This document shows, piece after piece, positions 1-32,000 of a stretch of 32,000 nucleotides of DNA. The stretch comes from Nitrososphaera viennensis EN76 (GTDB taxonomy: Archaea; Thermoproteota; Nitrososphaeria; Nitrososphaerales; Nitrososphaeraceae). The notes below the pieces were generated by a model, which saw nothing but the letters and a program-made list of their open reading frames with translations, was not told the origin of the DNA and ran no database searches. Positions within the stretch are counted from its first letter, which is position 1, and each line of letters opens with the position of its first letter. A program made the position numbers and the translations under genes. The stretch covers positions 60,001 through 92,000 of the forward strand of contig NZ_CP007536.1 of the NCBI RefSeq assembly GCF_000698785.1. Direction: 5' to 3'.

Positions 1-55
1 GAAGGCGGCGGAGAGAGCGAAGAGCTGATGAAAATAGTAGCCAAGATGTTCAAGT

Positions 56-1063
56 ATGAAGACGAGAAAAAACAGCAGCAGTAGCAGCGGCTTTCCAGAC
101 GTCAGGCTCAGGCGCCTCAGAAAGACGCCGGCGATTCGCGACTTGTTCCAGGAAACCCACCTTTCAGTCAAGGACCTTATAGCGCCAATTTTTGTCGAGG
201 AGGGCCTGAAAAAGCCGCAGGACATCGGCTCAATGCCGGACATCAAGCGTTTCCCGCTTTCAAGTCTTTCAAAAGAAGTAGAAGAGCTGTCCGACCTAGG
301 CGTCAGGGCAATAATCCTCTTTGGCCTGCCGGCGGAAAAGGACGACAAGGGCTCGCAGGCGTTTGCAGACAAGGGCATCGTGCAGAGGTCGGTTGAGCAG
401 GTGCGCAAGCACTTTGGCGACAAGATTGCAGTGATCACGGACGTCTGCCTCTGCCAGTACACGTCGCACGGCCACTGCGGCATCGTAGTAGACGGCAAGA
501 TAGACAACGATTCAAGCGCAAGCACGCTTGGCAGGGTGGCCGTGAGCCAGGCAAGGGCCGGCGCGGACATTGTCGCGCCTTCCGCCATGATGGACGGCCA
601 GGTGCACGCGATACGCAGCGCGCTTGACGACGCAGGGTTTTCAGACACGGCGATAATGAGCTATTCGTCAAAGCAGGCGTCGCCGCTGTTTGCGCCGTTC
701 CGGGACGCGGCACACTCGGCCCCCGAGTTTGGCGACCGCAAGACGTACCAGATGCCCTTTTCCAACCCCCGCGAGTCGATGCGCGAAATCGAGCAGGACA
801 TTTCAGAGGGCGTCGACGCGATAATAATAAAGCCGGCCATACCAAACCTCGACCTCATCTACCAGGCAAGCAGGGCGACCAGCCTGCCGATATGCGCATA
901 CAGCGTGTCAGGCGAGTATGCTCTGATGAAGGCAGCTGCGATGGAGGGCTGGATAGATGAAAACGCGGTGATGACAGAGTTTCTGACAGGGATAAAGAGG
1001 GCCGGCGCCGACATGATTATCACGTACCAGGCGAAAAAGATGGCAAGGCTCCTGTCAGAGTAG
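56..1063 (+). CDS. hemB: porphobilinogen synthase (delta-aminolevulinate dehydratase)
   Basis: 335-aa ORF. It has the N-terminal RLRRLRKTPAIRDL motif, the Cys-rich metal site DVCLCQYTSHGHCG, SYSSKQAS, and IIIKPA (Schiff-base Lys region), all typical of the ALAD family. Confidence 0.93.
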   Translation: MKTRKNSSSSSGFPDVRLRRLRKTPAIRDLFQETHLSVKDLIAPIFVEEGLKKPQDIGSMPDIKRFPLSSLSKEVEELSDLGVRAIILFGLPAEKDDKGSQAFADKGIVQRSVEQVRKHFGDKIAVITDVCLCQYTSHGHCGIVVDGKIDNDSSASTLGRVAVSQARAGADIVAPSAMMDGQVHAIRSALDDAGFSDTAIMSYSSKQASPLFAPFRDAAHSAPEFGDRKTYQMPFSNPRESMREIEQDISEGVDAIIIKPAIPNLDLIYQASRATSLPICAYSVSGEYALMKAAAMEGWIDENAVMTEFLTGIKRAGADMIITYQAKKMARLLSE

Positions 1064-1100
1064 ACGTTTTTATTCCAGCCTGCCGCCAAAACACCATACA

Positions 1101-1721
1101 ATGTTTGCAGCCGACGCAGGCTCCGAGCGTGCCACCAGCATCGAAGACTACCAGAACACCTGCACCGAGTTCATAATCGACATCAGCAGGGACTACAAGG
1201 ACTGGGTGGACCGCTACCAGCTCGGCGAGCAGGAAACCGCGCGGCGCAAGGGCGTCATTGACAATATTGTAAAGACTACGAACGACTGGATAAACCGCTT
1301 TGGCACCACGATAAAAAAAATAGACATCATCATGAACGACGGCGTCAACAAGATGGCAGAGAACACCGCCGGCTACCCCTTTGGGTTTGAGGCAATCGTG
1401 CTTGGAAAAAGCAGGTACACGACGCATCCCGTGGGCGACGTGAGGGTAAACGTCAAGGCGATGCCGAGGCCCGGCAGGCTCGTCAGGATAGGCAACTACC
1501 AGAAGGACGAGCTGTTGCTTTTGACTGCCAGCGCGCAGGTCGGCTTTGCGCTGAGCCAGGAAAGCAAAAAAGGTGCAGACATACTTGACGACTATATCAT
1601 AATCGACGCAAAGAACTGCCAGCGCGGCGACGTCCTGTCGCTTACCGTCGTGGTGGAAGAAGTGCAGGACGATTACGTGACTGAAAGCCGCGGGTATTCC
1701 ACACTAGTGCTGCTTACATAA
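1101..1721 (+). CDS. hypothetical protein
   Basis: 206-aa ORF with ATG about 25 nt downstream of a T-rich TATA-like box (cgtttttattcc). Antisense ORFs look like shadows. No recognisable motif. Confidence 0.6.
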   Translation: MFAADAGSERATSIEDYQNTCTEFIIDISRDYKDWVDRYQLGEQETARRKGVIDNIVKTTNDWINRFGTTIKKIDIIMNDGVNKMAENTAGYPFGFEAIVLGKSRYTTHPVGDVRVNVKAMPRPGRLVRIGNYQKDELLLLTASAQVGFALSQESKKGADILDDYIIIDAKNCQRGDVLSLTVVVEEVQDDYVTESRGYSTLVLLT

Positions 1722-1738
1722 TGAAAAGCAAGGACATG

Positions 1739-1747
1739 TTTAAATTA
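1739..1747 (+). promoter_or_regulatory. TATA box for the tRNA-Gly gene
   Basis: tttaaatta ends 27 nt upstream of the first tRNA nucleotide, matching archaeal TATA-to-TSS spacing. Confidence 0.5.
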
Positions 1748-1753
1748 CCTACA

Positions 1754-2125
1754 CTAAACGACAATTATAGCGTGCGACGGTCGTCCAGTTTGGTCTAGGA
1801 CATCAGATTGCCAATCTGGTAACCCGGGTTCAAATCCCGGCCGTCGCACCATTCTCTCATGTAATAGGCCGGGTTGCTCGTTACTCGAAACCGTACCTGT
1901 TTTGCTATAAACCGCTACGGTTTTGCTCGCTACCGTTACTGTATGTGCAGCGCCAGCGGCGAGCGTGCTATGCGTGCTTGCCAATTTTTTTAGTTCTTTG
2001 TCGTAAAGTATGCCGCAATGTTTGCAGAAATAACCCATTGCTTCATACGTAGCTTTTGCGCCGTGTCGTTCGTAGAGCGTCTTGATTTTCTTGCCGCATT
2101 TAGGGCAGTCTTGCATGGCAGGCAT
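1754..2125 (-). CDS. zinc-ribbon protein; only the N-terminal part is likely real
   Basis: CPKC...CKHC zinc ribbon in the first 40 aa. A BRE/TATA-like aaaaaagctttatag lies just upstream. The last roughly 30 codons are antisense to tRNA-Gly/attL, so the ORF end was created by integration. Confidence 0.5.
   Translation of the reverse strand: MPAMQDCPKCGKKIKTLYERHGAKATYEAMGYFCKHCGILYDKELKKLASTHSTLAAGAAHTVTVASKTVAVYSKTGTVSSNEQPGLLHERMVRRPGFEPGLPDWQSDVLDQTGRPSHAIIVV
1774..1851 (+). tRNA. tRNA-Gly (anticodon GCC), CCA encoded
   Basis: Manual cloverleaf. Acceptor GCGACGG/CCGTCGC. D stem GTCC/GGAC. Anticodon stem TCAGA/TCTGG with loop TTGCCAA. T stem CCGGG/CCCGG with loop TTCAAAT. Discriminator A, then CCA. 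Confidence 0.93.
1814..1852. repeat. attL: 39-bp direct repeat covering the tRNA-Gly 3' half
   Basis: atctggtaacccgggttcaaatcccggccgtcgcaccat is identical to 4256..4294. Flanking bases differ on both sides. Confidence 0.88.
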
Positions 2126-2154
2126 ACCGTAGACGGTCTATAAAGCTTTTTTGC

Positions 2155-2571
2155 TCACGATTTCATTTCTTTAAGCGTGTCAATTATTTTTTGTGCAGTG
2201 ACCTTGTCGCCGCTTTTGCTCAATGAATAGAGCCTTACCTTATTTTCATTTACGCCGTCTTCTATGACGATGTTTTTGCTTACAAGCCTGTTGAAGTTGC
2301 TGCCATTGAACCAATCGCCATGTGCCTTGCCAAATTCCTTGAACATATTGGCAATCTCCGTCTTTGTTTGTTTGGGTTTCATTTTAAGACACAATACTGC
2401 CAAGTCTTGCGGCCCGATCTTTTCAATATTAGTCACTATCAACCCTTCAATGTCAAGGCCGTCAGAGGCTTCAGACAATCTCTTCTTGGTGGCTATTATC
2501 TTCTCTAGAATGCTAAGCCTCTCTTCTATTCTAGACAAGCGTTCTTCTACGTTCAATTGTAAGTCGATCAT
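2155..2571 (-). CDS. coiled-coil + winged-helix-like protein (element-borne)
   Basis: 138-aa ORF. N-terminal heptad-like EERLSRIEERLSILEKII, then an HTH-like core and a C-terminal KVRLYSLSKSGDK wing-like segment. The gap to each neighbouring ORF is 28-29 nt. Confidence 0.7.
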   Translation of the reverse strand: MIDLQLNVEERLSRIEERLSILEKIIATKKRLSEASDGLDIEGLIVTNIEKIGPQDLAVLCLKMKPKQTKTEIANMFKEFGKAHGDWFNGSNFNRLVSKNIVIEDGVNENKVRLYSLSKSGDKVTAQKIIDTLKEMKS

Positions 2572-2599
2572 AGAAAACCTTTAGATAAAAAGTTGCTGG

Positions 2600-3382
2600 C
2601 TATTGCAGTTTGCTCGACTTTTGCCATCTGTCGGTGAATTTTTGATTTAGAGCGTTCCTCAAATCTCTGCCTTTATCTCCCTTGAAGACCAAAACAAATG
2701 ATTCTCGACCGCCCAGGTCTTTTATGCCGTGACCGAGTATGATAAGAGTGTCGTCTGTTATTATATATCTATCATGAAGTTCATTTGCTCTCGGGTAACG
2801 ACCTAACAAGATGTTTGCGTGCTCTTTCTCAAAATTGGCAAGCTCGCGGCTGAATTTTTGCGCGCTTTCATTTTTTCCCAGCTGGGCAGTCAAGAACTTG
2901 ATATCTGTACCATGATCTAATTTTTCAAGCATATCAAGAGTTTTTAGACCATAATATGGGTCAAGAATTTTCATTGTACCTTTGGTTTTAGAAATTATGT
3001 CTTTCAGTGTTTGATGCGAGGTACGCGGTTTATCGCCTTCGATGTGGTATGCTTCAAGGTCGCCATTGGCGAATTTCCTGCGCAGGTCTTCGATACCTTT
3101 CGCCATAATTTTGTATGCTATTTTGCCACGAATCTTTTTTCTATGAATTTTCTTATCTGCTCTGTTGAATGCATTGGTGATCTCTCGTTCATCAAATGAT
3201 ACATCATATAACGACGCGAGAATCTCTGATATCTCTGCCGAGTTTAAGTAGCCGTTTTGATCCAGCATGTCGTTGTAGACCCACAGAACCCAGAGACCCG
3301 CGTCTTGCGCACAATCTAATTTCGTGATTTCAGGGTAACTAGAAACATCGATTTTCTTAAATTCATCGATGAGCGAAGTCAA
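2600..3382 (-). CDS. wHTH protein with C-terminal PLD-like (HDR-type) domain
   Basis: 260-aa ORF. The N-terminal half has a wHTH-like segment (LNSAEISEILASLY...KIAYKIMAKG). The C-terminal half has ILDPYYG...IKFLT...LHDRYIITDDTLIILGHGIKDLGGRESF. From memory this resembles the HxK/R-type phospholipase-D-like fold (MITD1 C-terminal type). Confidence 0.7.
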   Translation of the reverse strand: MTSLIDEFKKIDVSSYPEITKLDCAQDAGLWVLWVYNDMLDQNGYLNSAEISEILASLYDVSFDEREITNAFNRADKKIHRKKIRGKIAYKIMAKGIEDLRRKFANGDLEAYHIEGDKPRTSHQTLKDIISKTKGTMKILDPYYGLKTLDMLEKLDHGTDIKFLTAQLGKNESAQKFSRELANFEKEHANILLGRYPRANELHDRYIITDDTLIILGHGIKDLGGRESFVLVFKGDKGRDLRNALNQKFTDRWQKSSKLQ

Positions 3383-3399
3383 TATTTCAAATGCATCTC

Positions 3400-3741
3400 T
3401 TAGGTCGGCGGGTATTTTTCAACATAGTTATTGTTGCCAGTATTGGTCAGATATTTTGCTCGTTGAAGCGCCATTTCGACTGTATGCTTCTTGAAATTAT
3501 ACCGCATTGCACCCAATTTTTCAATAATAGTGTCAAGTGGTTTATTCTCTTTGAAGTAATGAGTGAGATAAAGCGCATGAATAGCTTGTGGTGCTTTTCT
3601 TATGATACGCGGTGGCTGGTGTGTCTTGCCCCCGATGCTGGCGCTCGGTTTGGTTTTGGTTAGCTCGACAGTCCCTTCGTAAGTAACGCCTTTTTCATCT
3701 GTAACCAAAATATGTATGCGCATGCTATCACCTATTGACAT
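3400..3741 (-). CDS. hypothetical small protein, possible wHTH
   Basis: 113-aa ORF overlapping the upstream gene by 14 nt (operon-like). An alternative ATG at 3723 is possible. The C-terminal part is helix-rich and HTH-like. Confidence 0.6.
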   Translation of the reverse strand: MSIGDSMRIHILVTDEKGVTYEGTVELTKTKPSASIGGKTHQPPRIIRKAPQAIHALYLTHYFKENKPLDTIIEKLGAMRYNFKKHTVEMALQRAKYLTNTGNNNYVEKYPPT

Positions 3742-4048
3742 AGGCCCATTGCCCTTCCTTCTTGATACGACCCAAAACCTTGCCCTTGATTGCTCTCGAT
3801 AGGGGTGCAGTCAAGCTTGAACTACTGTAGAAATGGCCGTCTGCTTTCATCTTTTCAACTATTTCGCCGACATTTTTGGGTTGCCCGAAGAAGCCTTCAT
3901 CTTTCATTTCAATTAGTAGGTCGGTTATAGACGGGGGTTGGTTAGCGCTCTTTTGTTTCTGCGCAGAAGCTTTCAACGACAATTCTAGTTTCTTGATTCG
4001 CTTCTCATGGCCTGCCAAAATTTTCTTTACTTCTTCTATGTCAGACAC
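3728..4048 (-). CDS. coiled-coil + winged-helix-like protein (element-borne)
   Basis: 106-aa ORF with a GTG start and a TATA-like ttattaaatagg upstream. Architecture is EKRIKKLELSL, then an HTH-like core, then a GRIKKEGQWAYVNR wing, the same as the 138-aa ORF. Confidence 0.68.
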   Translation of the reverse strand: MSDIEEVKKILAGHEKRIKKLELSLKASAQKQKSANQPPSITDLLIEMKDEGFFGQPKNVGEIVEKMKADGHFYSSSSLTAPLSRAIKGKVLGRIKKEGQWAYVNR

Positions 4049-4255
4049 CGTCTAATTCGCTTCTATAACTATTACACCTATTTAATAAGAATTTCGCGAC
4101 TATTTACAACTTCTTGCTGATATCAGAACATGAATTTTACCTGTAACGCGAAACCAGCACTATAAACTCGAACCGAATTTTTCTAGGCGGGGGGGGCATT
4201 TAATGCAAAACCTTATTCGAAAAGTCACTTGTTTTGGTCGGTTATTAGATAGTTT

Positions 4256-4294
4256 ATCTGGTAACCCGGGTTCAAATCCCGGCCGTCGCACCAT
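4256..4294. repeat. attR: displaced copy of the tRNA-Gly 3' half
   Basis: Exact 39-bp copy of 1814..1852 with no 5' tRNA half upstream of it. Confidence 0.88.
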
Positions 4295-4327
4295 CATTTT
4301 CATCATCCAAGCCGCAATCGACTTCTG

Positions 4328-4501
4328 CTAGCCGGCGCTTCCGCACGCGCAGAACCCAAACTCGTCGATGCGCTTGCCGCACGTCGGGCACTTTTCGCCG
4401 TACTCTACTTCCCACGCGCGCTTGCCGTACAGCTTGAAGTGGTCGTCGTCTTCCTCCGAGAACTCTTCTTCTTTCTTCTTTTTCTTTTCTTCTTCAGCCA
4501 T
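4328..4501 (-). CDS. 57-aa zinc-ribbon protein with a charged N-terminal tail (below the track threshold)
   Basis: Hand translation gives MAEEEKKKKKEEEFSEEDDDHFKLYGKRAWEVEYGEKCPTCGKRIDEFGFCACGSAG*. CPTC...CAC metal site. The ATG overlaps the stop region of 4494..4955 by 8 nt. Confidence 0.55.
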   Translation of the reverse strand: MAEEEKKKKKEEEFSEEDDDHFKLYGKRAWEVEYGEKCPTCGKRIDEFGFCACGSAG

Positions 4502-4955
4502 CCTTCATTCCCCGCGCGACGCGGTTCTTGGCGTTTGTCTTGATTATTTCAAGTGCCTTTTCAGCCGCGTCTTTTTTTGGCAATTGGATCATGAAGATGT
4601 TCTGCGAGTTTGTGTACGTGGTCTCGCTCGGTCCCATCGCTATCATCCCGCTTTCCGCGAGCGCCTCGAACCACTCCAGCATGTCGTTTGCGTACAGCAA
4701 GAAATTCTCTTCAAAGTCCGTGTCTCTAAACTTGATGTTGACGTCGACAAACACGTCGCGCCCATCGTAAAAGATGTCCAATAGAGTATCAGCGGACACC
4801 CGCTTGCCGTAGACCTTGCCCAGCATCTCTTCGTATTTCTTGGGACTTACCAGTATGCAGGGCACCTTGCCGCCAGAGAACTCGACTAGCGTAGCTCCTT
4901 CCTTGTGCAGGTTGGCCTTGAATTCTTCAAGCGTAGTAAAGTTGCGCTTGGGCAC
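4494..4955 (-). CDS. hypothetical protein
   Basis: 153-aa ORF with a GTG start 20 nt downstream of a T-rich box. Apparently translationally coupled to the small Zn-ribbon ORF. Confidence 0.7.
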   Translation of the reverse strand: MPKRNFTTLEEFKANLHKEGATLVEFSGGKVPCILVSPKKYEEMLGKVYGKRVSADTLLDIFYDGRDVFVDVNIKFRDTDFEENFLLYANDMLEWFEALAESGMIAMGPSETTYTNSQNIFMIQLPKKDAAEKALEIIKTNAKNRVARGMKDG

Positions 4956-5193
4956 GCAGGTACCTTTGCAGGCACAAAATAAGAGCTTTGTTATGGCGAT
5001 AAACGGCCCAAGTTATCCAGTTTTTACGTCATTGGACGACGACGAAGCTCACTATAGAAAGTATGTGCGCATGCATTCTTTTTTGGAAAAGAGAGGAAAC
5101 GAAAAAAGCCAAGCAGATGCTTCCGCCGCGGTGTTTGGCTCCTATTCATCGTTATTCAGCGGCATGATGGAAATGTAAAAAGGTGGATTATAA

Positions 5194-5670
5194 TTAGTCG
5201 CGTTTGTCCCCTGTTGTTCTTTTCTTCTTTATTGCCCGCAGCTTCCTTATTCCAAAAATGGACGCTACAAACGCTATCCCTGAACCTGCCAGTATCTCCA
5301 CAACAAATGGGCTAAGCTCTGGCTGTGATGCTACGCTGCTAGATGATCCACACGGTGAGCCTACTGCTCCAAGGCAGCGGTGTTTCAATATTTCATTTTC
5401 AGAGCATTTTTCTGGCGATATGCCCAGCTCTTTGCATTCCTGAAGCATCTGCTGAGTTGGCGGAGATGGACTTTGGCTTGTCTGCGCGTATGCATGCTCG
5501 CTATTTGTGAAAAAGGCCAAAGAGGAAAACGACATGATGCCTGCCATTACTGCTGCAATAAAGCCCGCTGCAAGCCTTCTCCTTCTCTTTGCCAACAGCA
5601 GGAAATAGGAAATTCTTCTATTTTTCCTTTCAGACGTGCCTTCAAAAAAGCGGCACAAGTTTACGAACAA
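5194..5670 (-). CDS. small Cys-containing secreted protein with a C-terminal membrane anchor
   Basis: Signal-like KRRRRLAAGFIAAVMAGIMSFSSLAFF..AYA. The real start is probably TTG at 5595, 20 nt after aaaaatagaa. Six Cys in the mature part. C-terminal hydrophobic segment ILAGSGIAFVASIFGI followed by RKLRAIKKKR. Confidence 0.6.
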   Translation of the reverse strand: MFVNLCRFFEGTSERKNRRISYFLLLAKRRRRLAAGFIAAVMAGIMSFSSLAFFTNSEHAYAQTSQSPSPPTQQMLQECKELGISPEKCSENEILKHRCLGAVGSPCGSSSSVASQPELSPFVVEILAGSGIAFVASIFGIRKLRAIKKKRTTGDKRD

Positions 5671-5835
5671 AAAGGGGATTCCCTTTTTACTCCTTGTCGC
5701 TGAACTCGTTTGGATCCGACGGCCAAACCATTCTTTTTCCCCTATTTCCGGATGACAAACAGTTTTTGACAGAATTTAGGACCTACAAAATAATAGGAGT
5801 TTAGCGCCACGCGGGCGCGAAAAAAGCAGAGGAGT

Positions 5836-7464
5836 CTAGCAGATGCGTATGGACTTGGCCAGCATCAGGGCACGCTGCGAGTCGTCTTCCATCATCTCGT
5901 TGTTCTTGTACTTGTTGCTAAAGTAGATGAGGTCTATCATCTTGCAGCGGTCCATAGTCACGACTGCGCTCCCGTTGGTGCCTGCAGTCGTGTTGGCGTT
6001 TGTCAGTATCACCAGCTTGTCCACAAAGCCCGTCGTCTTTAGCGTGTTTGAGATCTGCTCAAAGCTCTTGGCGTGGTCGCGGTTTATCACGACTGTTATT
6101 GCCACCTTTGTGCCGTACGGGTCGGAGAACATGATGTCTACCCCGCTCCCGTTGCTCTTTTGCGGTTTTGCCACCGCGCCCACTTCGTGCGCATAGTTCA
6201 CGAGGTTGCGCACGGCGTCCTTTACTCCCGATTCGAGCACAGAGACGTCGCTTGTGCTCCTGCGGATCTTGATAAAGTCGGAAATCGGCACGTCCATGAC
6301 GCTCCCGCGTATGCGCAGGCCGGGGTAGACATTTTTGATAGTTTCATCAATGGCCTGCTCGTCTATTATCGGCGCCTCGCGCTTGCCGGCGTTTTCAGTG
6401 GCGTGGTACATTATGTTCAGCATCGAGCGCACGTTGCGAAAGTCCGGGAACTCGTCATAGATCACCTTCACCTTTGCCGCAAGGTCGCGCTCTTCGTCGT
6501 CGGTAAAGCACTTGCCTGCGTCGTGGAAGCGTATGTACTCCATGATGATGTCGAGGATCTCCTCGTAGGTGTTCGAGCCTGCAAGGTCGACCTTGTAGTT
6601 GGCCTTTTCCAGCCTGTCAAACACGGACGCATTTGCCTTGCTGATGTCGTCGTACGATGACGGGGTGAATATCAGCAGGAGCGCTGCCGCCGGCACGTGG
6701 GCGTTTATCACAGCCTTGACAAACTCGGTCGTCTCCCTGTCGGCGTCAAACTCGTCCAGCTGGAACACGGTCACGCGCCCAAGAAAGCGCAGGTTCAAAG
6801 ACGCAAGGGCCGCCAGGCTTGCGATGATGTCTTCAAGGGTCGAGACGTTTGCCGCGTCAGCCCTGAACTTGCCCTCCACCACCAGTTTCAGTATCGCGAC
6901 CTCGATTGGCGAAAACTCCCTGCTCAATGTCTCGGAAAGCGCGGAATAGTTGGGCACAAGCTCGTTGTTCAGCAAGAGCTCTGCCTTGTCTGACAGGCGC
7001 TTGCCGGTGATAGAGTCCATGAACCCATAGTTGAACACCTTGCGCGCAGTTGACGACTGCTCGGCCTTGGCAAGCAGGTGCTTGACAACAGCCCTGCGCA
7101 TCTGGGCGATGTACTCGTCGGTGAAGCCGCCCAGCATCGCAGAGTAGAGGCTGTGCATGTTGCGCGGGGATATCTGCGTCAGGTCGACGTACGATATCAC
7201 GGTCCTGTCCTCGACCTCCTTGAGCCCCTTTATGTGGAGCGCAAGGTGCGTCTTGCCTGAACCCACGTCCTGGATTATCGTGAGAAGCCTAAAGTCCTTG
7301 TCGGTGGCCTTGCCTTCGGCGACCTTGCCGTGCAGGTCGGAAAAGCACGCAAGCACAGCCGCCTTGGCCTCCTTGTGGCGCTTGCCTCCAAGGATCTTGG
7401 CGTCAATCAAAGTCGGGGTCGGGCTGCTTGGGTATGGGTTTCTGTCCAGCCTGTACGGATACAT
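5836..7464 (-). CDS. P-loop NTPase with an uncharacterised C-terminal domain
   Basis: 542-aa ORF. Walker A QDVGSGKTH, Walker B VTVFQLDEFD. The C-terminal roughly 110 aa (GSGVDIMFSDPYGTKVAITVVI...LVILTNAN) loosely resembles an Mrr-like nuclease core, but I see no clear catalytic Lys. Confidence 0.85.
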   Translation of the reverse strand: MYPYRLDRNPYPSSPTPTLIDAKILGGKRHKEAKAAVLACFSDLHGKVAEGKATDKDFRLLTIIQDVGSGKTHLALHIKGLKEVEDRTVISYVDLTQISPRNMHSLYSAMLGGFTDEYIAQMRRAVVKHLLAKAEQSSTARKVFNYGFMDSITGKRLSDKAELLLNNELVPNYSALSETLSREFSPIEVAILKLVVEGKFRADAANVSTLEDIIASLAALASLNLRFLGRVTVFQLDEFDADRETTEFVKAVINAHVPAAALLLIFTPSSYDDISKANASVFDRLEKANYKVDLAGSNTYEEILDIIMEYIRFHDAGKCFTDDEERDLAAKVKVIYDEFPDFRNVRSMLNIMYHATENAGKREAPIIDEQAIDETIKNVYPGLRIRGSVMDVPISDFIKIRRSTSDVSVLESGVKDAVRNLVNYAHEVGAVAKPQKSNGSGVDIMFSDPYGTKVAITVVINRDHAKSFEQISNTLKTTGFVDKLVILTNANTTAGTNGSAVVTMDRCKMIDLIYFSNKYKNNEMMEDDSQRALMLAKSIRIC

Positions 7465-7470
7465 ATCTCG

Positions 7471-8106
7471 CTAGATGCACCTCACAAAGCCGTGCAGGAG
7501 GCCGCGCACCATCACGCCCTCGCCCCCGCCGGTAGAAAGCTCGTACTTGTCCTGGTACTGGCCCGTCAGTTCGCCTACCAGGCGGTAGAAATCGTCACCT
7601 GTGATTCCACACTTGCCGCAAACGTCGCTTCGCACCTTGGCAAGCTCGACCCAGCCAATCGAAGACGCCGAGTTTGCAAGCGCGCTGTCAAACTCTTTCT
7701 TGAAGTCGCCGACGCTAATGCTCCTTGCAGGCGCGGCAGATGCCGGCACGCTTCTGGCCTCAGCTCGTTCAGTAACGAGCCTTGCCAGGTTGGATATGTT
7801 GCCTGCAAGTGCCTCCACCGCGCGGGAAACCTCGCGGTTTGATGCGCTCACGGTCTCTTCAAGGGACTTTATCAGGTCGTACGTCAGCCTGAACCTCGGG
7901 TCGGTATTGAGAAGGCTCTGGACGTAATGGTCCTTGTGGAAGCAATAGTAGGCGCTTGCGCGCTTGTCCACGAAAACCTGCCCCTTGCTTACGAGGCTTT
8001 CCAGTGCGGCGTCGATCTCGCCAAACTCCTTGCGAAGATCGGCCTTTTTGGCACCGGCCGACCCCGCAGAAAGGATCCTTTTCTCCAGCTTTTCCTCTGC
8101 GGTCAT
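7471..8106 (-). CDS. wHTH / coiled-coil protein, operon partner of the NTPase
   Basis: 211-aa ORF ending 6 nt before the NTPase start. N-terminal wHTH-like KADLRKEFGEIDAALESLVSKGQVFV. The promoter tttaaataataa ends 17 nt upstream of the ATG. Confidence 0.8.
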   Translation of the reverse strand: MTAEEKLEKRILSAGSAGAKKADLRKEFGEIDAALESLVSKGQVFVDKRASAYYCFHKDHYVQSLLNTDPRFRLTYDLIKSLEETVSASNREVSRAVEALAGNISNLARLVTERAEARSVPASAAPARSISVGDFKKEFDSALANSASSIGWVELAKVRSDVCGKCGITGDDFYRLVGELTGQYQDKYELSTGGGEGVMVRGLLHGFVRCI

Positions 8107-8224
8107 GAGGTAGAAGTTCGAAATTATTATTTAAACCAGAAAGCGACGATTCGCTGCATTGTGGGTAAACAAAGTTACACAAGTGACGAATAACGGTTAA
8201 TATTGCGCGCCGCCCGCACTTGAG

Positions 8225-8282
8225 GTGGGATGATGATCACACTATTGCTGCACTATGATGAAAGTACTAGGGTATCTGACCA
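8225..8282 (+). ncRNA. candidate C/D-box sRNA
   Basis: C box ATGATGA 8230-8236. D'-like CTGC 8248-8251. C' ATGATGA 8255-8261. D box CTGA 8276-8279. Terminal GG/CC pairing. TATA-like ttaatatt at 8197-8204, about 25 nt upstream. Guide spacers are 11 and 14 nt rather than the ideal 12. Confidence 0.38.
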
Positions 8283-8434
8283 AATATTAGGTCAAGTACT
8301 TGGATTGAGGTAGGAATTAAATGGGAAATCAGGTAGGTTCGTGCTCCATTTGAGACAGGAGCGACTGATATCTATATGAGTTTGGAGCTAATGGTTTCAG
8401 TGCCGATTGCGGTTCTAAAAGTGGGGACCCGATT

Positions 8435-9349
8435 ATCAAAAAAAGGATTGAGGGAAGGAAAGCTCCTGCAGGCTCGTTGTAGAGTCCAACGCTCATCAGG
8501 GTCAACGGCTGGACTACACGCAACCCATTCTGCAAACACCATTGAAGGAGCTCACTGTTGCGGGTGGGCAATAGGAAACCAGGACCGGGAAACTCTGGTG
8601 CGGCTCCGATAGAGCCATCAGCTCTTTATTAGTCTCTCCTGCTGCATGACCAAAGTAACCTACAGTCGTGGCGTAGCCTGTTATGCGTCCCCATGTTCAA
8701 CTACGGTGGCTGTTCCCTGTTTTATAGAATCAATTAGCTCGCCCTCGCGGTCATGGCCATGGACTTTCATGCAGACCTGATTACAAGCACCAAGATCAGA
8801 GGTGGTGGCGGGACGAACAGAATATCCAGGAATCTGTACGGCAAGTCGCGGCCCCTGCATTGCCGATAATGGCTCACGGGCTACAAATCCTAGCTTGGCG
8901 TAGAGGGAAAGAGAGCGGTTATGATAGGCCGCTTGAACCAGTCGATATCCGGGGAAGCGTTGTTGTGCAGCCCGTGCCATAACATGCTGCATTAGTTCCC
9001 GCCCAACAGAGCGGTTTTGTACCTCTGGCTCAACTGTTATCGGGCCGATACCGGCAATGATCGAACGTTCGTCGATAAAGTTGCTGCCAACGATTCGGCC
9101 GTCAAGTTCGGCGACAACTCCGTAAATGGTGGGGGTGTTTGAGTAAGCGGGATAGTACATCGACGGCAATTTCTGGAGAAGGGAAGTCAGGGGGGAAGTT
9201 GTGCTGTTCCGCAAGGGCTTTGAACGCATTGTAGCAAATCGTGCACATTGCTCGGCGTCTTTAGCGACACCACGTCTCAAAGTGATGCTCATTTGGACTT
9301 GCTCGATTTCAATTGCGGCACATATTTTACTATAAGCATTACTGATCAT
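8435..9349 (-). pseudogene. degraded two-domain GNAT N-acetyltransferase
   Basis: The GNAT core VGSNFIDERSIIAGIGPITVEPEVQNRSVGRELM...LGF is in one frame. Family-like continuations GRITGYATTVGYFGHAAGETNKELMAL and IGAAPEFPGPGFLLPTRNSELLQWCLQNGLRVVQPLTLMSVGLYNEPAGAFLPSILF are in two other frames. An N-terminal stretch ICYNAFKALAEQHNFPPDFPSPEIAV is readable only in a shifted frame. The likely original start is ATG 9292. Confidence 0.8.
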
Positions 9350-9488
9350 GGAGGTTCCAAAGGATCCAAAAATAGGCCGAAGATGGTGAAGGACAAAGTC
9401 GATCTAGTTGATTATTGCACAAGTTTTTGTCATCCTTGCCGAATCCCTTCCCACTTGTAGAGTCTTACCCGACCAAACTACTATTTCA

Positions 9489-11564
9489 CTATGTCTGCAC
9501 TGCTGACGCGGTCTCGGCCCTCTGGTGCCTCGTCCTTGCATGCTTCATTGCGGCAAACACCGACAGTATGACTCCGACCCATGCCGCGCCAAAGGCGATG
9601 TTTTGCGGGCTGACATAGATGTACGGGATCGCCTCGTGGAGGTTTGCCTGTATCTCCAGCGCGCCAGAATGCATGTCCAAAAGCGCGGCATTGTAGCCTT
9701 CGTCGTGCGGCGACAGCGACGAAAGCGCCCCGGAACGCGCAACCATGCTGTCAAGTTGCATGTGGATTATCTCAAAGTCAGTCCGGTAGGTGGGAAAGAC
9801 CCAGACAGGGTTGCCGCTTTCCGGGATGAACCCCTGCGCAAGCCTTACGTAATCGGCCAGTTGCTGCGGGGTCTGCGCGGTCTGGGCCCTTGCGAGGAAC
9901 CCCGAAGCCTCCTGCAGGGGGTAGATGGACGTGTAATAGCCATAGTACGCGACGCCGGCCCCAAGGACAAGGAATGCAAGTACGCTTGGCAGGAGCAGGC
10001 GCTGGCCTGCGGTCCTTTGCACGGGGGCAAGAGGAGCAGCCTGCTGCACGACGACGGCGCCTGTCTTTTCTGACTTTATCCTCTTCTTCTTGCCGAGCTG
10101 CGAGTGCGCGATGCTGAGGTACGCCACGTAGATGAACCCGATGGTCGGCATTGCGATGAGCGGGGTAAAGAGCGCGTTGTTTGAGAATATTGCCACGAAT
10201 ATCGAGATGCAGCCGTACAGTGCAAAGAATATCTCCAGAAGGGTGGTCTTTGTGAACGGCAGCGCGTACTCTTTGTTGCGCCAGTCCTCCCCCTTTTTGA
10301 CGATGCCGAACTTGGGCGTACGCAGAAACTCGCTCTTGCGGCCAAACAGCGCGTCAAACACCGCGACAGAGTTGTTGACGGAGATGCCGGCGCCAAAAAA
10401 GTGCAGGAACAGAAACTGCATCCCCTTGTGCTTCCAGTCCTTCTTCCACACCTTGTTTATCACCACGAGGTAGCCGCCGGGGCCAAGCGCCGCGTACATG
10501 GCAAGCACGAACAGGGGCGCCCAGTTGCTCTCGTAGAGCCGATAGTCCATCGAAAGGAGCATAGGGAATATCAAAAACTGCGCAAGGAAAAGAGGGTGCG
10601 CGATGTGGCGGGTCATGTGTATGAACGACTGGACCTTTGACTCCACCGGCACCTTCCGGTGCGCCACCACGTCTGCCAGGAGCTTTAGCGCGACCTGTAT
10701 CGAGCCCTTGGCCCAGCGGAACTGCTGCCTCTTGGCCGCGTTCATCTGCACCGGCAGTTCGGCGTCGACGACATAGTCGTCAAGGAACATGCACTTCCAG
10801 CCCTTCATCTGCGCACGGTAGCTGAGGTCCATGTCCTCCACGAGCGTGCTTGTCTGCCAGCCGCCAGCGTCGTTGATGCACGAAGTCCTCCAGATGCCGG
10901 CAGTCCCGTTAAAGTTCAGAAATATCCGGCTCAGGCTCTTTGCCTTTTGCTCCACCAGAAAGTGCAGGTCAAGCGAGACGGCCTGCGCCTGCGTCATGGT
11001 GGAGTAGTCCTCGTTCACGTGGCCCCACTTGCACTGCACAAAGCCCATCTTGGGGTCGGAAAAATAGCGCAGCAAGTGCTTCAGAAACGACGATGGCGGG
11101 ATAAAGTCGGCGTCAAATATCGCGATGAACTCGCCCTTGGCAGTCTTCATGCCGGCCTTTAGCGCGCCGGCCTTGTAGCCGGACCTGTCCGCCCTGCGGA
11201 CGTGCACGATGTCAAAGCCCTTGAAACGGTACTCGTCGACAATGGAGCGTATCAGGTCGACGGTGTCGTCGTCCGAGTCGTCGAGCACCTGCACCTGCAT
11301 CTTGTTCTTGGGGTAGTCCATCCTGCACACGGCGTCTATCAGGCGCCTTGCGACGTACTTTTCGTTGTACAGCGGCAGCTGCACGGTAACGGTCGGGAGC
11401 ATGGCCAGCGGAAGCTCGGGCACCTGGCGCCTGCGCCTTTCATGGCTCTCGTTGTGGCGCGACTGGATGGCAAGGTAGTAAAAGTTCAGGGTGTAAAACA
11501 TCGTCACCCAGGCAATGACAAGAAAGATGACGTACAGAAAAGTGCCCGGGCCATACATCACCAT
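9489..11564 (-). CDS. family-2 glycosyltransferase, processive beta-glycan synthase-like (CesA/CslA-like)
   Basis: 691-aa ORF. N-terminal TM, LPLYNE, DDSDDDT, FDADF (DxD), LVEDMDLS and QQFRWAKG (QxxRW), followed by multiple TM helices and a roughly 200-aa C-terminal extension. Confidence 0.9.
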   Translation of the reverse strand: MVMYGPGTFLYVIFLVIAWVTMFYTLNFYYLAIQSRHNESHERRRRQVPELPLAMLPTVTVQLPLYNEKYVARRLIDAVCRMDYPKNKMQVQVLDDSDDDTVDLIRSIVDEYRFKGFDIVHVRRADRSGYKAGALKAGMKTAKGEFIAIFDADFIPPSSFLKHLLRYFSDPKMGFVQCKWGHVNEDYSTMTQAQAVSLDLHFLVEQKAKSLSRIFLNFNGTAGIWRTSCINDAGGWQTSTLVEDMDLSYRAQMKGWKCMFLDDYVVDAELPVQMNAAKRQQFRWAKGSIQVALKLLADVVAHRKVPVESKVQSFIHMTRHIAHPLFLAQFLIFPMLLSMDYRLYESNWAPLFVLAMYAALGPGGYLVVINKVWKKDWKHKGMQFLFLHFFGAGISVNNSVAVFDALFGRKSEFLRTPKFGIVKKGEDWRNKEYALPFTKTTLLEIFFALYGCISIFVAIFSNNALFTPLIAMPTIGFIYVAYLSIAHSQLGKKKRIKSEKTGAVVVQQAAPLAPVQRTAGQRLLLPSVLAFLVLGAGVAYYGYYTSIYPLQEASGFLARAQTAQTPQQLADYVRLAQGFIPESGNPVWVFPTYRTDFEIIHMQLDSMVARSGALSSLSPHDEGYNAALLDMHSGALEIQANLHEAIPYIYVSPQNIAFGAAWVGVILSVFAAMKHARTRHQRAETASAVQT

Positions 11565-11620
11565 GTCTTGGACTAGACCTCTATGCCGTATTTAGTATTT
11601 ATAGCTACTCGGATAAGCCT

Positions 11621-12274
11621 CTATCCGCTCTTTTGGAATATCTTTATCGCCTGCGGGGGACAGACGTTCTCGCACGCAAGGCAAAAGATGCAGTCTTTTT
11701 CCCTTGCCATGAACGCCTTTTTCTCTGAAGCCGGGTGGCCCGGCGTTTCAAGCCACTCGTACACGTTGACAGGACAGGCTTCGATGCATGCGCCGTCAGC
11801 CACGCATATGTCGAAATCTACGCAGACGTTTGTGCCCCAGATGCCCAGTTGCCCGGGGGCGTCTAGCGGGCCCCAGACGTTGATGCCCCTGAACTGGCCT
11901 GCTATCTGGCGCTTGCTCTTGAAGCCCGTGTCTATCGGGCCCTCTGCCTTTGAGTAGCTCGTGCCAGAGCCTGTAAGTGAAATGGTAGTGTTGCCGTCAC
12001 CGCCGCCTGCGGCAGGCGCTGCTGGAGCTGGCATCGCTGGCTGCGGAGCCGCGCTCGGCTTTGGAACCGCTGCGGGCGCCGGGCCTGCAGCTGCCGGCTT
12101 GGGCGCCGGAGGCGCAGCCATTTGCGCCGCCCTTGTTTTCTGCCTCTTGACGACGCAGAGTTGATCGTGAACCTCCTTCATGCTCTGGAGGGTGTTAGGG
12201 TTCGAGTGAGTCAAAAGCGTCCCACAGTCTGCGCATACATACTCGGTGACCGTTGTTGCTGCTGCGGTAGACAT
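11621..12274 (-). CDS. Sulfolobus-type zinc-containing dicluster ferredoxin with N-terminal Zn-ribbon and Pro/Ala-rich linker
   Basis: The C-terminal part, GIWGTNVCVDFDICVADGACIEACPVNVYEWLETPGHPASEKKAF..CIFCLACENVCPPQAI, closely matches my recollection of Sulfolobus Zn-ferredoxin. The N-terminus has a single CxxC (CADC), read as a possible Zn ribbon, plus a roughly 50-aa PA-rich tract. Confidence 0.85.
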   Translation of the reverse strand: MSTAAATTVTEYVCADCGTLLTHSNPNTLQSMKEVHDQLCVVKRQKTRAAQMAAPPAPKPAAAGPAPAAVPKPSAAPQPAMPAPAAPAAGGGDGNTTISLTGSGTSYSKAEGPIDTGFKSKRQIAGQFRGINVWGPLDAPGQLGIWGTNVCVDFDICVADGACIEACPVNVYEWLETPGHPASEKKAFMAREKDCIFCLACENVCPPQAIKIFQKSG

Positions 12275-12402
12275 GATGTGAGTGGGTTGCGACTCATTTA
12301 TTAATTAAATGGTTATTTGCTGGATAACTAGTTGGCTTCGGATGGTTAATATCGAAAGAACGCGACGTGTAACCTTATTGGCTAGAAAACCAATATGATT
12401 AC

Positions 12403-14181
12403 ATGAAGACTGCAGACATTGTCGCTGAAGCGCTGATGGACTGGGGCGTAGATGTCATCTTTGGCCTGCCCGGCGACGGCATTAACGGTTTCATCGAGGC
12501 ATTGAGAAGAAGAACAAGCAAGATCCGGTTCGTCCTTGTCCGGCACGAGGAATCCTCTGCGTTCATGGCGTGCGCCTATGCAAAATACACGGGCAAGCTC
12601 GGCGCGTGCGTTGCCACGTCCGGTCCGGGGGCGGTGCACTTACTGACAGGACTTTACGACGCCAAGGCGGACGGCGCGCCCGTCATCGCAATCACCGGAA
12701 GCACGTACTCTGACATGATGGGGACGAACTACCAGCAGGACATCGACCTGCTCCAGCTCTACGAAGACGTGTCAGTCTACAACAACATGATAAACAGCCC
12801 CGAGCACGCCGAGACGGCAGTCGACATTGCGTGCAGGACGGCCCTTGCAAAAAGAGGAGTCAGCCACCTCACAATCCCGATAGACGTGCAGGAGCAGGAG
12901 CTGCGCGGGCAATATTCGAGGCACAACGTGGCCAACCACACTTCAGACGCGCTTGTCGCCTACGCGATGCCTGACCCGAAATTTGTGCAAAAAGCGGCAG
13001 AGATACTGAACGCCGGAAACAGGGTTGTCATGCTGGTGGGGCAGGGCGCGCTTGGCGCCACCGACGAGGTTATTGCAGTCGCAGAAAGGCTGGGCGCGCC
13101 CATCGTCAAGGCGCTCCTTGGCAAGGCAGTGGTCCCGGACGACCACCCGCTCTGCACAGGCGGCATCGGCCTGCTTGGCACCTCGCCCTCGTCAGACGCG
13201 ATGGCAGAGGCAGACACGCTCCTTATGGTCGGGACTTCATTTCCGTACATTGACTATTTGCCAAAGCCGGGGCAGGCCCGGGGCGTGCAGATAGACCTCT
13301 TTGCAGAAAGGATAGGGCTGCGCTATCCAGTCGAGGTCGGCCTTGTCGGGGATTCCAGGCTAGCGCTGTCGGCACTGCTCCCGCTCCTGAAGGAAAAGAG
13401 CCGGGACTTTGTGCGCTCTAAACAGGCGGCGATGAAAGAGTGGAACGACCTTTTGCGGGAGCGCAGCAGCCGGATCGAGACGCCGATGAAGCCGCAGTTC
13501 ATAGCCAGGATAATCTCCGAGGAGCTGCGGGACGACGCCATACTCTCTGTCGACAGTGGGACCAACACCATCTGGGCGGCCCAGTACATCAACCTGAAAA
13601 GGGGGATGAAGTTCTCGCTCTCCGGCACGCTTGCAACGATGGCGTGCGCGCTTCCCTACGCAATAGCCGCGCAGGTGGCGTACCCAAAGCGGCAGTCCGT
13701 GGCCTTTGTCGGCGACGGCGGCTTTACGATGCTTATGGGCGAGTTTGCGACCGCGGTGAAATACCATCTGCCTATCAAGGTGGTGATAATAAAGAACAAC
13801 TCGCTTGGCATGATCCGGTGGGAGCAGCTGGCCTTTCTTGGAAACCCGGAATTCGGGGTGGAATTCTCGCCGATAGACTTTGCCAAGTTTGCTGAGGCGT
13901 GTGGTGCTAAAGGCTATTCTATATCCGATCCACGCGACGCAAGGTCGCTGGTCCGGGAGGCGATGTCGCAGGACGGGCCGGCGATAATCGAGGCCCTGGT
14001 GGACCCGTTTGAGCCCCCGATGCCTCCAAAGGTCGACCTTGACTTTGTCAGCAACATGGCCGAGTCGTTCGCAAGGGGCCAGCCGCACGCCCGGAGGATA
14101 GGGCTGACCATATTCCGGGATCAGGTGCACGAGGCGCTGAGAAAAATGCACTCGCACGAAGACGAAAAAGAAACGCGCTAG
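12403..14181 (+). CDS. thiamine-diphosphate enzyme, pyruvate oxidase (PoxB)/acetolactate-synthase family
   Basis: 592-aa ORF. N-terminal GLPGDGINGFIEAL, RHEESSAFMACAYAKYTGKLGACVATSGPGAVHLLTGLYDA, and a TPP-binding GDGGF...NN motif region (VGDGGFTMLMGE...IKNNSLGMI). Confidence 0.9.
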   Translation: MKTADIVAEALMDWGVDVIFGLPGDGINGFIEALRRRTSKIRFVLVRHEESSAFMACAYAKYTGKLGACVATSGPGAVHLLTGLYDAKADGAPVIAITGSTYSDMMGTNYQQDIDLLQLYEDVSVYNNMINSPEHAETAVDIACRTALAKRGVSHLTIPIDVQEQELRGQYSRHNVANHTSDALVAYAMPDPKFVQKAAEILNAGNRVVMLVGQGALGATDEVIAVAERLGAPIVKALLGKAVVPDDHPLCTGGIGLLGTSPSSDAMAEADTLLMVGTSFPYIDYLPKPGQARGVQIDLFAERIGLRYPVEVGLVGDSRLALSALLPLLKEKSRDFVRSKQAAMKEWNDLLRERSSRIETPMKPQFIARIISEELRDDAILSVDSGTNTIWAAQYINLKRGMKFSLSGTLATMACALPYAIAAQVAYPKRQSVAFVGDGGFTMLMGEFATAVKYHLPIKVVIIKNNSLGMIRWEQLAFLGNPEFGVEFSPIDFAKFAEACGAKGYSISDPRDARSLVREAMSQDGPAIIEALVDPFEPPMPPKVDLDFVSNMAESFARGQPHARRIGLTIFRDQVHEALRKMHSHEDEKETR

Positions 14182-14248
14182 CGCCAACATCATATACTGC
14201 TTGCCAGCTTTTGGCCCGGAGTTAATAGGCTGGTAACTGCAATCGTAT

Positions 14249-15005
14249 GTGCAAAAAATGGCCAAGCGAGTCACTCATGTTGAACCTCATATCAAGGAGA
14301 GCAACTACATACGGGATCTTGTGTTTGGATTTGGCGACGGGGTAAACACGTCGCTTGGAATCGTGGCCGGGGTGGGAGGCGCCATCATCGCCGCGGACGT
14401 GGTCATCCTCGCCGCGCTGATAGGGATGTTTACCGGCGCAAAGGCGATGGCCGTCCAGAACTACCTTGCCGTAAAGTCGCAGCGGGAGATACTAGAGTCC
14501 GAGATAAAGCGCGAGGAGTACGAGCTGGAGACTATTCCAGAAGAAGAAAAACAGGAGATACAGGACATTTACCGCGCAAAAGGGTTCGAGGGCGAGGAGC
14601 TGGACAAGGTCGTCGACAAGATAACGTCCAACAAGGACGTCTGGCTCAAGACCATGCTTACAGAAGAGCTGGGGCTCAACCTGGAAATCCTGGGAAACCC
14701 TCTGAAAGGGGCGCGTGATGTTTGGCTCTTTTCTGCTGGGCGGGATTCTCCCAATCCTTCCTTACTTTGCAGTCAAGGCCGGCCTGATGTCTTCGACTGC
14801 TGCCATCGTGATAGCCATCATCATAAGCGTGGCCTCGTCGTTCATAGTGGGCGCGCTAAAGGGGCGCATGGCAAAGAAAAGCTGGATAAAAGGCGGGATA
14901 GAGATGGCCGGGCTTGGCACCGGCATCGCGCTGGTCGGCTATGGGATTGGGGCGGAACTTGCAAACGCCGGGATTGTAAGCATCCCTGCTGCTGCAGCGG
15001 GATGA
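14249..15005 (+). pseudogene. VIT1/CCC1-family iron/manganese transporter interrupted by a single frameshift
   Basis: The N-terminal half (IRDLVFGFGDGVNTSLGIVAGVGG...NPLKGA) is in the frame of 14249. The C-terminal half (VMFGSFLLGGILPILPYF...GGIEMAGLGTGIALVGYGIG) is in the frame of ORF 14715..15005. The switch lies within 14704-14717, next to a G4 run. The remainder of the 327-aa ORF is Arg/Pro-rich nonsense. Confidence 0.78.
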
Positions 15006-15032
15006 GCGAGTTCTCCTTCAGCTGGAGTACAC

Positions 15033-16703
15033 TTAGTAGCGCTTTTCCAGCTCGCGGAACACAAGTTCTGCCAGCTGGTCGGGGTCGCCTGCCTGGACCA
15101 CGTGCAGCCCAACAGCCCTTGCGAGTTTTGCCACCGGCCCGTCGCCTTCGCCATGCCTGTTGCTGGTCCGCAGCATGCCTATCACGAGGTCGATGGGCTC
15201 GCAGTCAAGAAGCTTTATCTTGGACTCCATGAGCCTAGTGCCCGTGGACTCGGGATCAGAGTACGCAAGAAACGACACTGCTATCCTGCCCCCGGTCCTG
15301 GTGCTTGGCGAGATGATGTCGAATTTGTGGAGCACGCCAGATTTTCCCATTATCTTGTTTCCAAGCACGATCTCGATCCCGTGATCCTGCATCATCGCCC
15401 TGACGGCGCCTGCGCACCTGTTGAGCACGATTGACTGCTGCAGGGTTTCAAGCTCCAGTATGTATTCGCGCGAGTCGAGCCAGATGTCTGCGACTATGTT
15501 GTGCATGAACGACACCATCCCTGCAAGGTTGGTGAGTATGTTGATGCCCGGCCTCTTCTTCTTGTTGTTGTCGCTACCCTGCGCCCTTGCAGCGTTTGAG
15601 AATAGCATCTCCTTGCCGTCGACTATCATCACCTGCACGTCGGTCTGGAACGCCGATATGCGGAACTCTATTGCGCCGTGCAGCTTTCTCACAATGTCGG
15701 CCTCGTCGGAGCTTGGCGCAGAAAGGACGCGCACCTTTACCCTCCTGTCTGCAAGCGACTTTAACACTTCAAGCACCGCCGGCGCGCTGAACGTCGGGTA
15801 GAGATTAAAGCCGATGTACACTTCTGACTTTGCAGACGTCAGGAGCGCCATCATGTTGTCCGCGTATTCCTTGTCGTCCGTGATTATCCTAAACGACTCG
15901 GCCGGCTTGCCCGTCTTGAGCGCGGTGGCAATCGCGCCAAGCTCTATTCCGGACTGGAACTCGTTGGTTGCTATCGACTGCATCGCCGACGCAAACGACT
16001 GCGAGTACGTCCACAGCGCCACTTCCTCCTCTGCCCCGCCTGCCACTGTTATGAGCGCCTCTTCTTCGTCCTTGAGCACCATCTTCATCTTGGACTCGGC
16101 CCTGTGGCGTATCTCTGCAAACTCGTAGTGCTTTACTATCTCCAACGCCGGCAGGTCCGCCACTTCTGTCACTATCTCCACCGCGACGCCCCTTGCCGCG
16201 GCGGCCGCGATGGCTTCGTACGCGCCGGAGTAGTACATCTTGCCGAGGTCCCGGACCGATGTTATCATTGATATTTTCTTGCCTGCCCCCTTGGCAAGCC
16301 TTGTCACCGCGCGGTGGATCTCCTCGCTTCCCTGCAGGATGCTGAACCTGGCGCCCACCGCCTCATCGGAGGGGATGTAGAATTTCGTGAACTGCTCCAG
16401 TATCGAGGCGTACTTGCCCTCTGCAGCCTTTAGCTCGTCCTTGCGCCTGTCTATTAACAATTGTAACGCTTTTTTCGGCTCGACGGCGATAAAGCTGACG
16501 GGCCTGCTCATGGAGGTCTCGACTATCCCTGCCTGCTTCAGCCTCTCAAGTATCCTGTACGTCGTGGTCCTGTTGATTTTTAGAGCTGACGAGAGCGAGC
16601 TGGCCCTTGCCTTGCCCAGCCTTGCAAGCCTCACGTACGCCTGGGCTTCCATGTCCTCGAGCCCAAACGCCTTCAGGTCTGCGGCAAGGGGGTCTTCGGC
16701 CAT
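15033..16703 (-). CDS. TrmB-family transcriptional regulator, long multi-domain form
   Basis: 556-aa ORF. N-terminal TrmB-type wHTH LEDMEAQAYVRLARLGKARASSLSSALKINRTTTYRILERLKQAGIVE, then a coiled coil and a large C-terminal region. Confidence 0.85.
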   Translation of the reverse strand: MAEDPLAADLKAFGLEDMEAQAYVRLARLGKARASSLSSALKINRTTTYRILERLKQAGIVETSMSRPVSFIAVEPKKALQLLIDRRKDELKAAEGKYASILEQFTKFYIPSDEAVGARFSILQGSEEIHRAVTRLAKGAGKKISMITSVRDLGKMYYSGAYEAIAAAAARGVAVEIVTEVADLPALEIVKHYEFAEIRHRAESKMKMVLKDEEEALITVAGGAEEEVALWTYSQSFASAMQSIATNEFQSGIELGAIATALKTGKPAESFRIITDDKEYADNMMALLTSAKSEVYIGFNLYPTFSAPAVLEVLKSLADRRVKVRVLSAPSSDEADIVRKLHGAIEFRISAFQTDVQVMIVDGKEMLFSNAARAQGSDNNKKKRPGINILTNLAGMVSFMHNIVADIWLDSREYILELETLQQSIVLNRCAGAVRAMMQDHGIEIVLGNKIMGKSGVLHKFDIISPSTRTGGRIAVSFLAYSDPESTGTRLMESKIKLLDCEPIDLVIGMLRTSNRHGEGDGPVAKLARAVGLHVVQAGDPDQLAELVFRELEKRY

Positions 16704-16735
16704 GGCCCTTTATGACCATGGATTAATATAAAGTT

Positions 16736-16775
16736 GTTCGCACAATTGAACAATTGGCTGTTCGCAAAACTGAAC
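16736..16775. promoter_or_regulatory. two 16-bp GTTC-N8-GAAC operator-like repeats in a divergent promoter region
   Basis: gttcgcacaattgaac (16736-16751) and gttcgcaaaactgaac (16760-16775), 24-nt period. They lie between the TrmB gene TATA (tttatattaa, 19 nt from its ATG) and the metalloprotease TATA-like caatatta. Confidence 0.45.
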
Positions 16776-16792
16776 ATACTAGACAATATTAG

Positions 16793-17533
16793 TTGTTTGG
16801 CCTTTCTGGAGATGTGTTGGCTGTATCCAGTGCATGGCTTTTTGTACTGATTGCCCCACTTTTGGCCATGCTGCCAGCGGCTACTACCATCATCACCACG
16901 TCGGTGCCAACAACCTACGAGAGCATCGAGTTCCTCGAAGGAATCGCAGGACGCCCTGCCGCAGAAGACGGCCATCATTACACCATAGCCACTCGGGCAT
17001 TCTGGCTGGACAAGCCAAGCCTTGCGATATCGGTCTCTTCCGAAGGGGCAAGCGATGATGCCGTCCAGAGCGTAAAGGGCATGATATCGGGCAACACGAC
17101 AATGTCTGGCCCGTACTCGCAGTGGAACGATCTCCTTTCCGTATTCCAGCAGTCACCAGTCCCGCGCTTTGCGCTTGCAGACGACGACAGTACAGGCGCA
17201 AACATCAAGGTGGTGTTGACAGACGCCGCACACGAGGACAGCAAGCCGGGCAAGACCCGTCTCCTTGCCGACAAGGCGACCAGCGAGATTGTACAGGCCG
17301 AAGTATACGTCTATTCTGCCGACAGTCTTCGCGAGCAGGGCATGCTCGAGTACGTGGTGGCGCATGAACTTGGCCATGCACTCGGGCTGTCGCACTCGAC
17401 TGACCCGCAAAGCATGATGTATCCCTTGATAGAACTTCAGGACGGCCACGTTGTAAACCGCCTCGGGTCATGCGAGGCAGAAGGGATATCTGCACTATAC
17501 CTTGAATCAAGGATAGGAAGCGAAGACTGCTAA
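16793..17533 (+). CDS. secreted matrixin-like zinc metalloprotease (M10-type)
   Basis: HELGHALGLSH zinc motif followed by a Met-turn SMMYP. N-terminal hydrophobic signal or anchor. The real start is possibly GTG 16814. Confidence 0.85.
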   Translation: MFGLSGDVLAVSSAWLFVLIAPLLAMLPAATTIITTSVPTTYESIEFLEGIAGRPAAEDGHHYTIATRAFWLDKPSLAISVSSEGASDDAVQSVKGMISGNTTMSGPYSQWNDLLSVFQQSPVPRFALADDDSTGANIKVVLTDAAHEDSKPGKTRLLADKATSEIVQAEVYVYSADSLREQGMLEYVVAHELGHALGLSHSTDPQSMMYPLIELQDGHVVNRLGSCEAEGISALYLESRIGSEDC

Positions 17534-17541
17534 AAAATCAT

Positions 17542-18717
17542 TTATCCTGTTGCGCCAGAGTCGCCCGAGCTGCTCCCTGTATCATTGCTGCCTGAGCCGG
17601 ATCCGCTAGCGCCGGAACTGCCTGATTCACCAGAATTTGCACTGCTTGAATCGGATGGGCTTGCGGCACCCGAGTCGCTAGCACTCGAATCAGAACTGGC
17701 AGAGCCTCCACCTGCTGCGCTATCGCCGGATGAGCTGCTTCCCGCATCACCAGAGTTTGTGCCAGATGAAGATGAATCAGAGCTGTTCGAATCGTCTGGA
17801 CTCGTGCTATCTGAAGAATCCGATGGGCTCGTATTGTTTGAATCGCTAGAACTAGACTCCGAGCTGGCAGCAGGATTGTTGTCACTTGGGGAAGAACTGC
17901 TATCGCCGGAACCGCCCGCTCCATCTTCTGAGTTTGGCTGCTCGCTTCCGGGCTGCGATGCCTGTTCGCCAGAAGCCTGCTGTTGCTCTCCATTGCTTTC
18001 TGTTCTTGGCTGCTGTTGTTCTGCTGGAGGGGCTTCAGGGCTCTGTTCGCTCGGCTGTTCAACTGGCGAAGCTGCTGGCTGCTGAGGCTGTTGTGAAGGC
18101 GGTATTTCTACTGGCGCCTGCGATGTTACGAACACTATTTCGGCATGGTTGTTGCCCGGGTTGGCGTCTTCTGTTATCGAGGACGCGTCTGCCGTGATTA
18201 TTGCCTGCTGGTCCGGCTGCAAAGGCGTCGCATCGATGGTTATGCGCGCCTCGCCGCCAGACTCGATGGTGCCAAGGTAGCATTCGATTATGCCTCTGGC
18301 CTGGTCCGTGCATTGGGCCCCGTCGATAAAGTTCACACGGAATAACGACATCTGGTAATAGGTTGACAGCTTGACCCCTACTGCGCTGTCAGGCCCTGCG
18401 TTTCGTGCCACCAGGCTGATGAGCGTCGTCTGGCCCGACTGGCCGCTAGACAGGTCTATTGAAAGAGAAGTTTCCGAAGCCTTGGCCACTACTATCTGGC
18501 TTGGCGATGATGCAGACGCGCCCTGCTGCTGCATCTTCAGGTCGTTGATCTGCGACTGCAGCGAGTCCGTCTTGGTCTGGAGCTCTCCGATTGCCTCCCA
18601 GATTGCCCTGAAAGGATTGGTGGAAGAGTCGTCGGCAAAGGCAAACGAGCCCTGCGATATGGTTGCGCCTATGATAAAAGCAAGCACAACAAAAGCTATA
18701 GGCTTGTTTAGCTTCAC
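17542..18717 (-). CDS. secreted DUF11-like repeat-domain protein with a long Ser/Gly/Asp-rich tail
   Basis: Signal peptide MKLNKPIAFVVLAFIIGATISQGSFAFA. Coiled-coil segment. DUF11-like core NAGPDSAVGVKL...CYLGTIESGGEARITI...DANPGNNHA. The last roughly 190 aa are low complexity. Confidence 0.8.
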   Translation of the reverse strand: MKLNKPIAFVVLAFIIGATISQGSFAFADDSSTNPFRAIWEAIGELQTKTDSLQSQINDLKMQQQGASASSPSQIVVAKASETSLSIDLSSGQSGQTTLISLVARNAGPDSAVGVKLSTYYQMSLFRVNFIDGAQCTDQARGIIECYLGTIESGGEARITIDATPLQPDQQAIITADASSITEDANPGNNHAEIVFVTSQAPVEIPPSQQPQQPAASPVEQPSEQSPEAPPAEQQQPRTESNGEQQQASGEQASQPGSEQPNSEDGAGGSGDSSSSPSDNNPAASSESSSSDSNNTSPSDSSDSTSPDDSNSSDSSSSGTNSGDAGSSSSGDSAAGGGSASSDSSASDSGAASPSDSSSANSGESGSSGASGSGSGSNDTGSSSGDSGATG

Positions 18718-18736
18718 ACCTGTATAATGGAGTGGT

Positions 18737-18764
18737 TATTATTTAAATCTATCTTTAAATCTTA
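18737..18764 (-). promoter_or_regulatory. two-box promoter of 17542..18717
   Basis: Gene-sense AAGATTTAAAGATAGATTTAAATAATAA. AAATAATA ends 19 nt before the GTG start. Confidence 0.65.
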
Positions 18765-19559
18765 GGGTGTCTTTGTGCCTACGAACAGGCAATGAGGCGC
18801 GCCGGTTGCCCTGCATCTGGTCTCTGTGACGCGCCAGCTTCCGCCCATCGAGTGCGCTGCTGCAGCTGCCAGTGCTCCTGCCACAAAGTCGTCCACCGGC
18901 GCCTTCTCTGCCACCACCTCTTCTGCCAGGATAGAGTCGTACCACGCGACTTCGATCGCGTTTTCTTCCATGGCGATTATCTCGAACCTCCCCCATCCCT
19001 TCAGCTTCCACAGCAGCAGGAACGATTCGATAAAGTCGCTCTGCGTCTTTTTTGCGACTTCGTCGACCAGCTTGTTGACCTCGTTTGCATAGTCCTTGCC
19101 CCACTCGTAAAAGAACGCGTGCACTTCCGTGCCGATTATTGATTTTGTGTATTTGTACAGGTTTGACAGCATGGAAGTCGGCATGACCATGACGCGCTTG
19201 CCGTCTGCCTCAAAGAGCCTGTTGTTTTCCTCAAGGAGCGACACCGCGTAGTCTTTAAATGTCGCTTCCTCGTCCGACTCGCCTATCTTGTCTGCAAGTA
19301 TGCCCGCCCTGTCCGACTGGCTCACAAGCTTCCACAGCTTGGCGACTCCGACCTTGCGGCTGGTGATGATGCCGTCCACCTTGAGCATCGACAAATACTT
19401 GGACATGGCGCCCTGCGTGATGCCTACGAGTTCTGCGATCCTGGCTCCCGTGAGCCCTTCCGGGTGGCCGTCGAGGACCTTGGCTACTTCTTCCTTGATA
19501 AAACCATAGTCCTGCCATCTTCGCCTGGATTGGGCATTCTCTGCATCTGAACTCTGCAC
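18762..19559 (-). CDS. HTH + V4R-domain transcriptional regulator
   Basis: 265-aa ORF. wHTH LTGARIAELVGITQGAMSKYLSMLKVDGIITSRKVG. C-terminal V4R-like GWGRFEI...FVAGALAAAAAHSMGGSWRVTETRCRATGAPHCLF. Confidence 0.85.
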   Translation of the reverse strand: MQSSDAENAQSRRRWQDYGFIKEEVAKVLDGHPEGLTGARIAELVGITQGAMSKYLSMLKVDGIITSRKVGVAKLWKLVSQSDRAGILADKIGESDEEATFKDYAVSLLEENNRLFEADGKRVMVMPTSMLSNLYKYTKSIIGTEVHAFFYEWGKDYANEVNKLVDEVAKKTQSDFIESFLLLWKLKGWGRFEIIAMEENAIEVAWYDSILAEEVVAEKAPVDDFVAGALAAAAAHSMGGSWRVTETRCRATGAPHCLFVGTKTP

Positions 19560-19567
19560 GTCGGTCG

Positions 19568-19589
19568 TATTAAATATAGATTTAAATCC
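19568..19589 (-). promoter_or_regulatory. promoter of the V4R regulator gene (variant of the island motif)
   Basis: Gene-sense GGATTTAAATCTATATTTAATAC. ATTTAAAT ends 20 nt before the GTG start. Confidence 0.5.
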
Positions 19590-19666
19590 TTTTTAAGAGT
19601 TTGCCTTTAAATTCGTGTACAAGAGCAGTATTGGTGTCATCTCAAGCTGCCTGACTGGCAATTATG

Positions 19667-19858
19667 CTAGGTGCTTCCCTTCAAGCCGAGGTTTTCGTTC
19701 AGGTCTAGCGTAAGATTCTTGCCTGTACTTGTAGGTGGCAGGGTGTCGTCGCTGTTGTTGCCGTCCTGCTGGCTTGGGACAAGAGCTATCGCGCCTATAA
19801 TCGCAGCTACTGCTATTATGCCTGCGACAACCAGCGCGATCGTCAAGCTCTTTTGCAT
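19667..19858 (-). CDS. small membrane protein
   Basis: 63-aa ORF with an N-terminal TM (LTIALVVAGIIAVAAIIGAIALV). Single TATA box tttttaaataac upstream. Confidence 0.5.
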   Translation of the reverse strand: MQKSLTIALVVAGIIAVAAIIGAIALVPSQQDGNNSDDTLPPTSTGKNLTLDLNENLGLKGST

Positions 19859-19909
19859 CGTGCAGGCTGCGCCTCTTTGTTATTTAAAAATATGCTGAAA
19901 CAAATTTTG

Positions 19910-19930
19910 AAAAAGAAAATAAGGAAAAAA
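19910..19930 (-). terminator. oligo-T terminator downstream of 19956..20528
   Basis: The minus strand reads cccttttttccttattttctttttc, starting about 25 nt after the stop codon. Confidence 0.55.
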
Positions 19931-19955
19931 GGGAGACCCGGGCTTTAACTCGTTT

Positions 19956-20528
19956 TTATGACAGAGTTATTGTCCAGGTGATTGTCAGTTGGTCGCCGCT
20001 TGCCAGGCTCACTGCAGTAAAGGTGTTCTCGGCCATCATTGTTCCGCCGGATGAAGCGGTGAAGAGGCCTGCCTTCTGGACGTTGGTGTGTGTTGCAGAT
20101 GCAGTGAATGTGTTGGAGACGGTGAATGTGTTGGTTCCAGAAGTATGTGCATATGTTCCGCTGGCCCTTGCAAGGCCACCAGAAGTGATCTCGCTTGCCA
20201 GTGTTGTATCAGTTGCGGCCGGGGCTGTGCCATCGGTTGTCAGTGCAATGTAGTGTGCGCCTTCTGATGCAAGGCCTGTTGATGCGCCGATCTGCTGTGC
20301 AATAAAGTCCTTGCCTGCGTTGGTGATCAGGTTGTGATCCTCGCTGTGGTAGATTTCCTGACCGTCCCTTGTCACGCTAACAACGACGTAACCGTGAGGA
20401 GTCAGGCCATCGGTGGTGACGTTTTGAGCTCCAACAAGAGCAGAACTGGGAATCACAAAGACCATCAGTGCGGCCAGTGCGATGCCAGGTACTGCACCCA
20501 TCAGGAGGCTCTTGTTTGGCTGTGCCAT
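19956..20528 (-). CDS. membrane-anchored/secreted beta-rich protein, paralogue A (TWTITLS family)
   Basis: 190-aa ORF. N-terminal hydrophobic segment. Shares NLI..AG, YIAL, T.L.SE.T.G, GG.M.A..TF and GD.LT.TWTITLS with 21184..21774. Confidence 0.75.
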   Translation of the reverse strand: MAQPNKSLLMGAVPGIALAALMVFVIPSSALVGAQNVTTDGLTPHGYVVVSVTRDGQEIYHSEDHNLITNAGKDFIAQQIGASTGLASEGAHYIALTTDGTAPAATDTTLASEITSGGLARASGTYAHTSGTNTFTVSNTFTASATHTNVQKAGLFTASSGGTMMAENTFTAVSLASGDQLTITWTITLS

Positions 20529-20546
20529 ACCACCCCTTAGAACTCT

Positions 20547-20573
20547 CTATTATTTAAATCTACTTTTAAATTA
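20547..20573 (-). promoter_or_regulatory. two-box promoter of 19956..20528
   Basis: Gene-sense TAATTTAAAAGTAGATTTAAATAATAG. AAATAATA ends 19 nt before the ATG. Confidence 0.65.
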
Positions 20574-20630
20574 TAGAAGGAAAGACTGTAGTATCTGTAT
20601 ATGGGGACAGACGCTTATAAAGTCCGTGCA

Positions 20631-21074
20631 TTACCCTTCTACTTCAAACATTTTTGTGACGTGCGCTTCCCTGTTGTCGACGAGGTCCTTGAACGTGATG
20701 TCGACGGTGTACGCGCCAGCTTTTCCCATGACTTCGCTTCCATAGTCAAACGACCGAGTAAAGTTGTACTGGCCGTGCGTGATGGTCATGAACCTGCAGT
20801 CGTCTACCTTTTTGTAGTACGACGCGCGCTGGCCGTCTTGCATAGCTTCAACTTCTAGCGAATGGCAGTTGGAGCCATACCCGTTTGCAGTAACTGCAAA
20901 GTTTGCAGTTTCTCCTGCTGCGTATTTCTCCTTCAGGCCGTCAACCTGCAGCGCAATCGGAGTAAAGTACGGTACGGCGATCACGTGCGTCTGCGCAAGC
21001 GCGACAAACATCGCAAATACTGCTGCGGCAGCTCCTCCTACTGCTGCAATTGCATGTTGCCTTGTCCGCGACAT
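20631..21074 (-). CDS. membrane-anchored small protein
   Basis: 147-aa ORF. N-terminal TM AIAAVGGAAAAVFAMFVALA, then a beta-rich domain. Single TATA-like aaattaaatagg upstream. Confidence 0.68.
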   Translation of the reverse strand: MSRTRQHAIAAVGGAAAAVFAMFVALAQTHVIAVPYFTPIALQVDGLKEKYAAGETANFAVTANGYGSNCHSLEVEAMQDGQRASYYKKVDDCRFMTITHGQYNFTRSFDYGSEVMGKAGAYTVDITFKDLVDNREAHVTKMFEVEG

Positions 21075-21137
21075 CGATCTTCAAGCGCTCCCGCCTATTT
21101 AATTTCCTTACTTGTTAATTACGGGTAATTCGCATAT

Positions 21138-21165
21138 GGAATTTAAATATAGATTTAAATAATAC
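21138..21165 (+). promoter_or_regulatory. two-box promoter of 21184..21774
   Basis: GGAATTTAAATATAGATTTAAATAATAC. AAATAATA ends 19 nt before the GTG start. Confidence 0.65.
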
Positions 21166-21183
21166 GAGTTTCTTTTACAGGGC

Positions 21184-21774
21184 GTGAACCGCAGGCTTGT
21201 GCCTATTGTAGCGGCTGCCGGTATTTCAATGATTGTGATAGGGTTTGCCCTGCCGGCGATCGCAAGCATAGTCGCAGGCGGGCGGCAAGCGACAGAAGGT
21301 CTAGGCCTCCGGGGAAACGTGGACATGATCCTGTACGACCAGTCCGGAAACGTCAAGGACGAGCGCCACATCGACAACCTCATCGTAAGCGCCGGGGTGG
21401 AAGGCGTGGCCTCAAGAATCGCGCCACATGATGGCTCTGTAAACCCTACTGCGCCGTACAACTATATCGCGCTAGGCACAAGCAACACCGCAGTTGACGC
21501 AAGCCAGACTGCACTTTCTGCAGAGCTTACAACCGGTGCAAACTATGCGCGCATACAGGACGGAACAGCGATATACTCGACGGCGTCCGGCAACAAGCTC
21601 ATCCTTTCAGTGACGTTTGGGCCTGGGCAGGCCACGGGCACGCTGCGTGAAAGCGGCATCTTTAATTCTGCAACCGGCGGCAACATGCTTGCAAGGCAGA
21701 CCTTTGCAGACATTCAAAAGGCCGCCGGCGACACGCTGACGGTCACCTGGACTATTACGTTAAGCCCGACCTAG
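21184..21774 (+). CDS. membrane-anchored/secreted beta-rich protein, paralogue B (TWTITLS family)
   Basis: 196-aa ORF. N-terminal hydrophobic segment VPIVAAAGISMIVIGFALPAIASIV. The C-terminal TLTVTWTITLSPT matches paralogue A. Confidence 0.75.
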   Translation: MNRRLVPIVAAAGISMIVIGFALPAIASIVAGGRQATEGLGLRGNVDMILYDQSGNVKDERHIDNLIVSAGVEGVASRIAPHDGSVNPTAPYNYIALGTSNTAVDASQTALSAELTTGANYARIQDGTAIYSTASGNKLILSVTFGPGQATGTLRESGIFNSATGGNMLARQTFADIQKAAGDTLTVTWTITLSPT

Positions 21775-21793
21775 CCCTTGAATCTGCTGTATG

Positions 21794-21828
21794 TTTTTGC
21801 TGCGTAAAACGTCCTGCAGACTTTTTTT
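21794..21828 (+). terminator. oligo-T terminator region
   Basis: T5 at 21794-21798 and T7 at 21822-21828, 20-50 nt after the stop of 21184..21774. A short cgtcc/ggacg stem flanks the T7 run. Confidence 0.5.
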
Positions 21829-21993
21829 GCGGACGCGTTGACAGCATCATATGATTTACAGCCGGCAGCCGTCGACTTCTTAAGCTTGCCTTCTAGAATC
21901 TTGTTACTGGGCTATTCTTCTCGTATGATAGCTCTATAGAATTTTTACTCCTTTTTGGGAGACCTGTTTTCCATTATCACTAAATTTAAGGAC

Positions 21994-22020
21994 AGATTTA
22001 AACATACATTTAAATAATAA
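21994..22020 (+). promoter_or_regulatory. two-box promoter of 22039..26082
   Basis: AGATTTAAACATACATTTAAATAATAA. AAATAATA ends 19 nt before the GTG start. A third AAATTTAAG box lies at 21982-21990. Confidence 0.65.
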
Positions 22021-22038
22021 CTTCTATACGGAATACCC

Positions 22039-25000
22039 GTGACTATGGCCACGGCCGACGGTACAAGAAGAAGCTACGCCACAAAGACGGTATCCGTGAT
22101 GGTACTTGCAATTCTTGCAACTTCTGCATTTACTACAATAATTCCCGGTGCGGCTTTTGCCGTGACCGACCCGTCTGCGTCGATGAACCTGTGGTCGCCA
22201 CACTCTGACACGGGCAACGATGGCACCCCGACCAGCACGTTCACCTTCTCTGCTGACGCCACGGCAAGCGCAGGCCTGCAGAGGATAGAATGGGACTTTG
22301 ACGGCGACGGCGCCGCGGACACCACGACTCCGATTTCCGGCGCACCCAACCACGTCAATGGCGTGACTGCGACTCATATCTATGGCGACGAGAATGTTTT
22401 CTGGCCGCAGGTAAGATCCGTCGACATGAACAACGCTGTCTCTGACTGGAACAGGTACAGCGTTGGCGGAAGCGACGTTCCACTTGACGTTTTCTGGCCG
22501 CCGCCCATGATAACGATGCTTGCATGGCAGCCATTTACTGCAGACATTGGCACGCCAATTACATTTTCAGCTACTGCCTTTAACGAAGTGGGCGTGCAGC
22601 AATTCCACTGGGACTTTGACGGCGACGGAGAGGCAGATGATGCTACCCCTGCAGTGCCATTTGGTGCCCAGGATGCTTCTGGATCCATAACCCATACGTA
22701 CACTGGCGCAATCTCTGCATTTCCTGCTGTGAGGGCCCTTGACAACGACGGCTTTGTGTCCGAATGGGACGTGTACGACATCAACGGCCAGCCAGTCCAG
22801 ATAGTGATCGGGAGCTCTTCTGTGCCGACGGCAACCATGAACCAGTGGAATCCCTATTCAGCTTCTGGCTTTGACGGCCTTCCGAACACTTCGTTTACAT
22901 TTTCTGCGTCAGGCACTGGCGACGCTGGCATCGCCCGCGTCGAGTGGGACTTTAACGGCGACGGCGTCGTCGACGAGACGACTCCCATAAGCGGGTCTCC
23001 TACTTCTGTCAATGGCATAACCGCCACACACGTTTACAATAATGCTGGCCAATGGACGCCGCAGGTGAGGGTAGTAGATGTCAACAACCTTCCGTCTCCG
23101 TGGGCGGCCTTTATGGTGAGCGGGTCGCCAGTCAGCCTTGATACCTCCGCACCCATGATGAATCCTGTTCTGACCTTTTTGCCCCGCGCGCCTTCTGACA
23201 TTGGATCCGACGGCAACACTGCGACCGTCTTTACATTCACAACGACATTTAGCAACGTGCCTGTGAGCTTCAAGTGGGACTTTAACGGCGACGGTGTGAC
23301 CGACGCGACAACGACGCAGCCTACCGCAACTCACACCTATCCTGCCGCCGGCTCATACCTGCCGACCGTTACGGTGGTAGACGAGTGGGGAACAACAGAG
23401 CTGGCCTACCCGCTCAATTCTTCCGGCCAGTGGGAAGACGTGGATGTATCGCCGATGGCCCCGACCGCGACCATGAACCAGTGGAGCCCGTACAGCGCTT
23501 CAAGCGCCGACGGAGACAAGAACACCGTCTTTACGCTATCTGCAGACGCCACCGCGCCCGGCGGAATCGCCAGTCTTGAATGGGACTTTAACAGCGACGG
23601 AACCGTCGATATAACAACACCGGTCTCTGGCGCTCCGCAGTCCGTGACTGCCGTTACTGCGACGTACGTTTACGGCGCAGATGGAAATTACACTCCCAAG
23701 GTCAGGGCAGTGGACACGACAGGCCAGACCTCAGCGTGGGACGCTTACAACATTGCCCTCGTGACGCCCGTGCTTGATGTCGTGACGCCAGCGCCAGTAG
23801 CCACGATGAACCAGTGGTCGCCGTTTACGTCAACTGGACCCGACGGCTATACCACTACAACCTTTACACTTTCTGCCAACGCGACTTCCGTCGTCGGCAT
23901 CGACAGGCTCGAATGGGACTTTGACGGAAACGGCAGCGTGGACGCTACAACTGACTTTAATGGAGAAACTTCCGTATCAAGCGCAACCAAGACCCACGTC
24001 TACGGCGCGGTAGGAAGCTATACTCCAAAGGTGAGGACTGTCGACACTGACGGCCAATCCTCCGCATGGGACGCCTACAACTCGGGCTCGACAGTTCCGA
24101 CGCTTGACGTCGCTACCTCGCCTGCAAACAGCGCGCCTGTGGCAAACGCAGGCCCGGACCAGACGGTGGTCCTTGGAAGCACGGTGACGCTTGACGGCAC
24201 TGGAAGCAGCGACCCTGACTCTGGCGACACGCTGACATACACCTGGTCGCAGAACTCTGGCCCGATATCAGTCGCGCTAAACACTGCAAACCCTGCCAAG
24301 CCGACGTTTACGGCGACGCCCGCCGGAACGTACGTGTTTGAGCTGAAGGTCAAGGACAGCATTGGTGCACAGAGCACACCGGACACCATCGTGGTGACAG
24401 TCGTGAGCGCGCCCGTGGCCACGCTAGGCCAGTGGAGCCCGTACTCGGCGTCCGGCCCTGACGGCACATCTGCAACAGTCTTTACATTCTCGGCTAACGC
24501 TTCTGCCTCTGCAGGCATTGCGCGCCTTGAATGGGACTTTGACGGAAACGGCAGCGTGGACGCAACATCTGCGATAACCGGCGCTCCGACCACCGTAACC
24601 GGCGCAACCAAGACCTTTACTTACGGCGCCGACGGCACTTATACTCCAAAGGTGCGCGCGGTGGATGCGGGCAACAACTTGTCTGCATGGGACGCGTTCA
24701 ACTTGGGAAGCACGATAATCCAGCTTGACGTGGCAACACCGCAGCAGACAGGCGACCTGTACTGCAACGGCAAGACGATCGAGCAGCTGATCGCATCGCA
24801 CCAGTACAACGTGATTGACAAGAGGAACACTGGTGCCGTCAATATTTACGGGACAAGCGGAAACGACCTGATACTTGGCAACAACCTCTCTAACTACATC
24901 GACGGCAAGGGTGGCGACGACTGCATAATCGCCTTTGGAGGCGACGACACAGTTTATGACTATAACGGCGACAGCAGCAACGGCGGCACGGACTGGCTCT

Positions 25001-26082
25001 ACGGTGGCGATGGCAACGACAAGCTGTACGCCCTTAATGGCGATGACTATGTCTATGGCGGAAACGGCAACGACTACATACAGGGCGACGACGGCAACGA
25101 CAAGCTGTATGGCGAAGCCGGCGACGACACCATCGAAGACTCGCGCGGAAACGACCTCTCTGACGGAGGGCCAGGCACGGACAAGTGCACAGACACCAAG
25201 GGTACCAACACGATAATCAACTGCGAGCTGGGACAGCCGCCGGTCGCAACCCTGAACCAGTGGAGCCCGTACAGCGCATCTGGCGCCGACGGCACGCCAA
25301 CCACCGCGTTCTCGTTCTCTGCTAGCGCCACATCCGTCACAGGAATTGCCAAGTTCGAGTGGGACTTTAAGGGCGATGGGACTGTGGACGCTACGACGCC
25401 AGTGACAGGCTCGCCAGCGTCTGCCACTGCTACTGCCACTTTCACCTATAACGCGGCAGGAACATGGACTCCGCAGGTGAGGGCAGTCGATACCTACAAC
25501 CAGGTCTCCGCCTGGGACGCGTTCAACTCGGGGAGCACGATAATCAAGCTTGATACTGCCAATCCTCAGCCTTCCGGCGACCTCTACTGCAACGGCAAGA
25601 CTATTGACCAGTTGATAGCAAGCGGCCAGTACAACGTGATTGACAACAGGAACGGCCAGAGAAAGACGCTCAACGGCTCCAACGGCAACGACTTGATACT
25701 TGCAAGCAAGTATGGCGACGTGATAAACGCCAAGAAGGGCAACGACTGCGTCATCGGCGGCGCAGGCGACGACATCATCCACGGCCACCAAGGCGACGAC
25801 CAGATCTACGGCAATGGCGGCAACGACAGGATCTTTGGCGACAGCGGCGATGACAAGCTCTATGGCGGCGCAGGAAACGACGTCATCTATGGCGACAACG
25901 GCAACGACGTCATAAACGGCGGCGCAGGAAACGACGACATTAGCGGCGGAAACGGCAATAATACGATCGATGGCAGCGACGGAAACGACGGGTGCGACGA
26001 TGACCGCGGCCGCAGCAACATGCGCAACATAGAAAGGAACTACCGCAACGACCATCGCGACGACGACCACGGCAATGACTAG
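22039..26082 (+). CDS. giant secreted PKD-repeat / RTX (GGxGxD) calcium-binding-repeat protein
   Basis: 1347-aa ORF. Signal peptide ending AAFA. Eight EWDF.GDG.VD-type PKD-like modules. One ANAGPDQTV...LDGTGSSDPD..LTYTWSQ PKD-like module. Two Cys-bracketed blocks of GGDGNDKLYG-type nonapeptide repeats. Confidence 0.9.
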   Translation: MTMATADGTRRSYATKTVSVMVLAILATSAFTTIIPGAAFAVTDPSASMNLWSPHSDTGNDGTPTSTFTFSADATASAGLQRIEWDFDGDGAADTTTPISGAPNHVNGVTATHIYGDENVFWPQVRSVDMNNAVSDWNRYSVGGSDVPLDVFWPPPMITMLAWQPFTADIGTPITFSATAFNEVGVQQFHWDFDGDGEADDATPAVPFGAQDASGSITHTYTGAISAFPAVRALDNDGFVSEWDVYDINGQPVQIVIGSSSVPTATMNQWNPYSASGFDGLPNTSFTFSASGTGDAGIARVEWDFNGDGVVDETTPISGSPTSVNGITATHVYNNAGQWTPQVRVVDVNNLPSPWAAFMVSGSPVSLDTSAPMMNPVLTFLPRAPSDIGSDGNTATVFTFTTTFSNVPVSFKWDFNGDGVTDATTTQPTATHTYPAAGSYLPTVTVVDEWGTTELAYPLNSSGQWEDVDVSPMAPTATMNQWSPYSASSADGDKNTVFTLSADATAPGGIASLEWDFNSDGTVDITTPVSGAPQSVTAVTATYVYGADGNYTPKVRAVDTTGQTSAWDAYNIALVTPVLDVVTPAPVATMNQWSPFTSTGPDGYTTTTFTLSANATSVVGIDRLEWDFDGNGSVDATTDFNGETSVSSATKTHVYGAVGSYTPKVRTVDTDGQSSAWDAYNSGSTVPTLDVATSPANSAPVANAGPDQTVVLGSTVTLDGTGSSDPDSGDTLTYTWSQNSGPISVALNTANPAKPTFTATPAGTYVFELKVKDSIGAQSTPDTIVVTVVSAPVATLGQWSPYSASGPDGTSATVFTFSANASASAGIARLEWDFDGNGSVDATSAITGAPTTVTGATKTFTYGADGTYTPKVRAVDAGNNLSAWDAFNLGSTIIQLDVATPQQTGDLYCNGKTIEQLIASHQYNVIDKRNTGAVNIYGTSGNDLILGNNLSNYIDGKGGDDCIIAFGGDDTVYDYNGDSSNGGTDWLYGGDGNDKLYALNGDDYVYGGNGNDYIQGDDGNDKLYGEAGDDTIEDSRGNDLSDGGPGTDKCTDTKGTNTIINCELGQPPVATLNQWSPYSASGADGTPTTAFSFSASATSVTGIAKFEWDFKGDGTVDATTPVTGSPASATATATFTYNAAGTWTPQVRAVDTYNQVSAWDAFNSGSTIIKLDTANPQPSGDLYCNGKTIDQLIASGQYNVIDNRNGQRKTLNGSNGNDLILASKYGDVINAKKGNDCVIGGAGDDIIHGHQGDDQIYGNGGNDRIFGDSGDDKLYGGAGNDVIYGDNGNDVINGGAGNDDISGGNGNNTIDGSDGNDGCDDDRGRSNMRNIERNYRNDHRDDDHGND
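22171..24116 (+). repeat. six tandem PKD-like coding modules, about 100-112 aa each
   Basis: Modules start near 22171, 22505, 22830, 23160, 23464 and 23800. Most open with ATMNQWSPY-like strands and contain (E/K/H)WDF.GDG. Confidence 0.8.
24406..26082 (+). repeat. tandem duplication of a [PKD + Cys-bracketed RTX] supermodule, about 830-nt period
   Basis: PVATLGQWSPYSASG... at 24414 and PVATLNQWSPYSASG... at 25244. GDLYCNGKTI(E/D)QLIAS.QYNVID at 24751 and 25576. The same supermodule ends the next gene (from about 27380). Confidence 0.85.
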
Positions 26083-26116
26083 GATGCCAAAGCAGCGCAA
26101 CACACAGACAGAACGT

Positions 26117-26147
26117 GGGCTTACGCCCCTTCCTTCTTCCTCTTTTA
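26117..26147 (+). terminator. weak hairpin plus pyrimidine/T tract
   Basis: gggc-ttac-gccc stem, then ccttccttcttcctctttt, 35 nt after the stop codon. Confidence 0.35.
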
Positions 26148-26302
26148 TGTGCGTGTGATTTCTATTGTTGTTGAACTACTACTATCTCTCTGCCCTTGGC
26201 GTGCTTGAAAGATGCCTATTCCCTGCTCGGCATAAAGTATCTTTTTATGTAATATGCGACTATAATCTTCGATTGGGACGGCGGGATTCTGTTCACAATG
26301 CA

Positions 26303-28171
26303 ATGTCACTGGCGCTTTGCATAACGACCGCCCTTACGCTCCTCTTTTCTATCCTTGCTATCCTGCCGTCGCAGGTGGTGACGGCGGCTTCCGGCCCTAC
26401 TGTGTCGATGAAAATATGGTCTCCCGGCCCGGGCGTGATAAGCGTGGGCACTCCAGTCACTTTCCGGGCGACCGGCGCAGACGACATTGCCGTGCAGGGA
26501 TTCCAGTGGGACTTTGACGGCGACGGGGAGGCCGACGCCTACTCGCCTGCCGACTCGCCGGGCAGGTCTGCGTCAGGGTCCATAGCGCGCACGTTTTCTG
26601 TGCCCATGACTAGCTATCCCGCAGTGAGGACAGTCGACAATGAAGGGTTTGTTTCAGAATGGGACGTTTACGACGTAAACGGCTCGCCGGTCCAGCTCGT
26701 GATAGGGAGCTCTGCGCCTCCCAAGGTGACGATGAACCGGTGGAGCCCGTACTCTACAGCAGGACCCGACGGCTCGCCGGCTACTCAATTTACGCTCTCT
26801 GCAAGCGCGTCGTCGGATGAGGGGCTGGCAAAACTGGAATGGGACTTTGACGGCGACGGCAAGGCCGATGCAACATCGGAGGTCTCTGGCAAGGCAATTG
26901 CCTCGGCCACGATTGCCCATGTGTACGGCTCTCCCGGCTCGTGGGTTCCAAGGGTAAGGGCAGTCGACGTAAACGGCCTGCCGTCGCTATGGGCTGCGTA
27001 CACTGCCGGGGCAAAACAGGCGACAACAGCAATAACACTGGACGTGGCGATTTCCGAGCTTGCGGCCACCCTGAAATTCTCTCAGGTGGGCGCGCCGGCA
27101 AGCACTGGCGCGAACGGCGCGCCTTCCGCAACGTACGCGTTTAGCGCAACTTCAAGCGCAAACGCAACAAGCTATGAATGGGACTTTGACGGCGACGGCA
27201 AGATCGACGCGACCACCAGCACTCCGGCGACCCAGCATACCTACAGAAAATATGGGCTGTTCCTGCCCACGGTAACTGTCAAGGACGCGTTTGGCACGCG
27301 CGCACTTGCGCTGCCCCTCGATGCAAATGGCAAGCCGGCGTACATTGGCGTGCTCGGCGAGGCGCCAGTTGCACGCATGGGCCAGTGGTCTCCATTCTCT
27401 GCAAAAGACCCCGACGGCCAGGCTAACACTGTATTTGTGTTCTCTGCACGCGCGTCAGCGCAGGGCGGCGTGCAAAAGTTCGAGTGGGACTTTGACGGAG
27501 ACGGCACGGTTGACGCGACCACCACTATCGAGGGCGCGCCAACATCTGCAACTGCGTCTGCAACCCATACTTTTGGCAAGGAAGGAAGCTATACTCCAAA
27601 GGTGAGGGCAGTGGACGCGACAAACCAGGTATCGTCTTGGGCTTCTTACGGTGGCGCTGTCCAGCTTGACATAACATCCGGCCAACCCGCGCAGCCAGCA
27701 ACAGAGAAACCCTCGGCAGAAAAATATTGCGATGGCATGACGATCGAGCAATTGATGGCAAGCGGCAAGTACCACGTTGTCGACAAGAGAAACTCGGTCC
27801 AAAAGACAATATTTGGGACGACCGGCGCGGACCTGATAATCGGCTCTGGCGTACAAAACGCGATATACGGCCGGGGTGGCAATGACTGCATAATTACGGG
27901 CGGCGGAAACGACTATGTCTTTGGTAACGAAGGCAACGACATAATTTTCGGCAGCGATGAAAGCGACACTATAGACGGCGGGCCTGGCGATGACCTGATT
28001 TATGGCATGGCCGGCGACGACAGCATCAAAGCAGGTGCAGGCAATGACAAGGTAAACGGCGGTCTTGGCAACGACACGATCGACGGCGGCGCGGGCAGCG
28101 ACTGGTGCTATGGCGGAGGAGGCGGCAACGACAAAGCTGTCAACTGCGAAACTTCCACGCCGTTTGACTGA
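26303..28171 (+). CDS. secreted PKD-repeat / RTX-repeat protein, paralogue of 22039..26082
   Basis: Track ORF 26165..28171. The likely start is ATG 26303 (MSLALCITTALTLLFSILAILPSQVVTAAS signal). Five PKD-like modules, then KYCDGMTIEQLMASGKYHVVDKRN and GGxGxD repeats ending in NCE. Confidence 0.88.
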   Translation: MSLALCITTALTLLFSILAILPSQVVTAASGPTVSMKIWSPGPGVISVGTPVTFRATGADDIAVQGFQWDFDGDGEADAYSPADSPGRSASGSIARTFSVPMTSYPAVRTVDNEGFVSEWDVYDVNGSPVQLVIGSSAPPKVTMNRWSPYSTAGPDGSPATQFTLSASASSDEGLAKLEWDFDGDGKADATSEVSGKAIASATIAHVYGSPGSWVPRVRAVDVNGLPSLWAAYTAGAKQATTAITLDVAISELAATLKFSQVGAPASTGANGAPSATYAFSATSSANATSYEWDFDGDGKIDATTSTPATQHTYRKYGLFLPTVTVKDAFGTRALALPLDANGKPAYIGVLGEAPVARMGQWSPFSAKDPDGQANTVFVFSARASAQGGVQKFEWDFDGDGTVDATTTIEGAPTSATASATHTFGKEGSYTPKVRAVDATNQVSSWASYGGAVQLDITSGQPAQPATEKPSAEKYCDGMTIEQLMASGKYHVVDKRNSVQKTIFGTTGADLIIGSGVQNAIYGRGGNDCIITGGGNDYVFGNEGNDIIFGSDESDTIDGGPGDDLIYGMAGDDSIKAGAGNDKVNGGLGNDTIDGGAGSDWCYGGGGGNDKAVNCETSTPFD

Positions 28172-28195
28172 CAAGCTTTCTTGTCTAATCTTTTT
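28170..28195 (+). terminator. hairpin + T5 terminator
   Basis: gacaag-cttt-cttgtc perfect 6-bp stem (28170-28185), followed by taatcttttt. Confidence 0.55.
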
Positions 28196-28272
28196 CTATA
28201 AGCAGATACGTTAAGAGCACGTTTATGCCCTTTTTCGGGAAAAACAAGCGTGCTACGCAAGGATTTCAGACT

Positions 28273-28299
28273 AGATTTAAACATAAATTTAAATAATAA
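28273..28299 (+). promoter_or_regulatory. two-box promoter of the open-ended giant ORF
   Basis: AGATTTAAACATAAATTTAAATAATAA, differing at 1 of 27 positions from the 21994 box. AAATAATA ends 20 nt before GTG 28319. Confidence 0.65.
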
Positions 28300-28318
28300 G
28301 GCACTATAACCCTATAGC

Positions 28319-31300
28319 GTGTCGGAGAGAGCCCTTGGAGGCTACTATCATAGTATGCCTTTCCCTAGGTCTCTCTCCGGCGGCATGAAGGACAGGTCGC
28401 TACTCCTTTTCTGTGGCCTGGCAGCCGCTGCGGCGCTGTTTCTGACCGTGTCAAACACGGGTCAGGCTTTTGCAGAGCTCTCTCCAACACACCTGCAAGA
28501 CGCCGCCGCAAGTGCTACTGCTGTCGACCACGCGCCACGCGCTTTCTCTAGGAGCATCGGCGACTCGGTCTCGGTGGCAAGCAACTTTGACAACCTGGGG
28601 GCGAGAATCCCGCGCGTATTCAACGTAGGGATCTCTGACGGCCTCAACATCGCGACCTCGCCAACGCCGCCTCCGCCCAGCAGCGCCGCTACTAATACTA
28701 CAACAACTGCAAGGCCGTCGACAGGCTTGCAGCAAGGGATGGGAAGGGCAGAAGAAAAGCTGGGCCCCCGCAACCCGATTGAAAGTAAGGGCGACCCGAC
28801 GAGCAAGGACCCGAAGGACAGTTCGGTGCAGGAGCAGCCGCAGGGCTCTATCTCGCAGGAACTGGAATCAGTGCTTTCAACTCTGATGCAGGACCTGCTG
28901 GGATCTGACGATTCCGAGCCGGACGATAGTAGTAGTTCCAACAATACTGCTGCGGTACAGGTCCCTCCGACCATCTACATTGACTCGCTCTATGGAGCAT
29001 ACGCCATGGCCATCATCGTAATCTCGGTTGGCAAGTCACCACGCGTTGCAAGAGTTAGGAGGCAGATCGTGGCACTTTACGCACTCGAGTCGCCAGAGGA
29101 CAAACAGCGCGACGCGGAAATGCCAATGTATGCAAGGGTTGCAATCATTGTCATCGTGATTGTGGCGGCAGTCGCGATGGCGTCTGCAGTAGAACCTGTG
29201 ATGGGCGAGGCATTTGCCGATACGAACAAGGCTGCAATCGTATACATCGAAGGTTCAACACCAAAGTATAGAGAATGGATACCTTCAGCTGGAGGTGGTG
29301 GTTCCTGGAGCAGTCCGGTGTCACTAACTGCAGCAGACACTACACTCAACACGGCAAAGATAGAGTTCAGCCCTGTATCGTCAAAGAGAGTGATCGTAAC
29401 AATGGATAACAATGGCAACCTCGATTCGTACGTCTGTTCCATTGGATGTACGGATGCAAGCAGCTGGACCTTCACCAACAACTTTGTGGATGTAACAGCT
29501 TCAACGGTCACTGCTTCCTATAGGCCGTGGGACATCGAATACGAGCATACAAGTGGCGACCTTATGATAGTTTACGACTATCCAGAAAGTGGGTCAAGTG
29601 CTACAGACGATCTATTCTACAGGATCATGACTAACTCACAAACATCCTTTGGCTCTGAATCTTCTATCAACGATTCTGGCAACTCTGCAACCGCCGGACT
29701 CTATTCCTTTGTGGCCATGGATTCGCAAAAGACATCTGGATCTGATGAAATGGCGCTCATTGCAGTTGACGCCACTGCTTCAGACGCGTCTGCTATCGTC
29801 TGGAACGGAAACAATTGGACAACTCTGCCACAAACAGAACTCAGTACAAGCGTTAGCATCGCTACAGAAGAAGCAGTAGCAATAGCATACGAGACAAACT
29901 CGGGTGACATTTTGGTGGTAGCAGGTGAAGGCTCTAACATTAGGTACAATACATTTTCCAACACCTCGAATACTTGGGGGACAAGTTCTACGTCGGCTGG
30001 AACTTGGGCTGTTGGTACCATAAATTGGGTTAGGCTCGTCCCTGACCCACGTAGTACTTCAAACGCGATATTTCTAGCAGGCTCAGGATCTTCTAACGAC
30101 CTTGATTCTGCATACTGGAGCGGAAGCGCATGGACCGATCACGCTGAGCACGATGCGGGAATCTCTGGTAACGCAGCACGCGTCTTTGACTTTGCATGGG
30201 ATGGCAGCAGCTCTAACGGCGTACTTGCGTGGTCCACGGCTTCAAACAGCATATCATTTACAAGAGGAGATCCGTCGTCTGGAACATTCGGCACCGATGG
30301 CACATTCACCGTAGATGCAGACGCTTCTACTACTTCGTGGATTAGACTTGCCTCCAATCCAACTACTGCTGATACAGTTGCAGCCTTGGGTCTTGAAGAC
30401 GATGGCAATAGTGACATTGGTGGCATCCGGTGGGACGGAAGTACAAATGCTCCTGTTTCAACTGGAACCGATGACATTTCGACTACTTCGACCAATAACA
30501 GTTGGGAGCCATTCAGCATAGACTTTCAAAAGGTGGTAGCAATAGCAACAAAGAACATTTCAGATACCATTGCGACAAGCCCTAGCATCGTCGCGGCCAA
30601 GTTCAAGGTAGCATCCATACCCCAAACCATAACAATAACTCCAACAATAGTCAAGAAAGTCACGCGCTCGCTTCCAAACACAGTAACAGTAAGTGATTCT
30701 ATTGCAAGGTCGGTCACCGTAACGCCTGACACCACCCCGGCGGCCATGGCTTACAGGTCTGACGACGGAACCAACGGAAGCAGCTCGCCCAAGTACAGAG
30801 AGTGGAACCCGACGACAAAGACGTGGGGCTCGCAGGTAGAGCTTGAAAGCGCGGGCAGCCCCATACGCAACGCCTGGATAGAGTTCAGCCCTGTGTCGAC
30901 CAAGCGCGTGATAATCGTGCTGAGCGAAGACGGCACGCTAGACTCGTACGCCTGCGACTTTGGCTGCACCATTCCGAGCAGCTGGACAGTCACGCACGAC
31001 ATCGTGGACCTGTGGAACGTCGTCACGCCTGCCGCGCAAAAGCGCCCGTTTGACATCGAGTTTGAAAAGACAAGCGGCGACCTGATGCTAGTTTATGACA
31101 AGGAGGACGGAGGCGACCCTGCCACCGACCTGTTCTACAGGATAATGCCCGACTCTAGCCACACGTTTGGAAGCGAGAGCGTCATTGACGACACTGACAC
31201 TGCCGCTCCTGACAACGTGTACAGTTTCATCCGCCTCGACTCTAGGAGGACCCCCGGCTCTAACGACCTTGGCTTGGTGGCAGAATCAGAGACCAACCAC

Positions 31301-32000
31301 CGCGCAGTGGCCTGGTACTGGAACGGCTCCACTGACACGTTTGGCAACATGATCACACTCACGACATCTGTTTCCACCGACGTCGACTATGAGGGAGTCG
31401 GCATAGGCTTTGAAACAAGCACAGGCGACCTCGTCGCTGTGGCCGCGGAAGGCGCAAACGTGGTGTACGCGCAGTTCAGCGGCGGCTCGTGGAGTACGCC
31501 GGCAAACGTCGGGACGCTCAACGTGAGCACTGTAAGGTGGGTGCGGTTTGTGCCAAACCCCAACGCCGGCACTGACGGCATACAGCTTGTCGTGAGCGGC
31601 TACACCGGCAGCGCGCACCAGCTCAACAGCGCGTACTGGAACGCAACAGGATGGAAGATTCACGCCGGCGAGACCCGGCACGACGCCTCAATCGACGATT
31701 CTGCGACCAGAGTGTTTGACTTTGCATGGGACAACGCCGGCGACGCGACTAGGGGCATACTGGTGTGGGGAAACGGCAACAACAACATGGTGTTCAAGAG
31801 GTACACTGTGCCTGACACGTGGACAACGATAGACTTTGGCGCCGGCGCCATCAGCGACGACGGCACGCACCCGTGGGTCTCGCTCAACGAGCACGGCAAC
31901 CCGATATCTGCCGACGCGGTGTCAGTGCTCGGAGCCGCGATCGACAACGGCGCAGACATAGGTCAGCTCCGCTGGGATGGAAGTGCCAGCAGTGTGGCTT
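28319..32000 (+). CDS. giant secreted/membrane protein with tandem beta-propeller-like modules (5' partial; continues past the window end)
   Basis: Not in the supplied track. A stop (taa) at 28307-28309 opens the frame. I translated the frame (codon starts congruent to 2 mod 3) line by line to 32000 and met no stop, giving at least 1227 codons. Candidate starts are GTG 28319, ATG 28355 and ATG 28385 (MKDRSLLLFCGLAAAAALFLTVSNTGQAFA). All minus-strand track ORFs here look like shadows. Confidence 0.82.
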   Translation, partial: MSERALGGYYHSMPFPRSLSGGMKDRSLLLFCGLAAAAALFLTVSNTGQAFAELSPTHLQDAAASATAVDHAPRAFSRSIGDSVSVASNFDNLGARIPRVFNVGISDGLNIATSPTPPPPSSAATNTTTTARPSTGLQQGMGRAEEKLGPRNPIESKGDPTSKDPKDSSVQEQPQGSISQELESVLSTLMQDLLGSDDSEPDDSSSSNNTAAVQVPPTIYIDSLYGAYAMAIIVISVGKSPRVARVRRQIVALYALESPEDKQRDAEMPMYARVAIIVIVIVAAVAMASAVEPVMGEAFADTNKAAIVYIEGSTPKYREWIPSAGGGGSWSSPVSLTAADTTLNTAKIEFSPVSSKRVIVTMDNNGNLDSYVCSIGCTDASSWTFTNNFVDVTASTVTASYRPWDIEYEHTSGDLMIVYDYPESGSSATDDLFYRIMTNSQTSFGSESSINDSGNSATAGLYSFVAMDSQKTSGSDEMALIAVDATASDASAIVWNGNNWTTLPQTELSTSVSIATEEAVAIAYETNSGDILVVAGEGSNIRYNTFSNTSNTWGTSSTSAGTWAVGTINWVRLVPDPRSTSNAIFLAGSGSSNDLDSAYWSGSAWTDHAEHDAGISGNAARVFDFAWDGSSSNGVLAWSTASNSISFTRGDPSSGTFGTDGTFTVDADASTTSWIRLASNPTTADTVAALGLEDDGNSDIGGIRWDGSTNAPVSTGTDDISTTSTNNSWEPFSIDFQKVVAIATKNISDTIATSPSIVAAKFKVASIPQTITITPTIVKKVTRSLPNTVTVSDSIARSVTVTPDTTPAAMAYRSDDGTNGSSSPKYREWNPTTKTWGSQVELESAGSPIRNAWIEFSPVSTKRVIIVLSEDGTLDSYACDFGCTIPSSWTVTHDIVDLWNVVTPAAQKRPFDIEFEKTSGDLMLVYDKEDGGDPATDLFYRIMPDSSHTFGSESVIDDTDTAAPDNVYSFIRLDSRRTPGSNDLGLVAESETNHRAVAWYWNGSTDTFGNMITLTTSVSTDVDYEGVGIGFETSTGDLVAVAAEGANVVYAQFSGGSWSTPANVGTLNVSTVRWVRFVPNPNAGTDGIQLVVSGYTGSAHQLNSAYWNATGWKIHAGETRHDASIDDSATRVFDFAWDNAGDATRGILVWGNGNNNMVFKRYTVPDTWTTIDFGAGAISDDGTHPWVSLNEHGNPISADAVSVLGAAIDNGADIGQLRWDGSASSVA
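29231..32000 (+). repeat. tandem 503-aa-period coding modules (propeller-like unit + TV/I-rich linker)
   Basis: Unit 1 spans 29231-30532 and unit 2 starts at 30740. Collinear matches include PKYREW, IEFSPVS.KRVI, LDSY.C..GC...SSWT, RP.DIE.E.TSGDLM.VYD, DLFYRIM, FGSES.I.D, RVFDFAWD and (I/L)RWDGS. Confidence 0.8.

Follow-up and report, generated by a model that had tools for sequence, protein, structure and literature searches.

A probable remnant of an SSV1-type split-integrase element in a tRNA-Gly gene of Nitrososphaera viennensis

How does an AT-rich block of five genes come to lie between two copies of the same half of a tRNA gene when it encodes no enzyme that could have put it there? 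The question is posed by a stretch of 32 kb from Nitrososphaera viennensis EN76 (hereafter the window, whose positions serve as coordinates throughout), in which ARAGORN calls a single tRNA, an intact tRNA-Gly(GCC) at 1774-1851 on the plus strand (Rfam RF00005, 64.9 bits). The 39 bp at 1814-1852, which on that strand begin with the last base of the anticodon loop and end 1 nt beyond CCA (the attL core), recur at 4256-4294 on the same strand as the displaced 3' half of the original tRNA (the attR core, 39/39 identical). These are the two exact copies of the 39-mer ATCTGGTAACCCGGGTTCAAATCCCGGCCGTCGCACCAT in the window, and none of 100 shuffles gave a match with up to 3 mismatches allowed. The GC content of the interval 1853-4255 is 0.418, compared with 0.554 in the left flank and 0.541 over the whole window. 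The first-pass annotation had described a duplicated tRNA 3' half, an AT-richer insert and five minus-strand open reading frames (ORFs), and had read the whole as an element inserted site-specifically in the 3' half of tRNA-Gly; all of this is borne out, and in one related lineage (loci L175 and L177) the site is empty, the sequence of the right-hand flank (4295-4324) adjoining the tRNA directly. The tRNA-Gly(GCC) itself is 100% identical in L175 and in L178, another related locus. Logan contigs of about 2.46 kb that consist of the element alone were considered as a circular form and rejected; they are a k=31 graph artefact at the 39-bp repeat, where 2,403 bp together with two overlaps of 30 nt each is the length to be expected.

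The repeat might also have been left by a tandem duplication of the tRNA gene, in which case the genes between the copies would be ordinary host genes and no mobile element would be involved at all. The two copies do remain alike for another 12 nt of the anticodon arm beyond the perfect core (51 nt with 90% identity in all), yet the second copy lacks a 5' half and is called as a tRNA at 4256-4294 by neither ARAGORN nor Rfam, GC falls by 13 points in the insert, a relative has the right-hand flank straight after its tRNA, and half of an integrase spans the junction. In our view the empty site and the integrase homology to which we now turn already refute this explanation, and we give it practically no weight.

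The left-hand junction is crossed in frame by the last ORF of the insert, ORF E (1754-2125, minus strand, 123 aa), which continues through attL into the tRNA, a point overlooked in the first-pass annotation. Its codons 1-43 specify a CxxC...CxxC zinc ribbon, followed by a variable linker, the att core read antisense (codons 92-104) and an antisense-tRNA tail. Over 38-40 aa it shares 70-76% identity with the N-termini of the integrases (353-355 aa) reconstituted from two larger elements, L172 and L173. Similar zinc ribbons also precede the antisense tails of at least five other tRNAs, and a different type of Int(N) reads into tRNA-Gly as well (P0294). ORF E thus leaves the element through the att core, as an int(N) fragment does in SSV-type elements, and its homology identifies it as Int(N), the N-terminal half of a "suicidal" integrase of the SSV1 type. 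The description of the insert as integrase-less accordingly holds for the catalytic half and fails for ORF E. Compared with the L178 copy, E has a pN/pS of 0.16 overall and of 0.06 in the zinc ribbon; Int(N) is under purifying selection, which is not expected of a dead gene half. We know of no description of a CxxC...CxxC zinc ribbon at the N-terminal part for SSV1, and in this our element appears to differ from the SSV-type elements, as it does in having a surviving half that looks selectively maintained.

The partner of Int(N) would be an int(C) with the PF16795 catalytic domain reading in from the other att site. The ORF that enters from attR ends after 31 codons, and tblastn and a family HMM found no Int(C) in the 32-kb window, in agreement with the earlier statement that no catalytic recombinase is encoded. 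Joining attL to attR by virtual excision yields 135 aa only and restores no full-length integrase ORF (cf. 353 aa for L173 and 355 aa for L172). Beside attR, neither a profile HMM in all frames nor Smith-Waterman alignment against shuffles gave a signal for a relic of Int(C); the sole match in that search was a weak one, with a motif in non-coding sequence of L172 and L173. An intact integrase lying apart from attP, as in pNOB8-type (type II) elements, was likewise not found, none of the five ORFs having an integrase-family match in Pfam, PHROGs or NCBIfam. As there is no int(C) in the window, we file the element as a remnant and not as an intact member of the SSV type; possessing both att sites and encoding no recombinase, it also has the makeup of a CIME or satellite.

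What the complete element may have looked like is suggested by the two larger relatives. L172, a 9,762-bp Logan contig, is the closest relative of the gene cluster and has the same gene order, A-B-C-D-E, with protein identities of 79% for C, 74% for D and 45% for A. Both of its ends lie within tRNA-Pro-like sequence with a 13-nt overlap, and when joined they give a continuous 355-aa ORF consisting of an E-like zinc ribbon, a linker, the att sequence and a catalytic domain that scores 34.7 bits against Pfam PF16795 (cut-off 27) and also matches the SSV1 integrase structures 3UXU, 3VCF and 4DKS. L173, a 9.3-kb relative, is integrated in tRNA-Pro(TGG) between perfect 47-bp repeats, which are identical to the core that we had predicted from the L172 ends. 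One of its ends is occupied by a 304-aa Int(C) and the other by a 103-aa Int(N) that runs into the tRNA; virtual excision of L173 gives a 353-aa ORF, with 91% identity to the ORF of L172. Most members of this integrase family in the databases are fragments of 200-300 aa, and several of these fragments start in antisense-tRNA translation. A 334-aa capsid-like protein of L172 has no relative among GenBank phages. The first-pass annotation had left the choice between the decayed rump of a larger element and a minimal cargo cassette, and these full-length relatives favour the former.

We consider it likely that the 2.4-kb insert is the remnant of a larger SSV1-type split-integrase element which has lost Int(C), its Int(N) and four-gene cargo having been captured in the chromosome. 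In the order of events that we infer, an element with an SSV1-type (type I, "suicidal") tyrosine integrase would have entered the 3' half of tRNA-Gly(GCC); because attP lies inside the integrase gene, integration splits that gene, after which Int(N) would lead out across attL and Int(C) would be expected to enter the element from attR, starting in what is now the non-coding stretch adjoining attR (4113-4255). Int(C) would then have been deleted together with about 7 kb of element genes, Int(N) surviving as ORF E, and what is left over would be the attR core, a 143-bp arm, a cassette of about 2 kb (promoter, A, B, C and D) and Int(N). Lacking a catalytic half, such a remnant should be unable to excise by itself, so that the cargo would be captured. 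Since no trace of Int(C) is detectable, we assume, rather than see, that the deletion ends exactly at the att arm.

The remnant is visibly a mosaic, in which 4113-4255 and all sequence up to 2151 resemble L178 and the segments 2180-3377 and 3977-4112 resemble L172. The 143-bp arm that adjoins attR (the P arm, 4113-4255) is homologous to L178 10187-10264 at 83% over 78 bp, with the alignment extending to about 4125; its first 12 nt prolong the tRNA-like sequence, and it shows a weak likeness to the non-coding motif of L172 and L173. Next to it, upstream of A, a conserved region with an AT-rich TTCTTATTAAATA box (4049-4112, minus strand) is probably the promoter of the cassette; positions 7264-7400 of L172 are 77% identical to the window over this non-coding part and the start of A. 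The whole of 4049-4255 is non-coding.

In L178 the same tRNA carries the same Int(N), at 91.2% nucleotide identity, and the same P arm, with other cargo. The host flanks of N. viennensis and L178 are 90-91% identical, on par with Int(N), and the hosts branch as ((N. viennensis, L178), L175). It had been argued at first that perfect att identity speaks against great age, a view contradicted by the sister lineage with its Int(N) at 91%, arm at 83% and flanks at 90-91%: as Int(N) and the attR arm occur there at host-level divergence, the capture is probably old despite the perfect repeat, and both steps, the capture as well as the deletion, are most likely older than the split between N. viennensis and the sister lineage. 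If the remnant is as old as this, about 3 changes in the attR core would be expected from the divergence of the arm; 0 are observed (P about 0.04 by our own estimate). It also counts against the remnant view that the cargo differs between the two lineages by an exchange for which we can offer no mechanism.

Alternatively, the insert might be a living non-autonomous mini-element, a CIME-like satellite moved by the integrase of a full-length relative, with its cargo swapped on the way. CIMEs, known from Firmicutes, are att-flanked deletion derivatives of integrative conjugative elements without a recombination module; their parent elements have an unsplit integrase, and their mobilisation by accretion has been demonstrated experimentally. 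Our remnant is likewise att-flanked, presumably deletion-derived and without a recombination module, and differs in descending from an element with a split integrase. Mobility of this kind would account for the perfect attR core, for the same ends with different cargo in N. viennensis and L178 and for the purifying selection on Int(N), and it would find both a suitable enzyme, given that the other Int(N) type (P0294) points to integrases with this target, and a suitable place, the locus being an integration hot spot where L174 and L175 have identical flanks and different contents. However, the ends have diverged as much as the hosts, and one ancestral insertion is in keeping with the host tree; the attR core of L178 is cut off after 10 nt, for which reason that copy is certainly dead; and the integrase family's 73 homologues include no N. 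viennensis protein. Moreover, none of the six elements that the 2019 thaumarchaeal survey (PMC6563490) gives for the N. viennensis genome is at tRNA-Gly. We thus hold a living mini-element to be unlikely and retain the remnant of a larger element as our reading.

What cargo, then, was captured? Comparison of related elements, between which the content of the slot differs, indicates that A-D form a cassette of about 2 kb and that the slot holding this cargo is swappable; the A-B-C portion of the cassette is present in many bacterial and archaeal phyla. The first gene, ORF A (3728-4048, minus strand, 106 aa), is predicted to encode a coiled coil and a winged helix; homologues were found by BLASTP at about 30 of 64 genome loci, and in the mapped loci they stand upstream of a C homologue on the same strand. 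ORF B (3400-3741, minus strand, 113 aa) combines a small beta-rich N-terminus with a winged-helix-like C-terminal domain that it shares with A (hhalign 97.3%, E 2e-11); in bacterial loci its homologues occupy the place between A and C, and it has no PDB match in a profile search and no Pfam match. ORF D (2155-2571, minus strand, 138 aa; coiled coil and winged helix), the last gene of the cassette, is 25% identical (E 2e-7) to the gene following the C homologue in a Nitrosopumilus MAG. None of the five proteins A-E has a match above threshold in Pfam, PHROGs or NCBIfam. The domains guessed in the first-pass annotation mostly hold, namely a winged helix plus PLD fold in C, winged-helix-like domains in A and B and a zinc ribbon in E. 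We rejected the idea that A-B-C is itself a tRNA-targeting element, a tRNA being found within 3 kb at just 5 of 61 loci. A-B-C has no conserved neighbours; a minority of the neighbours are restriction-modification or other defence genes.

The central gene, ORF C (2600-3382, minus strand, 260 aa), has at least 99 homologues, one of which bears Pfam PF16565 (MIT_C); another is protein P0036 of Ca. Nitrosotenuis uzonensis. A metagenome scan with protein C alone gave no match, one with the C alignment gave distant relatives only (30-41% identity), and the patterns used on IMG/VR found no relative. The AlphaFold2 model (pLDDT 94.7) places an N-terminal winged helix before a C-terminal domain with the predicted PLD fold, Foldseek matching TrmBL2 (5bpd, 1.8e-10), Nuc (1byr, 4.8e-8) and MITD1 (2ymb, 4.3e-6), and also NucT, PLD3 and Zucchini. 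C thus resembles TrmB/TrmBL2 in its winged helix and PLD-fold proteins such as Nuc and the C-terminal domain of MITD1 in the part that follows, a likeness of fold and architecture only, with no Pfam TrmB (PF01978), TrmB_C or PLDc match at threshold. Unlike these proteins it is accompanied by two small winged-helix partners, and it has the motif H-D-R-Y...G-H-G-I-K-D instead of HxK(x)4D(x)6GSxN. In its alignment H203-D204-R205-Y206, G217 and E227 are invariant and K221 and D222 nearly so; measured against HxK(x)4D(x)6G(S/T)xN, G217 is at the right spacing, R stands in place of K, and H and I take the positions of S and N. With these HKD residues replaced, catalysis is uncertain.

Could protein C nevertheless have taken the place of the tyrosine integrase, making the five genes an autonomous element with a new recombination or replication enzyme? 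PLD-fold nucleases work through a covalent histidine intermediate, and in NitUzo-E2, an element without a recognised replication protein, an integrase is accompanied by a probable C gene and a D-like gene. We find this very improbable, as the same cassette occurs inside a 9.8-kb element (L172) with a complete integrase of its own, the sister element in L178 has the same ends with unrelated cargo, bacterial A-B-C is rarely near a tRNA and has no conserved neighbours, and the lysine of HxK in C is replaced by arginine. Captured cargo of a split-integrase element remains our reading, and as to what that cargo does, our guess is DNA-directed regulation or defence by way of the winged-helix/PLD protein C. 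The defence or addiction module proposed in the first-pass annotation is likewise a guess, for which the one hint is a partial match of C. The PLD-like half of C matches two PADLOC PDC-S05 profiles (E 2.4e-14 and 8.7e-12), not at full length but with C residues 93-231 against profile positions 153-285 of 306, that is, within the C-terminal ~130 of ~300 positions. One PDC-S05 representative, described as a RhuM-domain protein, which may or may not share the PLD-like domain, reduced plating of T7, T5 and T4 (preprint 10.1101/2024.09.26.614923); PDC-S05 is a single-gene candidate, whereas the window has three or four genes.

The event itself is of a known kind, and this is an uncatalogued example of it. 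The split-gene mechanism of type I integrases has been described (PMC7253208), and an SSV1-like split integrase has been reported in Ca. Nitrososphaera evergladensis, NitEve-E3 (PMC6563490). As in these SSV-type elements (SSV1, the pT26-2 family and NitEve-E3), attP lies within the integrase ORF, integration into a tRNA 3' half leaves the gene as separate int(N) and int(C) parts, the long att core (39-47 bp) is translated within the protein, target tRNAs vary across the family and gene halves are stranded in host genomes. Our case differs in that int(N) alone is retained, int(C) and all core genes being gone, and in its host, a mesophilic soil ammonia oxidiser. In size it approaches NitUzo-E2, which at 2.6 kb is the smallest of the cryptic integrated elements in the thaumarchaeal catalogue (PMC6563490), also sits in a tRNA gene and has an arCOG12645 protein followed by a winged-helix gene, in the position of D, annotated TrmB-like. 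P0036, which may be the NitUzo-E2 gene, is homologous to C. NitUzo-E2 differs in having an intact XerC/D-type integrase and in lacking A, B and the zinc-ribbon Int(N).

We put forward, tentatively and as a possibility that we do not favour, that A-B-C (with D in Thaumarchaeota) is an undescribed, widely transferred three-gene module for defence or exclusion which occupies the swappable slot of split-integrase elements. Its members would be a winged-helix/PLD protein resembling TrmBL2, marked by the invariant signature HDRY...G...KD...E, and as its partners two small winged-helix proteins that are paralogues of each other; selection would have preserved the zinc ribbon of the stranded Int(N) as a DNA-binding protein in its own right. 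Named in no library, A-B-C is compact and tractable for functional testing. For the best-studied soil ammonia-oxidising archaeon, the finding adds an uncatalogued integrated element, at a tRNA-Gly locus that exists in four different states among closely related lineages. It also suggests that split "suicidal" integrases of the SSV1 type, studied mostly in hyperthermophiles, strand captured cargo in the chromosomes of mesophilic Nitrososphaera as well.

The last 38 bases of the tRNA-Gly(GCC) gene (1774-1851; Rfam, 64.9 bits), the sole tRNA gene in the window, form with one further base a 39-mer (1814-1852) that is repeated exactly at 4256-4294, with no third copy in the window and no matches in shuffled sequences. 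A further 12 nt are similar at lower identity, extending the repeat to 51 nt at 90%, and the second copy is not a tRNA by ARAGORN or Rfam. Exact protein matches place the window at about 45.5-48 kb of CP103305.1, N. viennensis EN76. The bracketed DNA has a GC content of 41.8% as compared to 55.4% for the left flank and 54.1% for the whole window, and its minus strand carries five ORFs head to tail, A (3728-4048), B (3400-3741), C (2600-3382), D (2155-2571) and E (1754-2125), with a non-coding stretch at 4049-4255. The repeat, GC and ORF analyses thus bear out the tRNA-Gly repeat, AT-rich insert and five minus-strand ORFs described in the first-pass annotation. For N. viennensis, the systematic catalogue of integrated elements in Thaumarchaeota records NitVie-E1 to E5 and Nvie-Pro1, none of them in tRNA-Gly (PMC6563490, Table S2); the present element was missed because that survey sought integrases, signature genes and ORFan islands (PMC6563490). 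It is a new instance of an element captured by a mechanism, integrase splitting, that is already known.

ORF E begins with a CxxC...CxxC zinc ribbon and crosses the att core in frame (codons 92-104, MVRRPGFEPGLPD) into antisense tRNA. The same gene order, A-B-C-D-E, is found on L172, a 9,762-bp Logan contig that carries P0002, the protein closest to C (79% identity). There the E homologue runs off the contig end within antisense tRNA sequence, and the contig also starts inside that tRNA-like sequence, with an overlap of 13 nt between its two ends. When joined, the ends give a continuous 355-aa ORF comprising Zn ribbon, linker, att-coded segment and a further domain. That domain scores 34.7 bits against Pfam PF16795 “Archaeal phage integrase” (cut-off 27) and also matches solved structures of the catalytic domain of the SSV1 integrase (3UXU, 3VCF, 4DKS). 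The two 30-nt L172 ends predicted a 47-nt att core that runs from the anticodon loop of tRNA-Pro(TGG) to its 3' end, and this is confirmed by the JGI contig L173, where the predicted 47-mer is a perfect direct repeat around a 9,265-bp insert in tRNA-Pro(TGG). In L173 a 304-aa catalytic C-terminal half, Int(C), begins at one 47-mer and a 103-aa N-terminal half, Int(N), enters the tRNA at the other; virtual excision yields a 353-aa ORF with 91% identity to the L172 integrase.

ORF E is 70-76% identical to the N-termini of these two integrases. Virtual excision of the window element gives only 135 aa, and Int(C) was absent from the 32 kb by tblastn and by a profile of 73 family members. Database members of the integrase family are mostly 200-300-aa fragments, several of which start in antisense-tRNA translation, and E-like zinc ribbons likewise occur as 73-138-aa fragments with tails from at least five different tRNAs. 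Gene splitting on integration is known behaviour of SSV-type “suicidal” integrases (PMC7253208), and one split SSV1-like integrase, NitEve-E3, has already been reported in Ca. N. evergladensis (PMC6563490). ORF E is therefore the Int(N) of a split SSV1-type integrase, and Int(C) would be expected to start in the non-coding DNA next to attR.

Two further integrase-related proteins were noticed. The protein P0342 (AIF84172.1, NTE_02117) of Ca. Nitrososphaera evergladensis SR1 is an SSV1-type Int(C), whose 235-aa cluster representative, P0101, has 79% identity with the L172 integrase. P0342 is not part of the catalogued NitEve-E3, the genes of which begin at NTE.02528, and may mark another uncatalogued split-integrase element. 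P0074 (314 aa, on a 1,965-bp JGI contig) consists of antisense-tRNA translation, an integrase N-terminal part and then the PLD domain of a C homologue, and looks like an independent deletion derivative in which integrase was joined directly to cargo.

Three stretches of the window resemble L172 at the DNA level, all at about 76%: C and D (2180-3377), the first part of A together with the 64 bp upstream of it (3977-4112), and the zinc ribbon (1990-2093). About 7.2 kb separates att from the region upstream of A in L172, as against 143 bp (4113-4255) in the window; the L172 interval encodes Int(C), several small winged-helix proteins and a 334-aa protein that is also conserved in L173 and in the tRNA-Gly locus L178, and it includes 1.5 kb of non-coding DNA. 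The earlier suggestion of a decayed rump is upheld, but the element is not integrase-less in origin, since E is its Int(N). Upstream of the cargo region, both L172 (6587-6617) and L173 (16745-16797 and 17361-17413, on both sides of a 95-aa gene) carry a non-coding motif, TTAAAT-N-CCCCCC...CCTA-N-AAAATTC, then ...AAATTTTATGTTTGAGCACAA..., which also occurs once each in the attR arms of the window (about 4107-4208) and L178; it might serve as a promoter, as an origin or, in the exchange of cargo, as a recombination flank.

Around a 206-aa upstream host gene conserved across Nitrososphaera, four states of the tRNA-Gly locus were recovered. In L175 and L177 the tRNA directly abuts the window's post-attR sequence (4295-4324), with orthologues of the 57-aa and 153-aa genes further right, which makes this the empty site. 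In L178, homology to the window extends across the tRNA and all of Int(N) as far as 2151 (91.2% within the element) and returns at the attR arm (83% over 78 bp, aligning to about 4125); its cargo differs, comprising a 104-aa protein and a 172-aa protein, the second of which is related to an L173 cargo gene. The L178 attR core is cut after 10 nt (ATCTGGTAAC). Past the cut, at 10265-16621, lie genes of the same element family, encoding in turn proteins of 332 aa (homologous to the 334-aa protein of L172), 172, 83 and 599 aa, suggestive of rearrangement or of a second insertion at att. In the third state, L174, the host flank is 100% identical to that of L175 over 8.6 kb, but a large element (8646-16621) that starts 29 bp before the tRNA position takes the place of the tRNA region; ARAGORN found no tRNA in L174. 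The first gene of this element encodes a 436-aa protein that combines tyrosine-recombinase-like motifs with a coiled coil at its C-terminus, and RadA, PCNA and DUF87 genes are also carried. The window itself is the fourth state.

The simplest reading of these comparisons is that the window is a three-part mosaic, with L178-like ends, an L172-like promoter-to-stop cassette (about 2152-4112) and host DNA outside. The host-flank tree is ((N. viennensis, L178), L175), with identities of 90-91% versus 86-88%, and most simply one integration and one Int(C) deletion would have preceded the N. viennensis/L178 split, after which the cargo would have been replaced. We infer that this exchange occurred by recombination with an incoming relative sharing the flanks, which matches the hybrid-formation model (PMC7253208). 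The perfect att identity had been taken to argue against great age; this does not hold, and the element is probably not young, as L178 shares Int(N) at 91.2% and the arm at 83%, with host flanks at 90-91%.

Three points fit this history poorly, and they keep alive the unlikely alternative of a living, mobilisable mini-element instead of a dead remnant. Firstly, the attR core is perfect although the adjacent arm has diverged by 17% between lineages; about 3 changes would be expected, with P(0) about 0.04 by our estimate. The perfect match could be due to gene conversion templated by the tRNA copy, to selection, or to a site-specific event at a later date. Secondly, Int(N) is under purifying selection, not expected for a dead half-gene: between window and L178 its pS is 0.26 and pN/pS 0.16 (0.06 for the zinc ribbon), as compared to 0.34 and 0.09 for the upstream host gene. 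Thirdly, no mechanism can be shown here for the cargo exchange.

Just right of attR, a 57-aa small zinc-finger protein (4328-4501) is conserved in relatives; a conserved Nitrososphaera Zn-finger gene, possibly the same one, was described in 2019 as the integration target of NitEve-E2 (PMC6563490). Homology between the window and L175 ends at 4991. Right of the 57-aa/153-aa pair, 4992-8200 holds genes without counterpart in L175 and L178 (a 158-aa membrane protein, a 542-aa P-loop protein with GSGKTH and a weak AAA_22 match, and a 211-aa protein) and could represent another strain-specific island next to the tRNA-Gly site.

Protein C, for which at least 99 homologues with a length of about 260 aa were recovered, was found in 64 genome loci, both bacterial (including Planctomycetota, Verrucomicrobiota, Chloroflexota, Acidobacteriota and Nitrospirota) and archaeal (including Methanosarcinales, Methanomassiliicoccales, Micrarchaeota and Heimdallarchaeota). 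By BLASTP an A homologue lies upstream of C in about half of the 64 loci, often with a B homologue between, and many others have two unlabelled ORFs of 130-165 aa in the A and B positions. The neighbours are not conserved, a minority being restriction-modification or other defence genes, and tRNAs are rarely near; A-B-C is thus a self-contained, horizontally spread module. D follows C in Thaumarchaeota only (L021, L171, L172), and NitUzo-E2 has a TrmB-like gene in D's position (PMC6563490). The slot adjoining Int(N) in L173 is filled with unrelated genes; such varying content is typical of accessory cargo, and on these comparisons we conclude that the cassette is accessory. At the locus L171 (4145-6149), A-B-C-D begins 13 bp past the stop codon of RNase P Pop5 with no tRNA nearby, and on the P0007 contig an A-B-C cluster adjoins a gene for a DNA polymerase B of the protein-primed type (weak PF03175); the cassette is thus not confined to split-integrase elements.

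The predicted structure of C (pLDDT 94.7) combines a winged helix with a PLD fold, the best structural matches being TrmBL2, a chromatin protein, followed by Nuc, PLD3, Zucchini and MITD1; A and B have a winged-helix-like domain in common. The conserved signature of C (H-D-R-Y, G, K-D, E) has HKD-like spacing, and catalysis is uncertain because arginine stands where HKD has lysine. The PLD half matches the C-terminal part of the PADLOC candidate PDC-S05, one representative of which, in which a C-like domain is unconfirmed, protected E. coli from phages (preprint 10.1101/2024.09.26.614923). We would guess, with low confidence, that the cassette is a DNA-directed defence or regulatory module; the cargo module is unnamed.

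What the first reader, a model, noticed from the sequence alone, without database searches (positions are those of the whole stretch)
17542..32000. Promoter-linked island of secreted and surface proteins with its own regulator: candidate undescribed archaeal cell-surface system
At least nine consecutive genes over more than 14 kb encode proteins with signal peptides or N-terminal anchors:
- a DUF11-like protein with an S/G/D tail
- a 63-aa TM protein
- two 190/196-aa paralogues flanking a 147-aa anchored protein
- a 1347-aa and a 622-aa PKD+RTX protein
- a propeller-repeat protein of more than 1200 aa

An HTH-V4R regulator is embedded among them. Five of the genes carry the same two-box promoter at identical spacing from the start codon. 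Several signal peptides end in the same AFA motif. No enzyme, transporter or known pilus/archaellum gene is present. The functional logic (adhesin array, matrix or sheath, cell-cell contact apparatus) is not explained by any system I can name.
Basis: partly seen in the sequence, partly recalled or inferred. Interest (0 to 1): 0.8.

Follow-up and report, generated by a model that had tools for sequence, protein, structure and literature searches.

The report
Known Nitrososphaera biofilm adhesin regulon
This stretch of the soil ammonia-oxidising archaeon Nitrososphaera viennensis is a real, co-regulated cluster of secreted adhesion proteins driven by a shared double-box promoter, but both the cluster and the promoter motif have already been published, so only details are new.

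Summary
Window 17542-32000 is N. viennensis EN76, genes NVIE_000940-001020. It has eight exported or anchored proteins and one HTH-V4R regulator. A 24-nt double box, ATTTAAANNTANATTTAAATAATA, lies 19-20 nt before the start codons of five genes. A shifted, degenerate copy precedes the regulator.

It is not undescribed. Reyes et al. 2020 published this motif, its constant spacing, its conservation in two sister species and NVIE_000950 as candidate repressor. Dreer et al. 2025 published the cluster as a biofilm-induced "adhesion region".

What I add:
- All eight known motif-bearing transcription units in N. viennensis are biofilm-induced (log2FC 2.4-6.1). Motif-less cluster genes are not (≤1.64).
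- The exact 24-mer occurs in 27 stretches from Nitrososphaeraceae MAGs. About 39 of 46 copies lie 18-21 nt upstream of homologues of the same families, including unlinked copies.
- The spacing fits leaderless mRNAs.
- The 190/196-aa paralogues share a domain with virus tail fibres. The 190-aa one ranks fourth in biofilm expression.
- The giant protein carries lectin-like β-propellers.
- A conserved adjacent M10 protease contradicts "no enzyme".

Verdict: already known; modest residual interest.

The parts
16793..17533 (+). G0 = NVIE_000930, secreted or anchored M10 (matrixin) zinc metalloprotease. It is a conserved neighbour but lacks the motif and is not biofilm-induced. The TTG start is uncertain.
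   Evidence: Pfam Peptidase_M10 4.3e-14, HELGHALGLSH motif. It neighbours G1 or lies in the cluster in L001, L002, L036, L044, L045, L063, L069 and L089. Biofilm log2FC +0.78, not significant. Cu-limitation log2FC +3.20.
17542..18717 (-). G1 = NVIE_000940. Signal peptide, a short predicted coiled coil (by eye), a DUF11 domain and a long S/G/D-rich tail.
   Evidence: Pfam DUF11 3.8e-8. Biofilm log2FC 5.88. Homologues follow the motif in 13 copies in other genomes.
18737..18760 (-). Two-box promoter of G1, 19 nt before the GTG start.
   Evidence: The orthologous sites are kept in L001 and L002.
18762..19559 (-). G2 = NVIE_000950, winged-HTH + V4R regulator with MsvR-like architecture.
   Evidence: Pfam V4R 7.1e-13. 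NCBIfam MsvR 5.9e-11, 42.5 bits against a cut-off of 220. Always found next to G1. The HTH is nearly invariant, and H147, C249 and C257 are invariant. Biofilm log2FC 2.42.
19564..19587 (-). Shifted, degenerate two-box at the G2 promoter, 4 nt before the GTG. Box 1 sits where a TATA box for a leaderless G2 transcript would be.
   Evidence: The same 8-nt gap after the 20-mer is seen in L001 and L002.
19667..19858 (-). G3 = NVIE_000960, 63-aa single-TM protein with a single-box promoter.
   Evidence: Biofilm log2FC 0.87. A 60-68-aa gene occupies the same position in L001 and L002.
19956..20528 (-). G4 = NVIE_000970 (arCOG11426). Exported protein with a virus-tail-fibre-like beta-sandwich domain.
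   Evidence: Pfam Gp80 2.1e-6, phrog_5417 1.4e-22. AF2 model pLDDT 83. Structural match to the HFTV1 tail, PDB 9h4p, E 1.4e-5. 43 viral structural matches. Biofilm TPM 28590, rank 4, log2FC 4.41.
20548..20571 (-). Two-box promoter of G4, 19 nt before the ATG.
20631..21074 (-). G5 = NVIE_000980, 147-aa N-terminally anchored protein with two Cys. It matches no family and has its own single TATA-like box.
   Evidence: No Pfam, NCBIfam, PHROG or PADLOC hit. Conserved next to G6 in 14 of the loci searched (15 with the overlapping L002/L032 stretches counted separately). Biofilm log2FC 0.27, not significant.
21141..21164 (+). Two-box promoter of G6, 19 nt before the GTG. It is near-palindromic and lies in the divergent G5/G6 intergenic region.
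21184..21774 (+). G6 = NVIE_000990 (arCOG11426), paralogue of G4.
   Evidence: phrog_5417 6.7e-27, phrog_4176 'tail fiber protein' 1.7e-11. Biofilm log2FC 3.36.
21984..22019 (+). Promoter of G7. Three boxes at 12-bp spacing; the last 24 nt are the two-box motif, 19 nt before the GTG.
22039..26082 (+). G7 = NVIE_001000, 1347-aa protein with PKD-like repeats and two RTX Ca2+-binding blocks, and an N-terminal signal peptide.
   Evidence: HemolysinCabind 5e-38, PKD_4 7e-36. Biofilm log2FC 4.98. Most down-regulated gene under Cu limitation, log2FC -3.51.
26303..28171 (+). G8 = NVIE_001010, 622-aa PKD + RTX protein with no motif of its own.
   Evidence: Biofilm log2FC 1.64. Cu-limitation log2FC +0.87.
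28275..28298 (+). Two-box promoter of G9, 20 nt before GTG 28319.
   Evidence: The same arrangement is seen in L001 and L008.
28319..32000 (+). G9 = NVIE_001020, a giant adhesin that runs off the window. It has a signal peptide, a low-complexity region, a hydrophobic hairpin and then repeated ~430-aa beta-propeller modules.
   Evidence: Two modules 44% identical. AF2 model pLDDT 83, pTM 0.88. The best PDB matches are 7-bladed Photorhabdus fucose lectins, E 1e-10. Biofilm log2FC 5.22.

Best explanation
This is the already-published biofilm/adhesion regulon of Nitrososphaera viennensis, NVIE_000940-001020.

**Shown**
- A set of exported surface proteins is transcribed from promoters built of two identical 8-bp palindromes (ATTTAAAT) 12 bp apart.
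- The proteins are a DUF11 protein, two virus-fibre-like 190/196-aa proteins, a PKD+RTX Ca2+-binding protein and a multi-propeller giant.
- These promoters switch on together in biofilm and go down together under Cu limitation.
- The same promoter-to-gene-family pairing is conserved across Nitrososphaeraceae, including at unlinked loci.

**Inferred**
- The downstream box is the TATA box. The fixed 19-20 nt to the start codon places the transcription start at the start codon, giving leaderless mRNAs.
- The embedded winged-HTH/V4R protein G2 binds the box pair as a dimer. At target promoters the pair spans about -43 to -24 and covers the TATA box, so G2 would act as a repressor.
- At G2's own promoter the pair is shifted to about -28 to -9 and its second box is degenerate. 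That would give weaker autorepression.
- A signal sensed by the V4R domain (invariant His/Cys/Cys) releases G2 during surface growth.
- The products then coat the cell. G4/G6 and the G9 propellers act as glycan-binding adhesins. G7 acts as a Ca2+-stiffened PKD stalk. G1 acts as an aggregation factor.
- The adjacent M10 protease, regulated in the opposite direction under Cu limitation, may shed or trim these proteins.
For: **Identity**
- G4 is 100% identical to an N. viennensis protein. G6 and G8 match AIC14280 and AIC14282.

**Published expression**
- Biofilm versus planktonic log2FC: G1 5.88, G2 2.42, G4 4.41, G6 3.36, G7 4.98, G9 5.22.
- Motif-less genes: G0 0.78, G3 0.87, G5 0.27, G8 1.64.
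- Flanking genes: about -0.05 to 0.8.
- The motif-bearing genes elsewhere in the genome, as listed by Reyes et al., are also biofilm-induced: NVIE_019740/019730 at 5.82/6.09 and NVIE_005310 at 3.76, with its neighbours at -0.2 and -0.4.
- Under Cu limitation the motif genes fall by 1.1 to 3.5 log2 units (G2 falls only 0.34, not significant), while M10 rises by 3.2.

**Cis-element**
- 13 hits against 0.03 expected, all inside the island.
- Orthologous sites are kept in N. evergladensis and in a MAG.
- The exact 24-mer gives 103 stretches among 185,579 species genomes, and 27 of them are from Nitrososphaeraceae MAGs. There, about 39 of 46 copies precede G1, G4, G6, G7 or G9 homologues at 18-21 nt.
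- Solo G4 copies at unlinked loci keep the motif (L004/L017, L029, L050, L072).

**Regulator**
- G2 is adjacent to G1 in every locus that covers the region.
- Its HTH is nearly invariant, in parallel with the invariant DNA boxes, and H147, C249 and C257 are invariant.
- Its architecture is MsvR-like.
- Its own promoter carries the shifted box pair in three species.

**Protein folds**.
Against: - No binding, footprint or transcription-start data exist. The leaderless model and the repressor model rest on geometry only.
- G2 changes little itself: 2.4 log2 units in biofilm and not significantly under Cu limitation.
- Other candidate regulators are not excluded. These are the motif-bearing Lrp NVIE_005310, the ArsR NVIE_014280 proposed by Reyes and a biofilm-induced TFB, NVIE_012290.
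- An activator bound at the upstream box would fit the data equally well.
- Secretion, localisation, oligomeric state and any glycan binding are predictions. The propeller and fibre similarities are at fold level only (12% and 24% identity).
- The M10 'shedding' idea rests only on synteny and one opposite expression change.
- The N. viennensis genome itself could not be scanned here. Motif sites outside the window are taken from Reyes et al.
Confidence: 0.7

Rival explanations
1. This is a copper-responsive surface-remodelling regulon, as Reyes et al. 2020 read it. NVIE_000950 would be an ArsR-type metal-sensing repressor that leaves the DNA when Cu is bound. The cluster would then track Cu availability rather than attachment.
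For: The motif genes are among the top down-regulated genes under Cu limitation, with NVIE_001000 at -3.51. G2 has an ArsR-like HTH hit (NF033788, 6.3e-5). It also has an invariant His/Cys/Cys triad that could bind a metal.
Against: In biofilm, the Cu-acquisition genes that mark Cu limitation are strongly up: MCO4b NVIE_019250 is the top gene in both data sets, and copC/D also rises. Yet the adhesion regulon goes up in biofilm, not down. A simple Cu switch predicts the opposite. Cu-limited cultures were also growth-inhibited, so the drop may be indirect.
Confidence: 0.2
2. The double box is read by a different factor, not by G2. Candidates are the motif-bearing Lrp regulator NVIE_005310 and an alternative TFB that prefers a TATA-like upstream element. 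G2 would then be only a member of the regulon.
For: NVIE_005310 carries the motif and is induced 3.76 log2 units in biofilm. One TFB, NVIE_012290, is up in biofilm, and N. viennensis has five TFBs. The upstream box lies at about -43 to -36, a typical archaeal activator position (from general knowledge).
Against: G2 is the only regulator syntenic with the regulon in every genome examined. The invariance of its HTH mirrors that of the boxes. None of the genome stretches recovered here showed an Lrp gene beside the cluster.
Confidence: 0.25
3. The island is a degraded provirus or other mobile element. NCBI's name for G4, 'phage tail fiber protein', would then reflect a viral origin for the whole region.
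For: G4 and G6 hit Pfam Gp80, phrog_5417 and phrog_4176 (tail fibre) and many viral structures.
Against: The region has no capsid, portal, terminase, integrase or tRNA-flank features. It is syntenic among species, sits between housekeeping genes and shows no GC anomaly. G4 is among the most highly expressed cellular genes. There are no PADLOC hits.
Confidence: 0.03
4. The clustering is chance, and the shared sequence is just the generic strong archaeal TATA box.
For: TTTAAATA is a common archaeal TATA sequence, and the organism's intergenic DNA is AT-rich.
Against: There are 13 hits against 0.03 expected in shuffles, and none in the other 17.5 kb. Motif-less neighbours G3 and G5 have single TATA-like boxes and are not induced. 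The full 24-mer precedes the same gene families across many species.
Confidence: 0.01

Closest known systems
N. viennensis 'adhesion region' NVIE_000940-001020 (Dreer et al. 2025, PMC12448741) and the Cu-down-regulated promoter motif (Reyes et al. 2020, PMC7785015)
   Same: It is the same locus, the same genes and the same 24-27-nt motif. The same candidate regulator, NVIE_000950, was already named, and conservation in N. evergladensis and N. gargensis was already reported.
   Different: Dreer et al. do not use the words 'motif' or 'promoter' in their main text, so the motif was not tied there to biofilm induction. The following are not in those texts as I read them: the virus-fibre homology of arCOG11426, the propeller fold of NVIE_001020, the leaderless geometry, the spread to many Nitrososphaeraceae MAGs including unlinked copies, and the opposite behaviour of the M10 protease.
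Bacterial RTX/Lap-type biofilm adhesins (LapA with LapG protease and LapD, secreted by a type I system); from general knowledge
   Same: Both have large repetitive Ig/PKD-like stalks with Ca2+-binding RTX nonapeptides, are used for surface attachment, and have a protease gene nearby that could release the adhesin.
   Different: Here the proteins have N-terminal Sec-type signals rather than a C-terminal T1SS signal. No ABC/MFP/OMP secretion genes lie nearby. The protease is an M10 metzincin, not a LapG cysteine protease. There is no c-di-GMP receptor. The host is an archaeon with an S-layer.
MsvR (redox-sensitive winged-HTH + V4R regulator of methanogens)
   Same: G2 has the same two-domain architecture over nearly its full length (NF053755 aligned 35-260 to 26-235 of 236, E 5.9e-11). 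It has cysteines in the V4R domain. It has a site in its own promoter, and operator positions overlap the core promoter.
   Different: The score is far below the equivalog cut-off (42.5 against 220 bits). The DNA boxes are A/T palindromes, whereas the MsvR boxes I recall are TTCGN7-9CGAA (from memory, not tested). The target genes are adhesins, not oxidative-stress genes.
Virus tail-fibre or baseplate modules: Pfam PF23140 (podophage GP4 fibre I gp80), phrog_5417 and phrog_4176, and the HFTV1 tail (PDB 9h4p)
   Same: The ~140-aa beta-sandwich domain of G4 and G6 matches at both sequence and fold level. Hits include haloarchaeal tailed viruses and lipothrixviruses.
   Different: G4 and G6 are short, stand-alone cellular proteins with an N-terminal export signal. 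They have no fibre shaft or baseplate-attachment part, are encoded in a conserved chromosomal regulon and are very highly expressed. Trimerisation and ligand are unknown.
DUF11 aggregation protein of Methanothermobacter sp. CaT2 (cited by Dreer et al.)
   Same: G1 carries a DUF11 domain and is induced when cells attach or aggregate.
   Different: G1 has a single DUF11 domain plus a long S/G/D-rich tail. Orthology was not tested.
Seven-bladed beta-propeller lectins of Photorhabdus (PLL/PHL)
   Same: They are the best structural matches to a G9 module (E about 1e-10, TM 0.5-0.68).
   Different: Sequence identity is only about 12%, and many unrelated propellers also match (745 hits at E ≤ 1e-3). 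Sugar-binding residues were not examined. The G9 modules are about 100 aa longer and are arrayed in a giant anchored protein.

Membership tests
Published N. viennensis adhesion/Cu-responsive regulon (NVIE_000940-001020) | Sequence identity to N. viennensis EN76 genes in the same order | tested here: met
   G4 is 100% identical. G6 is AIC14280 and G8 is AIC14282/WP_075053526. The annotation order in the published tables matches the ORF order.
Published N. viennensis adhesion/Cu-responsive regulon (NVIE_000940-001020) | Motif RATTTAAABATAGATTTAAATAATAAS upstream of member genes | tested here: met
   Searches compared.
RTX adhesins secreted by a type I system (LapA-like) | RTX nonapeptide Ca2+-binding repeats | tested here: met
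   HemolysinCabind 5e-38 for G7 and 1.9e-19 for G8.
RTX adhesins secreted by a type I system (LapA-like) | Linked T1SS genes (ABC transporter, membrane-fusion protein) and no N-terminal signal peptide | tested here: not met
   The window has no transporter genes, nor do L001 and L002. G7 and G8 have N-terminal hydrophobic signal-like segments.
MsvR regulators | Winged HTH followed by a V4R domain with cysteines | tested here: met
MsvR regulators | Score above the NCBIfam equivalog cut-off | tested here: not met
   42.5 bits against a cut-off of 220.
MsvR regulators | Redox-dependent binding to boxes in its own and target promoters | not testable with these tools
   Needs EMSA or footprinting. 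Only the presence of boxes in G2's own promoter is shown.
Pfam PF23140 Gp80 / phrog_5417 (virus fibre-type domain) | Profile match above threshold | tested here: met
   G4 scores 28.6 bits against a cut-off of 27. G6 scores 25.2 bits, just below. phrog_5417 gives 1.4e-22 for G4 and 6.7e-27 for G6 over the whole profile.
Pfam PF23140 Gp80 / phrog_5417 (virus fibre-type domain) | Same fold as viral fibre or tail proteins | tested here: met
   9h4p_BD, E 1.4e-5, probability 1.0. BFVD gives 43 hits at E ≤ 1e-3, the top one with TM 0.70/0.87 and rmsd 2.3 Å.
Pfam PF23140 Gp80 / phrog_5417 (virus fibre-type domain) | Part of a virion (encoded among virus structural genes) | tested here: not met
   The context is chromosomal and conserved, with no viral hallmark genes.
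Beta-propeller lectins (PLL/PHL type) | Multi-bladed propeller fold | tested here: met
   AF2 pLDDT 83, pTM 0.88, about 30 strands. Foldseek E 1e-10.
Beta-propeller lectins (PLL/PHL type) | Conserved sugar-binding pockets between blades; measured glycan binding | not tested
   Identity is about 12%. Pocket residues were not compared, and binding needs an experiment.
Matrixin (peptidase M10) | HExxHxxGxxH zinc site and Met-turn | tested here: met
   HELGHALGLSH followed by SMMYP in the 246-aa ORF. Pfam 4.3e-14.

The most novel reading that the evidence does not exclude
The dominant biofilm-specific surface protein of soil ammonia-oxidising archaea may be an exapted virus receptor-binding (tail-fibre-type) domain. 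This is G4/NVIE_000970, the fourth most expressed gene in biofilm, together with its paralogue G6. It would be secreted as a glycan-binding adhesin that glues S-layer-coated cells to each other or to surfaces.

It would be switched on with giant propeller and PKD/RTX adhesins by a V4R-HTH repressor. That repressor would occlude a leaderless promoter's TATA box through a twin palindromic box. The neighbouring M10 protease would counteract the adhesins.

Alternatively, the same domain could block virus receptors on the S-layer in dense biofilms.
Probability: 0.25. Interest if true: 0.6.

Novelty: already known. Interest (0 to 1): 0.3.

Why it matters
Ammonia-oxidising archaea drive soil nitrification and mostly live attached to particles. 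How they attach is little understood, and they are not yet genetically tractable.

This locus is the clearest candidate for their attachment machinery. Its promoter is so invariant (24 of 24 nt across many species) that it offers a ready handle. It could serve as a reporter or inducible promoter, as bait to fish out the regulator, and as a search key for biofilm genes in metagenomes.

The virus-fibre-like nature of the most expressed member suggests concrete binding experiments. None of this makes the finding new. The cluster, the motif and the candidate regulator are already in the literature.

Tried and rejected
- **TasA/ABP-like or type IV pilin identity for G4/G6.** I considered this from memory. 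No Pfam or NCBIfam hit supports it. The fold search gave only virus-fibre matches, and the N-termini lack a class III signal by eye.
- **Anti-phage defence role.** PADLOC gave no hits apart from weak HTH noise on G2.
- **Provirus or mobile element.** There are no hallmark genes, and the Krupovic et al. iMGE paper gave nothing bearing on this locus.
- **Whole-genome motif scan of N. viennensis.** The genome-contig scan did not return N. viennensis or N. evergladensis records. I therefore took extra-cluster sites from Reyes et al..
- **Homologue searches with G9.** Low-complexity words swamped the searches, which gave only 5 and 8 hits. The propeller model therefore rests on a 13-sequence alignment.
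- **Profile search of solved structures with the G4 family.** It gave only a marginal hit to a 171-aa 'structural protein' (E 0.006).
- **tblastn of G4 against phage genomes.** It found just two weak hits, both annotated as hypothetical proteins.
- **Identity of the matched HFTV1 chain.** I could not tell from the paper whether the 953-aa chain is the baseplate hub or the fibre protein.

Full report
**1. What is in the sequence**

- G1, 17542-18717(-): 391 aa, DUF11 (Pfam 3.8e-8) with an S/G/D-rich tail.
- G2, 18762-19559(-): 265 aa, V4R (7e-13) plus a winged HTH. It aligns to NCBIfam MsvR over nearly its whole length at 5.9e-11, but scores 42.5 bits against a cut-off of 220.
- G3, 19667-19858(-): 63 aa with one TM segment.
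- G4, 19956-20528(-), 190 aa, and G6, 21184-21774(+), 196 aa: paralogues, 34% identical. They flank G5, 20631-21074(-), 147 aa.
- G7, 22039-26082(+), 1347 aa, and G8, 26303-28171(+), 622 aa: PKD plus RTX repeats.
- G9: runs off the window end and matches no Pfam, NCBIfam or PHROG family.

All except G2 have an N-terminal hydrophobic segment. That makes eight exported proteins inside the stated range, not nine.

The ninth lies just outside, at 16793-17533(+). It is a matrixin-type M10 metalloprotease (Pfam 4.3e-14, HELGHALGLSH). So 'no enzyme' is wrong by adjacency.

'AFA' occurs in G1, G7 and G9. I read it as an ordinary AxA signal-peptidase site, from general knowledge.

**2. The promoter**

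ATTTAAAN5ATTTAAAT with up to two mismatches gives 13 strand-hits at seven places, against 0.03 expected. All are in the island and none in the first 17.5 kb.

The full 24-mer, ATTTAAANNTANATTTAAATAATA, ends 19 nt before the start codons of G1, G4, G6 and G7. It ends 20 nt before a GTG at 28319 that opens the G9 reading frame. The N-terminal extension this adds to G9 is also present in an orthologue (L008). I therefore take 28319 rather than ATG 28385 as the start of G9.

G2 has a version with a degenerate second box only 4 nt from its GTG. That offset is the same in N. evergladensis and in a MAG.

G3 and G5 have single TATA-like boxes, and G8 has none. G7 has a third box a further 12 bp upstream.

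**3. Whose genome, and what is already published**

G4 is 100% identical to a protein of Nitrososphaera viennensis. G6 is AIC14280 and G8 is AIC14282.

Two papers from the Schleper laboratory cover this locus.

Reyes et al. 2020 (PMC7785015) reported the following.
- They found 5'-RATTTAAABATAGATTTAAATAATAAS-3' upstream of NVIE_001000, 000940, 000990, 001020 and 019740. These are among the genes most down-regulated under copper limitation.
- Their supplement extends the motif to 000970, and on the opposite strand to 000950 and 000980.
- It notes the palindromy, and the similar distance to start codons except at 000950.
- It shows conservation in N. evergladensis and N. gargensis.
- It finds one more site at the Lrp gene NVIE_005310.
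- It proposes NVIE_000950 (HTH-ArsR + V4R) or NVIE_014280 as a repressor.

Dreer et al. 2025 (PMC12448741) describe NVIE_000940-001020 as an 'adhesion region' highly induced in biofilm.

**4. What the published numbers say when laid over the motif map**

This cross-reading is mine. Dreer's main text does not contain 'motif' or 'promoter'.

Biofilm versus planktonic log2 fold changes, from Dreer's data set:

| Gene | Motif | log2FC |
|---|---|---|
| G1 | yes | 5.88 |
| G2 | yes (shifted, degenerate) | 2.42 |
| G4 | yes | 4.41 |
| G6 | yes | 3.36 |
| G7 | yes | 4.98 |
| G9 | yes | 5.22 |
| G0 | no | 0.78 (not significant) |
| G3 | no | 0.87 |
| G5 | no | 0.27 (not significant) |
| G8 | no | 1.64 |

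- The flanking genes are flat: GT2 0.11, TrmB -0.05, histidine kinase 0.59.
- G4 reaches 28,590 TPM in biofilm and ranks fourth.
- The motif sites outside the cluster behave the same way. NVIE_019740/019730 change by 5.82/6.09. NVIE_005310 changes by 3.76, while its neighbours change by -0.20 and -0.42.
- So all eight motif-bearing transcription units known in this genome are biofilm-induced.
- Under Cu limitation the motif genes fall by 1.1 to 3.5 log2 units, G2 by only 0.34 (not significant). The M10 protease rises by 3.20.
- MCO4b is the top up-regulated gene both in biofilm and under Cu limitation, yet the adhesin regulon moves in opposite directions in the two conditions. A simple Cu-sensing switch is therefore unlikely. 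This is inference.

**5. Conservation beyond the published three species**

Gene order is kept in N. evergladensis and in a thermal-spring MAG: giant adhesin(s), 196 aa, 147 aa, 188 aa, 60-68 aa, V4R, DUF11, M10, TrmB. In the MAG, the PKD/RTX pair is replaced by a 2586-aa protein made of G9-type modules.

An exact-match scan of 185,579 species genomes for the 24-mer returned 103 stretches. Of these, 27 come from Nitrososphaera or Nitrososphaeraceae MAGs. In those, about 39 of 46 copies lie 18-21 nt (mostly 19) upstream of a start codon. The protein that follows is a BLAST homologue of G1 (13 copies), G4 (12), G6 (8), G7 (1) or G9 (4).

Outside the 24-mer the promoters are not conserved, apart from the start codon at a fixed distance.

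In several genomes G4 is missing from the cluster and sits alone elsewhere, still behind the same motif. Examples are L004/L017 with L036, and L072 with L044. In one MAG the PKD/RTX genes lie on another contig beside a further motif-driven gene (L100).

The unit is therefore a regulon defined by its cis-element, not merely a syntenic block. G2 and G1 are adjacent wherever the region is covered.

**6. The proteins**

*G4 and G6.*
- An AlphaFold model of G4 (38-sequence alignment, pLDDT 83) is a beta-sandwich after a disordered or hydrophobic N-terminus.
- Its only significant PDB match is a 953-residue chain of the Haloferax tailed virus 1 tail (9h4p, E 1.4e-5, 24% identity).
- Against predicted viral structures there are 43 matches at E ≤ 1e-3. 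They include annotated tail fibres and proteins of haloarchaeal tailed viruses and lipothrixviruses. The top match has TM 0.70/0.87 and rmsd 2.3 Å.
- Sequence profiles agree: Pfam Gp80, phrog_5417 (1.4e-22 and 6.7e-27) and phrog_4176 'tail fiber protein'.
- The family has 377 homologues at E ≤ 1e-3. All those that carry a source name are from Nitrososphaera or related archaea.

*G9.* A G9 module modelled on a shallow 13-sequence alignment gives pLDDT 83 and pTM 0.88. It is an all-beta propeller. Its best PDB neighbours are seven-bladed Photorhabdus fucose lectins (E about 1e-10, about 12% identity), followed by fungal six-bladed lectins and sialidases. This confirms 'propeller' and makes glycan binding plausible but unproven.

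*G2.* Orthologues are 52-96% identical. The HTH is almost invariant, and H147, C249 and C257 are invariant.

**7. How it most likely works**

*Shown.* A shared, extremely conserved double-box promoter drives a set of exported proteins that switch on together in biofilm.

*Inferred from geometry and general knowledge of archaeal promoters.*
- The downstream box contains the TATA element, TTTAAATA. Its centre lies about 26-27 nt before the start codon, so transcripts should be leaderless.
- The two 8-bp palindromes lie 12 bp apart centre to centre. They look like the two half-sites of a winged-HTH dimer.
- At target promoters that footprint would span about -43 to -24 and cover the TATA box.
- At G2's own promoter it is shifted to about -28 to -9 and its second half-site is degenerate. 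This fits a repressor with weaker autorepression. It also fits G2's high basal level and its smaller induction.
- An activator acting from the upstream box is not excluded.
- The V4R His/Cys/Cys triad suggests a metal or redox signal.
- The products would form an adhesive coat. G1 would act as an aggregation factor, the G4/G6 domains and G9 propellers as glycan binders, and G7 as a Ca2+-stiffened stalk.
- The M10 protease may trim or shed these proteins. This is speculative and rests only on synteny and one opposite expression change.

**8. Rivals and verdict**

- A provirus origin is rejected. There are no hallmark genes, the chromosomal context is conserved among housekeeping genes and there is no GC anomaly.
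- A defence role has no support.
- A pure copper regulon is disfavoured by the biofilm data.
- Control by the motif-bearing Lrp, or by an alternative TFB, remains open.

What is new here is incremental:
- the link between the motif and biofilm induction;
- the family-wide spread of the motif, including unlinked copies;
- the leaderless geometry and the corrected G9 start;
- the virus-fibre and propeller-lectin folds;
- the conserved, oppositely regulated protease.

Noticed in passing
window 16793-17533 (+): A secreted or anchored M10 (matrixin) metalloprotease gene, NVIE_000930, is a conserved neighbour of the DUF11 gene across Nitrososphaeraceae. It lacks the two-box motif and is unchanged in biofilm. 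Under Cu limitation it rises 3.2 log2 units while the adhesin genes fall. It may be an adhesin-shedding or processing protease.
   Followed up: partly
window 28319-29250 (+): The G9 reading frame opens at GTG 28319, 20 nt after the motif, not at ATG 28385. After the first signal-like segment and a low-complexity stretch of about 190 aa come two further hydrophobic segments (AYAMAIIVISV and ARVAIIVIVIVAAVAMASAV), separated by an Arg-rich loop. The second segment is followed by another 'EAFAD'. This may be a membrane hairpin anchor.
   Followed up: partly
window 21984-22019 (+): The G7 promoter has three boxes at 12-bp spacing (ATTTAAGG / ATTTAAAC / ATTTAAAT) rather than two. The same arrangement is kept in N. 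evergladensis (L001 8488-8519).
   Followed up: no
window 2001-5000: GC content drops to 0.41-0.48 against about 0.55-0.60 elsewhere. The stretch has only short ORFs, and the one tested (2600-3382) has no Pfam hit. Nature unknown.
   Followed up: no
window 9489-11564 (-): A 691-aa family-2 glycosyltransferase, NVIE_000880, looks processive-type. It lies 6 kb upstream of the island but is not biofilm-induced (log2FC 0.11).
   Followed up: partly
window 5836-7464 (-): A 542-aa ORF has only a sub-threshold Pfam hit, to rotavirus VP6 (E 6e-4, 19 bits against a cut-off of 27). This is probably noise.
   Followed up: no
literature: PMC12448741, main text versus its own data set: The paper's discussion says NVIE_000970 encodes the DUF11 domain. 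Its own tables, and the sequence, show that the DUF11 protein is NVIE_000940. NVIE_000970 is the arCOG11426 virus-fibre-like protein. One of its tables also glosses NVIE_000990, the paralogue, as 'putative glycogen biosynthesis', which nothing here supports.
   Followed up: yes
L004 / L017 (CAYXFY010000001.1), L029, L050, L072: Solo G4-family genes (195-208 aa) sit at unlinked chromosomal sites with the same 24-nt motif 19 nt upstream. Some carry a 9-aa 'VTGTPGAGGDD'-type insertion in a loop (alignment A1).
   Followed up: partly
L030 7518 (+), L100 1145 (-), L042 2254 (+): Motif copies in Nitrososphaera MAGs precede proteins with no BLAST match to the window proteins: a 121-aa TM protein, a protein of more than 367 aa next to PKD/RTX genes, and one at 140 nt distance. 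These may be further regulon members, perhaps counterparts of NVIE_019740/019730.
   Followed up: no

Follow-up and report, generated by a model that had tools for sequence, protein, structure and literature searches.

A tandemly repeated promoter element marks the most strongly regulated genes of the adhesion region (NVIE_000940-001020) of the soil ammonia-oxidising archaeon Nitrososphaera viennensis EN76. Our best explanation, to which we give a probability of about 0.55, is that it is the promoter motif of an adhesion/biofilm regulon in Nitrososphaera, in which a TATA box and an operator are combined and read by a dedicated factor, likely a repressor encoded by NVIE_000950. In the window, by which we mean the whole 32,000-nt stretch of DNA analysed here, the exact pattern ATTTAAA-N5-ATTTAAATAATA has five matches and none is expected by chance (shuffled windows gave 0.01 matches even with three mismatches tolerated), which bears out a sequence-only reading of this DNA that had assigned a shared two-box element to five genes.

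Neither the motif and its conservation nor the idea about its regulator is new; all have been in print since 2020. Reyes et al. (2020; ISME J 14:2659; PMC7785015) reported 5'-RATTTAAABATAGATTTAAATAATAAS-3' in N. viennensis upstream of NVIE_000940, 000990, 001000 and 001020, with NVIE_000970 added in the supplement, on the opposite strand for NVIE_000950 and 000980, and as a sixth, unlinked copy at NVIE_019740. They described the motif as largely palindromic and as conserved in N. evergladensis and N. gargensis, and their supplement suggested that NVIE_000950, or NVIE_014280 as a second candidate regulator, might be a repressor (PMC7785015). The two-box positions found here upstream of NVIE_000940, 000970, 000990, 001000 and 001020 agree with the published locations. 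By eye, the copies at the starts 18717, 21184, 22039 and 28319 show 0-2 mismatches to the published consensus; the 20528 copy, with its AAGTAG spacer, fits less well and was caught by those authors in an extended search alone. In that study, which predates the biofilm data, the motif was treated as one unit tied to copper limitation, it was not split into a TATA unit and an upstream unit, and its fixed spacing to the start codon was not used. What is added here is the 12-nt repeat anatomy, the conservation across many uncultured Nitrososphaerales, the decay of the boxes on loss of the downstream gene, the shifted register in the regulator promoter and the link to biofilm growth. The features concerned are as follows, in coordinates of the window.

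7471-8106, minus strand: NVIE_000850, one-box gene, ATG start
8125-8135, minus strand: single proximal box TTTAAATAATA of NVIE_000850, no distal box, 18 nt to the ATG; natural one-box control
17542-18717, minus strand: NVIE_000940, DUF11/CLIPPER surface protein, GTG start
18737-18760, minus strand: two-box promoter of NVIE_000940, ATTTAAAGATAGATTTAAATAATA, 20 nt to the GTG
18762-19559, minus strand: NVIE_000950, winged-HTH and V4R protein, candidate trans factor
19569-19612, minus strand: promoter of NVIE_000950, with the parts ATTTAAA, AAAAAGG, ATTTAAAT and ATTTAAT
19667-19858, minus strand: NVIE_000960, 63-aa membrane protein inside the island
19878-19888, minus strand: single TATA box TTTAAATAACA of NVIE_000960, within the island, no distal box
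19956-20528, minus strand: NVIE_000970, tail-fibre-like secreted protein of 190 aa, ATG start
20548-20571, minus strand: two-box promoter of NVIE_000970, ATTTAAAAGTAGATTTAAATAATA, 19 nt to the ATG
21141-21164, plus strand: two-box promoter of NVIE_000990, ATTTAAATATAGATTTAAATAATA, 19 nt to the GTG
21184-21774, plus strand: NVIE_000990, 196-aa protein paralogous to NVIE_000970, GTG start
21984-22019, plus strand: promoter of NVIE_001000, two-box element at 21996-22019 and a weaker third unit
22039/22045-26082, plus strand: NVIE_001000, PKD/RTX protein of 1345-1347 aa
28275-28298, plus strand: two-box promoter of NVIE_001020, ATTTAAACATAAATTTAAATAATA, 20 nt to the GTG
28319 to past the window end, plus strand: NVIE_001020, surface-anchor protein of 4047 aa, GTG start

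The N. viennensis proteins AIC14275, 14276, 14278 and 14280 are proteins of the window, and the locus tags in both published transcriptome data sets agree with its gene order and annotations. A signal peptide is present in the product of each of the five two-box genes. Because Rfam and tRNA scans of the window returned tRNA-Gly alone, no RNA element is indicated at the two-box sites.

The element comprises 26 bases and is a tandem direct repeat of the 12-bp unit (A)GATTTAAAYA, so that two TATA-like boxes stand in line. The 12-nt period had been read correctly from the sequence, but the formula given with it, three free bases plus one, was one base short of the true gap of 5 nt and as written yields a single match with two mismatches. 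As proposed, AAATAATA ends at a fixed distance from the start codon: 20 nt at 18717, 19 nt at 20528, 21184 and 22039, and 20 nt at 28319. The versions at 22039 and 28319 do differ at only 1 of 27 positions. At NVIE_001000 a weaker third unit, ATTTAAG (21984-21990), lies in the same 12-nt register, and it is also kept in a related locus (L143) and in N. evergladensis (L150).

The proximal copy stands where an archaeal TATA box belongs, since in all five genes, as in the related copies, the end of its 8-mer TTTAAATA falls 22-23 nt upstream of the start codon; the centre of this 8-bp box is at about -26 to -27, if transcription begins at the start codon. Position -1 is a pyrimidine and +1 a purine, and the distance of the start codon from the element is constant across orthologues. 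From this arrangement, the proximal copy probably doubles as the TATA box of a leaderless transcript, with the first base of the start codon as the putative transcription start. A literature search for mapped transcription starts in ammonia-oxidising archaea found none; in the amo genes of these organisms the TATA box/BRE lies 23-24 nt upstream of the ATG, and transcription and translation starts are likewise presumed to coincide (Bartossek et al., 2012; PMC3379541). The amo promoters differ in having one box with lineage-specific flanking motifs and no duplicated invariant unit. Directly upstream of the proximal TATA box is a conserved cATAG, whereas this slot reads AAAAAGG in the regulator's own promoter.

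That promoter indeed holds a variant of the element, as had been noticed from the sequence. ATTTAAA (19606-19612) is followed by the purine-rich, BRE-like AAAAAGG and by ATTTAAAT (19580-19587), likely the TATA box, within which the 8-mer TTTAAATC ends 19 nt upstream of the GTG; 12 nt further downstream there follows a second unit in degenerate form, ATTTAAT (19569-19575). The same repeat unit is present here in a position shifted one 12-nt register downstream, where it overlies the TATA box and the stretch leading to the start. A 47-nt block of this promoter is unchanged in the related locus L034, and the arrangement is kept in 25 lineages, the more distant ones reading TAGATTTAAATgTAGATTTAATTATA, where the first box lies 22 nt from the start.

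Comparison with related loci revealed that the element is under constraint far beyond the species. In 379 kb of DNA from many Nitrososphaerales lineages, which was gathered via the cassette proteins and speaks little about the rest of those genomes, there are 50 distinct two-box copies (at most one mismatch), and all but one repeated outlier precede the same surface-protein cassette genes or their homologues. Most of the sites adjoin a conserved HTH-V4R regulator gene whose product is 52-100% identical to that of NVIE_000950. Bases left free in the search are nonetheless conserved (A9 in 41, T10 in 49, A11 in 49 and G12 in 38 of 50 copies, together with an AG just upstream), and the information content falls to background right outside the element, the flanks being unconstrained. 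The motif does not vary among the lineages compared: the copy of NVIE_000940, for example, is unchanged in an 82%-identical and in far more distant orthologous loci, although the flanks diverge. Across eight loci it precedes 21 of 125 called genes, all 21 of them cassette genes, and none of the roughly 100 neighbouring genes carries it.

These data also bear on the nature of the proximal box. Its occurrence alone upstream of 8106 on the minus strand was confirmed, but the view that the 11-mer is a generic TATA box was not supported, since 48 of the 50 distinct copies of TTTAAATAAT[AG] in the 379 kb fall within a two-box site and ordinary genes there have degenerate TATA boxes. At locus L128 the DUF11 gene is deleted and both boxes have decayed while the regulator gene is intact, indicating that selection is tied to the downstream gene. 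In a Nitrososphaera MAG (L093) the motif precedes a solitary homologue and there is no V4R gene within the 8 kb examined, so regulator adjacency is not obligatory. Within the window the distal box is confined to the island, as had been claimed; this case and the unlinked copy at NVIE_019740 (Reyes et al., 2020) show that it is not island-specific in the genome. An exact-pattern scan of a 185,579-genome collection yielded L034, L093 and L111; among the at least 120 stretches listed, which exclude N. viennensis itself and give no genome-wide count, nearly all are chance matches in AT-rich genomes. Nine matches on viral contigs were rejected as chance, all of them lying in DNA of 18-37% G+C and lacking a suitably spaced start codon.

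In the published transcriptomes the correlation between element and regulation is perfect, the five two-box genes being exactly the region's five most responsive in both data sets. Their log2 fold changes in biofilm relative to planktonic culture are 5.88, 4.41, 3.36, 4.98 and 5.22 (10- to 60-fold), against -0.05 to 2.42 for 12 neighbours, and under copper limitation they are -1.38, -1.09, -1.65, -3.51 and -1.60, while 14 neighbours span -0.98 to +3.2; in neither data set do the two groups overlap (p = 1.6e-4 for biofilm, 8.6e-5 for copper). Biofilm induction extends to the unlinked motif genes NVIE_019740 and NVIE_019730 (5.82 and 6.09). NVIE_000850, the sole one-box control gene, with an identical proximal box alone, is constitutive and high (1675 TPM in biofilm, 1025 TPM planktonic) and does not respond to copper limitation, and NVIE_000960, with its single box, is barely regulated. 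The more units a promoter has and the better they are, the stronger the response, from about 2-fold with one unit, through about 5-fold with one good and one degenerate unit (the regulator's own promoter), to 10- to 60-fold with two perfect units. Only the two-box genes respond strongly, in agreement with the proposal that the distal box is a regulatory site.

We propose that the whole 26-bp element, beyond its TATA half, would be read by a dedicated sequence-specific factor that makes the two-box promoters condition-dependent. The most likely factor would be the MsvR-like winged-HTH/V4R protein NVIE_000950 encoded in the cassette, a reasonable candidate; as a repressor it would occupy both units, exclude TBP/TFB and leave the DNA once its V4R domain senses a signal. 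In four of the five genes expression rises from 27-287 TPM uninduced to 806-2405 TPM induced, which, set against the one-box control, fits relief of repression. Under copper limitation NVIE_000950 itself is flat (-0.34, not significant) although the motif genes respond, and in biofilm it rises alongside its supposed targets, so such a repressor would have to be ligand-controlled rather than abundance-controlled. More tentatively, the TATA box may itself be one of two (in NVIE_001000, three) tandem operator units that NVIE_000950 binds cooperatively in competition with TBP, until a small-molecule or metal signal at a zinc-stabilised V4R domain frees the whole adhesion/biofilm regulon, a scheme that would be conserved across soil Nitrososphaerales, with the response set by unit number and quality.

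NVIE_000950 has Pfam V4R and HTH (HTH_24) domains and shares the MsvR architecture over residues 35-260. Its match to the NCBIfam MsvR model (NF053755) is full-length yet weak, at 42.5 bits (E = 5.9e-11) against a cut-off of 220, so that the equivalog score is not reached. The sensor half resembles MopR, the E-x2-C-x7-C region aligns, and E246, C249 and C257 are invariant in 20 homologues; 103 homologues were found, and each source name given among them is Nitrososphaera or Thaumarchaeota/Thermoproteota. MsvR is an HTH-V4R repressor of methanogens, encoded beside its targets, that acts by excluding TBP/TFB with the V4R domain as sensor, and its repeated boxes overlap both its own BRE/TATA and the site where transcription from the adjacent promoter begins (Karr, 2010; Isom et al., 2013; PMC3729527). 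The likeness is nevertheless remote: DNA binding by NVIE_000950 is putative, the putative targets are surface proteins rather than oxidative-stress genes, and the boxes are themselves TATA-like, the MsvR operator TTCG-N7-9-CGAA having no match anywhere in the window.

TFB-RF1 of Pyrococcus is an activator that binds just upstream of the BRE. Ptr2 of Methanocaldococcus is described in the same role (PMC154304), and the distal unit, at about -46 to -35, shares this classical position relative to BRE/TATA. The V4R protein or another factor might thus bind the distal unit alone and recruit TBP/TFB to the proximal TATA; the induction of the regulator gene together with its targets in biofilm agrees with this, and the extra conserved ATTTAAA upstream of the regulator's BRE would suit an activator equally well. 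We regard it as unlikely, because the proximal box is a perfect TATA that alone drives about 1000 TPM constitutively at NVIE_000850 and recruitment help seems unnecessary, whereas Ptr2/TFB-RF1 promoters have a weak core that needs it; the uninduced two-box promoters are mostly far weaker than NVIE_000850, and the proximal unit is invariant beyond the needs of TBP, suggesting that the factor reads both units.

Less probable again is a sigma-like switch in which a TFB paralogue reads ATAG together with the distal box as an extended BRE. Nitrososphaera species encode at least 9-11 TFBs (PMC4084955), one of them, NVIE_012290, shows raised expression in biofilm of N. viennensis (PMC12448741) and ATAG lies exactly at the BRE position, but conservation reaches about -46, well past the 6-7 bp contacted by TFB, a unit also lies downstream of the TATA box in the regulator promoter, where BRE function is impossible, and in most collected loci a dedicated regulator gene accompanies the element. 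Two tandem core promoters and no dedicated factor, either very strong or with two starts 12 nt apart, are quite improbable. Both boxes fit the TATA consensus and NVIE_000970 is among the highest-expressed genes (28590 TPM in biofilm, rank 4 of the data set); however, the 10- to 60-fold condition-specific change limited to two-box genes, next to a constitutive one-box gene, would be unexplained, three of the five genes are weak in planktonic culture (27-50 TPM), the ATAG spacer is under constraint, and the close relative N. evergladensis was reported with one TBP only (PMC4084955). Nothing therefore favours the earlier suggestion of a second TBP/TFB site. Shared ancestry alone, by duplication of paralogues with their upstream regions, is very hard to credit even though NVIE_000970 and NVIE_000990 are paralogous and PKD/RTX genes interrelated, since the similarity ends exactly at the motif edges, the unrelated DUF11 gene has the motif, the motif is missing from a paralogue placed elsewhere in the genome (L154-156) and it decays on downstream gene loss (L128).

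The motif of 2020, the biofilm data of 2025 and the invariance across uncultured soil lineages together provide a concrete cis-element for the adhesion region, marking a small, sharply regulated set of surface/adhesion genes that is on in biofilm and off under copper limitation. Ammonia-oxidising archaea are not yet easily manipulated genetically. This gene set, with a candidate regulator encoded alongside, is a clean target for in vitro binding and transcription work, and the motif could mark the regulon for prediction in metagenomes. A literature search found no experimentally defined pair of transcription factor and binding site for ammonia-oxidising archaea; the operator-with-TATA reading, if true, would give the first, and a switch by NVIE_000950 would link copper status to attachment.

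The bidirectional promoter considered in the supplement of Reyes et al. was rejected, as the divergent NVIE_000980 is not co-regulated (log2 fold change 0.27 in biofilm, -0.41 for copper); about 66 nt separate the start of this gene from the element, and it is preceded by a ATTAAATA box of its own, 22 nt upstream. T-rich stretches between transcription units were picked up by a bacterial-type promoter/terminator scan, which is irrelevant to an archaeon.

The window contains five exact matches to ATTTAAA-N5-ATTTAAATAATA, against 0.01 expected with up to three mismatches in dinucleotide-preserving shuffles, and 19 or 20 nt separate the end of each from a start codon (GTG in four copies, ATG in one). 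A sequence-only reading had described such a five-copy pattern near gene starts with a 12-nt period, and both points are borne out; its written formula left four bases between the boxes instead of the true five and therefore matches almost nothing in the window. The window derives from Nitrososphaera viennensis EN76: window proteins are identical to AIC14275, 14276, 14278 and 14280, the DNA maps to about 52.6-84.6 kb of CP103305.1, and two published data sets list NVIE_000840 to NVIE_001020 with matching gene order and annotation.

Two-box copies (all exact matches), the genes behind them and related boxes
18737-18760 (-): two-box; NVIE_000940, 17542-18717 (-), DUF11/CLIPPER surface protein
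20548-20571 (-): two-box; NVIE_000970, 19956-20528 (-), ~190-aa secreted protein, paralogue pair with NVIE_000990, annotated "phage tail fiber protein"
21141-21164 (+): two-box; NVIE_000990, 21184-21774 (+), ~190-aa secreted protein, paralogue pair with NVIE_000970, annotated "phage tail fiber protein"
21996-22019 (+): two-box; NVIE_001000, 22039/22045-26082 (+), PKD/RTX protein, ~1345 aa
28275-28298 (+): two-box; NVIE_001020, 28319 to past the window end (+), 4047-aa protein
21984-21990 (+): third, weaker unit ATTTAAG of the NVIE_001000 promoter, precisely 12 nt ahead of the distal box and in register with it
1739-1746 (+): TTTAAATT, ordinary single TATA box 27 nt upstream of tRNA-Gly (5' end 1774), internal spacing reference

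The proteins of all five motif genes have a signal or anchor sequence at the N terminus. CLIPPER, an isopeptide-bond domain, occurs in fibrillar adhesins (PMC12617251). For the 190-aa protein, the confidently predicted structure (pLDDT 82) is similar to a tail protein of Haloferax tailed virus 1 (Foldseek E = 8e-6). Interspersed with these genes are NVIE_000950, encoding an HTH-V4R protein, and the small genes NVIE_000960 and NVIE_000980, each with an ordinary single TATA box. [quoted passage not shown] This arrangement suggests that the motif genes are transcribed as individual units. The main text of PMC12448741 assigns DUF11 to NVIE_000970, although its own tables and our Pfam results place the domain in NVIE_000940 and identify NVIE_000970 as the tail-fibre-like protein.

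The motif and the regulator hypothesis are already known. Reyes et al. (2020; PMC7785015) reported 5'-RATTTAAABATAGATTTAAATAATAAS-3' upstream of NVIE_001000, NVIE_000940, NVIE_000990, NVIE_001020 and the unlinked NVIE_019740, and showed the same motif in N. evergladensis and N. gargensis; their supplement adds NVIE_000970 and, on the opposite strand, NVIE_000950 and NVIE_000980, and puts forward a metal-responsive repressor, NVIE_000950 or NVIE_014280. The sequence-only reading thus arrived at an element and a hypothesis that were already in print, and its description of the promoter as island-specific is contradicted by NVIE_019740. The supplement also notes that the motif is largely palindromic and speculates on bidirectional transcription, against which the expression of NVIE_000980 argues (biofilm 0.27, copper -0.41). 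The additions made here are the resolution of the motif into repeat units, with a putative TATA box in the proximal one; the depth of conservation across uncultured lineages; natural cases of decay; the shifted register of the regulator's promoter; and a link between the motif and the 2025 biofilm data. The motif's value is that of a well-defined, testable candidate regulator-operator pair; in the literature found, no such pair has yet been shown in this archaeal group.

Two published N. viennensis transcriptomes settle that the two-box element is regulatory.

Log2 fold changes in biofilm versus planktonic cells (PMC12448741) and under copper limitation (PMC7785015); n.s., as marked
NVIE_000940, two-box: biofilm 5.88, copper -1.38
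NVIE_000970, two-box: biofilm 4.41, copper -1.09
NVIE_000990, two-box: biofilm 3.36, copper -1.65
NVIE_001000, two-box + third unit: biofilm 4.98, copper -3.51 (strongest copper response)
NVIE_001020, two-box: biofilm 5.22, copper -1.60
NVIE_000950 (V4R regulator), shifted variant: biofilm 2.42, copper -0.34 (n.s.)
NVIE_000960, single TATA: biofilm 0.87, copper -0.81
NVIE_000980, single TATA: biofilm 0.27, copper -0.41
NVIE_001010, no box: biofilm 1.64, copper 0.87
NVIE_000850, proximal box only: biofilm 1.01, copper -0.18 (n.s.)
NVIE_019740, unlinked, motif assigned by Reyes et al.: biofilm 5.82, copper among top 25 down-regulated
NVIE_019730, same operon as NVIE_019740: biofilm 6.09, copper among top 25 down-regulated

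The two-box genes are completely separated from their neighbours in both conditions, with chance probabilities of 1.6e-4 (biofilm; 12 neighbouring genes, -0.05 to 2.42) and 8.6e-5 (copper; 14 neighbouring genes, -0.98 to +3.2). NVIE_000940-001020 was termed a highly induced adhesion region in the biofilm study, which nowhere mentions a promoter (PMC12448741). Adjoining the island, the M10 metallopeptidase gene NVIE_000930 (16868-17533, +) shows the opposite trend, with a rise of 3.2 log2 units when copper is limiting and no change in biofilm.

Alignment of 50 distinct copies from related DNA gave the consensus (a)AG-ATTTAAA-cATAG-ATTTAAATAATA, in which two 12-nt units AGATTTAAAYA(W) follow each other head to tail. 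Positions left unconstrained by the search are conserved nonetheless (A9 in 41, T10 and A11 in 49 each, and G12 in 38 of the 50), and AG precedes the distal box in about 31-33 copies. Information content falls to background immediately beyond the element edges. A weak A/T patch is present ~6-11 nt downstream, where a proximal promoter element would be expected. The start codon, with a purine first base preceded by a pyrimidine, lies at +44 to +46, so that the proximal TTTAAATA ends 22-23 nt before it, in agreement with the TATA/BRE position of the amo genes of ammonia-oxidising archaea, for which a leaderless arrangement has been proposed (PMC3379541). Common ancestry of paralogous genes, as the sole source of the similarity, is excluded by these sharp conservation edges and by the unrelated DUF11 gene, and its probability is negligible.

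In the closest relative, a Nitrososphaera MAG with 82% identity across the island, four copies are unchanged amid diverged flanks. A wider sample (~35 loci, 379 kb) was gathered via homologues of the V4R and 190-aa proteins from soil metagenomes, MAGs and N. evergladensis (regulator identity 52-100%); being gathered through the cassette, it is no substitute for a whole-genome scan. Exact copies stand 18-20 nt before cassette-gene starts in almost every locus, in genomes from 44% to 58% G+C, and persist even where the element falls within the 3' end of the regulator coding sequence. The third unit of the NVIE_001000 promoter is kept in two other Nitrososphaera genomes (L143 and L150, the latter N. 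evergladensis). Among 125 called genes in eight loci, 21 have the two-box and all 21 are cassette genes, none being a neighbour such as those for kinases, tRNA synthetases, TrmB or FtsZ. The proximal 11-mer does occur alone at 8125-8135 (-), as the sequence-only reading claimed, with a near-copy, TTTAAATAACA, at 19878-19888 (-); its interpretation as a generic TATA box fails, 48 of 50 distinct exact copies in the 379 kb belonging to two-box sites.

With the observation confirmed and its interpretation supported in part, we propose, with a probability of about 0.55, that the element would be a composite of TATA box and operator read by a dedicated factor. A dimeric or oligomeric factor, most likely the candidate NVIE_000950, would read both 12-bp units and cover about -46 to -20, shutting out TBP/TFB, until a signal perceived by the V4R domain released it. 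Transcript levels of the one-box control NVIE_000850 are 1675 TPM (biofilm) and 1025 TPM (planktonic cells), whereas four of the five two-box genes rise from 27-287 TPM uninduced to 806-2405 TPM induced; a bare box that is strong and constitutive and two boxes that are low until induced form the pattern predicted by relief of repression, in a comparison with this single control gene. The fifth, NVIE_000970, rises from 1652 to 28590 TPM in biofilm and is among the organism's most highly expressed genes. Responses are graded, from ~2-fold with one unit and ~5-fold with one good and one poor unit (the regulator's own promoter) to 10- to 60-fold with two perfect units, the three-unit promoter giving the strongest copper response, and they fit cooperative binding to tandem units.

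NVIE_000950 combines a winged HTH with a V4R domain and has a sensor half similar to the phenol sensor MopR, down to an invariant E-x2-C-x7-C. Wherever the 103 homologues carry a source name, it is Nitrososphaera or Thaumarchaeota/Thermoproteota, and the gene lies within the cassette in most loci collected. Its promoter is indeed a related variant, with the repeat unit shifted downstream by one register: its putative TATA box, a perfect ATTTAAAT, lies 19-22 nt before the start, with purine-rich AAAAAGG or ATAG upstream of it in V4R gene promoters and a degenerate second unit 12 nt after it. MsvR of methanogens is likewise an HTH-V4R protein, a repressor whose boxes overlap its own BRE/TATA and the transcription start of the adjacent promoter (PMC3729527). 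Along its full length NVIE_000950 aligns with the NCBIfam MsvR model, scoring 42.5 bits, far under the threshold of 220, and the MsvR operator sequence has no match in the window; NVIE_000950 is therefore at most an analogue of MsvR, not a family member.

The co-induction of the regulator with its targets and the extra upstream box in its promoter would also suit an activator bound to the distal unit, which we consider unlikely. Less probable still is a promoter class in which one of the 9-11 TFB paralogues recognises the element. A basal tandem promoter and nothing more, the second TBP/TFB site of the sequence-only reading, would leave the regulation unexplained and is very improbable.

Several loci depart from the standard arrangement. 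A metagenome contig (L128, 5086-5300) has lost the M10 peptidase gene and the greater part of both the DUF11 gene and TrmB; its two boxes have decayed to ACTTGAAgatagATTTCAAGACTG, with the V4R gene and its own promoter intact. Another contig (L127, 340-395 and 2152-2195) has one promoter with an altered proximal box, ATTTAAAAGTAGTTTTAATAATA, and another collapsed to a single unit, AAGATTTAAACAATA, 15 nt from GTG; these may reflect real variation or assembly error in 2.5 kb of sequence. In locus L093 the motif accompanies a homologue, and the 8 kb examined contain no V4R gene.

Exact two-boxes with spacer GGTAT in the lineages whose regulator is most distant (52-53% identity)
L136, 1190-1213 (-)
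L137, 197-220 (-)
L148, 1209-1232 (-)
L149, 1153-1176 (-)

These four have no conserved open reading frame behind them (a 37-aa ORF in L136); a decayed gene or a non-coding transcript may explain them. In three further loci (L154, 3032-6860; L155; L156), a paralogue of the 190-aa gene without a two-box promoter is followed by a 554-aa serine-rich membrane-anchored protein and adjoins a different HTH protein (326 aa, HTH_24/AsnC-type), an arrangement that may represent a second, differently regulated module.

What the first reader, a model, noticed from the sequence alone, without database searches (positions are those of the whole stretch)
28319..32000. Large ORF missing from the supplied ORF track, with two signal-peptide-like segments in one frame
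The plus-strand frame opening at 28310 has no stop through 32000, by manual codon-by-codon check. The track probably skipped it because it never terminates inside the window. The track instead lists only antisense and alternate-frame shadows.

The frame contains a canonical signal peptide (MKDRSLLLFCGLAAAAALFLTVSNTGQAFA, ATG 28385). A roughly 230-aa low-complexity Pro/Ser/acidic region follows. A second signal-like segment then appears (MPMYARVAIIVIVIVAAVAMASAVEPVMGEAFA, ATG 29120) with the same AFA ending. This could reflect a fused gene pair that lost a stop, an internal start, or an unusual two-pass topology.
Basis: seen in the sequence. Interest (0 to 1): 0.7.

Follow-up and report, generated by a model that had tools for sequence, protein, structure and literature searches.

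The report
Giant archaeal surface protein, double-signal leader
The open frame is the real start of a roughly 4,000-residue cell-surface protein of a soil ammonia-oxidising archaeon (Nitrososphaera), and its two signal-peptide-like segments belong to a conserved N-terminal leader that probably threads the membrane three times and may be cut twice, which nobody has described.

Summary
The + frame from GTG 28319 has no stop to 32000, while the other five frames have 21-66 stops. On the source contig the gene is called as one 4,037-aa product.

The layout is:
- signal peptide 1, ending AFA|E
- a ~170-aa exposed region under purifying selection
- a stop-transfer helix
- a basic cytoplasmic loop
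- a second signal-type helix, ending AFA|D
- the passenger: β-propeller modules, then an 18-aa-repeat stalk

This leader is conserved in one ORF in about 16 relatives, all giant Nitrososphaera "hypothetical proteins", including N. evergladensis NTE_01437. It sits in front of different passenger domains. So it is not an accidental stop loss, and an internal start is not conserved.

Two natural variants are informative. One lineage has an in-frame TAA that splits the leader's exposed part into its own gene. One homologue has only the second segment, as an ordinary N-terminal signal peptide.

The best reading is a three-pass pre-pro leader whose third helix acts as an internal signal peptide, probably cleaved by signal peptidase I. 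Cleavage is inferred, not shown. I rate it a new variant of a known kind, of moderate interest.

The parts
28274..28298 (+). Shared archaeal promoter element GATTTAAACATAAATTTAAATAATA. It has tandem ATTTAAA boxes, and the second contains the TATA-like TTTAAATA at 28288-28295.
   Evidence: It occurs 5 times in the window with 0 expected by chance. Each copy ends 20-21 nt before the first codon of a secreted-protein ORF. It is conserved upstream of the orthologues in L009 and L013.
28319..28396 (+). Probable start codon GTG 28319 and a long n-region (residues 1-26, VSERALGGYYHSMPFPRSLSGGMKDR). The mRNA is likely leaderless.
   Evidence: An in-frame TAA lies at 28307-28309. V/M-SERA..G is conserved, with ATG in P0005/P0008/P0026 and GTG in L013/L014. 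The promoter spacing is constant. Gene callers used ATG 28385.
28397..28474 (+). Signal peptide 1: h-region SLLLFCGLAAAAALFLTV plus c-region SNTGQAFA. The predicted signal-peptidase site is A52|E53 (28474/28475).
   Evidence: Hydropathy and charge analysis. [A/V][F/Y/W]A sits at this boundary in 15/15 family members. The same motif ends the N-terminal signal peptides of neighbouring secreted proteins.
28475..28984 (+). Exposed leader region (residues 53-222). It holds two stalk-type repeat units (28547-28582 SRSIGDSVSVAS; 28613-28657 RVFNVGISDGLNIAT), a conserved GRAEEKLGPR, a predicted amphipathic helix (28859-28900, from a low-confidence model) and the acidic cluster DDSEPDD (28907-28927).
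   Evidence: Purifying selection in this frame: pN 0.235 vs pS 0.725 against L009, and ω 0.13 in L010 vs L007. Invariant columns are listed. A stalk-unit HMM hits this region in 14/14 leaders, while about 1% of shuffles reach 5 bits.
28985..29032 (+). Middle hydrophobic segment (TM2, SLYGAYAMAIIVISVG), a predicted stop-transfer helix running out-to-in.
   Evidence: Across the family, the 15 residues upstream hold 0 K/R (one member has 1). The 15 residues downstream hold 3-5 K/R in most members and 2 in P0014. The AF2 model, though low in confidence, shows a helix at residues 218-238.
29033..29137 (+). Basic loop (KSPRVARVRRQ...RDAEMPMYAR), predicted to be cytoplasmic. It contains ATG 29120.
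   Evidence: Positive-inside charge pattern. R248 is invariant. The Met at 29120 is not conserved outside the window and P0007. No promoter-like or SD-like element lies upstream.
29138..29218 (+). Second signal-type segment (TM3): h-region VAIIVIVIVAAVAMASAV plus c-region EPVMGEAFA. The predicted internal signal-peptidase site is A300|D301 (29218/29219).
   Evidence: This is the strongest hydrophobic peak (KD 3.3), with K/R upstream and 0-1 downstream. [A/V][F/Y/W]A lies at the boundary in 12/18 members, with 5 near-variants, against 1/17 at TM2 and 0/11 at the C-terminal anchor. It aligns with the genuine N-terminal signal peptide of P0003.
29219..30532 (+). Passenger module 1: a ~438-aa β-propeller ('KYREW' module).
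   Evidence: 44% identical to module 2, E 2e-102. No Pfam or NCBIfam hit. AF2 model pLDDT 78, pTM 0.86, all-β. Best PDB matches are 7-bladed Photorhabdus PLL/PHL lectins, fucose lectins and sialidases.
30533..30727 (+). Inter-module linker with stalk-like short repeats (…ISDTIATSPSIVAAKFKVASIPQTITITPTIVKKVTRSLPNTVTVSDSIARSVTVTP).
   Evidence: Translation.
30728..32000 (+). Passenger module 2 (β-propeller), cut by the window end. On the source contig the gene continues with a third module and more than 1,400 aa of 18-aa SRSxSDSxxVxDxI repeats. The stop is predicted at window-equivalent 40496-40498.
   Evidence: 4,037-aa gene call from ATG 28385; 3,262 codons read on L001 without a stop; repeat unit, spacing 18.

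Best explanation
This is the 5' third of one very large gene, about 4,059 codons from GTG 28319. It encodes an adhesin-like fibre on the cell surface of a Nitrososphaera archaeon.

The protein is made with a conserved ~300-residue tripartite leader. The proposed sequence of events is:
1. Signal peptide 1 opens Sec translocation and is probably removed after AFA52.
2. About 170 residues are exported. They include two copies of the same 18-aa unit that builds the stalk, plus an acidic cluster.
3. A short helix followed by five Arg/Lys stops transfer.
4. A ~35-residue basic loop stays in the cytoplasm.
5. A third, very hydrophobic helix re-initiates translocation of the ~3,700-residue passenger: three lectin-like β-propellers, then a long 18-aa-repeat stalk. 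In complete homologues a conserved C-terminal region and membrane anchor follow.
6. The third helix has the n-h-c layout of a signal peptide and ends in the local signal-peptidase motif exactly where the passenger begins. It therefore most likely works as an internal signal peptide and is cut after AFA300. That would leave a small hairpin-anchored leader protein and a separate giant fibre held by its own C-terminal anchor.

Shown: the ORF, its conservation, purifying selection, the charge and hydropathy pattern, the motifs, the natural split and leader-free variants, and the propeller fold.

Inferred: the topology, both cleavages, and any interaction between the leader's repeat units and the stalk.

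The confidence given (0.6) is for the full statement including cleavage at the internal site. Confidence that this is one real gene with a conserved three-helix leader is above 0.9.
For: - ORF and gene call.
- The start at GTG 28319 is supported by a promoter element shared by five genes with constant 20-21 nt spacing and by conserved N-terminal residues.
- An exhaustive profile search of 1.84 billion representatives finds only 17 relatives. Every full-length one has the whole leader at the extreme N-terminus of a 1,400-3,200-aa protein.
- Two more genomic loci are fused in one frame.
- The passengers after the third helix differ (propeller, 'TYVGAGTA' domain, others), while the leader and the boundary motif are kept.
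- P0004 is the positional orthologue by synteny.
- Purifying selection acts on every leader segment.
- Charge bias: in nearly all members there is no K/R before TM2 and 3-5 after it, then 2-5 before TM3 and 0-1 after it.
- [A/V][F/Y/W]A at the boundary: SP1 15/15, TM3 12/18 plus 5 near-variants, TM2 1/17, C-terminal anchor 0/11.
- The same AFA/AYA ends the true N-terminal signal peptides of three neighbouring secreted proteins, and it is the only such tripeptide in each of them.
- P0003 uses the TM3-equivalent as its ordinary N-terminal signal peptide, followed by the same mature N-terminus AFA|D(S/T)N.AAIAY.
- A natural in-frame split (CAG to TAA, with a new ATG three codons later) appears in independent assemblies, and both halves stay under purifying selection. 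The two parts can therefore work as separate polypeptides.
- Stalk-type units occur in 14/14 leaders.
Against: - No experimental or predictor-based evidence for cleavage is available. SignalP and DeepTMHMM could not be run.
- The simple -3/-1 rule does not discriminate in these Ala-rich sequences.
- Three members (P0005, P0008, P0009) have weaker boundary motifs (TYA|T, SAA|G, AEA|A).
- Both h-regions are 18-20 residues long, which is also compatible with uncleaved transmembrane helices.
- TM2 is short and only moderately hydrophobic (KD about 1.9). It falls below threshold in P0004, P0005 and P0015.
- The natural split lies before TM2, not at the proposed cleavage site. It does not mimic the proposed processing, and it shows the exposed part need not be membrane-tethered.
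- The AF2 model of the leader is uninformative (pLDDT 42).
- The C-terminus of the window's own protein was not seen. The anchor is inferred from homologues.
Confidence: 0.6

Rival explanations
1. Same gene and same three-helix topology, but the helices are not cleaved, or only the first is. The giant protein would then be a polytopic membrane protein, stapled to the membrane at its N-terminus by the hairpin and at its C-terminus by the anchor, with a ~3,700-residue extracellular loop or arch.
For: The h-regions are 18-20 residues long, which is transmembrane-like. Some members have weak boundary motifs. The topology parity (in-out-in-out-in) works without any cleavage. The C-terminal anchor and the positive tail are conserved.
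Against: A signal-peptidase-type c-region is conserved (P/G breaker, then [A/V][F/Y/W]A) exactly at the passenger boundary. It is identical to proven N-terminal signal peptides nearby and to P0003's real signal peptide. Such conservation is hard to explain if the site is never used.
Confidence: 0.27
2. Internal initiation. The mRNA also, or mainly, yields a shorter protein starting at ATG 29120/29126, so the second segment is simply the N-terminal signal peptide of that product. The upstream 267 codons would then be a separate or regulatory reading frame.
For: The window and its closest relative P0007 have Met-Pro-Met immediately before the helix. P0003 shows that this signal peptide can work at a true N-terminus.
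Against: The Met is absent in P0001, P0004, P0005, P0011-P0014, P0021 and P0022. No TATA-like box occurs anywhere in 28299-32000, and no SD-like element lies near 29120. The upstream frame is continuous and under purifying selection in all relatives.
Confidence: 0.06
3. Artefact or decay. Two adjacent genes appear fused because of an assembly or sequencing error or a recent stop-codon loss, and the upstream part is non-functional.
For: One related lineage does have the upstream part as a separate gene. The upstream region is compositionally simple.
Against: The identical fused sequence is found on several independent assemblies of the same organism. The fusion is conserved in about 16 divergent relatives and two genomic contexts. 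Purifying selection acts on it. The one split lies at a different position from where two such genes would abut.
Confidence: 0.02

Closest known systems
Fibrillar or giant surface adhesins of bacteria and archaea: signal peptide, adhesive head domains, long repeat stalk, cell anchor (overview of the bacterial class: PMC8286594)
   Same: Overall plan: N-terminal secretion signal, ligand-binding-type head modules (here lectin-like β-propellers), a very long stalk of short tandem repeats, and a C-terminal membrane anchor in homologues. The neighbours are other secreted repeat proteins (PKD/RTX, DUF11).
   Different: No known adhesin, stalk or anchor domain family matches. The leader is tripartite, with a second signal-type helix. 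Anchoring is by a C-terminal transmembrane helix, not by a sortase, archaeosortase or T1SS retention module.
Polyproteins processed by signal peptidase at internal signal peptides. Viral glycoprotein precursors such as bunyavirus Gn/Gc are one example (PMC5113920). From my own knowledge, the Bradyrhizobium japonicum fbcH cytochrome b/c1 precursor is another (Thöny-Meyer et al. 1991); I could not retrieve that paper here.
   Same: Stop-transfer helix, cytoplasmic loop, then an internal signal-type helix ending in a small-x-small site exactly at the start of the next exported domain. One ORF would yield two membrane-associated products in 1:1 ratio.
   Different: Cleavage is not demonstrated here. 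The upstream product is a small leader with an exposed repeat/acidic region, not an enzyme subunit or glycoprotein. The context is an archaeal giant surface fibre.
Extended or atypical signal peptides of very large secreted proteins: ESPR of autotransporters and TPS proteins, YSIRK, KxYKxGKxW, and the accessory-Sec signal of serine-rich repeat adhesins (from my own knowledge)
   Same: Unusually long, conserved N-terminal targeting regions attached specifically to giant repetitive surface proteins. Here the n-region is 26 residues and the leader is conserved.
   Different: Those are single n-h-c signals with extensions. None contains an exported 170-residue region followed by a membrane hairpin. 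There is no sequence similarity.
Ca. Nitrososphaera evergladensis SR1 NTE_01437 (AIF83501.1 / WP_148700261.1), 'hypothetical protein', 3,221 aa
   Same: Closest complete relative. Its leader is 80% identical, and it shares the propeller modules, the stalk and the C-terminal region.
   Different: It has a different number and order of propeller modules and is shorter. It is unannotated, so it supplies no functional knowledge.

Membership tests
Sec-type (class 1) signal peptide cleaved by signal peptidase I - first segment (28319-28474) | Positively charged n-region, hydrophobic h-region, polar c-region with small residues at -3/-1, located at the N-terminus | tested here: met
   K/R in the n-region, an 18-residue h-region and the c-region SNTGQAFA|E. 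[A/V][F/Y/W]A is conserved in 15/15 members. The same motif ends the neighbours' signal peptides.
Sec-type signal peptide - first segment | Actual cleavage by signal peptidase | not testable with these tools
   This needs N-terminal proteomics. No SignalP-type predictor was available.
Internal (non-N-terminal) signal peptide cleaved by signal peptidase - second segment (29120-29218) | n-h-c organisation preceded by a cytoplasmic, positively charged stretch and followed by an exported domain | tested here: met
   2-5 K/R upstream and 0-1 downstream. KD peak 2.6-3.4. A P/G breaker followed by AFA|D lies at the passenger boundary. It aligns with the true N-terminal signal peptide of P0003.
Internal signal peptide cleaved by signal peptidase - second segment | A preceding stop-transfer helix that returns the chain to the cytoplasm | tested here: met
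   TM2 (28985-29032) has no K/R upstream in nearly all members and 3-5 K/R downstream in most. It is only moderately hydrophobic and falls below threshold in three members, so support is good but not absolute.
Internal signal peptide cleaved by signal peptidase - second segment | Demonstrated processing into two polypeptides | not testable with these tools
   There is only indirect support: a natural split variant and conservation of the site motif.
Fibrillar/giant adhesin | Secretion signal, head (binding) domain(s), long tandem-repeat stalk and a cell anchor | tested here: met
   Signal peptide (above). β-propeller modules with lectin-like fold matches. At least 46 units of an 18-aa repeat. 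A C-terminal TM anchor in complete homologues. The window protein's own C-terminus was not seen.
Fibrillar/giant adhesin | Demonstrated binding or adhesion function | not testable with these tools
   Fold similarity to lectins is at about 11% identity. No binding-site analysis was done.
Archaeosortase substrates (PGF-CTERM / PEFG-CTERM) - considered for the middle helix plus basic cluster | Tripartite sorting signal (signature motif, TM helix, basic tail) at the extreme C-terminus of the protein | tested here: not met
   The helix plus K/R cluster is internal and is followed by more than 3,700 residues in frame. There is no PGF or PEFG motif, and NCBIfam gave no hit.
Known Pfam/NCBIfam domain families (any) | A profile match above the curated threshold | tested here: not met
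   No families matched the window protein, P0007 or P0004. Only sub-threshold noise appeared.

The most novel reading that the evidence does not exclude
An archaeal 'polyprotein'. One ORF is cut by signal peptidase at an internal signal peptide into (i) a small hairpin-anchored leader protein displaying stalk-type repeat units and an acidic patch and (ii) a ~3,700-residue fibre. The leader's repeat units then dock onto or nucleate the fibre's 18-aa-repeat stalk. That would be a dedicated co-translational biogenesis and anchoring device for giant surface fibres, previously unknown in prokaryotes.
Probability: 0.3. Interest if true: 0.75.

Novelty: new variant of a known kind. Interest (0 to 1): 0.55.

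Why it matters
Internal signal peptides cleaved by signal peptidase are textbook for viral and some eukaryotic precursors but are very rare in prokaryotes. A conserved example in archaea would be a natural system for studying how cells start, stop and restart translocation of a 4,000-residue chain, and how giant fibres are anchored without sortase-like machinery.

The protein belongs to an unannotated, genus-restricted family in soil ammonia oxidisers. Its lectin-like propellers and long stalk suggest a role in attachment to soil particles, polysaccharides or other cells, which bears on how these nitrifiers colonise soil.

In practice, gene callers truncate the start (ATG 28385 instead of GTG 28319), and window-based ORF tracks miss the gene altogether. 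The shared 25-nt promoter element defines a small surface-protein regulon that could be tested directly.

Tried and rejected
- A word-indexed homology search with the leader alone found nothing, because low-complexity words filled the candidate list. The search with P0007's C-terminal region did not return the window's own protein. So the window protein's last ~800 residues and its stop codon were never read directly.
- The search for related loci rejected alignments A1 and A4 for lack of a conserved stretch.
- Two metagenome scans found no relatives.
- The AF2 model of the leader was uninformative (pLDDT 42).
- A plain -3/-1 scan did not discriminate, because it also hit TM2 and the C-terminal anchors. 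I replaced it with the specific boundary motif and internal controls.
- Pfam and NCBIfam gave no families. The only hit, GltJ at E about 1e-3 against a 450-bit cut-off, is compositional noise.
- Literature searches found no description of this family, and I could not retrieve the Bradyrhizobium fbcH paper.
- I considered an archaeosortase-type C-terminal signal for the middle helix and rejected it, because the helix is internal.
- I considered the antisense ORF 28462-28974 (170 aa) as a real gene and rejected it, because selection acts on the + frame.


Full report
**1. The observation**

Translating the + strand from 28310 to 32000 gives 1,230 codons without a stop. From GTG 28319 there are 0 stops in 1,227 codons. 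The other five frames of the same stretch have 21-66 stops, and their longest open run is 170 codons. From base composition, the chance of such an open frame is about 1e-22. An in-frame TAA lies at 28307-28309.

The ORF lister leaves out ORFs that run off the source, and it returned only short antisense and alternate-frame ORFs here. Both quoted segments are present at ATG 28385 and ATG 29120.

**2. Source and extent of the gene**

The complete neighbouring gene (26303-28168) occurs on 17 public contigs. The longest locus retrieved, L001 (ENA ERZ1760268 NODE_40, 133 kb), carries this gene called from the position equal to window 28385, as a 4,037-aa product. I read 3,262 codons of it on L001 without a stop. 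The stop should lie at window-equivalent 40496-40498, but I did not read it myself.

After the leader the protein has:
- three ~430-aa modules (modules 1 and 2 are 44% identical, E 2e-102)
- more than 1,400 residues of an 18-aa repeat, SRS[LIV][SA]D[ST][VLI]x[VLI]xD[AS][IV]xxxx (46 units extracted, modal spacing 18)

**3. The true start**

A 25-nt element, GATTTAAACATANATTTAAATAATA, occurs five times in the window, with 0 expected in 100 shuffles. Each copy ends 20-21 nt before the first codon of a secreted-protein ORF: 18717(-), 20528(-), 21184(+), 22039(+) and 28319(+). It is also present upstream of the orthologues in L009 and L013.

The residues encoded from 28319 (VSERALGGY..MPFPRSLS) are conserved in relatives. 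Some of those relatives start with ATG at that position (P0005, P0008, P0026) and others with GTG (L013, L014).

I conclude that translation starts at GTG 28319 on a probably leaderless mRNA. ATG 28385, which the gene callers used, is 22 codons too late.

**4. Anatomy of the first 300 residues (coordinates)**

| Residues | Window coordinates | Feature |
|---|---|---|
| 1-26 | 28319-28396 | n-region |
| 27-44 | 28397-28450 | h-region SLLLFCGLAAAAALFLTV |
| 45-52 | 28451-28474 | c-region SNTGQAFA, site A52/E53 |
| 53-222 | 28475-28984 | exposed region |
| 239-273 | 29033-29137 | basic loop, starting KSPRVARVRRQ |
| 274-291 | 29138-29191 | h-region VAIIVIVIVAAVAMASAV |
| 292-300 | 29192-29218 | c-region EPVMGEAFA, site A300/D301 |

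The first propeller module begins at D301 (29219).

**5. Relatives**

The first homology search found six proteins, all from Nitrososphaera or metagenomes. A profile of the leader, searched exhaustively against 1.84 billion representatives, found only 17 proteins (13 at E ≤ 1e-10). Every full-length hit carries the whole leader at the extreme N-terminus of a 1,400-3,200-aa protein.

One hit is NTE_01437 of Ca. Nitrososphaera evergladensis SR1, annotated "hypothetical protein". Its leader is 80% identical to the window's. A scan of reference genomes added two loci, a Nitrososphaera MAG and Ca. Nitrososphaera sp. FF02, and both are fused in one frame.

The loci fall into two syntenic contexts:
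- Type A: window, L009 and L012.
- Type B: L010, L011 and L007.

P0004 in L009 is the positional orthologue. It has the same leader but a different first passenger domain. No Pfam or NCBIfam family matches any part of these proteins.

**6. Is the upstream part really coding?**

Yes, the upstream part is coding.
- Window vs L009, exposed region: pN 0.235 vs pS 0.725.
- Window vs L012, exposed region: pN 0.272 vs pS 0.611.
- L010 vs L007: ω is 0.13 for the exposed region, 0.23 for the hairpin, 0.05 for the propeller and 0.32 for the rest.

dS is saturated in the more distant pairs, so these values show the direction of selection rather than precise rates.

**7. Topology signals**

Nearly all family members have no K/R in the 15 residues before the middle helix (one member has 1). 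Most have 3-5 K/R in the 15 residues after it. The third helix has 2-5 K/R before it and 0-1 after it. This is the positive-inside pattern of a hairpin with a cytoplasmic loop. With signal peptide 1 in front and a C-terminal anchor plus basic tail in complete homologues, the parity is consistent.

The middle helix is short and only moderately hydrophobic. It falls below my threshold in three members (P0004, P0005, P0015).

**8. Cleavage-site signals**

A plain -3/-1 scan is useless here, because it also hits the controls. The specific pattern is [A/V][F/Y/W]A sitting right at the conserved domain boundary and preceded by a P/G breaker. It is found as follows:

| Position | Members with the motif |
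|---|---|
| Signal peptide 1 | 15/15 |
| Third helix | 12/18, plus five near-variants (TYA, AYG, AIA, AAA, AEA) |
| Middle helix | 1/17 |
| C-terminal anchor | 0/11 |

(Counts read.)

As an internal control, the true N-terminal signal peptides of neighbouring secreted proteins end the same way: PKD/RTX GAAFA|V, DUF11 SFAFA|D and a 158-aa protein HAYA|Q. In each of those proteins it is the only such tripeptide. No signal-peptide predictor was available, so cleavage remains an inference.

**9. Two natural variants**

*Split variant.* In L007, the type-B orthologue has an in-frame TAA where L010 has CAG, and an ATG follows three codons later. Gene callers there make a 171-aa gene plus a 1,734-aa gene. 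The same split occurs in an independent run, SRR30094844, so it is not a read error. Both halves remain under purifying selection. The split lies before the middle helix, not at the proposed cleavage site.

*Leader-free variant.* In L008, the homologue P0003 has stops upstream and starts with a single ordinary signal peptide. That peptide aligns with the window's third helix and is followed by the same mature N-terminus, AFA|D(S/T)N.AAIAY.

Together these show three things. The third helix is equivalent to a working signal peptide. The exposed leader part can exist as its own polypeptide. The fused state is nevertheless the norm.

**10. Rivals**

- *Internal start.* The Met at 29120 exists only in the window and NTE_01437. 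The only TATA-like box between 28150 and 32000 is the one at 28288, and nothing SD-like lies near 29120. This rival is weak.
- *Recent stop loss or assembly artefact.* This is excluded by the conservation and selection data.
- *Uncleaved polytopic protein.* This remains a serious rival, because helix lengths of 18-20 residues fit transmembrane spans and some boundary motifs are weak.

**11. What the protein is**

The repeated module is predicted with pLDDT 78 and pTM 0.86 as an all-β structure. Its best PDB matches are 7-bladed Photorhabdus PLL/PHL lectins, fungal fucose lectins and sialidase propellers, with TM-scores of 0.55-0.69 at about 11% identity. That supports a β-propeller with a possible sugar-binding role, not membership of those families.

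With the long repeat stalk and the C-terminal anchor seen in homologues, the protein has the plan of a giant fibrillar adhesin.

An HMM of the stalk unit hits the leader's exposed region at the same place in 14/14 members, at 5-12 bits. Only about 1% of 700 shuffled leaders reach 5 bits. The leader therefore carries one to three stalk-type units. This suggests the leader associates with the stalk, or nucleates it, but it does not show that.

**12. Verdict**

The finding is a conserved, undescribed tripartite leader on an unannotated, genus-restricted family of giant archaeal surface proteins. The leader has a probable internal signal peptide.

I rate it a new variant of a known kind, with interest 0.55. 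The architecture is solid and unusual for a prokaryote. The key mechanistic step, cleavage, is untested, and the family is small.

Noticed in passing
window 18737-18761(-), 20548-20572(-), 21140-21164(+), 21995-22019(+), 28274-28298(+): A shared 25-nt promoter element (tandem ATTTAAA boxes) lies 20-21 nt upstream of five secreted-protein genes: DUF11/CLIPPER, two Gp80-like genes, PKD/RTX and the giant gene. This suggests leaderless mRNAs and a common surface-protein regulon. The element is conserved in related genomes (L009, L013, L014).
   Followed up: partly
window 19956-20528(-), 21184-21774(+); L008 5370-5945; L009 2653-3240: Small (~190-aa) proteins with an N-terminal hydrophobic segment give a weak match to PF23140 (podophage fibre protein Gp80). 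They are syntenic with the giant genes in several genomes and sit directly upstream of the leader-free homologue P0003. Their function is unknown. They could be partner or fibre subunits.
   Followed up: no
window 1774-1851 and ~2000-6000: tRNA-Gly(GCC) is immediately followed by a low-GC stretch (0.41-0.48, against 0.55-0.60 elsewhere). The stretch holds orphan minus-strand ORFs with no Pfam match, and a 542-aa ORF (5836-7464) lies just beyond it. This may be an integrated element at a tRNA. I did not look for an integrase.
   Followed up: no
window 22039-26082 and 26303-28171: Two adjacent PKD-repeat proteins have C-terminal RTX calcium-binding repeats. The first contains two near-duplicate 'dockerin-like' blocks (…LYCNGKTI[ED]QLIAS.QYNVID.RN…). 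The second lacks the shared promoter element and may be co-transcribed with the first.
   Followed up: no
L014 10001-11740 (Ca. Nitrososphaera sp. FF02; P0026): The leader-bearing gene in this genome is only 579 aa, on a 641-kb contig, and ends abruptly (…ARRRGCYL). It may be a truncated or frameshifted copy of a giant gene.
   Followed up: no
P0007, P0008, P0012, P0014, P0021 C-termini (homologues; not in the window): After the C-terminal anchor, some family members carry an extra ~150-aa domain that resembles the CARDB-like domain just before the anchor. They also have a second weakly hydrophobic Gly/Ala-rich stretch, so the C-terminal topology of those members is unclear.
   Followed up: no
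P0006 (NCBI, 1,467 aa): A more distant protein (28% identity) carries two copies of the same propeller module followed by FN3 domains, behind a simple N-terminal signal. The module therefore exists outside the leader-bearing family. I did not determine the source organism.
   Followed up: no
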